From assembly GCA_963924565.1 (NCBI GenBank), contig OZ004615.1, positions 16,492,001 to 16,556,000 of the forward strand: a stretch of DNA of 64,000 nucleotides. The letters are read 5' to 3'. The translations under genes were made by a program, and so were the position numbers. Source of the DNA: Ascidiella aspersa. Lineage: Eukaryota. This document shows, piece after piece, positions 1 through 64,000 of the stretch. The notes below the pieces were generated by a model, which had not been told where the DNA came from, made no database searches, and worked only from the letters and a program-made list of their open reading frames with translations. Numbering within the stretch: the stretch's first letter is position 1; every line of letters starts with the position of its first letter.

Positions 1-162
1 CTCAGCAACAATTTCTAAATGACGGCCATATCAGTTTTAAAATTTGGTATCAAGCACCCATGTCGGTCTCTGGACTCGGGTAGTTTTATGTGGTCTTACT
101 CGAGTCCGGAGTCCGACTCCGAATCCGCAGCCCTGGCTGTATTCTACCGTATATGTCAATAG

Positions 163-551
163 AAGCAACGCTGTGGCAATGGGTACTACTGCGGGAGCGA
201 TTGGTAGTATTATAACCCCGTTTATCATCGCGCTTCAATCCAACATCTTCTGGCTTCCCAACGTTATCTTCGGCGTTGTTACCCTTTTCACCGCCGTCCT
301 GGCCTTTCGCTTTCCTGAAACCAATCACATCGACATGTTGGAGAACTTAGCGGACGCTGAGCTTTTTTACGCAGGAAAATCACTGCAGACAAATGGGTAA
401 GACATCGTGGCGTATTTTCCACTTTTGCAAGTGTTACATTCAACTACAGGAGTACGCGTTGTTTCGATTTATTTTTAGCAATACGGAAGGAAAAGAAAAC
501 GAGGCATTCTGGGAAAGCAGCAAAGAAATTGCGACTGCGACCAAGCTGTAG
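163..551 (+). CDS. SLC22-family organic ion transporter, last two exons (163-396, 479-551); rest of gene lies upstream of the window
   Basis: Exon reads (R)SNAVAMGTTAGAIGSIITPF...FRFPETNH, matching SLC22 TM11-12 and the PET motif. GT donor at 397, AG acceptor at 477-478. Last exon GNTEGKENEAFWESSKEIATATKL* ends in a class-I PDZ-type T-K-L. AATAAA at 708-713. Confidence 0.85.
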
Positions 552-2479
552 TGAACACTATTTTTATTTGTGTAACTTGTTAATTGTGTATTTTCTTATA
601 ACCTAACGCCAGCATCTTTAATTTAATTATTTGCTTCATAATAAGCAATACGTCTTCAATGCACACAAATTTAACAGTTTCTTCCATATTGTACAGAAGA
701 AATATACAATAAAGGTATATTAAATATAAAAAATGTATTTGTAAAAAGTATGTTCTATACTGATAAAGTTATATATAGCCAAATGTTTTATTGTTTTGTT
801 GTAAGCGTCATTCACATGTTTTATCTCATCACATATCAAGCACGCCAAACATTTTGATAAGGCTTTTTGGGGCTACCCTGTTACCATATTTTTTCCAAAG
901 TATTACCCATATTGCAGGGGTGGCCAGCCAAGCCAGAGACCAAGAGCCACGTTTTTACTTGATTAACCGCAACAAGTCACAAACGTTACGCATGTTAATA
1001 ACAGGAATTAATAACACCCTGTTCATTATTCACTGACACACATGTCTTTTCTCGGCTAGATTTTAATAATTATTGAGGTTGCACACTTACAATGTTATAA
1101 GTATACATAAGCGACTATATAGTTATTGACAATGGAACAAATAAATGTCATAATGCTGTCAAAGTTACTAAAATATATTGACTTGGCTGTATAAAAAGTT
1201 ATAGGATCTAATCATGGATGGATCCCGTTATTTTGTTCGAGAAGCCTGGTAAAAAATAAGTCTTGTACACAAATCCGGAACGGAAATCAAACATATAAAG
1301 TATTCTAATACTTTTGCAATACACATTGGGCTCAAACCATAGCAAATATTTTTTACAAGGTGGCGCAGCACGGAATTGTGGATGACGCAAGGCAATACAA
1401 TACCTATAGAATGGAATTAGATGCACTTTTTCATTGATTTTTTCCACCTTAAACCCACAATACATGATAAGAAAATATTCGACCATTTGCTACTACACTT
1501 TTTCAATTTACAGCTAGCTTCCTTATCAGTTTCGAATTGGTAATGCGCATGCGCACGTCGGACTTGGGACTCGTAGTCTTGAGTTTTATGTAGTCTTACT
1601 TAAGTCCCGAAATTTTATGAAATTTTAAGCTGAACAAGGTAGGCTATCACTGTGTGGTAATAAAGCGAGATAAGTCAAGTCGCTTTTACAACCAAGAATC
1701 TCTAGAATTTATATTTGTTATCTGTAGAAACTGTTTCTATTTTTGTTTTTCACGATCTTGCAATAGTAAACAAAGGTCTGAAAAATTTATTACGGTGTCG
1801 AATCACATGTTGGTTTAGACCAGGGGTCGCACTGTATTATTTACAACAGAAAAGCGATAACTAAAATTGGGCAGAAATGAGAAAACATACTAAAATTTTG
1901 AATTTTGATGATGTTTTCAATTAGGCTTGATTTCACTCTAAGGTGTGTGTGTCAAACGTAATTAATTATTAGGTGCCAACAACCTGATAAGATGAGAAAT
2001 AAAGCGTGAAAGGTTAGGTGCAAAAGTCGAGACGCGATATGATTTACATGAGTGAGAAAGAAGGAGGAAAGCGAAAACACGCGTATACCAAACGATAAAG
2101 CTGAGAAACAATAACGCACACACAAACGATAAAATCGGTGCAACATTATATAGCTATACAAAGTGTGACTCACCAAGAGACTGTGTGTTTTTCAAAAAAA
2201 TGTATTAGGAATTGACCACTAACATTGGAAAAAATCTGATTGACATTCAGCCTAATTTAATCCAAAAATGCATAATTTTTTTCCAAAAAAGGGCTAAGAA
2301 GTAGCCTTCAAATGTATAAACAACAGACGTTTCCCAAAAAATCCCCGCTTTTGCTGTTCAAAATTTTAGTCTAACGGCTTCTATTTAAACGCTTAAAGTA
2401 AATAATAGAAGTTGTAAGATCACAAATTTAACGAATATTAAACTGATGCAATTTTCTTATACCAAACCATTTTGCAAAG

Positions 2480-5400
2480 TTAGCTGCGAATTTCCAGCTT
2501 AATGTCGCACAGTGTTGGCGCCACGACAGTAAAAAAGATCTCTTTGTCGAGTGGTGGCAAATCCGCGTGGGCACAACGAACAGTAAACCTTTGGAGTAAC
2601 TTCACAAAAAAGATGAAGATTTCAACCCGAGCCAAGCTCTCGCCAAGGCAAAACCGTGGACCGATGGAAAACGGAATAATCTTGTTAGAGAAAATGAACT
2701 TTCCGGTGTCGTCTACGTGTCTGTTCGGATTAAACTTTTCCGGATCGGGCCAGGTCTCTGGATCCATATGCACCCCGTACAAATTTGCAGTAACCTATGA
2801 AGTGGACAATACATATGGTAAAAAAATAATCTGCATTCATTTTGGCCTTTATGACTTAGATTCTTAGAAGAAACCTCAACTACGTAATGTAAACAAGTCG
2901 TTTTGAAATGACTTAAGTCCAAGTCAAGTCTTTTTGAATAAAAAAACAAGTCAAGTCCCAGTCCAAGTCATCGGTTGCCCAAGTCAAGTCCCAGTCAAGT
3001 TATAGTAAGATCAAGTCAACTTCAAGTCAAGTCTCAAAAGTAAACCTTTAAACTATTAAAACTGACTAACTCCTCCGATTATAAGCAATAGCATATAAGT
3101 AAAGAATAACATGAACGCAACATTTAGCAAGCAAATTGTTTTACGTGCAACTATTAGGATGAATAACCCAATTTTATAAATATTTAATGAAAACAATTTA
3201 TAAATATTTAACCCAAGTCATTGGTCCAAATGACTTAAGTCATTAAGTCAAGTCATTAGCCCAAACGATTTAAGTCAATTAAAGTCATTTGAAAACAGTG
3301 ACTTAAGTGCACTTAAGTCAAGCCATTAGCTTATGTCATTACAACACTGAATATAACCATGGTAATTGTTAATATACGCAGCTCAGACTGACACCATGGA
3401 AACTCACAGTGGTGCCTTTCGGCAGTACAAAGCCTTTCAATGTGACTTGTTCCGAAGTGCGGTGGTGTAAGGCTAACGGGAGAAGAGTCTTTATTCTCAT
3501 CACTTCTTGAATAAAGGCGCACGTAACCGGCATGTCACGTCTTTTCGACATCGTAGGAATACCTGACATTCCTGGTAAAAAATATATGGCAATTTAATGC
3601 ATATATTTTGTGTAGCCTACTTTGCTTTAGTTAAAAAACATTACAAAAAAATAATTTTGATTAAAGATTCAGGGAATCAGACAAGATTTTTTTGCGAGAT
3701 ATGTATACATTAGGTTTAGAGACAATCTACCAATTACATTTGAGTTCTAAAAAGTTTGGGTTTTGTGGATCCTTTCCGAGAACAAACTATTTTAGTATGT
3801 TATAATGAATCACGAGCGATGGACCGTTCCTTAAACGTTGTAGCCTACAGTAAAACCAATATGGCCACTTTTATAGATAAATACAAGTAACAAAGTTGGC
3901 TTTATGTAACAGTTAAGATTAACGTTCGAGGTGATTGTAAATTCCTTATTATTTATTAATAAGTCGCCATTTTTCTGATTTCAACGGTAGCAAACTTAAA
4001 ATTAACTGCTTTACCCAAAATTTGATCGATTTCTTTGTTGATCTGTTTCTGGTAATCCGGATAATTCAAGTAGTAAACAAACAACCAAGTCAAGGTTGTG
4101 CTGGTTGTGTCTGACCCACCCAATAAAAAATCTTGACAGAGCGTTATTAACTGTACATCCTACAAACAAAATACTGTTTAAAGCTCTACATTTCACATAA
4201 CGCTGTGCTTTTAAACTGTGCTTCGTGGCGCCCTGGTCGTGGTTTGAGGGCGTCGCACAATATTTCCTTTTCTTATCTCTACTTAATTGCAGTAATACAA
4301 TTCTTGCAAAATTTTTGTACTCTGGCATATGTGTTTGAACAAATTCTTATGAAAAAAACGGCAGCAATCGCTTTTGATTTTGTGAAACATACAGATAAAT
4401 TGCCTTTTCTGTAAAATGTAAATGAAATTTAGTGAAATTGATATCGCTTGTGTTCTGTCGCAAGTCAAGCAAACGTCTCCAAAGGCCTCGATCAAAAGGT
4501 TTGAGAACACTGTGCACATCAAACATGGATGGCCGTTTTTACTTTAAGCAATGGAGTTGCGAAAACTATTGATTGTATAATTATAAAGATTTACGAATAT
4601 CCCAGATAGGTTTCTAATATATCAAAAGTGTAGGTGTGCTGCCTCACAGACTTATTGCCAATGAAAATCGTATGAATTGATGTTGTTGTATAAAAGTTTT
4701 CAAACACAACAGGGTAAAATATAGCAATTTCTATTCAGTTGTAAAAAGCCAATACAATGCTTCATTGGTATTTCACTGCTGCTTACTGAAAATCCTGACT
4801 GTTCGGTTGTTTTACTCTTTCGTTGCTCATACAAATATGCGTCGATAAAATCGTTCACATTGTCGGGATCAAACTGTTTCCGATGCTCTTCAACTCTATC
4901 TCTCAAAAAATCTGTAAATTTTAAAGTTGTTATCGTGATATTGGCAAGCATGCTTATTAGGCCTGATTGTTAGGGGGGAAACGTTTTCGCTTAGTTATAC
5001 TAAAAACACTATATAACCTTGTTTGAACACTTGGGGATTGACCTATCAAATATTTATACTGCTTACCCCTTAACGTAGATTTAGTGTCAAGATTGAACTT
5101 ATATTGTTTGATATAAACAAAGGGTGGAATTTTCCGCCGTTTGTATTGTGATCCGCCGTTTAGGGCTTTAAAGGGGTTTGTTTAATAAACTGTAACATTT
5201 TTAGTCACATAGTACAATTTCGCATTATTGCTGCGCACTTGAATATGAAAGTAAATGGTACGGTTCCGGGTTAGAAGGAACGTGTTATTTTGTTCAGTAT
5301 AGAGCGGAGAGGATAAACAATACTTTACAGAACTAATCGATAACATAAAAATATGTCTTTTCGATCTTATAACATAACAATTTGTTAATCAATTTTGTTT

Positions 5401-8400
5401 TAATGACTTAAAGTCAATGACTTGACTTAAGTGCACTTAAGTCACTGCTTTCAAATGACTTGACTTGTCATAAGTCTTTTAGACAAATTACTTGACTTAG
5501 GCTTAATTTATTGAGTTAAATGACTTGGGTTGAAATAAAAGGATTTTATTTACCATTTTAGTATAAAATTGAGTTTTGCACATAAAACGATTAGATTCCT
5601 ACATGTTGTTTTTTTGGAATTTTTTAGTTGAATTATTATTGCTTATAATCGTACGAGTTTACCTATTATAATGGTTTATCGTTTTATTATTGTTAGTGGT
5701 TTGACTCGGAGACGACTTGCTGTAATAATGACTTGACTGGGACTGGACTTGGGCAACTGATGACTTGGACTGGGAATTGAATTGTTATTTTTGGATGACT
5801 TGACTTGGACTTAAGTTATTTCACAAATGACTCGACTGGGACTTAACTTTACAACACTGTTGTAGACATTAGCTGTCACATGTATTTACTCCTAAGTCGC
5901 AACGTCAGTTACTATATTTAAAAAAAATATGTAAACTGAAGATTATTCGAAAGACTTTCCCTATTTTTTACCATATAATTTTTGAAAATTAGCCTAACGT
6001 TCTGTTGGAATCTATACCTGTTATGTACAGGAGTCTTTTATCAAATATCCGAACAGCTTCTGCAAATGGTGGGATTCGTGCGAGAAAACTCAAACCAAAT
6101 ATCATCCTTAATCTTTTTGCGTATTTTCGATCAGAAAATCTGAAAAAACAAAGGAATATTGCTCGAACAAAAACACAATAAATTGAATGATGTCGACGTA
6201 CAGCATTTCCACCGTATTGACTACATTGTTGAACTCCTTATCAGCATATTCGTACCGCCTTCCCAATGTGGTTTGCAAAATCACGTTCGACGTCAGCAAA
6301 AACAAGTATTTCTTTAAAAATAATCATTATTATATTTCTTTTTTATGTGTTTTATGATACGATGTATCCATTAATGACGGATTTCAGCAGATACCCTATG
6401 TAAAGTGATAGTATTCGTACTGGTTGGACAAGTGGTTGTAAAATGAGGAGAACCTGGCTCCCTAAGGAAGGAACTTTTAACTTTGTGGAACAATTTGTTT
6501 ACCAGAGAGGAATCGGAAAGAAAATTCCGTTTTTATATATGCAATAAAAATGCTTCTCTGTAGTGAATGCTGTTGTACAATGTAAAGACCATAATCATAT
6601 ATTGTTTCTTCACAGTAGTCTAACGGCAACAATTTATGTATAGTCTAGCGCAGTGCTCTTCAACCTACAACTTATAAATTAAAAAATAAAAAAAAATAAT
6701 ACCTTCTCCTTCGCATTTCACACAAATAGAAAATGGTTTTGTCATGCACTATATCTATATTCTTACCTAAACAGTATAGTTGTATAATTTTATGGTTTCA
6801 ACTTCTGAATTCTATTTCGTTTAAACGTTCAATGTCTTCCGATCCTCTATACTCTAAAAAGCCTTTTCTTAACTTTTCTTGGTAGCCTACATTTCTAGTT
6901 CGAATTAACTCCTAATTTGAAGCTAGCCTAATAGCCTATTGATTCTTTATTGTCTTGTGTCGGTAACGTTATTCTTCGCAAATTGATACTTTTTTAGTTT
7001 ATTGGCAGCATCCTTATCCCTTAGTTACTTAATTGTTACGAGATTTGCTGTTTAAATTTATCAACTTTTTTACGGTGACGGCATAGGTTAGGTAACGTGA
7101 CGCGAACATTATAGTATAAAATGAATAACTAGAGCTTACACACCAATATTCTACAATTTTTGTTACAAAAACTTGGCTTTACACAGAAAAACCTATATTT
7201 TGAATAAAAAATAATTTATGGCACTTACGAAATTCTATATAGCATAGGCTTAAAGTTGAATGAAAAAATGTTTTATATGCTACAGATTTTGAAATGCACA
7301 GCAGAAAAATTCACACTTTTAACCAAAATATTTCAATTACTTTACTTGATTACCTTTAAGTTTATAACGTCACCAGGTTTATGTGTGTTCTTCAAATATT
7401 CCACCAATTTATCCCCTTCCTCGTTAATTTGCATTTCCAACTCTTTCTTTCCAAGGCCCTTCCTACCGAAATTGCAATTAAATTGAATGTATTGGAAATT
7501 AAATAGTTAACTAATGGCATATCATACTAAAACACACAATACTGAAGGTATTGCATTACTTATATATACAGATTTTACATTATTATAGTGTTTAAAACCT
7601 TGACTCAAGTTAAGTCTTTTGACTTATGAGTTATGACTTTGACCATAAACTGACAAGTTTTCCATTTTTTATTTTTTATAGTTTAACGTTTATTATTATG
7701 TGATTGAATTGACTTGAAGTTAACTCGATCCAATAAACGATTGAACTTGTTATTTTTGTTGCAAATGGTTTGACTTAAACTAAAGTTGTTTTGCAAATAA
7801 CTTGAATGGGAAGAAAGGCATTTTAAAACGACTTATTTGTCATATTATAAGATTAAGAAACTGTCAAATCCCTAACTATTCTGTTCAAACAGTTGTTCAA
7901 TGACATATTTTATGTGTAAGAAGTAGGCCTACAGTATATTGTACAACGTTTAAACCCACAAATGAAGGTACTATAACATAATGATAATCACCCTTACACA
8001 CATCAATTTATATAAAAACCGAAAGCACAGGTTATTGAGATAAGTTACATGGTAATTTCACATAATGGCCTAACGCTTTACGCGACAATTAACAACTTTA
8101 TAATAACTTCCTAATTAAAAGTTAATACTTTGCATAAATCTATGATCACAGACATTTTCTACAGTGCATAATATAACAACTATAGATGTGCTTGTTTACA
8201 TTAGCGCAAGCGATATAGCATTTTGTATTCCTTGAATAAACCGTGAAGTTGTGCAAACTTTATCCAACTAGTATATTAAGGGTTGAAATTGAATTAAATT
8301 TTGCAGGAGCCGGATGTGTCTAATACCACCCCGCACACGCCAACGAAATTACACACGATCGAAATGCCGAACGCGTCTGTAAATTATGGTCCTTTTAAAC

Positions 8401-9500
8401 TGTTTTTCAATGATTTAACCTGCCTAAGGATAAAACGGATAGTGATCCATTTTACCACACAATTTGTTAGTCATATTGAATGATTATGCTTTTGGCAAGT
8501 TGTTAGTTTTTTTATCCACAATAATCGGTCCCTGTAAAATACAATTATTTAGTGATCTTTTGTTTTGTCATTTCGAACAAATATCATTAATCGATTTAAA
8601 TGCTTTCCTAACAGGGCTTGGAAGCCCTGTTAAAGAGCATTAGCTCCGGCTCCAGGTTTAAACCAGACCGATTTCTGTTGCTCACTTATGAGACTGAATT
8701 ATCTCCGACAGCACTGACAAAATATTGCCAATTAAATAAGAGAAACTCTTGAGCGTATTTTACTGTTTCAAATAGCATAATACTCACTCTCGTAGATATT
8801 TTAAAGCAAAATGCTTTTGTGTTTTGAAATCATCATCATATTTTTTGCAAGCAATACCACATTGATCTGCCAATCTGCAGAACAGGTACGTCCATGGACG
8901 GTCAGAAAACATGTTTCCTTGCTTTACGAAAGCCTAAACAATATTTAGTACAGTAAAATCCCAATATATAACTGAAAAGTGTTCACAAACATTTTTCGAA
9001 CTGCACTTCGTGTTACGTTCTCTTATTAATGCCAGAAAAACGGGATTATTGTTTTCCTAAGGCGCAAGGAAAACGATTTGATGAACCTAATGGCAAAGTA
9101 ACATTTTTATGGTAGCTTTAGTAAAACTTGAAAAAACTACCTTCATTTTTCATGTGAGAACAACTCTTAATGAATTTCGAATTATAGTGTTTGTCATAAA
9201 AATTACCTTGTTAATAACTTCAAACGTGTTTAAAACGACAACTTTTTTCATTCCCAAGCGCACTGACATGATAGGTCCATATTTTTCAAGACTCCACTTT
9301 TTCAAAACCTTTGCAGGAGATTTTGACAAGTATGGCAGCACCCCAACAACTGGAAAGCCGATTGGTCCAGGTGGGAATTTAACCTCTGTCTGTGACCGCC
9401 AGTATATATACAGCAAACATGCCACAAAGCTAAGATAAACCCAACTATTTCGGTAAGAAACCAAGTCAACCAGGCCTTGTAAAATTGCGTGCGACTCCAT
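2480..9500 (-). CDS. Cytochrome P450, CYP2 clan, copy A (intact, 9 exons, 509 aa)
   Basis: Exons 9500-9207, 8933-8788, 7462-7354, 6311-6202, 6139-6018, 4911-4787, 4159-4015, 3571-3408 and 2794-2480 total 1530 nt in frame, all GT-AG. N-terminal anchor plus PPGP; DFIDAYL; I-helix GGSDTT; K-helix EVMR; heme motif FSIGPRFCLG. Confidence 0.93.
2895..3348. mobile_element. CAAGT-rich MITE-like element in CYP intron 8
   Basis: Sub-terminal arrays of CAAGT/AAGTC, ending TTACAACACTG. The same family occurs inverted at ~5400-5858, as relics at ~7590-7840, ~38905-39000, ~48697-48830 and ~57015-57155, and in the duplicated unit. Confidence 0.7.
5400..5858. mobile_element. CAAGT/GACTT-rich MITE-like element (opposite orientation) in CYP intron 5
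   Basis: GACTT arrays that are the reverse complement of 2895-3348; terminus TTACAACACTG. Confidence 0.7.
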
Positions 9501-10421
9501 TCTTTGGGCTTTAGGTAACTGGTACTGTCAGCAGAAAAGTGTTTCTGTTGTCAACTTTGTTGATTAAACTTCACCTTCTCTTTTTGCCAAACGTATGTCT
9601 AACGTGAAACGAGAAAACGCTGAAATTCAGACTTATCACATATCATGTTACGGGCGCTGTATGGTGTTTGTCGTACGTAACTATTTCCTGTACGTGATCA
9701 AGTGTAACGGCTGAGCTGTTTTTGTGCAGTAGAGCCGAGCTGTTTTTGTGCAGTAGAGCCGTGCCGTGCACCCTTTTTTCACTTGGGGCACATCAAGGTA
9801 GCTAAAGCAATTCAGTTGCAAAGCTCCAAACATATGTCATTCGACAATAAACTAAATGATTAAATGTCCAAGGCACTTAAGAACAATACCGTTTTCAAGG
9901 CACTTAAGAACAATACCTTAAATGCTGCGAAGGTGCCAACAATTTGAAGTATTTGAAACATTGATCTTATGATTTTGCGGTTCTTCATGGAATATATTAG
10001 GCCCTTAAAAATCCTGACAGCACTAGTCTTCTGGTGGTTTAGCTTGACGAAAAAATTAAAATTTTAATACTTGACTTCCGACGATTTAACGCAAGATCAC
10101 ACGAGATCCAACTACAGGATCGGAGGCCAAATGTGGACCGCAATTTTTTTTTCTTATTTTTTAGGCCACTAAAGAAACCAAGAATTATTTTCAAATGGCT
10201 CGCTATCAAAGAACCGGACCACACTTTGCTGCATTTGTTTCTTTTTTACTTCGCCTATGGTGTAAGTGCCCCGCAAACTTTGCCAACTTTTAACATGTAA
10301 ACTAATTTTCTTTCACGCTTTGCTAAAATATTCTTTGATTTTATAGTATATTATGCATTATGGGGTAGCCAACCTGTTGATCGCCGCATAATACCTGCTC
10401 GATCGCGTCGAAAATGTCTTA

Positions 10422-10629
10422 CGTCATTACAGTAGCTGTCGCACCGCGGTAGCTGTCGCACAGCGTCGTGACAGTAGCTGTAGCACCGCGTCATTACAGT
10501 AGCTGTAGCACCGCGGTAGCTGTCGGCTGTCGCACAGCGTCATTACAGTAGCTGGAGCACCGCGTCATTACAGTAGCTGTAGCACCCCGGTAGCTGTCGT
10601 ACAGCGTCATTACAGTAGCTGTCGCACAG
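10422..10629. repeat. GC-rich compound minisatellite upstream of CYP copy A
   Basis: Alternating modules CGTCATTACAGTAGCTGT(C/A)GCAC(C/A)G and CGGTAGCTGTCGCACAG, preceded by a hAT-like terminus GGGGTAGCCAACC at ~10362. Confidence 0.9.
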
Positions 10630-11645
10630 ATTGAAATGACCAATTGTTGTCTGGACAAGCCTAACAAGCATGCAAAACGTAACAAATTAACCTTGATCGC
10701 AATCAAACATACTTTGCCTACACCAGCATTATGGCAAGCCAATATTTTCAGCATTGAGGAACTGTGTTATACTGTGTTCTATTTTTACCTTTTCTGTGTA
10801 TCCATCCTCCACAGCCTAGATAAGCGCAATGTAAGCTTTTATCTGTTTGTTCGAACTATTAGGGTGAGATCACATAGCCTAGTGCATAATTTTATGCGAC
10901 CAATGAGTCAAGTACAAGGTTTTGCAAATTAGAAAAGAAAACAAATAAACGAATTCGTGCAACTTAGGTTTAGTTGCATAATTGCACACCATGCAGTTTG
11001 TTCAAGGTAAATTCTGAAAATATTTTCCATGCCTCCCACCCCCTCAATAACGGCTCTAAAAAATGTCTTCCTAATCTATATTTATTTCAATATTATTTTT
11101 AAACCTTCAATTTTATACCTGCAGTAACTAAACCCCTTACTATTTTGTTCAAGTTACTTTACGAGTTTACGTGAACTTAATTTTCCGTTGTTAGGTCGTA
11201 ATTACACATTTTCGGGGTAGTGATGTGAATGAATACGGCTTAATCAGTGAGTTTATTTGTTTTTTCACTACATCGAAACAGTACTTAAAAATGTTAAAGT
11301 TTTGACAATTTGAGTATATGACTCTTAATTAACCATCTGCAACAGGGTTCTGCGATCATCAAGCTTGTCGAGTACTTTTTCGAAGCTTGCTTAAAAATAA
11401 TTCTACGCACACCGTAAATCTATCACGTGTGATTAGTAAAGCACATAGTCTTTATATTGACGCTGTCTTATTACAAAATTTGAAAAACTGAAAATCAAAC
11501 ATACAAACAGACTTTCGTAGAGTGTTCCTTGTGTGAACACAGAGCTTTTAAAATACTTTTCCATTAGGAATCTAAATTGTTAACAAATAAGGTTGACGGT
11601 GCGATACAAGACAAATACTTGTTAAATCAAGACGAAAAAAATGCA

Positions 11646-12268
11646 TTAGTCATAAGAAAAACGTATATTTGTTCCTTGAAGTTTGGATTGAAAAATTTCG
11701 TCAATTTCTTTGGGTTGTTCACTGCTAAAATAATTCTTCCAATCGCCGACTTTTCCTATATAAAAGAATTATAAGGTGTTTAATTTTGTTTTACCTTTTA
11801 TCGGCAAAGGACATCGTGAAACTATTGTAAAATATTTAAAAAAATTTTAGTCATGCAATTCCTAAACTTGTGCGCACTGATTACTCTCATTAAAGATTGT
11901 TCCTTCGAGTAAAAAACATAAAGATCTCATAAAGCTACTGGTTAAAAATTATTTTAATATTTTAAGTTCATTTAAAGGACGTTTTTTTGTGTAGTTGTAC
12001 CACTTATAATAATTCTTTAACCATTTTATAACATAAAACCACCATGGTTAAAATATTTGAAAATTCTTTTAGCGAAAAGTATTTCTTTAACGCGGAGAAG
12101 AGAACGCATTCGCGGTATAAATTTTAGCAGCAATAAAGGTTATTAAAATGAAGTCGGAAGGTTTCACATAACCCAAGATAACACTACAATTAGTACATAG
12201 CCCGAACAATAGCAAAATATTTAATGACAGAAATCGTTTTGTCGGCAATATTTTTTTTATCGGCAAAT

Positions 12269-12299
<31 letters not shown>

Positions 12300-12643
12300 T
12301 ATGATCTATAGAATAATTTAGAGTTGGCCTTACTACTTTAAATTGTCGACTTAATTTGTTTAATATGTAACTGTATAACGCACTTCTATCGCTTTCCTTG
12401 TTTAAAAATAAGACACGTTTTTTTAGATTGCAAAATAGATAGGGTTATTGTTTTGTAGCACAAGCAACACGCACCTTTCCTTAAGATGACAGAGTGAGCT
12501 TGGTGAAGCTGTCCGTCGCTTGTAGCTTTGACATCACTCTTCATCGTTTCGATCGTGCAACTTTCTCCTATCGACTTTGCCGCTTCGGGCGCAAGTTCAA
12601 CTTCAAGGAACGCGGCCAATTTTTTGATTTCACGCGCAAGGTC
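11646..12643 (-). pseudogene. Orphan duplicate of sulfotransferase exons 6-7 (12643-12475, 11755-11646)
   Basis: DLAREIKKLAAFLEV...LRKG|KVGDWKNYF...RFSYD*, with splice sites intact. Exons 1-5 are absent because the duplication junction at 13363 cuts intron 5. Confidence 0.88.
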
Positions 12644-12969
12644 CTTTAAAGAATTGTTTTAATTGATGTTAGTCGAAAAGATAACTACCAATTATGCGTT
12701 CATAAGTGATTAGAACCAACGTATAACTCAGGAAGTGTACTGGGGCTTATAGTGGAAAGACAATAAAATCAGTCGAAGATATGAAAAATGTATTTCTATG
12801 GATCGCTTTATACTATAAGAAAATATTTAGTTGTACATTCTTTCTATACAATAGGATAAGACTATAATAAAATAAACCGTTTAATTAAAAGTAACTTATA
12901 ACGTAACATTTTCTAAGCCTAAAATTCGGCACGTCGCTTTGCGATGACATAGTAGGCTATAGTTTACAA

Positions 12970-13329
12970 CAGTGTTTCTTAACTTTTTTACTTGGGAGCG
13001 CACTTAGAGAAGTATGAAAACGTTGCGGCGCACCTTGCGAGCGGAGCGAACGGAAAATTTTTTAGGTGTACCGGTATTTCTCTTAAATTGCCTGCATTTT
13101 TGTTAAGGGACTTCAGCCTTTAAGATTAAAAACGTTATTTTGTCATTTAAGTCTTATTCCGATTAATTTTAAACTTATTTCGACATGTTTAGGTCTTATC
13201 TGGACTATTTTAGATCTTATTATGTCGTGGTTATTATTGCGAATTTGGTGATGTTATGTCGGTTATTTTTTTCCTTTTGCTCGCGGCGCACCTGGCAGCC
13301 TTCCATGGCGCACTGGTTGAGAAACGCTG
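12970..13329. mobile_element. hAT-type MITE
   Basis: TIRs CAGTGTTTCTTAAC...GTTGAGAAACGCTG with a perfect 8-bp TSD GTTTACAA (12962-12969, 13330-13337). Counterpart at 27169-27537. Confidence 0.9.
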
Positions 13330-13624
13330 GTTTACAACTTGGAAAAAAATATTTAGTGCAAGCGAGAAATTTCAAGAAAACTATTTTTTCCTAAACAGCA
13401 TTTAAAAACTTTTCGTATTTTGTACGAATCAGAAATGTTTCTAACCTTAAGAGCGGAACCATAACAAACGCAGAGTTGAACCATGAATGTGCTAATACGC
13501 ATCGCGGTTACGCCAAAACGCACGCGCAAAAATCTGGAAATACCTTAATGCATAGTAACTATAATATTAATTTGCCTACAGCTAACAATCAAATCAATGT
13601 AAATTAAGTGTGACGGTGCAATAG

Positions 13625-14785
13625 TGTATTCTCTGAAATAACTACCGGAAACGTCGCAGGCCTTGACACACTGAGCGTGGTATTCGGACTGGCAGGAAAA
13701 GGGGGCATTGCCGGTGCGTACGCGATCATGTACAACTACACATCAGAATTGTTTCCAACCGTCGTCAGGTAGGAACTGCGTAAACTTTAAGTTTAAACGT
13801 TCAAAACGTGTAGCTTGACTTGTTTTATGGTAGGCGCAGCTCTGCACAGCTAATTTTGAATAAAACTTCGTATGCGACTTAAAACATTTCCAAAACGACA
13901 TTTGGTATCAGAAACACCAATTTATTAAACTTTTTCGTATGCGTACTATATATTCATTGGAAAACTCAATAATTCTTTATTTGATTTTAAACCAATATTA
14001 CTTAACCGAATCAGAATATGTCTTTTGCTTTGGTATCTTTGAGGATATATCACCACCTCCTATGGAACATTAAAATACCAATTACATGGTCCCGCTGTAT
14101 GCAGGGCTGCGGAGTCGGTTAAAAATAGCCCGAGTCCGACTCCGGTCAAATGTACGATTTTGTCGAGTCCCGAGTCCGGACCTGACTCTACAGCTTGTAT
14201 TCCGCCAATTCACGTAACTGAAATAACGTGGATACTCAGCAACAATTTCTAAATGACGGCCATATCAGTTTTAAAATTTGGTATCAAGCACCCATGTCGG
14301 ACTCTGGACTCGGGTAGTTTTATGTGGTCTTACTCGAGTCCGGAGTCCGACTCCGAATCCGCAGCCCTGGCTGTATTCTACCGTATATGTCAATAGAAGC
14401 AACGCTGTGGCAATGGGTACTACTGCGGGAGCGATTGGTAGTATTATAACCCCGTTTATCATCGCGCTTCAATCCAACATCTTCTGGCTTCCCAACGTTA
14501 TCTTCGGCGTTGTTACCCTTTTCACCGCCGTCCTGGCCTTTCGCTTTCCTGAAACCAATCACATCGACATGTTGGAGAACTTAGCGGACGCTGAGCTTTT
14601 TTACGCAGGAAAATCACTGCAGACAAATGGGTAAGACATCGTGGCGTATTTTCCACTTTTGCAAGTGTTACATTCAACTACAGGAGTACGCGTTGTTTCG
14701 ATTTATTTTTAGCAATACGGAAGGAAAAGAAAACGAGGCATTCTGGGAAAGCAGCAAAGAAATTGCGACTGCGACCAAGCTGTAG
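13625..14785 (+). pseudogene. Orphan duplicate of the SLC22 last three exons (~13625-13768, 14397-14630, 14713-14785)
   Basis: LSVVFGLAGKGGIAGAYAIMYNYTSELFPTVVR carries the SLC22 ELFPT signature and splices in phase to SNAVAMG.... No upstream SLC22 exons between the junction and 13625. The 5' boundary of the first exon is approximate. Confidence 0.85.
14102..14369. mobile_element. hAT-type MITE (GAGTCC/CGGACT family) in SLC22 intron
   Basis: TIRs CAGGGCTGCGGA...TCCGCAGCCCTG; 8-bp TSD GCTGTAT(G/T). Its right half is also at 1-135, a relative at ~36892-37698 and a fragment at ~1545-1610. Confidence 0.9.
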
Positions 14786-16718
14786 TGAACACTATTTTTA
14801 TTTGTGTAACTTGTTAATTGTGTATTTTCTTATAACCTAACGCCAGCATCTTTAATTTAATTATTTGCTTCATAATAAGCAATACGTCTTCAATGCACAC
14901 AAATTTAACAGTTTCTTCCATATTGTACAGAATAAATATACAATAAAGGTATATTAAATATAAAAAATGTATTTGTAAAAAGTATGTTCTATACTGATAA
15001 AGTTATATATAGCCAAATGTTTTATTGTTTTGTTGTAAGCGTCATTCACACGTTTTATCTCATCACATATCAAGCACGCCACACATTTTGATAAGGTTTT
15101 TTGGGGCTACCCTGTTACCCTATTTTTTCCAAAGTATTACCCATATTGCAGGGGTGGCCAGCCAAGCCAGAGACCAAGAGCTACGTTTTTACTTGATTAA
15201 CCGCAACAAGTAACAAACGTTACGAATGTTAATAACAGGAATTAATAACACCCTGTTCATTATTCACTGACACACATGTCTTTTCTCGGCTAGATTTTAA
15301 TAATTATTGAGGTTGCACACTTACAATGTTATAAGTATACATAAGCGACTATATAGTTATTGACAATGGAACAAATAAATGTCATAATGCTGTCAAAGTT
15401 TCTAAAATGTATTGACTTGGCTGTATAAAAAGTAATAGGATCTAATCATGGATGGATCCCGTTATTTTGTTCGAGAAGCCTGGTAAAAAATAAGTATTGT
15501 ACACAAATCCGGAACGGAAATCAAACATATAAAGTATTTTAATACTTTTGCAATACACATTGGGCTCAAACCATAGCAAATATTTTTTACAAGGTGGCGC
15601 AGCACGGAATTGTGGATGACGCAAGGCAATACAATACCTATAGAATGGAATTGGATGCACTTTTTCATTGATTTTTTCCACCTTAAACCCACAATACATG
15701 ATTAGAAAATATTCGACCATTTGCTACTACACTTTTACAATTTACTGTTAGCTTCCTTATCAGTTTCGAATTGGTAATGCGCATGCGCACGTCGGACTTG
15801 GGACTCGTAGTCTTGAGTTTTATGTAGTCTTACTTAAGTCCCGAAATTTTATGAAATTTTAAGCTGAACAAGATAGGCTATCACTGTGTGGTAATAAAGC
15901 GAGATAAGTCAAGTCGTTTTTTACAACCAAGAATCTCTAGAATTTATATTTGTTATCTGTAGAAACTGTTTCTATTTTTGTTTTTCACGATCTTGTAATA
16001 GTAAACAAAGGTCTGAAAAATGTATTACGATGTCGAATCACATGTTGGTTTAGACCAGGGGTCGCACTGTATTATTTACAACAGAAAAGCGATAACTAAA
16101 ATTGGGCAGAAATGAGAAAACATACTAAAATTTTGAATTTTGATGATGTTTTCAATTAGGCTTGATTTCACTCTAAGGTGTGTGTGTCAAACGTAATTAA
16201 TTATTAGGTGCCAACGGAAAACCTGATAAGATAAGAAATAAAGCGTGAAAGGTTAGGTGCAAAAGTCGAGAAGCGATATGATTTACATGAGTGAGAAAGA
16301 AGGAGGAAAACGAAAACACGCGTATACCAAACGATAAAGCTGAGAAACAATAACGCACACACAAACGATAAAATCGGTGCAACATTATATAGCTATACAA
16401 AGTGTGACTCACCAAGAGACTGTGTGTTTTTCAAAAAAATGTATTAGGAATTGACCACTAACATTGGAAAAAATCTGATTGACATTCAGCCTAATTTAAT
16501 CCAAAAATGCATAATTATTTTCCAAAAAAGGGCTAAGAAGTAGCCTTCAAATGTGTAAACAACAGACGTTTCCCAAAAAATCCCCGCTTTTGCTGTTCAA
16601 AATTTTAGTCTAACGGCTTCTATTTAAACGCTTAAAGTAAATAATAGAAGTTGTAAGATCACAAATTTAACGAATATTAAACTGATGCAATTTTCTTATA
16701 CCAAACCATTTTGCAAAG

Positions 16719-19700
16719 TTAGCTGCGAATTTCCAGCTTAATGTCGCACAGTGTTGGCGCCACGACAGTAAAAAAGATCTCTTTGTCGAGTGGTGGCAAA
16801 TCCGCGTGGGCACAACGAACAGTAAACCTTTGGAGTAACTTCACAAAAAAGATGAAGATTTCAACCCGAGCCAAGCTCTCGCCAAGGCAAAACCGTGGAC
16901 CGATGGAAAACGGAATAATCTTGTTAGAGAAAATGAACTTTCCGGTGTCGTCTACGTGTCTGTTCGGATCAAACTTTTCCGGATCGGGCCAGGTCTCTGG
17001 ATCCATATGCACCCCGTACAAATTTGCAGTAACCTATGAAGTGGACAATACATATGGTAAAAAAATAATCTGCATTCATTTTGGCCTTTATGACTTAGAT
17101 TCTTAGAAGAAACCTCAACTACATGATGTAAACAAGTCGTTTTGAAATGACTTAAGTCCAAGTCAAGTCTTTTTGAATAAAAAAACAAGTCAAGTCCCAG
17201 TCCAAGTCATCGGTTGCCCAAGTCAAGTCCCAGTCAAGTTATAGTAAGATCAAGTCAACTTCAAGTCAAGTCTCAAATGTAAACCTTTAAACTAATAAAA
17301 CTGACTAACTCCTCCGATTATAAGCAATAGCATATAAGTAAAGAATAACATGAACGCAACATTTAGCAAGCAAATTGTTTTACGTGCAAATATTAGGATG
17401 AATAACCCAATTTTATAAATATTTAATGAAAACAATTTATAAATATTTAACCCAAGTCATTGGTCCAAATGACTGAAGTCATTAAGTCAAGTCATTAGCC
17501 CAAACGATTTAAGTCAATTAAAGTCATTTGAAAACAGTGACTTAAGTGCACTTAAGTCAAGCCATTAGCTTATGTCATTACAACACTTAATATAACCATG
17601 GTAATTGTTACTATACGCAACTCAGACTGACACCATGGAAACTCACAGTGGTGCCTTTCGGCAGTACAAAGCCTTTCAATGTGACTTGTTCCGAAGTGCG
17701 GTGGTGTAAGGCTAACGGGAGAAGAGTCTTTATTCTCATCACTTCTTGAATAAAGGCGCACGTAACCGGCATGTCACGTCTTTTCGACATCGTAGGAATA
17801 CCTGACATTCCTGGTAAAAAATATATGGCAATTTAATACATATATTTTGTGTAGCCTACTTTGCTTTAGTTAAAAAACATTACAAAAAAATAATTTTGAT
17901 TAAAGATTCAGGGAATCAGACAAGATTTTTTTGCGAGATATGTATACATTAGGTTTAGAGACAATCTACCTATTACATTTGAGTTCTAAAAAGTTTGGGT
18001 TTTGTGGATCCTTTCCGAGAACAAACTATTTTAGTATGTTATAATGAATCACGAGCGATGGACCGTTCCTTAAACGTTGTAGCCTACAGTAAAACCAATA
18101 TGGCCACTTTTATAGATAAATACAAGTAACAAAGTTGGCTTTATGTAACAGTTAAGATTAACGTTCGTGGTGATTGTAAATTCCTTATTATTTATTAATA
18201 AGTCGCCATTTTTCTGATTTCAACGGTAGCAAACTTAAAATTAACTGCTTTACCCAAAATTTGATCGATTTCTTTGTTGATCTGTTTCTGGTAATCCGGA
18301 TAATTCAAGTAGTAAACAAACAACCAAGTCAAGGTTGTGCTGGTTGTGTCTGACCCAGCCAATAAAAAATCTTGACAGAGCGTTATTAACTGTACATCCT
18401 ACAAACAAAATACTGTTTAAAGCTCTACATTTCACATAACGCTGTGCTTTCAAACTGTGCTTCGTGGCGCCCTGGTCGTGGTTTGAGGGCGTCGCACAAT
18501 ATTTCCTTTTCTTATCTCTACTTAAGAGATAAGAAATTTTGTACTCTGGCATATGTGTTTGAACAAATTCTTATGAAAAAAACGGCAGCAATCGCTTTTG
18601 ATTTTGTGAAACATACAGATAAATTGCCTTTTCTGTAAAATGTAAATGAAATTTAGTGAAATTGATATCGCTTGTGTTCTGTCGCAAGTCAAGCAAACGT
18701 CTCCAAAGGCCTCGATCAAAAGGTTTGAGAACACTGTGCACATCAAACATGGATGGCCGTTTTTACTTTAAGCAATGGAGTTGCGAAAACTATTGATTGT
18801 ATAATTATAAAGATTTACGAATATCCCAGATAGGTTTCTAATATATCAAAAGTGTAGGTGTGCTGCCTCACAGACTTATTGCCAATGAAAATCGTATGAA
18901 TTGATGTTGTTGTATAAAAGTTTTCAAACACAACAGGGTAAAATATAGCAATTTCTATTCAGTTGTAAAAAGCCAATACAATGCTTCATTGGTATTTCAC
19001 TGCTGCTTACTGAAAATCCTGACTGTTCGGTTGTTTTACTCTTTCGTTGCTCATACAAATATGCGTCGATAAAATCGTTCACATTGTCGGGATCAAACTG
19101 TTTCCGATGCTCTTCAACTCTATCTCTCAAAAAAATCTGTAATTTTGCAAAGTTGTTATCGTGATATTGGCAAGCATGCTTATTAGGCCTGATTGTTAGG
19201 GGGGAAACTTTTTCGCTTATAGTTATACTAAAAACACTATATAACCTTGTTTGAACACTTGGGGATTGACCTATCAAATATTTAGACTGCTTACCCCTTA
19301 GCGTAGATTTAGTGTCAAGATTGAACTTATATTGTTTGATATAAACAAAGGGTGGAATTTTCCGCCGTTTGTATTGTGATCCGCCGTTTAGGGCTTTAAA
19401 GGGGTTTGTTTAATAAACTGTAACATTTTTAGTCACATAGTACAATTTCGCATTATTGCTGCGCACTTGAATATGAAAGTAAATGGTACGGTTCCGGGTT
19501 AGAAGGAACGTGTTATTTTGTTCAGTATAGAGCGGAGAGGATCAACAATACTTTACAGAACTAATCTGATAACATAAAAATATGTCTTTTCGATCTTATA
19601 ACATAACAATTTGTTAATCAATTTTGTTTTAATAACTTAAAGTCAATGACTTGACTTAAGTGCACTTAAGTCACTGCTTTCAAATGACTTGACTTGACAT

Positions 19701-22700
19701 AAGTCTTTTAGACAAATTACTTGACTTAGGCTTAATTTATTGAGTTAAATGACTTGGGTTGAAATAAAAGGATTTTATTTACCATTTTAGTATAAAATTG
19801 AGTTTTGCACATAAAACGATTAGATTCCTACATGTTGTTTTTTTGGAATTTTTTAGTTGAATTATTATTGCTTATAATCGTACGAGTTTACCTATTATAA
19901 TGGTTTATCGCTTTATTATTGTTAGTGGTTTGACTCGGAGACGACTTGCTGTAATAATGACTTGACTGGGACTGGACTTGGGCAACTGATGACTTGGAGT
20001 GGGAATTGAATTGTTATTTTTGGATGACTTGACTTGGATTTAAGTTATTTCACAAATGACTCGACTGGAACTTAACTTTACAACACTGTTGTAGACATTA
20101 GCTGTCACATGTATTTACTCCTAAGTCGCAACGTCAGTTACTATATTTAAAAAAAATATATAAACTGAAGATTATTCGAAAGACTTTCCCTATTTTTTAC
20201 CATATAATTTTTGAAAATTAGCCTAACGTTCTGTTGGAATCTATACCTGTTATGTACAGGAGTCTTTTATCAAATATCCGAACAGCTTCTGCAAATGGTG
20301 GGATTCGTGCGAGAAAACTCAAACCAAATATCATCCTTAATCTTTTTGCGTATTTTCGATCAGAAAATCTGAAAAAACAAAGGAATATTGCTCGAACAAA
20401 AACACAATAAATTGAATGATGTCGACGTACAGCATTTCCACCGTATTGACTACATTGTTGAACTCCTTATCAGCATATTCGTACCGCCTTCCCAATGTGG
20501 TTTGCAAAATCACGTTCGACGTCAGCAAAAACAAGTATTTCTTTAAAAATAATCATTATTATATTTCTTTTTTATGTGTTTTATGATACGATGTATCCAT
20601 TAATGACGGATTTCAGCAGATACCCTATGTAAAGTGATAGTATTCGTACTGGTTGGACAAGTGGTTGTAAAATGAGGAGAACCTGGCTCCCTAAGGAAGG
20701 AACTTTTAACTTTGTGGAACAATTTGTTTACCAGAGAGGAATCGGAAAGAAAATTCCGTTTTTATATATGCAATAAAAATGCTTCTTTGTAGTGAATGCT
20801 GTTGTACAATGTAAAGACCATAATCATATATTGTTTCTTCACAGTAGTCTAACGGCAACAATTTATGTATAGTCTAGCGCAGTGCTCTTCAACCTACAAC
20901 TTATTAATACCTTCTCCTTCGCATTTCACACAAATAGAAAATGGTTTTGTCATGCACTATATCTATATTCTTACCTAAACAGGATAGTTGTATAATTTTA
21001 TGGTTTCAACTTCTGAATTCTATTTCGTTTAAACGTTCAATGTCTTCCGATCCTCTATACTCTAAAAAGCCTTTTCTTAACTTTTCTTGGTAGCCTACAT
21101 TTCTAGTTCGAATTAACTCCTAATTTGAAGCTAGCCTAATAGCCTATTGATTCTTTATCGTCTTGTGTCGGTAAGGTTATTCTTCGCTAATTGATACTTT
21201 TTTAGTTTATTGGCAGCATCCTTATCCCTTAGTTACTTAATTGTTACGAGATTTGCTGTTTAAATTTATCAACTTTTTTACGGTGACGTCATAGGATAGG
21301 TAACGTGACGCGAACATTATAAAAATGAATAACTAGGGCTTACACACCAATATTCTACAATTTTTGTTACAAAAACTTGGCTTTACACAGACAAAACCTA
21401 TATTTTGAATAAAAAATAATTTATGGCACTTACGAAATTCTATATAGCATAGGCTTAAAGTTCAATGAAAAAATGTTTTATATGCTACACATTTTGAAAT
21501 GCACAGCAGAACAATTCACACTTTTAACCAAAATATTTTACTTACTTTACTTGATTACCTTTAAATTTATAACGTCACCAGGTTTATGTGTGTTCTTCAA
21601 ATATTCCACCAATTTATCCCCTTCCTCGTTAATTTGCATTTCCAACTCTTTCTTTCCAAGGCCCTTCCTACCGAAATTTCAATTAAATTGAATGTATTGG
21701 AAATTAAATAGTTAACTAATGGCATTCATACTACAACACACAATACTGAAGGTATTGCATTACTTATATATACAGATTTTACATTCTTATAGTGTTTAAA
21801 ACCTTGACTCAAGTTAAGTCTTTTGACTTATGAGTTATGACTTTGACCATAAACTGACAAGTTTTCCATTTTTTATTTTTTATAGTTTAACGTTTATTAT
21901 TATGTGATTGAATTGACTTGAAGTTAACTCGATCCAATAAACGATTGAACTTGTTATTTTTGTTGCAAATGGTTTGACTTAAACTAAAGTTGTTTTGCAA
22001 ATAACTTGAATGGGAAGAAAGGCATTTTAAAACGACTTATTTGTCATATTATAAGATTAAGAAACTGTCAAATCCCTAACTATTCTGTTCAAACAGTTGT
22101 TCAATGACATATTTTATGTGTAAGAAGTAGGCCTACAGTATATTGTACAACGTTTAAACCCACAAATGAAGGTACTATAACATAATGATAATCACCCTTA
22201 CACACATCAATTTATATAAAAACCGAAAGCACAGGTTATTGAGATAAGTTACATGGTATTTTCACATAATGGCCTAACGCTTTACGCGACAATTAACAGC
22301 TTTATAATAACTTCCTAATTAAAAGTTACTTTGCATAAATCTATGAATACTTTGCATAAATCTATGATCACATACATTTTCTACAGTGCATAATATAACA
22401 ACTATAGATGTGCTTGTTTACATTAGCGCAAGTGATATAGCATTTTGTATTCCTTGAATAAACCGTGAAGTTGTGCAAACTTTATCCAACTAGTATATTA
22501 AGGGTTGAAATTGAATTAAATTTTGCAGGAGCCGGATGTGTCTAATACCACCCCGCACACGCCAACGAAATTACACACGATCGAAATGCCGAACGCGTCT
22601 GTAAATTATGGTCCTTTTAAACTGTTTTTCAATGATTTAACCTGCCTAAGGATAAAACGGATAGTGATCCATTTTACCACACAATTTGTTAGTCATATTG

Positions 22701-23723
22701 AATGATTATGCTTTTGGCAAGTTGTTAGTTTTTTTATCCACAATAATCGGTCCCTGTAAAATACAATTATTTAGTGATCTTTTGTTTTGTCATTTCGAAC
22801 AAATATCATTAATCAATTTAAATGCTTTCCTAACAGGGCTTGGAAGCCCTGTTAAAGAGCATTAGCTCCGGCTCCAGGTTTAAACCAGACCGATTTCTGT
22901 TGCTCACTTATGAGACTGAATTATCTCCGACAGCACTGACAAAATATTGCCAATTAAATAAGAGAAACTCTTGAGCGTATTTTACTGTTTCAAATAGCAT
23001 AATACTCACTCTCGTAGATATTTTAAAGCAAAATGCTTTTGAGTTTTGAAATCATCATCATATTTTTTGCAAATAAGACCACATTGATCTGCCAATCTGC
23101 AGAATAGGTACGTCCATGGACGGTCAGAAAACATGCTTCCTTGCTTTACGAAAGCCTAAACAATATTTAGTACAGTAAAATCCCAATATATAACTGAAAA
23201 GTGTTCACAAACATTTTTCGAACTGCACTTCGTGTTACGTTCTCTTATTAATGCCAGAAAAACGGGAATTATTGTTTTCCTAAGGCGCAAGGAAAACGAT
23301 TTGATGAACCTTATGGCAAAGTAACATTTTTATGGTAGCTTTAGTAAAACTTGAAAAAACTACCTTCATTTTTCATGTGAGAACAACTCTTAATGAATTT
23401 CGAATTATAGTGTTTGTCATAAAAATTACCTTGTTAATAACTTCAAACGTGTTTAAAACGACAACTTTTTTCATTCCCAAGCGCACTGACATGATAGGTC
23501 CATATTTTTCAAGACTCCACTTTTTCAAAACCTTTGCAGGAGATTTTGACAAGTATGGCAGCACCCCAACAACTGGAAAGCCGATTGGTCCAGGTGGGAA
23601 TTTAACCTCTGTCTGTGACCGCCAGTACATATACAGCAAACATGCAACAAAGCTAAGATAAACCCAACTATTTCGGTAAGAAACCAAGTCAACCAGGCCT
23701 TGTAAAATTGCGTGCGACTCCAT
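16719..23723 (-). pseudogene. Cytochrome P450, CYP2 clan, copy B (9 exons; +1 frameshift in exon 6 as assembled)
   Basis: Exons 23723-23430, 23155-23010, 21667-21559, 20540-20431, 20368-20247, 19136-19011, 18398-18254, 17810-17647 and 17033-16719. Exon 6 is 126 nt versus 125 in copy A (A7 at 19129-19135 versus A6 at 4905-4910), giving D-F-F-E-R-stop. Could be a homopolymer error. Confidence 0.75.
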
Positions 23724-24643
23724 TCTTTGGGCTTTAGGTAACTGGTACTGTCAGCAGAAAAGTGTTTCTGCTGTCAACTTTGTTGATTAAACTTCAACTT
23801 CTCTTTTTGCCAAACGTATGTCTAACGTGAAACGAGAAAACGCTGCAATTCAGACTTATCACATATCATGTTACGGGCGCTGTATGGTGTTTGTCGTACG
23901 TAACTATTTCCTGTACGTGATCAAGTGTAACGGCTGAGCTGAGCTGTTTTTGTGCAGTAGAGCCGAGCTGTTTTTGTGCAGTAGAGCCGTGCCGTGCACC
24001 CTTTTTTCACTTAGGGCACATCAAGGTAGCTAAAGCAATTCAGTTGCAAAGCTCCAAAACATATGTCATTCGACAATAAACTAAATGATTAAATGTCCAA
24101 GGCACTTAAGAACAATACCGTTTAATGCTTAAATGCTGCGAAGGTGCCAACAATTTGAAGTATTTGAAACATTGATCTTATGATTTTGCGGTTCTTCATG
24201 GAATATATTAGGCCCTTAAAAATCCTGACAGCACTAGTCTTCTGGTAGTTTAGCTTGACGAAAAAATTAAAATTTTAATACTTGACTTCCGACGATTTAA
24301 CGCAAGATCACACGAGATCCAACTACAGGATCGGAGGCCAAATGTGGACCGCAATTTTTTTTTAATCGGCCCATCTAATTTTTTAGGCCACTAAAGAAAC
24401 CAAGAATTATTTTCAAAAGGCTCGCTATCAAAGAACTGGACCACACTTTGCTGCATTTGTTTCTTTTTTACTTCGCCTATGGTGTAAGTGCCCCGCAAAC
24501 TCTGCCAACTTTTAACATGTAAACTAATTTTCTTTCACGCTTTGCTCAAATATTCTTTCATTTTATAGTATATTATGCATTATGGGGTAGACAACCTGTT
24601 GATCGCCGCATAATACCTGCTCGATCGCGTCGAAAATGTCTTA

Positions 24644-24843
24644 CGTCATTACAGTAGCTGTCGCACCGCGGTAGCTGTCGCACAGCGTCATTACAGTAGC
24701 TGTAGCACCGCGTCATTACAGTAGCTGTAGCACCGCGGTAGCTGTCGCACAGCGTCATTACAGTAGCTGAAGCACCGCGTCATTACAGTAGCTGTAGCAC
24801 CGCGGTAGCTGTCGTACAGCGTCATTACCGTGCTGTCGCACAG
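24644..24843. repeat. Compound minisatellite upstream of CYP copy B
   Basis: Same modules as 10422-10629, with point differences and small indels. Confidence 0.9.
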
Positions 24844-25863
24844 ATTGAAATGACCAATTGTTGTCTGGACAAGCCTAACAAGCATGCAAAACGTAACAAA
24901 TTAACCTTGATCGCAATCAAACATACTTTGCCTACACCAGCATTATGGCAAGCCAATATTTTCAGCATTGAGGAACTGTGTTATACTGTGTTATATTTTT
25001 ACCTTTTCTGTGTATCCACCCTCCACAGCCTAGATAAGCGCAATGTAAGCTTTTATCTGTTTGTTCGAACTATTAGGGTGAGATCACATAGCCTAGTGCA
25101 TAATTTTATGCGACCAATGAGTCAAGTACAAGGTTTTGCAAAATAGAAAAGAAAACAAATAGACGAATTCGTGCAACTTAGGTTTAGTTGCATAATTGCA
25201 CACCATGCAGTTTGTTCAAGGTAAATTCTGAAAATATTTTCCATGCCTCCCACCCCCTCAATAACGGCTCTAAAAAATGTCTTCCTAATCTATATTTATT
25301 TCAATATTATTTTTAAACCTTCAATTTTATACCTGCAGTAACTAAACCCTTACTATTTTGTTCAAGTTACTTTACGAGTTTACGTGAACTTAATTTTCCG
25401 TTGTTAGGTCGTAATTACACATTTTCGGGGTAGTGATGTGAATGAATACGGCTTAATCAGTGAGTTTATTTGTTTTTTCATTACATTGAAACAGTACTTA
25501 AAAATGTTAAAGTTTTGACAATTTGAGTATATGACTCTTAATTAACCATCTGCAACAGGGTTCTGCGATCATCAAGCTTGTCGAGTACTCTTTCGAAGCT
25601 TGCTTAAAAATAATTCTACGCACACCGTAAATCTATCACGTGTGATTAGTAAAGCACATAGTCTTTATATTGACGCTGTCTTATTACAAAATTTGAAAAA
25701 CTTCTTTGAAAATCAAACATACAAACAGACTTTCGTAGAGTGTTCCTTGTGTGAACGCAGAGCTTTTAAAATACTTTTCCATTAGGAATCTAAATTGTTA
25801 ACAAATAAGGTTGACGGTGCGATACAAGACAAATACTTGTTAAATCAAGACGAAAAAAATGCA

Positions 25864-28800
25864 TTAGTCATAAGAAAAACGTATATTTGTTCCTTGAAGT
25901 TTGGATTGAAAAATTTCGTCAATTTCTTTGGATTGTTCACTGCTAAAATAATTCTTCCAATCGCCGACTTTTCCTATATAAAAGAATTATAAGGTGTTTA
26001 ATTTTGTTTTACCTTTTATCGGCAAAGGACAACGTTAAACTATTGTAAAATATTTAAAAAAATTTTAGTCATGCAACTCCTAAACTTGTGCGCACTGATT
26101 ACTCTCATTAAAGATCGTTCCTTCGAGTAAAAAACATAAAGATCTCATAAAGCTACTGGTTAAAAATTATTTTAATATTTTAAGTTCATTTAAAGGACGG
26201 ATTTTTTGTGTAGTTGTAACACTTATAATAATTCTTTAACCATTTTATAACATAAAACCACCATGGTTAGAATATTTGAAAATTCTTTTAGCGAAAAGTA
26301 TTTCTTTAACGCGGAGAAGAGAACGCATTCGCGGTATAAATTTTAGCAGCAATAAAGGTTATTAAAATGAAGTCGGAAGGTTTCACATAACCCAAGATAA
26401 CACAACAATTAGTACATAGCCCGAACAATAGCAAAATATTTAATGACAGAAATTGTTTTATCGGCAATATTTTTTTTATCGGCAAATATTTTTTTAACTA
26501 TGATCTATAGAATAATTTAGAGTTGGCCTTACTACTTTAAGTTGTCGACTTAATTTGTTTAATATGTAACTGTATAACGCACTTCTATCGCTTTCCTTGT
26601 TTAAAAATAAGACACGTTTTTTTAGATTACAAAATAGATAGGGTTATTGTTTTGTAGCACAAGCAACACGCACCTTTCCTTAAGATGACAGAGTGAGCTT
26701 GGTGAAGCTGTCCGTCGCTTGTAGCTTTGACATCACTCTTCATCGTTTCGATCGAGCAACTTTCTCCTATCGACTTTGCCGCTTCGGGCGCAAGTTCAAC
26801 TTCAAGGAACGCGGCCAATTTTTTGATTTCACTCGCAAGGTCCTTTAAAGAATTGTTTTAATTGATGTTAGTCGAAAAGATAACTACCAATTATGCGTTC
26901 ATAAGTGATTAGAACCAACGTATAACTCAGGAAGTGTACTGGGGCTTATAGTGGAAAGACAATAAAATCAGTCGAAGATATGAAAAAAGTATTTCTCTGG
27001 ATCGCTTTATACTATAAGAAAATATTTAGTTGTACATTCTTTCTATACAATAGGATAAGACTATAATAAAATAAATCGTTTAATTAAAAGTAACTTATAA
27101 CGTAACATTTTCTAAGCTTAAAATTCGCCACGTCGCTTTGCGATGACATAGTAGGCTATAGTTTACAACAGTGTTTCTTAACCTTTTTTACTTGGGGGCG
27201 CACTTAGACACGCATGAAGCACCTTGCGAGCGGAGCGAGCGGGAAATTTTTTAGGTGTACCGGTATTTCTCTTAAATTGCCTGCATTTTTGTTAAGGGAC
27301 TTCAGCCTTTAAGATTAAAAACGTTATTTTGTCATTTAAGTCTTATTCCGATTAATTTTAATCTTATTTCGACATGTTTAGGTCTTATCTGGACTATTTT
27401 AGATCTTATTATGTCGTGGTTATTATTGCGAATTAGGCGTTGTTATGTCGGTTATTTTTTTTCCTTTTGCTCGCGGCGCACCTGGTAGCCTTCCATGGCG
27501 CACCAGTGCGCCGCGGCGCACCGGTTGAGAAACGCTGGTGTACAACTTGTAAAACAATATTTAGTGCAAGCTTATATGTGATATGCGTCTAATGAAATTT
27601 TATACACCTAAAAATAAGCACAACTCTTAGAAATAAGAAAAAGTGGTACTCTGAGAATATACCTTTTGTAAATCTTCATAGTAGAGAAAGTAAACAAATT
27701 TGTTTTCGCGCAACTTATACCAGGACAGAATATGATCGGGATACCAATCGCCCGGCTTGAGATGCCACGAAAATCTTCCTGCAAAGCAATATATTTGATA
27801 CTCATACGAATCATCTATTCTATCGCAACTTCTTAAAATCGTAAAAAATTTTTGACTGTCATAACAAACAAAATCTAAACGTTTTCTATCTACAAAAGCT
27901 TGTTTATATAGCACAAGGTAAAATCTACAAATCTAAAGACGATCAACTGAGGAAAGGCGTTATATGATGTACAAGCTACAAGTTGTGATTTAATTTTTTT
28001 CATAGCACGCTAAAATAGTTATTTTTAGTTTAGATTTTAACACTTTTTATTCCAAGCAACAACAAGCTATATATGTCAGTAAATGGTATATTATATAAAA
28101 AGAACACAGCTCTCCTTGGTTTTTCATTATTAATATGCCTTGTAACAACAGTTTATTTATAAGCAGTTTTGTTTAGTCTGCTGTCCGATCTGGGAATATT
28201 CAGGGACGCCGGAGCGATTTCAGGGCAAGGGGAGCAACTTTTTTGGTAAGGGCAACATAGACCGCAGGCGAGCGTAGCGAGCCGAAATTGGGGGTCCGGG
28301 GGTACCCCCCCTGAAAAATTTTTGCGGCCACGCCCTCTAGATTGACTTAAAATGGTACCAAAAATGTTTTAACAAATGTCAACCATGTCATTTTACGATT
28401 TTTTTTGCATTTTTCCGTAGCTCAAGCCCTACTCCTGTCGGCCCTGTGGACTAGTAAAAGTTACTTGAATTTTCTAATTTTTCTATTTTTAAGTTAAACA
28501 GGAGAGCAGGCGAATCCATTGTAATTTACCCTAAATTATACTGGTATTGCGGTTTCTTATGCATACAAAAAACGTTTATTAAAAATTGTACACTTTTTCA
28601 CCAGCACTCTCCCTGGTCCATTTGTTTTTTTCTGAGTTATAAAACTATATAGGACAAAATTGAGCAATCAAATAAAAAGTTTAAACTAGGGTCTTCTATA
28701 TATCTTTTGTTTGGCTACTAGAATATTTAACGTTGTGAAAGCAGTATATCATTTTTCATGAAAAGGGCAATTTTCCCCCCTTGCCCCTCTTAGCAAAGGG

Positions 28801-31800
28801 CAGGAGGGGCGCTTGCTCCCCCGCGCCCCCCCTCTCCGGCGTCCATGGGAATATTTTATGATCAACAACACAAATTGTCATTCGCAGCAAACAAAATACA
28901 AAATTGGATCAAAAAGGAAATTACTAAATTAATTTTTATTGCCTTACAGCTTCTTGTCTTACATTAACATGTTTAAAATTATGACATAAAAAATTGTTAG
29001 GCATATCATCAGCGATAAAGTGCGTAAATGTTTTTCACCGTTTAAATAATTTTCGACAAAGTTATCCCATCCGTTGTAAAGCATTTGCTTAACCGGCTCA
29101 TTGTGAGATTTGGGAAGCTTTTGGTAAAAGTGGTACCACGAAACCATCTGGTCCTTTGGGTTACGAAGAACGTATATCACCTGTAATACATAATTGCAAT
29201 CGACTGTACGCGTAATTGCAAAAAAGGAGTTTTAATAAAATAATTCTTTCTATAGGAGTTACGTTTCTGATTCCCATAACATTATTTTTTAGTAAAATAC
29301 GGCTATACAACTTTTCAAACTTTACCATGGACAATTTCAGTATCAACGATAAAATCAGTGATAACCTAAAATCGTAAACCTTAAGAATATGAAATAATAA
29401 AAAAAAGTTTTCCTACGCAATAGTCATTTGTTTGAGTTTTTCAATTTTTAAGTCGTTTTATTTGTGGAGAAGTCATTTCAAAAAGACGTGTTTATTATTA
29501 CACTGATATTTAGACGGGAACCATAAGACCTATGAAAACCAACAATACCAAGGAGAAAAATCTATAATACCACAGCATTAAAACCAATGACATAATAAAG
29601 CCTAATACTCAGTAATATATAAGACAGAATACAACTTAGCCTAATCGTCTGAAAATATCATGAGAGAATTTTTCCATATGCCACCACACGGCGATTTGAA
29701 CTAACTAGTGGGATTCTGTCTAACCAGAATCACTTTTATTGTCTTTACCTGCTATTTGGTACAAAATTTACCCGTTTCCAAACGCCATAGTCTTGTTGAT
29801 ATTCGTCATTTAGCGTTTTACGCCTCGCAGTTAGATAATATTACCTCATTCACGACTTACGTAATATTTGGCGATCAATTTAAGACATCTATTTGTTCTA
29901 CTGTACTACTTAAAATGCTTTTATTATGGTCTTTGCCTGCTAAGGTAAAAAAAGTCCTTACGTGTAGGCCTACTGTGAAGTTAGATAAACGAAAATTTAG
30001 AGTGGCAGCCCTGTTTTTGCGACACTTGATAAAACTCAAAGTAACACCATTTGTGTACAATTAAATTCTCTGCAACAATATTACCTTAGGTAAAATAATT
30101 CTAGAAAAAAGAGATAAGATTTAAATATAGATGAAAATATAGCCTATTGTTATAATATAGCATCTCTTCTCTATATTACGATTACTTTAGTTACTTAACA
30201 AAAGTGAAGTAAATCGGTAATTTCTAATTATTGTTTCGTTAAAGCGACTTTCCGAGTTTACGACATCAATATTTCTACGTCGGAACCACACTTAACAGGT
30301 AATAAAGTGGTTTTTACCTTTGCATTGACAAAACGTTGTTTAAAAGTTCTGAACACAAACTATTTATTTCTGAACCTTTTTAACGTTTTACGTAAAACGA
30401 CTACAAAACGTTATTTTAGAAAATTAATTATAAAAAGACGTTTGCAGTGTTTATTTTAAAACGTTTAAGAAACGTTTCGGAGCCAAACTTTTATAACCAA
30501 GTAAAGCCCATAATTATCAACACACCAATAAAATCGCAGAGGTGTGTTTTCAGCAATATTGTCATGTAGTACAATTAACTGATTAAAACTTTACCTAAAT
30601 GTTTAGTACAAACTCAATTGTCTTTTTTAAAACTGGGAAAATCGGTCTAGGTAAGTTGTGTCAAACATGCATCCTGCCGTCTTTATGTTGCGGCTTTGTT
30701 ACCCTTTACACACACGCGAAATATTTTCATTTTTTTGCACTTGAGACGCGGTGTTTTTTGCACCTGAGGCCCCTTTACAAATTAAAAAAAACGTATTAAC
30801 TGGTTGGATTTCCTGATTTACAATACAATTTTCTGGTTTAAAAAAAAATATTATTCTTCAATGCAAGCTTTTACGTGATGATTTAAACGAAATTCGTGAT
30901 TTAAAACCGGTGACCTTGCGATCCCTATAGGTTAGGAACCACTGGTTTACAACAAACAACATTTACCTTGGCACCGACTTTCTGCATTTGCTGGTGGTTG
31001 ACGAGATCACTTGGCAAATGAGTGAAAAACAGCCGTCGTCCCCTCATCTTGTCAATTGTAGCGAACTTTTCAGCTAAAATTTACATGCATTTTTGTAATT
31101 TTATGGGTTTCAGGTGACAATTAAATATATCGAATAGTTTTAAAACTCGAAGCTTATTTGAAATTATTATGATTTTCACACTGCCTATTTCGTCAAATTA
31201 TTATTTTAAGGCTACTTAATTGCATGCAGGCGAACATGTTGGGCAACTATAGGTGTTTAACCCAAGTTCATGATAAAAGCGATCCATCTATATTTAAAAA
31301 ACACCAAAAATATGAAAAGCATTTCAGACGTTTAACAGTTAAATATAACCCGCTAAAACAAGGTTTTGCGTTTTAGTTTTGTATTTTACTGCTGGATGTA
31401 ACAACGTGCACATCCAGCTGTAGTTAAGACAATGCATTGTATTTTGTTTCTTCACTTTACGTACCGGTATTGTTAAACTTCGCAGCACATCAACCTTTTG
31501 ACCGAGAAGCTTGTTAAAAAGTTTAGCGGGATACTAGTTGTTTTTTGTGGTGCAGTGAGATTTATACATTTTCGAAAAAAGTTAAGCCAAAAACATATAA
31601 GGTGACAGTCAATGTCAAGTTGATTTAGAAAGACTGACTCAATGAAAATGTAGCAAAATATTATGTATATTATACTACTTGGGTTTGGTACTCACGATTT
31701 CCTGTTTCGAGGAATTGCATCGCTAAGGGAAGCTTCTTCAAGTTGTAGAAGGTTTTCGTGTCTCGAAACAGAACATGTCGAACAATTTCCACCGTCCAAT

Positions 31801-32924
31801 TTGTACCTTGATTGACGTTAAAACACTTAAAATAGTTAAAATTTAATGGAATAACCTGGTTTCCTTCGAAATCTTATTGAAATCAGACAACCAACTAAGT
31901 TTTTTTTTTTATATATTCTACTTTAAGCGTGCCCTGTTTCCTTAAAAATCCTTAAAAGGCAGATACTTCGGAAAACCTTTTATCCCGGTATTGTATTTTT
32001 AGCAACGTATATGAGATACCCAGCGCCAAATTTGTTGATAACTTGTAAGCTGCTTTTCGCCAGTTGTTTTGTAGTTGAATAAACAAATATATAAAGTATT
32101 CGACCAGTCGGAGACCAAGGGCCACACCTTTGCTCAGCAAGATTTTAATGCGCAAACTAAATTTAGCGAATTTTTATTCACACAGCCGCATTTTACAGAA
32201 AACATATTTTAAATTTTTACAGAAATACCTCTAAAACTATAAGGAGAAGCTATGGACCCCATTATTTTGTTTCAGGCGGAACAAGAACAGCACTAAAAGC
32301 AAATAACTCAAAAAATTTGGACACTGCTTTGCAAAAAAGTCGGCGTGAGCTTAGCTCACACTTCAACTGTGTATTTAAACGATCCAAATTGAAGGTGTGT
32401 TGGGGAAAGCACAACTATACGATACGGCCACCGTGATGTACGCCATCACCTGCCATTTGGATATCTAAAGCCATGCGTTGCATAGCTTTGGGAAATGGCA
32501 TAGAATTATACCGAATAGTAAATATAAAAACATACTTGCTCACATCGATGCAGATTTTAGACCTCGATATGGGTCAAAAGAGAATTTAACAGCGATGTTT
32601 TTTCCTAGACGTGAAAAGCCGTGTCTGGTCAGCGGTAAATGTATAAGGTTACCACAGGTTAAACCACTGTACTATGGATAGAAACTCACCGGTTTTGGGG
32701 AAGGATGCAATAATTACATCGCCTCTTCTTGCCTGCCAGTTTGTAAGAAGGTATTCGATTGCCGAAATCGAAAAATTCGGGATTATTCGATACCCTTTGT
32801 ATTCCTGTACCATCACTACGTCTTTGGAAAAGGCATCGAAGGAGTTTTGTATTTCTTTTAACTCGCGAGTTAGATCTTCATGGCTGGTTTTAGTGACGTC
32901 AAAGAGCGCAAAAACGTCACCCAT
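25864..32924 (-). CDS. Cytosolic sulfotransferase (SULT family), 7 exons, 329 aa
   Basis: Exons 32924-32690, 31806-31696, 31073-30967, 29180-29039, 27778-27663, 26842-26674 and 25973-25864 total 990 nt in frame. 5'-PSB loop ASFPKTGTNW; catalytic FTHLP; 3'-PB RNPKDQMVS; YYEDL; RKGKVGDWKNYF. Confidence 0.95.
27169..27537. mobile_element. hAT-type MITE (counterpart of 12970-13329)
   Basis: Same TIRs; flanks GTTTACAA / GTGTACAA. Confidence 0.88.
28201..28847. mobile_element. hAT-type MITE in SULT intron 4
   Basis: TIRs CAGGGACGCCGGAG...CTCCGGCGTCCATG; perfect 8-bp TSD GGAATATT (28193-28200, 28848-28855); GC-rich sub-termini. Confidence 0.92.
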
Positions 32925-33278
32925 AGCGCACTCGAAAACAACTTAAGCTAATATATGAACCGAAAGTATGTTTATCATTTCATTGTATTAAATAATACCT
33001 TCAAGGCAAAGTTAAGTTTAAAAAAAAACTTTTCATTTTAACGGTAACATAGAATACAGTACCAAATCATTCAACTAAAGATCGAATTATATAACGCGTA
33101 AGCCGTTATCGTTGGACAAAAAGCGACTCCAGAAGGGCTAAAGATCATAGTTGTTCTACATATGTGTGTGTATCTTTTATTGAATGATATGCTACAAGAA
33201 ATTCCCTTCAATGTGAAGTTGCTTGTACTAACAGAATGTAGCAAGCATTCAAGGTTGTTTCTCGACTTACACCTCTGA

Positions 33279-33515
33279 GTCGATTTAACTCAGTTCGTAG
33301 AGCGACGGTCCCAGTATGGCCCTAGGTCGTGAGTTCAAATCTTATTGCAAGCTAGTTATTATTCTAGCCTGCCTTGCTTGCATCAATGATCGAAAAATTA
33401 AAAAAAAACTAAAAAAAACGAACGATAAATTCGGTTAGTCTGCCATGCTGGTTTCCGGTGTATGATACGTAAGCCGTAATAGTTGAATCAAAAAGAGACT
33501 TCATGACCGCTAGAT
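33279..33515 (+). mobile_element. tRNA-derived SINE-like element
   Basis: A-box-like TAACTCAGTTCGTAGAGC and B-box GAGTTCAAATC at tRNA spacing, no intact cloverleaf, followed by a non-tRNA body. The 3' end is approximate. Confidence 0.55.
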
Positions 33516-33559
33516 CACAGCTGTAGTACAATGTTACAAAATAACGCTAAAACTGGTGT

Positions 33560-33905
33560 AGAGGGAAGATTATTATGTTAGATGTTCGGAGGACACCTGT
33601 CTTGCGTCTTAACTGCTTTGGTGTCGACGTTTTGACACACGATATAGTTTGAACGGCGCCGTTGTTTTGGCATCGGATTGTTTGGCCCTGTTAGGGTTAT
33701 GGACGGCGTTATAATTTGGGTTAGAGCATTAGTCTTGTTACTGATACAGTTATGAGTGGGGTTAGGGGTTTGGTTAAGTTTGGGTCCCATTTTGACGGGT
33801 TTGGTCTATTTCTGATTTATACGTTATTACGACTATTTAATTATATTAGTCCTATAAGTTCTTATTCCGACGTTGATGTTGTTCTAATTTTGGTCTTATG
33901 GCTTA
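33560..33905. repeat. Dispersed repeat with GGGTTA-like motifs and CTTATT arrays
   Basis: Shares GGGTTAGGGG.., CTTATTCCGACGTTGAT and TTTTGGTCTTATG blocks with ~59050-59130, ~59590-59710, ~61730-62040 and ~63530-63650. Confidence 0.6.
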
Positions 33906-35986
33906 AGTATATTTAACACTGCCATTCAATTTCCTTGCCATCTTAGTCACATTTCTTGATACATAACTCGAGTGCTAATCTTACGTATGAAAATTTTATG
34001 GATCTTTTCTGTGCGAAACACAACTAAACCAAATACGCATCGTGCTGTAACCCCAGATCTATTTTTTAAACACTATATTTTAAATGACAGTAGTCAAAAT
34101 CTGACATACGTCTCTGGTAAGCGCACCGTTCGAAATACTGTTTTAACAATTGTCGTAGGCTACCTGATATGTTGCCTTCAATCATTCCTAAGTCCTCGAA
34201 AACTTTAGGCATATTTCCGCCGAAGCGTTGTATATTTCTGGAGTTGGTTAATAAGTTGCGAAATTGGTGACAGTGCTGACAGCTATTTGATACTACCATT
34301 TATTCACTAGTTTTTCCACCGCACATGTTTCGTCATTAGGCTTGTTTACATGGTAAATTTGGCCGCACGGCGTTCGCTTGTGTGTCGAAGAGTAGGAGCA
34401 TTTAATAGAAGGAAACGGATGATTTGAGTACTTCCTGAATAGAATATCTGCTTTACTAAGGTCTGTGCTAAAACAGTGAGTAAATCTAAAACAGTGAGTA
34501 GAAATTCTGCAATATCATTTAGCTTCACGTTTACTAGATTGCAACACCACTAATAAATAATTCGTTACATGCGATTTTGTGCGTTGTCAACAGCTGTAAA
34601 ACCAAACAAATAACAACTTCAGTAAAACTTTTATTCCTTGGCAGTTTCCACAGTAATTAAACAAAACAGCGAGACACGCCTAAAATAGCAGTAAAGGCAA
34701 ACAAAACCACACTTGTCTAAGTATTTGACAAATCATTATACAGAAAAAGGCAAAATTACTTCGTTAAAAAATATGAGTAAAACATGCGTATGACGTTCGT
34801 TTTTTTAGGAACTTATTCTCGTGGAAAGTCATGCCGCTTCGTACAAGGTAAGTTTCTATTTATAAAACGTAAATCAACATAACTGATGAAAATCTTACCA
34901 AAATTTCACCGGAGACAAAATTTAGGCCCGGCATTATATGGATAAGAAATCTATTTTACATAGTGTCGTGCCAAATGCGATGAATACTCGTTGTAACCTC
35001 ATCGCCCCAAACTCACTTAGCAAATAGGTACACTGGTACAGTCGCGCACATATACGCACACAATGAACATTGCACAGATTCGGAGATGTTGCAAAGTCGT
35101 CTAATAATCTCATTTGGCAACGCGTGAAAACAGCTCTGGATTATAAATATCGACTTTTTACATACAGGACCCACGAGCAGAATGCGCTTCCATAGGGAAC
35201 ATTGGTTTACGCCAATAAATCTTGAAAAGTTATGACTCTAAACCAACTTGAAAACTTCCCCTCGTGGGTCTGGTCACAGGAAAGGAAAAACAAACAAATG
35301 GCAAATAAAAGCATCTACAATGTGGCGAACATGGTGGAATTGAAGATAAGGTAAAAGAAATACATAAAGTTTGCCTAGCCTCGGCTTGGGTGACTATATT
35401 ATTTATATGCAACGCTTTCCCAAATTGCCAGATCTAAGGATCTGTTACATCTATCAATGTTATGCTATCGATTTGCAAATAGTACCACTCTGAGTTTCAT
35501 ATTTTTCTTACAAGCGTAGATGCAGAACTGTTTTGCTTTAACAGAAAGGTGCGGAATCATCTTAATTACTTAAACAGGGCCGCAGATTGGTTAGGAAACT
35601 CCGAACTACAGTAGATAACAAACCAGGATTTACTTAATAGTACCGGTAACAAAAAACGTCTTATAATATACGAAAATGATGTTGTGGAGAGAAAGGTGCA
35701 GTGAAGTAAAGAGAGACAGTTTTCGAGGACCCCTTAAAAACATTCCGTGTCTGGTTAAAAACGCTGGATTTTAAAACAGCGTAGGAACTAGTGTAACAAA
35801 GCTAACGACGCGCATTTTGCGAGGTTTTTATATACAACACAAACCAAGAACAAAAATCGGTGACCTAGTTTACCCAGGCACGCGATGACCTTTTTTTCAC
35901 CAGATAGTTTTATTTTACAAAGAAAAATAGAAAAACGAACTATTTTTACTATCTTTATTTTTTAAATAAAAGCACTAGTTCATTTT

Positions 35987-36242
35987 TTAAAGCTCGTCGC
36001 GTTTAATTTGTTCTTTCTGTTGTTTCCTTTGCATCATCTTCTCTCTTAATTTCGCTATAGTGTTCATGCCATCGATTAACTGGATCAGGACACGTCGCTT
36101 GTTGGTTATCGATGATGTATCTTGGGACGATCTGTCTTTTTTCACTAACGGGGCGTCTTCGTTCTCCGGTTCCTTGTCAACCTGTGACAAATCGATACGC
36201 GATAATTGTCGGGAAAATCTCGCGATTCGTAAATCGTGTTTT
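35987..36242 (-). CDS. Terminal coding exon ending in ER-retrieval signal RDEL (parent gene uncertain)
   Basis: AG acceptor at 36243-36244. The open frame KHDLRIARFSRQLS...KEQIKRDEL* has protein-like composition, with AATAAA shortly downstream on the minus strand. Confidence 0.6.
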
Positions 36243-36891
36243 CTAATAGCAGTGGGAGTGTAAAAAAAATGGTAGTGTGGTTTCAGCAGCACGATTCTTT
36301 AATCTGACAAGAACCAGCGTTCCAAAACAACCAATTTACAAGCTTGGGTCGCAAACATGAAATAAAGCATTTGCCAAGGCTACGCTACAAAATCAGGACA
36401 AACATGTTCGTTTTATGAAGAATATTTCCCTTTTTTATGCAGAACAACAACCAAATTGACACAAACCAGAGGGGTATGGCCAGGCAATGACCAACAGTTT
36501 TATTGGAGGTTCTATAAGTTAGGTTATGAATCTAAAAGAGATGTAATTTTAGGCAGTCGTTTATGTATAAGTGCAATTATTCGCCAGTTTTTCTTTCAAA
36601 AATAATATGTAGGTTTCAATGCAGTGGATGGAACTTTTAACGCAATGGTCTTTAGTCAAACATAAATTGATGTTGTGCACAATCATAAAGTATGCTTTCA
36701 GGTGGGGCCCGTAAAAGTCGATGTAATATTTTGGTTCTCCGTTGTATAACTAAGAAATGAATAACGATTGATTAAAGGGTTGTAGTATTACAATGATCGC
36801 ATGTTATTAAGTTGTACGTTTTTGAAAAATGTTAGCTTTTCTTTTAAATAATATATACCAAACAAATCCCATTGTATGACCACGGTATAAC

Positions 36892-37698
36892 CAGGGCTGC
36901 GAAGTCGGTTAAAAATAACCAGAGTCCGACTCCCGCCAAATATGCGATTTCGTCCTGAGACCGGCTCAGACTGTACCCAATATTCCGCCAATTTACGTAA
37001 CTAAATAAGGTGGATATTCAGCAACCCCCTTTAGAGGTGTCATATAATTCATCCACTCACAATATATGGTTGGAAAGTATCCCCCATATGCTATTCCGCC
37101 TTTACAATTGACAGGCCATATCAGTTTCAAAATTCAATACTGCGCATGCGGACGTCGGACTTTGGTCTAGGATAGTGGTTCTCAACCGCCGGTCCGCCAA
37201 ATATATTACAATCTTAAATCTCAAGGACAAAATGCATGATGTCCATCAAATTTAGAACTTCGCCAGCTTCGTAATTTGCAACATTGTGACGTAACATAGA
37301 GTTAATGGTCTACTTTGGACTTTATCGTAAGACACAACGCAAGTGTTGTGTCCAACTGTTTAAAAGTAGGCTACAGATCGTTTAAGTCTTAAATTTTAGG
37401 ACCAGTTGTATGTGAAAAACTTTAATAGAACCACGTATAACACGTATGATATCAAAGAGACAGCAGCAAATTGCTCATTGAATTTAAGTTTCCATTCTTT
37501 GCTTTTAAGTTGGATACTTTTGTCATATTTGCATTTTGGGTTGATTTTGATCTTTGAAGGTCCACCGGTCCGCAAAATTTGTTTTGAAATTTTACCGGTC
37601 CGTAAGATAAAAAAGGTTGAGAACCACTGGTCTAGGGTACTTTTAAGTGATCTTACTCGAGTCCCAAGTCCCGAATCCGAATGCGCATAACCGCCCTA
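36892..37698. mobile_element. GAGTCC-family hAT MITE interrupted by a nested insertion
   Basis: Starts CAGGGCTGCGAAGTCGGTTAAAAATA as at 14102. Sequence either side of 37173-37629 rejoins into the 14295-14345 sequence. Confidence 0.8.
37173..37629. mobile_element. Nested Charlie-like hAT MITE
   Basis: TIRs (T/C)AGTGGTTCTCAACC...GGTTGAGAACCACTG; 8-bp TSD GTCTAGG(A/G). Confidence 0.9.
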
Positions 37699-39698
37699 GC
37701 AAAATATACAACAATCGGACACAACGTCTATTTTTTTACCTTCGCATTACAAAGGTAATGTTAATTTTCCTCGGAAGTCAATATTCTAAAAAAATGTAAT
37801 ACAAACGATTCTCATTCTATTAGCTCACCAAGACTATATTCTAACGGTTTTCCATCTTCAAGCCAGAATGAAACACAGAAAACACTATATCCATATACAG
37901 ACCCTATAGTGAATAACCCTGCGTATTGTTGCTTGAGCTACGCAAGATAATAAACCTAATATGCTACGAAAGACCATAAAAACGTAAAGAAATATGAATG
38001 TAATAGGCTTTTTTATGAATGCAAGACGTTGACAACTCTTTTGGTAAATTAATAACGATAAGTTCCTTTGCTATTTGCTTTCTTGGATATTCATTCATGC
38101 TTCTATTGTCGTTCTAGTTATGTTTTTTGGGATGTTGTATCGAACCTTGTTTGATGGTTGCAATTGAAAAAAAGGATGCGCAACACAGAACTAGAACAAA
38201 GTTTAACAACTTAAAGTGCAACGTTTAATATCCCTGTATGTATAGCAGGTCAGATGTTGTTAAACGTTAGTCCTGATAACCAGTAGCAATCACACTTTTG
38301 TTACAAAAAGTAATAAATTATTAGTTTTCTAAAATTAAAGTAAATCACCATACTCAGATCGCCCATAAACAGGGAGAGCAGAAAAAGGTCCATTTAAAAT
38401 AAAGCCTACAAAAGTTTATTATTTAAAAGAGCCTTGTTATAACCGCTAATCATTTGATAGGCTGGTATTAATATTCATTCAAAAATTCATAAATGAAGAA
38501 ACTTATCACTGCAAATCAATATCTGCTAAATGTTTAAGGATGATGAGCGGTGCCACATTCCTTCAATGACAAGGCAGTGTGTCTCAAGATATGAGTCGGC
38601 GACCCAATTTGATTCGCCATATTATTTGCTTTGGTCGCCGACTGCAGTTATTCACATGGTTATATTTTTCGAGATTAATTCTGAGTAAGAGTTCTCCAAA
38701 ATTTAAGAAAATTGCGAAAGCAACACGAAGACTGGGCTCATATTTAATAAATTTGCTTATATTATTGCTATTGTCTTCATTGTGTTTTGTTAATTTTAGG
38801 CTTATAAAAGTATAGTTTAGACTGTAGAGGATTGGGTCGCCAAAGCTTCGCTGTTATGCTTACGCTTGGTATTTGGGTCAACGCAAAAAAGGTTGAGAAA
38901 CAACGATTTAAGTGCACTCAAGTTCCTGTTTGAAATGACTTCTTTTGGGAAAAATTACTTAAATTGAACACAAGTCATTTACGCAAATGACTTAAATCGA
39001 GGTGCCTTCATCGAAAACAGTTGAGAAAATTAGTTTTAAACCAATTATATTAGTCTTAAACCAAATATAAAATTTATGAAAAGTTGTTACCTTCCCATGT
39101 GCTTCGGCTTTAAGTGTTTTTATGCGAAATTGTGCTTAGAATGTAACGTGTTCGACAATTTTACATGTTTAACATTAATTTTTAGTGCCAATGCCTTGCC
39201 CTCGATTTCTCGAGTCATTTTTAAAAGACTTCTTAGCGACACTGATGAGTAGTCCGAGTAGTGTTAATCAAAATCAGTAGTATTAAATTAATATCGCATG
39301 GATTGTTTAACAAAGGTGACTGTTTTAGGGGCAATATAACTAAAGTAACGTATTCAATTTGAGCCCAAAATATGTTCTACTTGTTATTTCAAACGTTGAA
39401 TTTTAAAGCGGCTTATTACTATTTTGTGTAAGCTATTTTACCAAACATAATTACATTGTTGTTATTTAAAGAGAACTATAAACAAGAAAAAAGCATAAAA
39501 CTGGAAATTGTAAAATAAAAGTTAATATTTTTGGAAGTCCTAACATAATTTTGTTTATCGCATAAAATATTTTTACTAAATTTAAAAAAAATACACTCTG
39601 AAGTGTACAGTGTGGATTGAGATCCGAATCCGGACGATATTTTAAAAGGGGGTTCGTCACTCGCTTTGACAGCTGGTAAATAATGAAAACCTGTATAC

Positions 39699-39922
39699 AG
39701 AAGCCTTTTTAATTTCAGAGCATGCAATCGATTCATCGAACGCACCAGATTAACCAGTTTAGTAAAAATAAACTCGATTCGTGACATCAGGCACGTAGAC
39801 GGGCAACAATATGCTTGGGAGGGCGTGCTGGGGTGTTTGGCAGTCAATATAGTTTCCTGGCTGGAAGTTAGTTGCTGGCAAATCGCGGATGTGTGCTGGC
39901 TTCGGCCTTTGCCTGTGGCCAT
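39699..39922 (-). CDS. Possible coding exon of an unidentified gene
   Basis: GC-richer open frame MATGKGRSQ...LKRLLYT with a possible GT donor. A phase-compatible mini-exon at 39134-39091 reads AQFRIKTLKAEAHGK. No recognisable domain. Confidence 0.3.
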
Positions 39923-40439
39923 ATGGACGTCGGTCTGCGGGACTTGAGCTAACTCGTTTTTGATTCACTATTTATCATCCCTACATTCGCTTCGCACGAA
40001 AACTATTTGTAAAACGTGTGTGCGCAGATTTTGTGTTCGTCGTTTGCTTCTCTATACAATTTTTTTTATATACTACTTTTCTATTAATGAATTTTAAAGC
40101 AAAAGAGGTCGCGTAAATCGACATCATTTTGATTAAGACGTTTCAAAACCTGCTTGTTTCATCACCACTTAATGTCAATTTTTTGATTGTTTTGCAAACT
40201 TCTGTAAAGGTGTCTTTTTTTTTTGCACAGATACTAGGAATGCAAATAAATATATTATAAATTCAGTGGTCATGTAACTGGTCGGCTTATCTATCCATGG
40301 GATTGAATGCGATTGCTAAAGATGAGCACAATTATATGACACATAAATTAGGAAAAACCCAACACGTTAGGATATGGCCTTTTGTTGAAACACGAGTGCA
40401 ATTTATACGAATGGCTAAAATGTGTTTACTTGACAAACC

Positions 40440-43400
40440 TGTAAAGGCTTTTTCCAATGCAGAATCTGATTGAAGTTTTCTGGTGTAATGTATTCGCTCG
40501 ATGCACTGTAAATAAATATATTCTATTAATACTAGAAAGAAAAAAAAAATGTACAAATATGTTTAGTTTATTTCACATTTAAACCAAACTATATATTTAT
40601 GAGCAATACCTTATAAACCTAAAAATAAAATCGAGATCCAAGTTTTCTGCTTCACGGCTATTTTCAAGTAACTTTTTAAATTCTTCCAGGTTCATCTTTT
40701 GACTGGAAGACTCTTTGACAATTTTTAGTCCCCTAAACATAAACATTTTAACTATCAGTAAAAAAACTTTTTTAAACAAAAACATTAGAAATTTAAACAA
40801 AGACATTAGGTTTACAAACTATCAGTAGTCTGTAGTGCAAAACCGTATAGAATAACTACTACAACTACTTTTTCAAGGCATCTTCTACAAATTGAAATTG
40901 CTCTGGAAAAAACTCGACGCTTTCCGCTTCTTCAGACTCTCCTGCTTCAAGAATATCTTCATCTTCATACAAGCCGCCTCCATGGAAATCTTCATTTAGT
41001 GTGTAGACATAACCCATTCTTTTAAAAAACACACAATAAAAACACAAAAAAATCACAAACGTAATAGAAACAGTTATATTTTAGTTACGAAAGTTACTTA
41101 AACATGTTTAAGCAAAATAGACTGTTTTAAAACTAAAAATACATTGCAAAAAAAAACCTTGAAAATTTTCTCAATGAAGGGTCAGGAATGCTCTCAACTT
41201 CATCCAGCGACAAAACTCCGTTCATATTCACATCAAGGAGAAGAAAAGCATTGGTGATGTCACCATTTATAACCCTGATCAGCTTCTTAAACCTATAGTT
41301 TTAATGTCTAGATGTCATACTTACTCCATTGTGCAACAATAATATATTTATTTTCTGCGGATCAGCTAATGAAAATAAGCACCACTATAGCCAACACCAT
41401 TAAGGTAAAACTGACCTAAAAAAAGGTTTTAGTAGAAGTAAAAATTTCAATTGCATAAATGATTGCAAAAAAACATTCAACATTTAGTTTTTTTTTGTCT
41501 AAAACGCCCTTGAAACTGAAAAGATGTCCTTGAAAGGATAAACAAGTAGAAAATAAAATACTAGTCTGGACTGCGAATAAACTTGCATTTGCTTTGTGAC
41601 AGCTCAAAAAAGAATAGCTTGACGGGCATATGTAAAGTACACTACAACATATAAGACCTAACAGCAAGAGGACAGCATAGAGCCATTAACGACAATTAAA
41701 AGGTAAAAATTACAGTAGACCTTTTGCCATTGAGAATTGGTTAGAGCGCCCCCGGTTAAGAACCACTGATTTAGAAGCTTTTCATGTGAGGTGTTTTTTA
41801 TTAAAATAGAATGATCAATGGACAGATATCAAAAGGTCTTGTCAACTTAACAAACAAATATATATACTCATTGAATAGGGTTTGGGAACTTACTGTGGAT
41901 AAAGCAATTTGTTGTTCTTTCCATGCTTTCTTACAATTGTTTTTAAAAATTGTTTAGCATTTTTAATATCAGAAAAATAGTCATTTAATCTTGGGTTGAA
42001 GGCCGCTGATGCATTTGTCTTTTCTGGATTTATTCCCATTTGAGATCTGAAATGTTTATAGATATTAACAACTAATTTAAAGAAGAAATATGTGAATAAT
42101 AAAAAGCTTTATACTAAAACTTGATTGTAAGGTTTATTAAAAACTATTGATGACTTTCATATATGTATTTATTTGTTATCATCAATTGTATTACACAGAA
42201 CTAATGTAGCAGATTGGAGCCACATACTTCGTAGGACCATGGGGGTCATCTGTGTTCCGACAGTAATCTTTCCAAGTTTCTAACCCTAACGAGGTCATCT
42301 CTTCTATAGTGGCTTTGCCATCATTGTTTGAGTCAACGTCCAGAAAAAATTTCCTGGACCAATTAAAAAAAATCTAGTCATGATGTTTCTTAAATTTTAT
42401 GTAATATGTATGTTGTGTTACGATAAATTAATAAGAGCAGTCCCGAAGGATTTGGATTATAGTAAATAACTTAAAAAATCAACAGTAAATCTGTGCAGTA
42501 GTTCCTTTCAATATTTTTGTTATTGCAAAATAGCGCTCAAAAGATTATTCAGGTATTAAAAAAACAACTCACAAGACTATTTAAGATGACTTACTTTATT
42601 ACGTTAGGCCGAGACATAATTTCTTCACCTTTTATGGCATATAGGCTGTACAAAAACTCAGTCCATGTAAATGATTTTATTCCAATACTGATAAAATTGT
42701 CTAATACATCTTTTCTAATATTAACAGGATTCTGGTAGCCCATATCCACAGTCTCTTGGCCCTGTTGCAAATGTTAAAGATTTAAAACTTTTTGCATCTT
42801 AATTCACAACGCTTTATAAACCAATACATAAACAATCAGAGCGATTATTTTTTGACTTGTCAAAAAAAGTCAAAATTTTGTCAAAATTTACCTGTTAGAT
42901 CAAAATTTGTCAAAATTTTTAAAATCAAAATCGAATAAAAATGCACATAAATCGTCTAAAAATAAAAAAATAACTATAGTCAGCTTTTTAAAACTGTTCT
43001 TTTAGTTGTTTTGAAAATTATCGTTCAATTTTATCAAAAAATTTTAGTTTTGAGTTATGCTCAAAGTCATTTTAACCGTATTATATCTTTATTAGAGCAA
43101 TATACAATATAAAAAATGCATGATTAACGAGGCCTAGGTTATTTATATCAATGTATTTTTAACAGGTCAAAAATTTGTCAAAATAAACTATTTTTAAGGT
43201 CCAAATTTGTCCAAATTTCAATTTTTCAGGTCAAAATTTTCTATTTTTTAGGTCAAAAAATAATCGCCCTACTTATGAGTGTATATTTAAAAAAATATTG
43301 TCATAAAGATTTTATTCTCGCACCTTTTCGTAAACCCAGTACACAAATACATCATCAAGACTCATATACTTTTCCAAATCAACATCTTTACAATCATCAT

Positions 43401-46253
43401 CGTTGAAAGAATCTCTTGGGTAAAACAAATAGGTAGCTGACACTGACCTATTGTATGATCGAACCTAGTTATATACATAAAGGTTTTAAGAATCATGAAA
43501 TGACTTAAGTCAATAATATTAGTAAATTTGGGTATGTAAGGTGATTTAATCAATGTAAAAATGTTAACTTGCTATTTTTTGTGTTTGCTTAGAATTTGAC
43601 ACATTCACTAAAAATGTTTTTTTACATAGAATTTGTTTAAAATAACTTAACTTGCCACTAATTTATGTACGACTGGACTGGCTTGTTTACACTAGTTTTT
43701 TATTACATATTAAAATTGAAGCATAGTTGCCCAGAAAGAAAATAACATTTAATACAACACTAAAGTTCGAGATGCATCAGGCTTTTATGTGATAGAAGTG
43801 GACTCAATAGCAACATTGCTAAACATTAGATAAACACTTTAGGGAGAAACTAACCTGGTGTAAATATTGCGGAGGCAAGTAAAGACAATCTCCTCCATAC
43901 AATGTCACATATTCCCAGGGTAACTGGGTAAGCTCTGGATTCTCAGCCAAATTTATACCATCTACATAAAGATGTGAAAATCCAGAACCCTTTTGGTAAA
44001 TAAATATTATTAAATTATTTTTTGCTTATTTAAGGGTTTCCGTAATAATTCTAATCAAATTTGGCAATATACGGTTACCCCTAAAATCATCCAAATTCTC
44101 ATCCAAACACTACTCCTTTTATATCATTGCAATAATGTTTTAAAAAAGAATATATATCCTAAATGAATTGGGTTTTATTATAATTGGCTAAAAAGCTTTT
44201 TTCTCATGCATGCAAAGTCAGTACTTTTTGTATTATATAATATTGTGGTGCTTGAATGTAATGTTTATCTGATTTTATGAATATATGCTATGTGCACTGC
44301 TTTCATTGAAATGAAAACAAAACATCATACTCATAACTAAAAAAAAATAAATTAGGATGTTACCGACAACAGGTAAAGTAACTGAATGATAAACAAGGTA
44401 AAATATTTTATTGTATATAATAGCAATACAGCCAGTATACTGAAGAAGCCAATATTTGTACAGTTACAACCTGTCCACGATTATTCATGACCATGTCAAC
44501 ATTAGGCTTGTTGTTAGGGTGAATCAATACCCAATCCTTTCTTCCAGAAACAACACAATGAAGAATGTTGTCCGCATCATAATGTAACATTGATCTAAAA
44601 TAATTCTTATTTCAAAAACTGAAACCTAAACGCTTCTACTTTATTTGCATATTTATTTATATATATACAATATACATACTACCTTGTTCCATGTGTACCA
44701 ATCCACAAATTTAACTCTTGCAGGTTTTCCCGAAAGGTGCTACATTTCAGTGGTTTTGGTACCTTTGAACAAAATGTTGTCTCAAAAAATGTTAATATTA
44801 AAAAATGGAACATATGATACACTACCCCAATGTATTAACTTACTTTTAAATCCTTACGCATGGCATTCGGAAGAATTGTTACAACATACCAGTTGTGTAA
44901 CTTATATTGCTCCAGGAAACCAGCAATGGTCATTCGTTTGGGTTCGGATTTTCTAAGAAAACCACATCAGAAATAATGCCAATACTTTTGTGTATTTATA
45001 ACTTAGAATACCAAGCTAAGCATTTTTATTTACTACAGTACATTGTATTTTATGTTTTACACTGCATCATATAACATCACTTTTCAATTTTTTTTTCTTT
45101 GGAAACTCTGTCAAAACCACAAGGCTGACAGTCAAGGCTGAGAGGCAATATTTTTCTTTACTGCAATAACTGCAGAAAAAGAGTTATATATACAGCTACA
45201 AAGCTCATAGGCTGTAATAAGCAAAATCCTAGTAACAGGTACAATTCGCTGGTTGGCTAGTCAGGCCTGTCATTTATACTGTGAAATAGAAGCTGTTTGA
45301 CAGAATTAAATATGAAAATTGTTGAATTTTGTTTACGTACTTAAATTTGTATTATGCAATACAATACATCAATATATAAAAATAGTTCATTGGAATTTTT
45401 ACAACATTTCTAGATAAATATTGATTAAAACAATAATTTATTATTTAACAAATAAAAAATGTACACAAAGAAGTCAAAAAGCAAACATAGGTATTTTGTA
45501 CTACATACATTATACCATAAAAATAATTTATTTTATATCCAAGCATTCACAATTGCATTTTGCAAAAGAAAATAAGCATAATAGATACCTGTCTTCAGTT
45601 TTCTTTTCAACTAAAACCTCTTGGTCTCCGTATTCTTTGGCAAGATACTCATCACTTGTCCAGTTATCAATTGCAGGTGACCCATTCAAAAGACCACGGT
45701 ACACAGCTGGTCTATCAAAAACATTTATTTATTTATAAATATATGTTTAGATATAATAGCCAATACCCAGCATTAAACCACTGATAAGTCTACAGTCAAT
45801 TTGAACCCAAAAAATAATTACTAAACAGGCCAAAACAAGTTTTGTTAAACATGCCAAACCTAATTTACAACAAATATAAACACTCACAATTACTCTAAAT
45901 TTATTTAAAAACATTTTGCTTGGTTTTGATAGCTGGGTAAAAATCATAAACATGGATTAAATAAAAAATAACGATACTTAAACTAACCTGTAAAGTTTAA
46001 CATGTTCATCCCATAACTTTCTTGGAGTTGGTGCCTCAAAATACTCTGGAATTTGACCAATCGGGGGACTTTGCATTCCAATTTCTTCATTATGCCCTAA
46101 TGGATCTGGGTTAACCGTTTCCCCAGGAAAGTTAAGTTTGGGAAACTTTATGTGATAAGCTGGGTCCCTCCGTACAATTTCAGCATGGCTTATTACATCT
46201 GCATTTGCTAATGTTGCCAACAGCACAGTAACAAGGAAAAGTACATCAAGCAT
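40440..46253 (-). CDS. Secretory-pathway JmjC/cupin-8 2-oxoglutarate/Fe(II) oxygenase with C-terminal EF-hands (>=13 exons; 3' end unresolved)
   Basis: Phase-consistent exons 46253-45988, 45711-45589, 44952-44844, 44762-44683, 44594-44471, 43989-43855, 43464-43324, 42761-42595, 42353-42228, 42046-41894, 41292-41158, 41018-40869, 40732-40610 and probably 40505-40440. Signal peptide MLDVLFLVTVLLATLANA; PAVYRG...W..EYL; NLWIG; HYD; GRKDW; GDCLYLP..YLHQV; EF loops DSNNDGKATIEE and DVNMNGVLSLDE. Confidence 0.88.
42837..43271. mobile_element. TIR-bounded MITE-like element in JmjC intron
   Basis: CAGAGCGATTATTTTTTGAC...GTCAAAAAATAATCGCCCT inverted termini with internal GTCAAAA arrays. No clear TSD. 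Confidence 0.65.
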
Positions 46254-46949
46254 GTTTTACTGATACACAAATATCCTGAAATGTAGAAAAATCAATGCTC
46301 ATTGTTGCAGAAAAGATAAAGTTTTATCATTAAAAACATTTATCACATTAGGCCTCAAAACATGTACTTCTAATTATTATTAAACGAGTTCATAGTGCAT
46401 ATTATTAAATATTTAATACAGGTGTTAGCAAGGAAAACAACATATTAAAGAGGTGTAAACGTCATGAAGTTACTAATGTTAGGCACAAACATAAAAGATT
46501 TAAATATTTAACACATATCTACTTAAAAATTTAACTAAGCTTTTTTATGCTAACAAGCTTAATAAAACAACAACTATTACTAAAGAAAACTTAAAGAGAT
46601 AATTTTAATGTTTCTGTAATCTCTACACTCTGTACACCCCTTTATTATTTTCATATTGCACAAGAAGCTGATGTAGGCCTATATTGTTTATTCCCAAAGC
46701 AAAATTAAAAAATATATATTTTACATTATTAGCAAAATAGAATTTTAGGTATAAACTTCTAAAGTAAAATAAACAATGGTTTTCCTTTAGGCTCAAATCA
46801 ACTTTTTTTTAAATCATCATTTTTGATAAAATGGAAAATCTTTAGGTATGATAAACGTCTAAACACCTAAAGGTATCACGATGTAACCAATTCCCAAATA
46901 TGAATTAAACGCTAAAAAATCACATTGTGCCATCAAGTAACAAATAATC

Positions 46950-47400
46950 CTAACAGCCGCCTCCTACTTGCTTGAAACCAAACAAACTATCAAGTCGTTC
47001 TCGTGCTTTCTTTATCGCAGCTTCTTGTCAGGCAATAGCAGGCCAGCTGCGACTTCCCAGTCAGACCATTCAGAAATGACTTCCGGAAGGACGGCTCAAA
47101 CTTACCAAGATCTTTGAGTAGGTCGCGAGCGTCTGATTAGGCATGGTTGATCGTATAATCGTAGCTGGTTGAGTGGAAAAAACTCGTATTTCACAAAAGT
47201 GATGTTTTGGGGCAACAGACGACAGATTTAAGTTGTTTACTACACTATATAAAACACGATTTTTTAAATCCGTATTTTTCGTAAATATTTCAAAAACAAA
47301 CATTTAATTCCACTGATCTCTGTGGAACGTATACTTTCATATACGCATAAATAGGCCGTTCAAATCTTTACTTTTTACGTAACAAATCGATAGAGCGCCA
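46950..47400. promoter_or_regulatory. Probable bidirectional promoter between the JmjC gene and the methyltransferase
   Basis: Head-to-head genes with ATGs ~1.4 kb apart. A locally CpG-richer stretch contains the palindromic ETS-type CTTCCGGAAG (~47080-47089). Confidence 0.45.
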
Positions 47401-47640
47401 AATCTTTAGCGCTGTTTTACAATACAGTGGTTTAAAATATGGGGTTTTCCCTTTTTAATATTTCAGCCTTACACAACATCCCCGGCTGTTTCGTCAGCTG
47501 TACAAACTGGACTGTTATATCTCAAATTACCTTGTTTTATCTAGTGACATTACTCGGAAATGTTATTAAACTTGTAGAAATTTTATACTGTCAGTCGCGA
47601 AGTATATTCGTAGCCTACTGTCTTACCTAAATTTTACCAA

Positions 47641-48546
47641 ATGATTCGACTATTTGAGGGCGGTGCTGTCGCTGAAGCATATGCGTTATTCAGACCTCAC
47701 ACACCACCGGAGGTTGCTACCATTGCAATGAAATACTTTAATTCAAGATTCAATAGAGAAACAGATGTCAAACAAGGACTACTTCTAGACGTTGGGTGTG
47801 GAGGTGGCCAGTCAACTTCAATTTTTTCCAAGTATTTCAGTAACATAATTGGTTTAGATCCTAGTGCATGTCAGATTGATATGGCATTAAAGGAAAATAT
47901 GCATAACAATATTACCTTTAAGGTTGCCACAGCGGAAAACTTGCCTGTTAAAAACGAAACTGTTAACATGGTGGCATGCGGACAATCTGTACATTGGTTT
48001 GACTTTTCTGCATTTTTTCGGGAATGCAACAGAGTCCTTTTGCCAAATGGCTGCTTGATTCTGCATGGTTACGATACTCCATCTATTTTTCCTGTTGAAA
48101 TCAGATCTAACCGAAGTAAAAGTGATTTGAAAGCATCTGCGACTGAACTCCTTATGAAGATGTACAACACCTGTGATTTTAACCCCAGGAGAAAACATAT
48201 TGATGATCATTATTCTGAGATTTTTGATTTAGTTTCGAGCAACCACAAAACAAAAGACGAAACCATAGAAATGAAAAAGTTTTGTACATTGCACGACTTC
48301 ATATGTTATTTAACCACTTGGTCAGGATACAGGTCTTACATGGAGAAAGTCCAGGATAAATTAAGGGCAACTCATGAAAATGTAACAGAGGAAATGGTTT
48401 TAAAACATGATATCTTGCATCAGTTCCTCAAAAACCTGCAGACAGAGTGGGAAATACAAGACTTGAATCCAAAAGCTGTTAATGTTTGTGTTGCCTGGAA
48501 CTTATTTATGATTTTATCAGAAAGACCGAACCCGATTGACAAATGA
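47641..48546 (+). CDS. Class I SAM-dependent methyltransferase (Methyltransf_11-like), intronless CDS, 301 aa
   Basis: Uninterrupted ORF; RLFEG..Y..FRP N-terminus; motif I LLDVGCGGGQST; GLDPS; AENLP; GQSVHWFD; RVLLPNG. Confidence 0.93.
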   Translation: MIRLFEGGAVAEAYALFRPHTPPEVATIAMKYFNSRFNRETDVKQGLLLDVGCGGGQSTSIFSKYFSNIIGLDPSACQIDMALKENMHNNITFKVATAENLPVKNETVNMVACGQSVHWFDFSAFFRECNRVLLPNGCLILHGYDTPSIFPVEIRSNRSKSDLKASATELLMKMYNTCDFNPRRKHIDDHYSEIFDLVSSNHKTKDETIEMKKFCTLHDFICYLTTWSGYRSYMEKVQDKLRATHENVTEEMVLKHDILHQFLKNLQTEWEIQDLNPKAVNVCVAWNLFMILSERPNPIDK

Positions 48547-49208
48547 CTGCTAACTGTTTTGCTCTAAAAGTTCAACTTAATTAACATATTAAGGAAAATA
48601 TACCTTCATAATTACTTAAACATATGATAATATTCATTAACTGCAAATTCTTTGTAAAACATCTAATTTTTTTCTAATATTACTTTTGTATTAAACAGTG
48701 TTGTGAACAAGTCTTTTTGAAATGACTCAAAAGTCCCTGGAAAAGTCAGTACTTCTGCAAGTCATATTGAAGTTCCGACATTGGCATCAAAAATTGACAT
48801 TAAACTGTAAGTCCAGTGATTGACTTAAGCATACAACAATGATATTACAAAAAAATTATAAATTATACTTAAATCATTCTGTTTTTATCTATTATATAAC
48901 ATATATGAATTTGTACTAAATTTCTACTGATAAGACTTTTTTTTTTATATTTGTGTATTTTTAATTATTAATATCTTTTATATGACAAACTATTTTTTTA
49001 AGTGTTTTATGAAAATAATATGTGGAGTTGTTTCTGTGAAGCCATACAGCTCTTTTATCAAGGCAATTAAATGTTTTGCAAAATTATCTATATCGGTGGA
49101 TCTTTACCTTGATCAGCTGACATGGTACCAGTCAATGTTTAAAAAATAAAAAATAATACAAGTTGCAAACATTTATTTATCTTTTAAATGAGTATTCTTA
49201 CATACTGC

Positions 49209-51635
49209 TGTAGCATTTATCATGCAATATTACTCGATATTGCCTAATTTGACGTCACTATACACGTGACCGTTGTTCACTGACGCGTGACCTAACGCCG
49301 AATCGTGCGCTTTGAACGTTTCGTATTCATTCTATTTTATACGTCTTACTGATTAGCGGCTTGAATCACCGCTCGGTTTATCGCTGTTGTTTCTGAGATT
49401 TGCAATGTAACAATCTGCAAGATGACAGAAGGAAATTCCATGGGCAAGTTGACCCACAATAAACTAGAGAATCGACAGCCAATCGTTTCTCTCCGAAGAC
49501 TCCACATAGCTCTCATATCAGCCACAGGATCGAATACCGTGCAAAAACAGTCCTGAAGATGCTCAGCCCTCTTCAGCGGTCGTCAGCAATCTTGCACCTC
49601 AACGGTGTTCTTTTCGCATCAAATATGTTCTCGCTTTCCAGAGGTCTCGGCGAGGGACCCAGGAGGAAACGCTTACTTCGAATAAAGCGCAAGTTAACTT
49701 CATGCGAATGGAATGGACCGGCTAGGATTTCTTCACGACAACCCAACACCCCAGTAAGACATTTAAGTCGTTGGACGCTACAAAGGCAATGTTTAACCGT
49801 GTAAATTTCACGACAAATGCTATAGCAATTCTACAAATAGGTTTAAACTTTTCTGATACCATTAAGGGACAATTTTGTATTCTCATGACGTAATATTTAA
49901 TATATTATGTGCAAAGTACTAAATTGTGTTGTAAAAAGTTTTTATATCATGTCCCGATATTACGTTTCACACAGAGCATTTTCAAATGTTCGCCCGCAGC
50001 GCCACTAATTCATTTCCTGTTCTCACGCTTTTCTTACATTGTGCGCTGTGGGACCGGGACCACATTGGTGCTGTATTTATGCAGTTTACTTATTGTTCGC
50101 GAACCGAGTTCGAATCTCGGCCCCACCGTACAAACGTTACCCTTCACCTTTTAACCCTACCCTTTGTGAACCCACATCTACCATTGCCATACAAACATGC
50201 TGTTTGGTGGCAAGACATATATGGTCCTTCTGCAATATCGAAGGTTTTTTCACATCAACATGCTCCTCAAATTCAAAAGATTTCAGGCGTCCTCACAGCT
50301 CAACTACGCATCGGAACCAGCTCGTCACGAGAACAGCTTTCCGACCGCTCATTGTGATCGGAAATGATCTCAATCTTAAGTGCAACTCTGAACGCACTTC
50401 ATCAAACACTGCGTTGAACTTCACAGCACAAGAATACGTGATGCCACGTCTTTGCTTCCGTTCAACCAGCTTCAGTAATGTAAATTGTATTGAAGAATCA
50501 CGTCGATTAACTGAAGAAATCTCAAGCTACGCGAGACAGCCCTGCTAACTATGAACATCCTTCGGGAATGGACTATATCCCGGGGAGCATTCGACTACGC
50601 AAATTTGCTAGACGACGCATTTCTACACCTCCTTGCCTCTAACGAACCCAAACCCCTTCCATACCCCCTTCTTACACACCACGGTCCGCAGCAATGCCGC
50701 TGACATAGCCACACAGGGGCCCAAATTATATGTTTGCTAAATACTCTCAAAGCCAAATGCTAAGCTTACCGAATTGTGCATGAAATTTATCGCCATGTAT
50801 CTATTATTCGATGTATCGCATTTCATCAATGTACGTCAAAAATGTATTTGTGTTATAAAGGGTTCGAGAAACCAACACAATTTATTATTTACAAAACAGA
50901 CAGCCTTAGCTGTCCATTTAAGTTTCTGTGGTCATAGAATCCACAGCCGATAATTTATTGCTTCCTGTATTGTATTTTAAATCGTTTGTGTGCACATTAA
51001 TCGCAGAGAAAAATATTTTAAAAACTCGCCTCCAAAAAAATTATAAAAACACCCATAAAATGTTGCTCTGTTGTATACATATTGTTTTCTTGTAACGCCA
51101 CGCCTGTTTTTTGTTCGCCATTTCTCTTTGTGTCCCACAGTTTTTGACACGCACCCAAACCATATCCTAATATCAATCTTCCAGATCTCTTTTTTTCTTT
51201 AATGAACAACCCTTCCTACGTCTGACTTGTTCATTGGAAGGGGGATTCTGTAGCGTTTATCATGCAATATTACTCGATATTGCCTAATTTGACGTCACTA
51301 CACACGTGACCGTTGTTCACTGACGCGTGACCTAACGCCGAATCGTGCGCTTTGAACGTTTCGTATTCATTCTATTTTATACGTCTTACTGATTAGCGGC
51401 TTGAATCACCGCTCTGTTTATCGTTGTGTTTCTGAGATTTGTGAATGTACTCAAAGAACAATTATCTACTGAGTGGATTGTCTTTGCCTAGAGTACAAGA
51501 AGTTAATGACGGTATTCTAACGGCCTGCTCCTTTGGAGTCGGATTAAGAACTTGTAAGAGACTAAGGCAGCCGTCGGCTCTCGTCTACAGAGTCAGCAGA
51601 CCTCTTACACCTCCCCACGAACTCTCCACGCTACA
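49209..51635 (+). mobile_element. Internally deleted Gypsy-like LTR retrotransposon
   Basis: 3' LTR 51249-51635 is bounded by TGTAGCG...CGCTACA and preceded by the polypurine tract GGAAGGGGGA. The 5' LTR remnant 49209-~49402 matches its first ~190 bp. 4-bp TSD CTGC (49205-49208, 51636-51639). No RT or integrase motif recognisable. Confidence 0.88.
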
Positions 51636-52106
51636 CTGCGCACAAGCAATCCAAATATTGATTATCATGATTTATCAGAATTTGTTGAAAATGATGTGCT
51701 TCTGCTAAAATAATTTATTAGTTAATGCATTAAAAATATGTTGTCAGACACATAACTAATCAAGACACATACCATATAATTGTACAATTATTTTGTGTGT
51801 CATTTGTGTCACGTCTCCTAAATCAACAATATAAACGCATATGTTTTGGTGTTATATAACCGAACTGATTTTTACAAGATTGCTGTTCTACATTTTGTTT
51901 TAGTTGATTTTATAAAAATAAAAAAAAAAATATATATACGGTATATAAATAAAAAAATAAAGTGATATCGGTGCAATTTTCGCCTTGCTTTGCAAATTAA
52001 AGCATCTATTCTACCTTGACCAGTGAATTTGTCCAAAATAACAGTGGGTTTAACAACAAATAGAAATTACTTTTGGGCGCTTCAATTTCATTTACTTGGT
52101 TTGTTT

Positions 52107-52644
52107 CAGGAATCGAACCGGAACTTTATGAACCGGTTTTGGTTCAAATTTTTCCGAACCGTAACCGTTTTATGTAAGATTTTAAGGAACTGAACCGAAT
52201 AATTTGAAAGTACCTGAACCTTAACCGAACCTGCCAAAAAAACGGTTCACTCCAGCATGACGTCACAACTTGTATTTTAAAGAGTCAAGTTACGCCATGT
52301 TCGAATTTTTTGAAAAAATATAAATATTAAATAAATAAAACGTTGACTTTTGTATATTTAAGATATTTCAATAATCAGTTGCTGTTTTTGTAATACGTCA
52401 CGTAACTTAGATTAAATGACTTACAATTCAAAGATGATTCTCTACATTTATTTACCCACATTTTTAGATTAACGCATCTTATATTGTATCCGAACCGGAA
52501 CTTATGAACCGGTTTTGGAATAATGCTGGTCGAACCGGAGCTAAACCGGAACTTTTAAATTGCTCGAAACCGAAACCGGATTCAGAAAAATCCTTAAACC
52601 CGAACCGAACCTTAACCGGAAAAGTCAAACGGTTCGACTCCCTG
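52107..52644. mobile_element. hAT-type MITE with GAACCG arrays
   Basis: Ends CAGGAATCGAACCG...CGGTTCGACTCCCTG; perfect 8-bp TSD GTTTGTTT (52099-52106, 52645-52652). Confidence 0.88.
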
Positions 52645-54115
52645 GTTTGTTTGAGCATGGTAATAACGTAACTTTTATCGGTTCGGTTTGCGATCCGTTT
52701 TGTCCACAATATAGGAATCGAAATAAAATGGCAAATATAGGACATACCGAAACATGAACATTAAAAAAATAACCGTTTACTTTAAAAACCAAAAAACCGT
52801 AATGGATGCCGAGCAACCAGCATTGTATGAACATCGGCGCTTGTGTGGCACAGCGAAAACAATTGTGACATATTTTCAATATTCCATTGTGTTTTTATAG
52901 GCATAGGCAATATTGATTTAAATCACATATTGTAGCAAATTATTTCCAAGACGTATATTGTCCTGTCATCGAATAACCTTCAATAGGTGGAATAGGTGCA
53001 ATGGTTACTATGGATGGGGTGACCCGCTTCATGAGAGAGATATAGTCGATTATATTTGAGAAAGTGTCAATTAATTTTAGCTCGTTGTATCAGCGAGTGG
53101 TGATTGTTGCTCGTATCATAGCAAGTGCGGCAGAATGAACAGAATAGCAGCGACTCAAATAAATACAGAGATTTGAAGTTTTATAATAGACTTTGGGGAG
53201 AAATGTGACAGCTAGAATATTATAGCCCACATTTGTAAAATTAAGCCGGAACGGGCATCAATTATTCTACTCGAACGCCGTTCTGGTACGAAATTTCGGC
53301 AGGTACACTGTAAAACTAAATGTTTTTGTTTCAGACCATGTCTCTATTTCACCAGACCATTTGCCATCGCTTTGAGTGTGTTTAGCCTATGAATTGATTT
53401 GCATACTATAATATCAAAGGATAACCTCAGATTTCTTAAGTTTGTTTGTTCCGAACGTCCCATTGTGACGTCTGAACGTCCCAACGTACAACAATTTTAA
53501 CCTTTTAAATTCAAAATAGTTTTTCGTACGACGAATTTCGTAGATATGCTTAACTAAAAAAGTTTTTTGAGGTATGGAATCGTGACCTTTTTACTGATTC
53601 CGTGATTCCGTTCCTGCAGAACAAGTGTTTAGGGTGAAAAAATAACGAAGGCCATCGCGCGAAAGCCGATATCGTCTCACCAAGTCTCCGCTGCATCAAT
53701 TATTTATCCGCAAACTTTCCTGCGTGCTTGGCCCTATACGCGAATGCCTATGGCCGACCGGCAGCCACAAAGCGCAACTTCATTGCTGAGTTTGTCGTTA
53801 ACGGTTTAATTTCAAACTTTCAAGAGATGACCAATTATATATTTGCGAGTCAAATGGCAAACGAATAAATGGCGGTTGGTCGATATTTGCTGGGTATATT
53901 ATCACGAACGATTAGAAATAGGCTACAAATAAAAATAAAAAGCAGTCTTAAATGTTCAGATCAGGCAGTTTTTAGTAACTTAAATAAATAAAAGTCATAT
54001 GTTATTGTACAAAATCTGCCAACGTTTCAACCTGTGGCTTATTTGCGTTTCTTGTTTTTAGATTAATTTTCATACCATTCTGTCACAACATGTCATAAAC
54101 TTAGTGTATTGGAAA

Positions 54116-57100
54116 ATGGTCGATTTTGTGATGAAAAAGCGTCGACTGAAGAGACTGCTGTTGTGCATTGGAATGCTAAGCTCGATTGTCGGTTTGGTCG
54201 GAACAGTCGTTGTTTCGGTGGAAATGACAAAGTACCAGATATCGGCATGGAACGTGCGAACGTATTTGGGTGAGAAATGTGAAGGTTGCATTTTTGTACG
54301 TGACTCACAAAAACAAGCTTTTATTATTTGCAAAAGAGTAATGCAACTCAATAGCCAGCAACGTTTGAGGGCCTAAGCCCTAAATAATAAACGCATTTAC
54401 ACGTGTAATAATTTATAACTGAATTTTTAGTATGTTTAAAACCCTTAAAAATGCAGTTCTTAGGGATCCCTTAGTAGTAACTAAAATAGTTATAATGTAT
54501 AACTAATAAATAAAACTTTTCGTTCTGCAAAACAGCTTATTAAAACAAAAAGCAATAAATATTATAATTGAAAAGTATGATATTTCATTTACGCATTTCC
54601 TTTATCAATTGCTTCTCTTTTATTTGCAATTGTATCTTTAAATGTCCTATTTTTCTTTCAAATTCTTGGATTTGTTTTTTTTTCAGGCATAGGGCTGCTG
54701 TCAGTTAGTTTTTTCGTGATGTGGATTGTGTTCATCTACTCCGCTGTAACGTCGAGGCAATTTTCTATCGGACCGATGGCGGTGTGCAGCAATTGTCTTT
54801 ACGCCATGATTGGTGCGTATATAGTTGTCACACTGCTTTTTCGTTGAATTTTAATGTCTTGGTATGCTAGGCTTATACCTTTACTCGTTTTAGCGAGCGC
54901 TCTTGGAATGTATTATTTATGAGGCATTCGTAAAACGGTGCATGTTGTAGGCAGAACAAGCCACCTCACCATTTGACCTGACGACCTTGACAATTTGCAA
55001 GTAATTCACCAAGTCCTTTTATAATAAATGTAAAGAAATATCAAAAGCAAAAAAAAACACGAAATAATAAAATTGCGAGTAGCTTTTATGTTAAATCAGC
55101 TTACTGGCGATAAAACCTGCAACAAAATGCTAACAAAATTAAAAGACAACTCTGAAATCCTTAAGTTCACACCTGTTTAGCATTCGTGTTGTTTTGTTGA
55201 CCTAAAAACAAGCCGGAGCGAATATTTAGAAGTGTTTCCGCACATACTAAGACTTATAGCACCTAGATTGTTGTATCCACAACAGGTGCATCGCTGGTGA
55301 TAGTGGCTCACGTCCTGCCGGTGGGAACCATGTTCGCATTCTCACTTGGACCTGCTCCGAGATCGTCATTTCAGAGCCTGGATCCTGGCTACAGAGACTC
55401 GCCGTTAGCCGACTCATCAAATATTAATTGGCGCGTTAACGCTTCAGGTGGGCAAACTGTACTAAAAAATTATGCTTGGGGTAGCTTATAATCAGGTACA
55501 GTTTATACAGAGTCGAAAGGAATAGTATTTTGTTTAAAGTAACCTTGTAACCGATCTATGGCATTTAAAAAATGGCATTTGAAATATATTATCCTACACT
55601 ACTAAATATTTTAATTTATGTTTGTCACGAATGTTATAGTGTCAACTTATGCGGTACCAAACATATAATTATAACAGACTTCTTTGGAAAAATTATACAT
55701 CAATGTCGTGGGCCCCAAACAAGAGATATCAATATTTGACTGTATCGTAGTGAATATCGATTCTGTAAATATTGATGCAATAAAAATGTGTTAAACATCC
55801 TTGGAAGCCGGTGTATAATATTTTAATTTTCGTGTGCCAAAGCACTACCCGATTTTTTTTATTTTTTTACTTAAAAACATAATTGTATATGTTATAAACC
55901 TAGAAAAATCAGGCGTTTGTGATCATTAGAAAGCCTGAGACAGGGCTTTCTAGTCCGCTACCGCATTTAAATTATTAAACTTTTCGGCGACCTTTCGGCA
56001 TTTTTAAGAAGATAATTTCTCGTTGTCAATCTATAGGCTACATGCTTAAAGTAAAATTGGTGCCGTCCCACTTGCGTTACGACACATAAACCCATTGCGC
56101 GATTCCTTGTAAGGTTACGACCTCCAGTTTAGGAAGGCTTAAATAAATTATTATTACTTAACATTCGTCAGTAACTCTACGTTAAACTATAGTTTGGGCT
56201 TTAATCATCTCACTGTTGTTAGAAATATCCAAAAAAACAACAACAATATTTTGAGAAAATATCGGTCCCCATTGTTATGGTTGAAAATTAATTCGGCCGA
56301 TCAATGAATTTTGTCATGTTAATCAGGAGACAATGATATCGATATTGAGATCGAATCGATTGACGTCATTTGGCGTCGTGTCACCACGTTCGGTTGGATT
56401 CTGTTTGGGTCTGGTGCTGGAAGCGCTCTGGCAACGTTGACCATATTCTGCAGGTGATTTCTGTGTGTGACAATAACGTACAGCAGTGTTATATGGTAAG
56501 CTGTCGTTAACCTTATATTTGCTGATAACAAAGAGAAGAATATTATAAAGAATCATAACCCCAAATCTTGAATTTGTATAAAAAAAAATGTGTAATGTGC
56601 CCCCGGAACAATTCTTGATTGATAGTTTAAACGTTTGACGCATAAAACTGTTTGTATTGTCATTACTGCATTGTAAAACAGGCCAGTTTAAAGTACGACA
56701 TGCTGATTTCCATTCTTTTACTTTATGGCCAAGTTTATTTTACCTTATCTCGGACAAGTTTCCTAGCCCTATCCTTCATACTCAAATTCGTTTAGCAAAC
56801 GATAAACGTTTATTCCTTCTCATTTTTTCAGGCTCTACTCGAAACATCGTGTGGAAGAGAAACGTGAATTGGAACGACGCAAGCTGTCAACGGTTGTCGT
56901 CGACACTTGGAAACAGAAACAAAAATCAGCGTAATATATTACTGTTGTAAACACGTCATCCTGCAGTCAAGTATAATACGTAAAATAACTGAAGTACAAG
57001 TGCAGTCTGCAATTCCAAGTCAAGTCATTTGTTCAAGAGACTTAAGTCAAGTCAAGTCATTTTGCCTAAAATAATTGAGCCAGGTCAAGTGTTTTGAAAA

Positions 57101-57835
57101 CATTAACTTCAGTGCATTCAAGCGAAATCTTTAACTTAAAATCATTACAATACTTAAATAGACAGCTCGCCAATTCGGACACCGAAGAACTGGAATCCCT
57201 GTTCTCAGGCACAAACTGATTGGGAAATGTTTATTTCCATGCCTTTAATCCGGATATCCATTTATCCGAATCCGACACAGAAATCTTGGAACAAATGCGC
57301 TTGATCAAAACGAATACAATTGTCGATTAATTATCTACACATGGTATTAAAGCAGAATTCATGTTTTAACTTATTCGACAGTCTTCTTTATTGAATATAA
57401 ATCCGTTTGAGTTTAAAATCCGGTGACGCCACTAAACTCATATTTTATAATTTAAAAAAGTGGTGCAGATTAACGAAGATTCAATGTATTGCTCAGCTAC
57501 TTTACCCGGAACCAACGTGAATACGAAGGTTTTTTTTGCCGCTTTTTAATTATTTACTTTATAGGTGCATCATGCTATGACATGATGGATTAAAGAAAAC
57601 CAGTGGAATGAAGCACAAGCAGCTGTTAACGACCACTTTTATATTATATTTGGAATTGTGTTTTTGTCGCAGAAGAGTTTCGGTCTACGACTACACCGCA
57701 TGGGACAACAGGACCAAGGATTTGTTCAGGGAGAAAAACAGAGCGAGTGGCAACGTTAGCGACGGGGAAACAAACGGACGCAAAGCGGGTCTTTCCACTC
57801 TGGAAAGCGCCACTTCGTTCATTAAGGTCGGTTAA
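54116..57835 (+). CDS. Unrecognised four-transmembrane protein, 6 exons, ~276 aa
   Basis: Exons 54116-54269, 54687-54812, 55286-55447, 56327-56453, 56832-56930 and 57673-57835 total 831 nt, phase-consistent with GT-AG. Four hydrophobic segments are followed by a charged tail. The last exon is less certain. Confidence 0.75.
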
Positions 57836-58559
57836 GTCTACGCCAGCGCCGTGAGGCTTTAGGCTCATCTTAGCTAAATTCGCTGTTCTATATTATAACC
57901 AAAAAATGACTTCGTGTTAAATCGACTTTCAGCCCATGAACACAAGAAGAGTGGCTAAACCCAATGTATCGTTATATTTGTTGTGTAAAGGCTATAATCC
58001 ACGTATAGTAGTTTTGCTTCTGTGATTTAAGATGAGGTAGAATAAATTTCATTGACAAAAATCCTTTTTATTGTTTTGTTCTCTATTTAACTTTCCTAAA
58101 AATTTGGCTGGTTGCCCCGATAGTTTGAACACATTGGGTCAAGTTTTACGAAAATTCTTTTTAAAACGCCCATAAGGCATTTTTTAACCACACAGGAAGG
58201 AACTACAAACCTCTTATTGTAGCCTAATTACCAGTCACAACTGTTCGCCATTACTAAATGTGCGCATGCCGTTGTATATTTTAGACTGCTGTCAGATTTC
58301 CCAAGTCGCCCGGCAAAGAACTTCACTTGATAGGAAATCACAGTCGAATTGGATCCCAGAGCGGTCCAACATTTTACGGTAGCGATTTGTCGCAATAAAA
58401 TTTTAAGAAAAATGAAAACTCTTATGTGATGTTTTTGTGCATGGGCAAGACAGAAAGACTTTTCGTTTGTATGGTTTATACTGAAAAAAAAATAATTTGT
58501 AGGACGTTATGCATATTGGGTATTTTAATAGCAGTTCTAAAGATGATTTTGGAAATCGT

Positions 58560-59050
58560 CCACGTAGAAAAGGCAACTGGCAAAAGAGCAATATTTCAGC
58601 TCAAAAATTAGAAAGGATACGTTTTTAAACAACATCCTCTGTAGAAATGTTTAAATTCTTCGTATTTTAAACCCATACGCGATATTATCAGAAATAAAAT
58701 ATATAACACGGCGCCTTGGTGCCCAAAACATTGCCATAATGTAAAATTAGTACAAAACGAGGAATATCCGCGCGAAGCGCGAAATTTTTTTAATTACACA
58801 CAGTTTAAGTTGGCAAAAAATATAGTTCGACAGGCTCCAAGGACCATATTTGGCACGTTCCAAGCTGAGCCAATTAGAAAATAATATTCCACACCAACTT
58901 TTAAAATAAAGTGCAATGAATGTAGGCTACGAGTATTACGCGGCCCACAACTACTTTATAACACTTTGCTATTCAAAAGTAACTCGCGGCCCACTAAAAA
59001 TCACTCTGCGGCCCACATTTGGGCCGCGGCCCACAGTTTGCCGACCACTG
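58560..59050. mobile_element. hAT-type MITE right portion
   Basis: Repeated GCGGCCCAC sub-terminal motifs and terminus GTTTGCCGACCACTG. Left boundary not resolved. Confidence 0.65.
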
Positions 59051-59341
59051 GGTTGGAAAATGGGTTAGGGTTGAAATTATTAGAGGAGTTAGTGATGTAT
59101 GCCTACTTAGCGTTGGGGTTTGGGTAGGCCTACCATGTGTCCTCCTTTAGGAGGATTTGTCCTCTTTTCTCAAGAAAAGTGAGTGGTCCTCCGAGGACGC
59201 TTAAAAATGCTCCAAATGTCGTCTTTTTTAAACATTGTTGCAAACCCTGCGCCAGAAAAATTGCAACTGAACCTCACGTGGAAAAAGGCCCATTAATAAA
59301 GCAACGGCGTGAGTTTTGCATAGCCTACTATCAGCGTTACT

Positions 59342-60060
59342 GTATGGTTCTTAGCAGCCATACAGGTAGTTCTCAGCAGATGCTTTGATTTATTCATTTC
59401 AATGATATTTCGTGTAAACAATTTTACGATCTCGTTAAAAATGATCATTCCTAATTGGAAAAAGTTAACGGGACCGCAAAGTATTCACGCAAAGTATTAA
59501 CATCATCAAACTCAAACGTAAGAATTCTACTTCGTTTTACTTATGGTACCGGCAAAAATGTCTTCTTTTGGATGCTGAAAAAATGGTAGCCCTAGGTTTG
59601 GGGTTATGTCAAATGTTGTTTATGTCTCAGGTATTAGTCCTCTTTTGGTCTTATTCCGAACTGTGTTTTATTCCGACGTTGATATTGCCTTTGTTTTGGT
59701 CTTATGTCTTATGGTTGGGTATCCTATTTTCTCTTAATTTCTTTTGCGCCAGATTTCACAACGTTTATATAGCAAGTTTTACAAAAAATGTTAAATTTAA
59801 ACGTATGTATAAAGCACATACTCAGAAACAAGGGCGTACATTGTGTTACCTTTAAATGCGGGTCCAGAAGATATGTCGCTCAAAGTTTTGCCTAGTTGTA
59901 ATTATAAAAATGCAGATATTATAAAAAATGCAGATAACGCTGCCGTGTGTAACATGATCGCCTGTAAATTAAAAGTTTGGCAAACTAAATGTGCTTCAAG
60001 CGATGTAGGCCTATTCTGTTTAAAATTAAACATATAGGAGTATAATGGCGAACTTCATTG
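59342..60060. repeat. Direct repeat copy 1 (matches 63282-64000)
   Basis: No difference seen over 719 bp at offset 3940; the ORF track gives identical translations. Confidence 0.95.
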
Positions 60061-62093
60061 TAGTCTGACGTCACTTATCACATATTTTACGACGTAATAA
60101 GTTGTTTTCTGTGTATATTGCTATTGCTATATCACAATCTCTGGAATATGCACAGTCATGTTATGTAAGCAGCAACTGCCATAGATTTATTATATCGATG
60201 CTATATTGATATTCTATATTTGGGGAACATAGCCTCACACCACGTAAACATGGTTAGAAAAAATGTAGACTAAACTCGTTCGAAAAGGATATTTCATGGC
60301 ATAAAATGCCTTATATTTCGTCATAATCACCTGATCTAGCTGATTGCGTTTACTAGCTACAGCTGCGTTTCGTTCTAACTTTCTAGCAGTGGTCAAAACA
60401 AATTTACAAATGAATTTCGCGTTAGTATTTTTTCTCGGGTTCTGCTTCTTGAAAGACAGCACGCAAAGGTAAGCATTATTGTAATTTATGCAGTTCACTT
60501 TATAAGTGACATAATTAAAATTAACTAGGTTTGTTTGCGTGTTTACAAGTAGGCTAAATTGCAGTTAAAAAAACTAAAAAAACTTTGACCTTATAAAGTT
60601 TGATTTGGCGCTAATAACCTACCTTGCACCTTGCATAGACAGCTGAATCGCATATAGTAGGGGTTCCCAACCTATAGGAGCCATGGCATTAAAAAATGAA
60701 TAGACAGTGAAAGTTTACAAGCATGGCATACAGTTTTTCCGGGGCTCTTTTCATTTGGTAGGTAGAAATTAATGCAAAAACGCATACCGCAACTCACATT
60801 ATTTGGGTTTAGGTATCGGTCGGCGTTGGGGTATGGGTTAGTCAAGTATTATTATATTTAATAATGCCTAACCTAAATAATGTGCATTGCGGTATGCGAT
60901 GTTTGTAGACCGTACCTTTTATTTGTTTTTGCTTTACTTTCTTCACGTACAAATAGAAAGAGACCCGTTTTTCCTATAATGTGCAAACTTAAGGCAACAT
61001 ATGATTTCCAAAGGTGTGTTGTCTATTTAAGTACCGGTACAGAAACGATCTGTTTCAGCACTTACCTGCTGATTAACACTGTTTATCGTACAAGTGACAA
61101 ACTTTACTGATTTATTTTACCAATGATAAAATCCCTTTGTCGGTTAAGTAAATGATCGAGCAGTGTGGAAACTATGACAAGCAATTTTTTAGGTAATATG
61201 TAATATTGATATTTTTAATAGATTGACGTAAATAAATGGCGCAAATCAGGGCCGGATTAACCAATAGGCTAATAAGGCTATAGCCTTAGGCCCTGGAAAA
61301 ATTCGCCCCCAATTTTTTGAGGGTAAATTTTTGTAAGACTGATGGTGATACAGATCTAGTACTGGTACAGGATAGTTTTTGCTTAAAAACGAATGACAGA
61401 GTCCAGAGTGGAGTCAATAACTGCCTTGTGTGTGAGTACATAAATAAATCGTGTTATTTATGCTGCAAACGAGTTAAGAACTATCTATGTTCTGTGTTAT
61501 CACTTTTAAGGAGAACACAAAATACAACCTAAAAAGAAACAATAACAAAAGCAGAAAAATCTTTAAACCCATATTATTAAGACCAATGACACAATAAAGC
61601 CAAATACGCAGATTTTTTACTGCCCAGTACAGAATAAAATCAAAATCGTCTGATTAAGACTTAAATCTGTCAAAATTCGTCCTAAATTCATCGTAATATT
61701 GCCTAAATGGCCAAAATAACGCCTGAAAGTGTAGGGAGAGGGTATGGGTCGATCGGCCGCCGCTGTTTTTGCATTGGATTTTTGGCCCTGTTTGGGGTTA
61801 TTGGTGGTTAATGGGCGGGGTAAGAAAATGGGTAGGGGTTAAAATTATTAGGGGAGTTAGTGATGTACTTAGGGGTGAGGGTTGAGGTCAGGTAAAGTGT
61901 TGTGTAGCCTGATTCTGGCCATTTAGGTCTTATTCTGACGGGTTTTGGACTTATTTAGGTATTGGTCTTATTTTGTCCTTATTCAGAAGTGTGTTTTATT
62001 GCGACGTTGATGTTGTTTTTATTTTCGACTTATGACTGAAGTCACTTTTAAGCATAGATAGTGATTCTGTTAGAGGTTTGAATGTTTTCATAA

Positions 62094-62290
62094 GGTTGAT
62101 TCACACTAGACGCGCCTGGCGTTGACGTTAAACGTTTTAAAAAAAACGCTTTCGGTTGAGGAAGTTGAAACAGTTCAACTTTGACGCTTTCGGTTAGGGG
62201 CGAGGAAATTTGCCGTTGACGCTGGCAGTGTAAACTGGACGTTGTACGCCAGACGCCAATGCTAAAAGCAAAACGCGTCTAGTGTGAACC
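62094..62290. mobile_element. PIF/Harbinger-like MITE
   Basis: Inverted termini TTCACACTAGACGCG...CGCGTCTAGTGTGAA. Confidence 0.7.
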
Positions 62291-63281
62291 AAAACGTATA
62301 CGTATGGTAAGAAAATTGTAATTTTAAATATAGGCCACATTGTAATAGGGAAGATGTGGGACCAGGAGGTCATAGGGACCAGTGACGCGGTAGCTTTCCT
62401 ATTTCCATTTAAAATAGATATTTGAAGATTTGAAAGAATAAAACGATTTTTGAGGCAAAAAAGTAAAATCGTGTCATCGAATAGAATTTGTTTGAGAGGT
62501 CATTGGGAAGCCACGGTCATAACTCTCTAGCTAGGTCGTAGTTTGCAAAACCCAACTACACATGTGTCTTCATTTATAAAATTTGCCTGTTAACTTAAAT
62601 TTGTGATTTTAATTATGACCTTTCTTGTAACGTATCGTAACACATTTTTCTGACACGTTGTTTGATTTACTCGCAAGTAGGGATGTTCAAAGTAGAACAT
62701 TGTATCCTTTTATTACGTTTTATCGCAAAGTTTTACGCCTAATCGTACGTTTGCGAGTGGCAAGATTGGGTAAAGGCCTGTCGCTGTGGCGAAACAATTA
62801 CTGTGCTGCTAGTGCTTTATATATGTAGCCATACATGTGGTGCGGCGTCAGCGTTTTTTCGGGCAGCCAATTACTTGACGATAACCTTCGCCTAATCTTT
62901 AAGTTTCTGTCAAATGCTGCTGGGAAAGCAACTAACTTGTAATGCCTGGTGCAGAGATTTCCCAATTTCCTTAAAGAGTTTGCAAATGAACATTCCATCA
63001 TGAAACGCGCAAGGTATGCTACGGGGTTACTTAAGGTCAACTTTTAGGCCAATATTCAGCTATAGGTAATGCACAGCGTATTTGGCGAATAATAGTAACG
63101 CATTGTTAAAATAAAAATCTAGGAATCATCTCAACGAATGTAGTGACAAAACAGATCGAATACAAAAAATACCTCGGCGGAGTCCAAAAACAAGGTTTGC
63201 ACCGACTAACTAAGTTAGTTTAATTTAAAATGACTAAATTGTTAAATAAATTAGAGTTTAAACGCTGTGGTATGTTGAAGG

Positions 63282-64000
63282 GTATGGTTCTTAGCAGCCA
63301 TACAGGTAGTTCTCAGCAGATGCTTTGATTTATTCATTTCAATGATATTTCGTGTAAACAATTTTACGATCTCGTTAAAAATGATCATTCCTAATTGGAA
63401 AAAGTTAACGGGACCGCAAAGTATTCACGCAAAGTATTAACATCATCAAACTCAAACGTAAGAATTCTACTTCGTTTTACTTATGGTACCGGCAAAAATG
63501 TCTTCTTTTGGATGCTGAAAAAATGGTAGCCCTAGGTTTGGGGTTATGTCAAATGTTGTTTATGTCTCAGGTATTAGTCCTCTTTTGGTCTTATTCCGAA
63601 CTGTGTTTTATTCCGACGTTGATATTGCCTTTGTTTTGGTCTTATGTCTTATGGTTGGGTATCCTATTTTCTCTTAATTTCTTTTGCGCCAGATTTCACA
63701 ACGTTTATATAGCAAGTTTTACAAAAAATGTTAAATTTAAACGTATGTATAAAGCACATACTCAGAAACAAGGGCGTACATTGTGTTACCTTTAAATGCG
63801 GGTCCAGAAGATATGTCGCTCAAAGTTTTGCCTAGTTGTAATTATAAAAATGCAGATATTATAAAAAATGCAGATAACGCTGCCGTGTGTAACATGATCG
63901 CCTGTAAATTAAAAGTTTGGCAAACTAAATGTGCTTCAAGCGATGTAGGCCTATTCTGTTTAAAATTAAACATATAGGAGTATAATGGCGAACTTCATTG
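63282..64000. repeat. Direct repeat copy 2 (runs off the window end)
   Basis: Identical to 59342-60060. Confidence 0.95.

Follow-up and report, generated by a model that had tools for sequence, protein, structure and literature searches.

A neighbourhood of transporter, P450, sulfotransferase, JmjC and methyltransferase genes in the sea squirt Ascidiella aspersa, and the proximity of its methyltransferase family to P450 genes

The window, which is the whole 64,000-nucleotide stretch of Ascidiella aspersa DNA analysed here (G000:C9:16492001-16556000; assembly of 308.6 Mb with nine large contigs), holds genuine neighbours, each an ordinary member of its family: an SLC22 transporter, a P450 (CYP), a cytosolic sulfotransferase (SULT), a JmjC protein and a SAM methyltransferase. 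These genes most likely work separately and do not form a single hydroxylate-sulfate-export pathway, a reading that is given a probability of about 0.5. SULT, SLC22 and JmjC probably came to lie here by chance. The methyltransferase family is found near P450 genes more often than expected, and this proximity is probably a soft bias and not substrate channelling. Such a bias could arise if intronless copies are retained where P450-expressing tissues open the chromatin.

Spliced models, built by script from GT-AG boundaries, give the gene order SLC22(+) / CYP(-) / SULT(-) / JmjC(-) / methyltransferase(+). Searches of the exon frames with Pfam found no further recognisable gene between these five, and the models are intact. 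The families and adjacency proposed by the first-pass annotation from the letters alone are upheld. CYP, SULT, methyltransferase and SLC22 all lie within 58 kb. The features are as follows, numbered from the first base of the window.

-872..13363, no strand: copy A of a 14.2-kb tandem duplicate, starting 872 bases before the window
163..400, + strand: last exon of SLC22 (intact 546-aa model; 12 earlier exons upstream of the window)
2480..9500, - strand: CYP2-clan P450, copy A, intact (9 exons, 509 aa)
11646..12643 (approximate edges), - strand: orphan last two SULT exons in copy A
13364..27571, no strand: copy B of the 14.2-kb duplicate, joined to copy A without an N gap
13661..14634 (approximate edges), + strand: orphan last two SLC22 exons in copy B
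16719..23723, - strand: CYP copy B, frameshifted (one extra base in exon 6, 10 internal stops)
25864..32924, - strand: cytosolic SULT, intact (7 exons, 329 aa, PAPS-binding motifs)
35987..42373, - strand: coding-like exons, two EF-hand-like, one acidic and the last ending in RDEL (weak EF-hand matches)
42603..46253, - strand: JMJD5-like JmjC (cupin_8) core (8 exons, HxD...H iron ligands)
46900..47300, no strand: CpG-richer stretch between the divergent JmjC and methyltransferase genes
47641..48546, + strand: SAM methyltransferase, DDB_G0268948-like, intronless (301 aa)

The neighbourhood thus contains several non-homologous candidate pathway genes. A scaffold or signature enzyme, which marks classical clusters and is not required of bundles, was absent from the 144 frames of top codon score out of 1,643 in a region that reaches 40 kb upstream and 30 kb downstream, a ranking that short exons can escape. 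The upstream neighbour is a proline-rich gene without a Pfam match, and CAP-domain, CFAP77 and fucosyltransferase genes lie downstream.

Only copy A of the P450 is intact. It has a membrane anchor together with the heme-Cys, ExxR and I-helix Thr motifs, all read in the model, and belongs to clan 2. A last-exon search returned CYP2J/2U/2D/2C/2W, CYP33, CYP17 and copepod CYP3075 as named matches, which group in clan 2. The gene is part of a large, expanded subfamily with 46 matches in the genome (53-100% identity in the last exon). The enzyme, which has some 140 P450s around it in the genome as a whole, would oxidise lipophilic small molecules.

The two P450s counted by the first-pass annotation turn out to be one gene doubled by the tandem duplicate. 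Copies A and B lie head-to-tail and differ by 172 substitutions in 14,136 aligned bases (1.22%) and 30 gaps; each comprises the whole CYP plus the last two exons of both SLC22 and SULT. Two distinct paralogues were ruled out by this low divergence over the whole duplicate and by the frameshift in copy B. At the junction there is no N, and microhomology is at most 1 base. Read depth was compared over 13364-33363 in repeat-free bins of our own choosing (10, 9 and 9 within copy B and 4 beyond it), giving copy B/unique flank ratios of 0.89, 1.02 and 1.43 in samples X6, X2 and X1, respectively. Two of these three other samples (X6 and X2) are at single-copy depth, and the X1 ratio fits a one-haplotype duplicate or a contig artefact. 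The other samples carry the copy-A letter at 31 of 35 tested A/B differences, drawn from 40 listed of 587 after removal of 5 that fell in repeats of high depth or beyond the copy. The extra base in exon 6 is absent from the X1 and X2 contigs, and the shorter form without it was seen in 2/7 X6 reads and 0/2 X7 reads. No joint leading from the end of copy B back to its start was present among the 15 listed of 659. The other samples' contigs depart from the reference by about 0.2-2%, which makes the A-B difference roughly allele-sized. Either the assembled animal alone has the duplicate, or assembly has set two haplotypes in tandem; the copies are no fixed pair of enzymes. Similar P450 repeats were noted at C1:37.49-37.53 Mb.

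The SLC22 gene encodes 546 aa in 13 exons and starts 9.1 kb upstream of the window. The protein belongs to SLC22 and its exons match the structures of vertebrate transporters best, namely URAT1, OCT1, OAT1 and OCTN2. In the available text of two studies (PMC9521027, PMC12780140), K393 and R477 of URAT1 are described as the cationic pair that is conserved among organic-anion transporters. Structure-match alignments place Tyr and Ala at these positions, so that the sea-squirt protein, unlike OATs, lacks the TM8 Lys and TM11 Arg of the organic-anion-transporter branch; the aspartate of OCTs is missing too. These replacements weaken the export of a sulfate ester as a reading of this gene. The transporter may instead move a neutral or zwitterionic solute. 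Invertebrate SLC22s may use other residues for anion binding.

The SULT (PF00685) has PAPS-binding motifs and a catalytic His in an intact frame. A search of relatives with a profile from a poor alignment retrieved no tunicate orthologue; the six SULTs that it did retrieve, relatives of another paralogue, are 28-30% identical to the window protein. Exon 4 matches phenol SULT1A enzymes best in the PDB, with SULT2A8 lower (weak matches), and the enzyme would sulfate a small hydroxyl or amine acceptor. RNA was read as sense-strand depth in SLC22, CYP and SULT bins from 6% of a single library (X7, tissue unrecorded). Depth was 3.8 in the SLC22 3' UTR bin, which lies in the duplicate copy, 0.33-1.93 across five CYP exon bins free of repeats, and 0, 0 and 0.03 across three such SULT exon bins. 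SULT is therefore almost unread in X7 while SLC22 and CYP are read, which is weak evidence against tight co-regulation.

The JmjC core (379 aa) shows 58% identity with Ciona XP_078489343.1 along 370 aa, and when this Ciona orthologue was used as the query the nearest solved structures were those of JMJD5. The sea-squirt protein shares the cupin_8 fold and HxD...H ligands with JMJD5/KDM8. It differs in having a signal-peptide-like hydrophobic stretch at its N terminus, judged by eye, and a probable EF-hand/RDEL tail. JMJD5 itself is nuclear or cytosolic. Taken together, a JMJD5-like fold with a hydrophobic start makes the JmjC protein likely luminal and protein-directed, and it does not have the character of a small-molecule 2OG oxygenase. 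It may hydroxylate or clip proteins of the secretory pathway. The first-pass annotation had called JmjC the weakest member of its cluster, and rightly so. The tail would be encoded by the exons at 35987..42373, with which the JmjC gene probably ends; frames in 33000-42600 gave only weak EF-hand matches in Pfam. Open-frame joins from the core to the RDEL exon exist, but with 994 solutions they are not unique. One Ciona JmjC model likewise continues into an EF-hand.

The methyltransferase matches Methyltransf_11 (Pfam, E 3e-20) and is 43% and 38% identical to Ciona XP_002121710 and Styela XP_039254017. Its best PDB match is a type-11 methyltransferase and the second is trans-aconitate 3-methyltransferase (3g5t); the Methyltransf_11 fold is common to this enzyme, the DDB_G0268948-like proteins and the window protein. 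Judged by titles, 15/15 papers in which the DDB_G0268948-like family is named are omics listings. The CpG-richer stretch between JmjC and methyltransferase is likely a promoter common to both, and the two may be an older head-to-head pair. In Ciona, both genes are on the same 8,965,682-bp chromosome, which is weak evidence of linkage.

How unusual the neighbourhood is depends on the size of the families, and all catalogues used here are lower bounds. For P450, 149 last-exon matches were found, of which one unplaced and five second fragments were dropped; the 143 kept plus 4 others make 147 positions in 62 loci. The SULT matches (69) reduce to 53 positions in 24 loci, those of the methyltransferase family (33) to 32 positions in 20 loci, and those of SLC22 (81) to 34 positions, including the window gene, in 19 loci, a list that missed at least three genes. 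A single-exon SLC22 query of the genome matched only itself. With random placement, the exact trio (a P450 locus with SULT and SLC22 within 30 kb) is expected 0.001 times per genome. For broader phase I/II/III classes the expectation rises to 0.05-0.17 per genome, using assumed and not counted locus numbers. From these values, the trio is unusual yet within chance for a scan of many genomes.

Leaving out the window, SULT lies within 50 kb of a P450 at 1/23 loci and SLC22 at 0/18, both at chance level (1/19 for SLC22 once a gene on C4 is added). Among the matches listed, control families gave 1/31 (fucosyltransferase), 3/36 (fibrinogen-domain) and 2/99 (GPCR). One control pair, fucosyltransferase (FUT) with SULT, reached a corrected P of 0.025. 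As test families, SDR had 18/270 candidates scored, falling in 4 loci, and UGT yielded no candidates in the genome.

The methyltransferase family behaves differently from SULT and SLC22 in pairing with P450s above chance. Outside the window, 5/19 of its loci are within 50 kb of a P450, where 0.44 are expected chromosome-wide and 0.97 with 1-Mb shifts (P <1e-4 and 0.003, respectively, corrected over 14 thresholds). After 22 pair tests the local P is ~0.07 and the chromosome-wide value is still <0.002; Fisher combination under the local null gives 0.18. Within 25 kb the count is 2/19 (P 0.033), and for intact methyltransferase loci within 60 kb it is 5/14 (corrected local P 0.0007). The pattern was spotted in the same lists that were used for testing. 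No enrichment of the family was found near SULT, FUT, fibrinogen-domain (FBG) or GPCR loci.

The five pairs vary in closeness and content. The methyltransferase on C1 is inside a P450 array, that on C8 is ~8 kb away and those on C2, C4 and C5 are 35-45 kb away; in each of the five cases the P450 nearby is a multi-exon gene. On C4 the order is P450, LTR element, SLC22 and methyltransferase, which is a second CYP-SLC22-methyltransferase run. Two of the five (C2 and C5) are interrupted by unrelated genes, namely Sec15 in one and, in the other, ADP-ribosylglycohydrolase, an AMP-binding fragment, kringle-trypsin and Ras. An SLC22 candidate between the C5 pair was a single weak match and is unconfirmed. 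Nine further intact methyltransferase loci, viewed over 50-60 kb each, contain no P450 and no cytosolic SULT. Among them, an SLC22 is ~9 kb from a family member at C3:6.75 Mb, a four-gene elongase array is 3.5 kb from another, and an MFS_2 transporter and a Rieske oxidoreductase are also near members; 5/9 have no small-molecule neighbour of such kinds. Seven fucosyltransferase control regions have no P450, SULT or SLC22, and 2/7 have small-molecule enzymes within 25 kb.

In a quick tree, from which 8 short fragments were left out, the methyltransferases near P450s are spread over several clades, and the P450s beside them are only 35-55% identical. The six pairs, window included, show no co-divergence (Mantel r 0.06, P 0.38; low power). 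Co-duplication of one ancestral pair is not supported on these grounds, with the low power of six pairs in mind. Because the methyltransferases fall in several clades and do not track the P450s, the pairs look independently assembled.

Among relatives, the CYP last-exon search gave no named tunicate match among 30 listed, and the P450 and methyltransferase matches had no common contig among ten looked up. In open texts, taken without their supplements, no tunicate P450-methyltransferase or P450-SULT-SLC22 cluster was found; the supplements of SynBGC may be relevant here. The premise that gene clusters are uncommon in animals is fair, but several clusters and looser bundles are now described from sponges, molluscs and corals in the available text of PMC12833800, PMC11869996 and PMC11784711. 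One study, as far as its available text goes, reports sponge type I terpene synthases that are not clustered with modifying genes (PMC13483135). The validated animal cases are all backed by assays or by conservation across species.

The window resembles these systems in part. In the accessible sections of PMC12833800, the sponge oro bundle consists of non-homologous, primary-metabolism-like enzymes amid unrelated genes, and P450, methyltransferase and Fe/2OG domains often occur together in sponge bundles. Oro, however, is defined there by conservation among producer species and by enzyme assays, whereas the window locus is known from its genes alone, and the JmjC of the window is of the protein-modifying type. 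In mollusc bur-ox, a P450 adjoins a methyltransferase-fold gene (PMC11869996, available text), and octocorals have a tandem-duplicated P450 beside a partner enzyme in terpene cyclase-P450 clusters (PMC11784711, available text). The cores of these two, an NRPS and a terpene cyclase as their available texts describe them, were not found among the 144 top-scoring frames around the window locus, and the second P450 copy of the window is frameshifted, unlike that of octocorals. The chemical defensome includes the same phase I/II/III families CYP, SULT and SLC22 but, in the sections available, is a functional network with gene counts and not a physical linkage (PMC8131381).

Against this background, the first-pass proposal of a co-regulated hydroxylate-sulfate-export cluster is not supported: SLC22 is without the anion residues, SULT reads are almost absent in X7, and neither family is enriched near P450s. 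What remains of a linked pathway is a weaker form, which gains from the methyltransferase-P450 excess and the C4 run. It is tentatively possible that the locus is a selected bundle, in which the P450 acts on a lipid or alkaloid precursor, oxidising it for methylation by the methyltransferase (perhaps on a carboxyl, by analogy with trans-aconitate methyltransferase, the second-best structural match), SULT may sulfate and SLC22 exports, with similar modules assembled independently. Such selection is favoured by five pairs against 0.44-0.97 expected with flat controls, by the SLC22 gene in the C4 run and the elongase array close to another family member, by the scatter of clades beside dissimilar P450s, and by methyltransferase and P450 being among the commonest co-occurring domains of sponge bundles in the available text of PMC12833800. 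It is disfavoured by the origin of the pattern in the lists tested, by the local and Fisher values, by the few pairs within 25 kb and by JmjC and SULT standing between the P450 and methyltransferase of the window. That everything is chance, with the excess produced by multiple testing and incomplete catalogues, seems unlikely. Large families, the broad-class expectation (on assumed counts), an SLC22 list short by at least three genes and the FUT-SULT control result speak for it, but the chromosome-wide P stays low after both corrections, and the P450 of every one of the five pairs has several exons.

A cluster devoted to a sulfated polyhydroxysterol, with the sperm attractant SAAF as the example raised by the first-pass annotation, is very improbable, and nothing points to it beyond P450 and SULT adjoining on one strand and the existence in Ciona of SAAF as an egg-derived sulfated steroid (PMC8835908, PMC10668965). 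The P450 comes from a subfamily expanded in the genome, exon 4 of SULT leans (weakly) to phenol enzymes, SLC22 lacks anion residues, and the same 144 of 1,643 frames around the locus include neither a sterol reductase nor a dehydrogenase. The preferred reading is still that of ordinary neighbours working separately. It is favoured further by the unrelated genes inside two of the five other pairs, by the missing co-divergence and by the small-molecule enzymes at two of seven control regions; the low expectation for the exact trio, the methyltransferase-P450 excess and the SLC22 genes on C4 and at C3:6.75 Mb count against it. Beyond it, a doubtful but specific proposal can be made for the family as a whole: intronless DDB_G0268948-like methyltransferases, retained at six loci, each on a chromosome of its own and next to a different P450, could be repeated chemistry modules without a core, joined twice by SLC22 (in the window on C9 and on C4), with the window the fullest by its added SULT. 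The family might then serve as a signpost for tailoring or detoxification encoded by ascidians.

Ascidians are rich in natural products, and the genes encoded by the animals themselves are largely uncharted. With ~140 P450s in this genome, there is no prioritising by sequence alone. If the pairing fails in other ascidians, the locus would be a caution that large families, together with a duplicate that is almost identical, can pass for a cluster. If it holds, six P450s would be singled out, and the methyltransferase family would gain its first testable substrates.

Within 0.7 Mb of contig C1 (29.45-30.17 Mb), arrays of sulfotransferase (SULT), intronless SLC22 and P450 genes occur in succession, and a methyltransferase sits in the last of these arrays. 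At C4:30.83-30.90 Mb (stretches L073-L079, outside the window), three SULT genes adjoin two SLC22 genes, with a Sec1-family exon lying between the SLC22 and SULT genes; no P450 was found at this locus. In addition, a distant Sulfotransfer_1 match at C7:12.65-12.67 Mb (L030-L032) lies approximately 14 kb from a P450 that belongs to the subfamily of the window P450.

A few-intron P450, an SLC22 and a methyltransferase are consecutive at C4:5.904-5.943 Mb (L062-L065, L018). Here, the P450 is separated from the SLC22 by an LTR retroelement containing reverse transcriptase (RT), RNase H and integrase, together with one frame that has a weak, rhabdovirus-glycoprotein-like match.

At C8:22.137-22.176 Mb (L117-L121), a methyltransferase of the same family as that in the window is 3.5 kb from four intronless fatty-acid elongases, and a weak Sulfotransfer_3 frame lies 17 kb beyond. 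At C3:32.43-32.46 Mb (L154-L156), Methyltransf_31 exons are interleaved with three intronless, GST-kappa-like DSBA-fold genes, and a fucosyltransferase adjoins them. A search of the whole genome for the UDP-glucuronosyltransferase family returned 0 candidates, an empty result that is not proof of the absence of the family.

In the window, a high-copy dispersed repeat lies within two introns of the P450, at 2896-3346 in one orientation and at 5396-5832 in the other. A 200-base element is present twice (49208-49409 and 51248-51449); its copies are 96.6% identical and carry CRE-like as well as E-box-like motifs. Hydrophobic plus-strand frames at 54062-54844 and 59469-59852, which have no Pfam match, are possibly exons of small membrane proteins.

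A tandem repeat of 3,943 bases, with copies at window 59342-63284 and from window 63282 to position 3224 of L009, is 100% identical between copies; it either arose very recently or is a product of the assembly. At G000:C1:37491364-37533691, four P450 last exons lie approximately 14 kb apart and score almost equally; they make up a further near-identical tandem P450 repeat.
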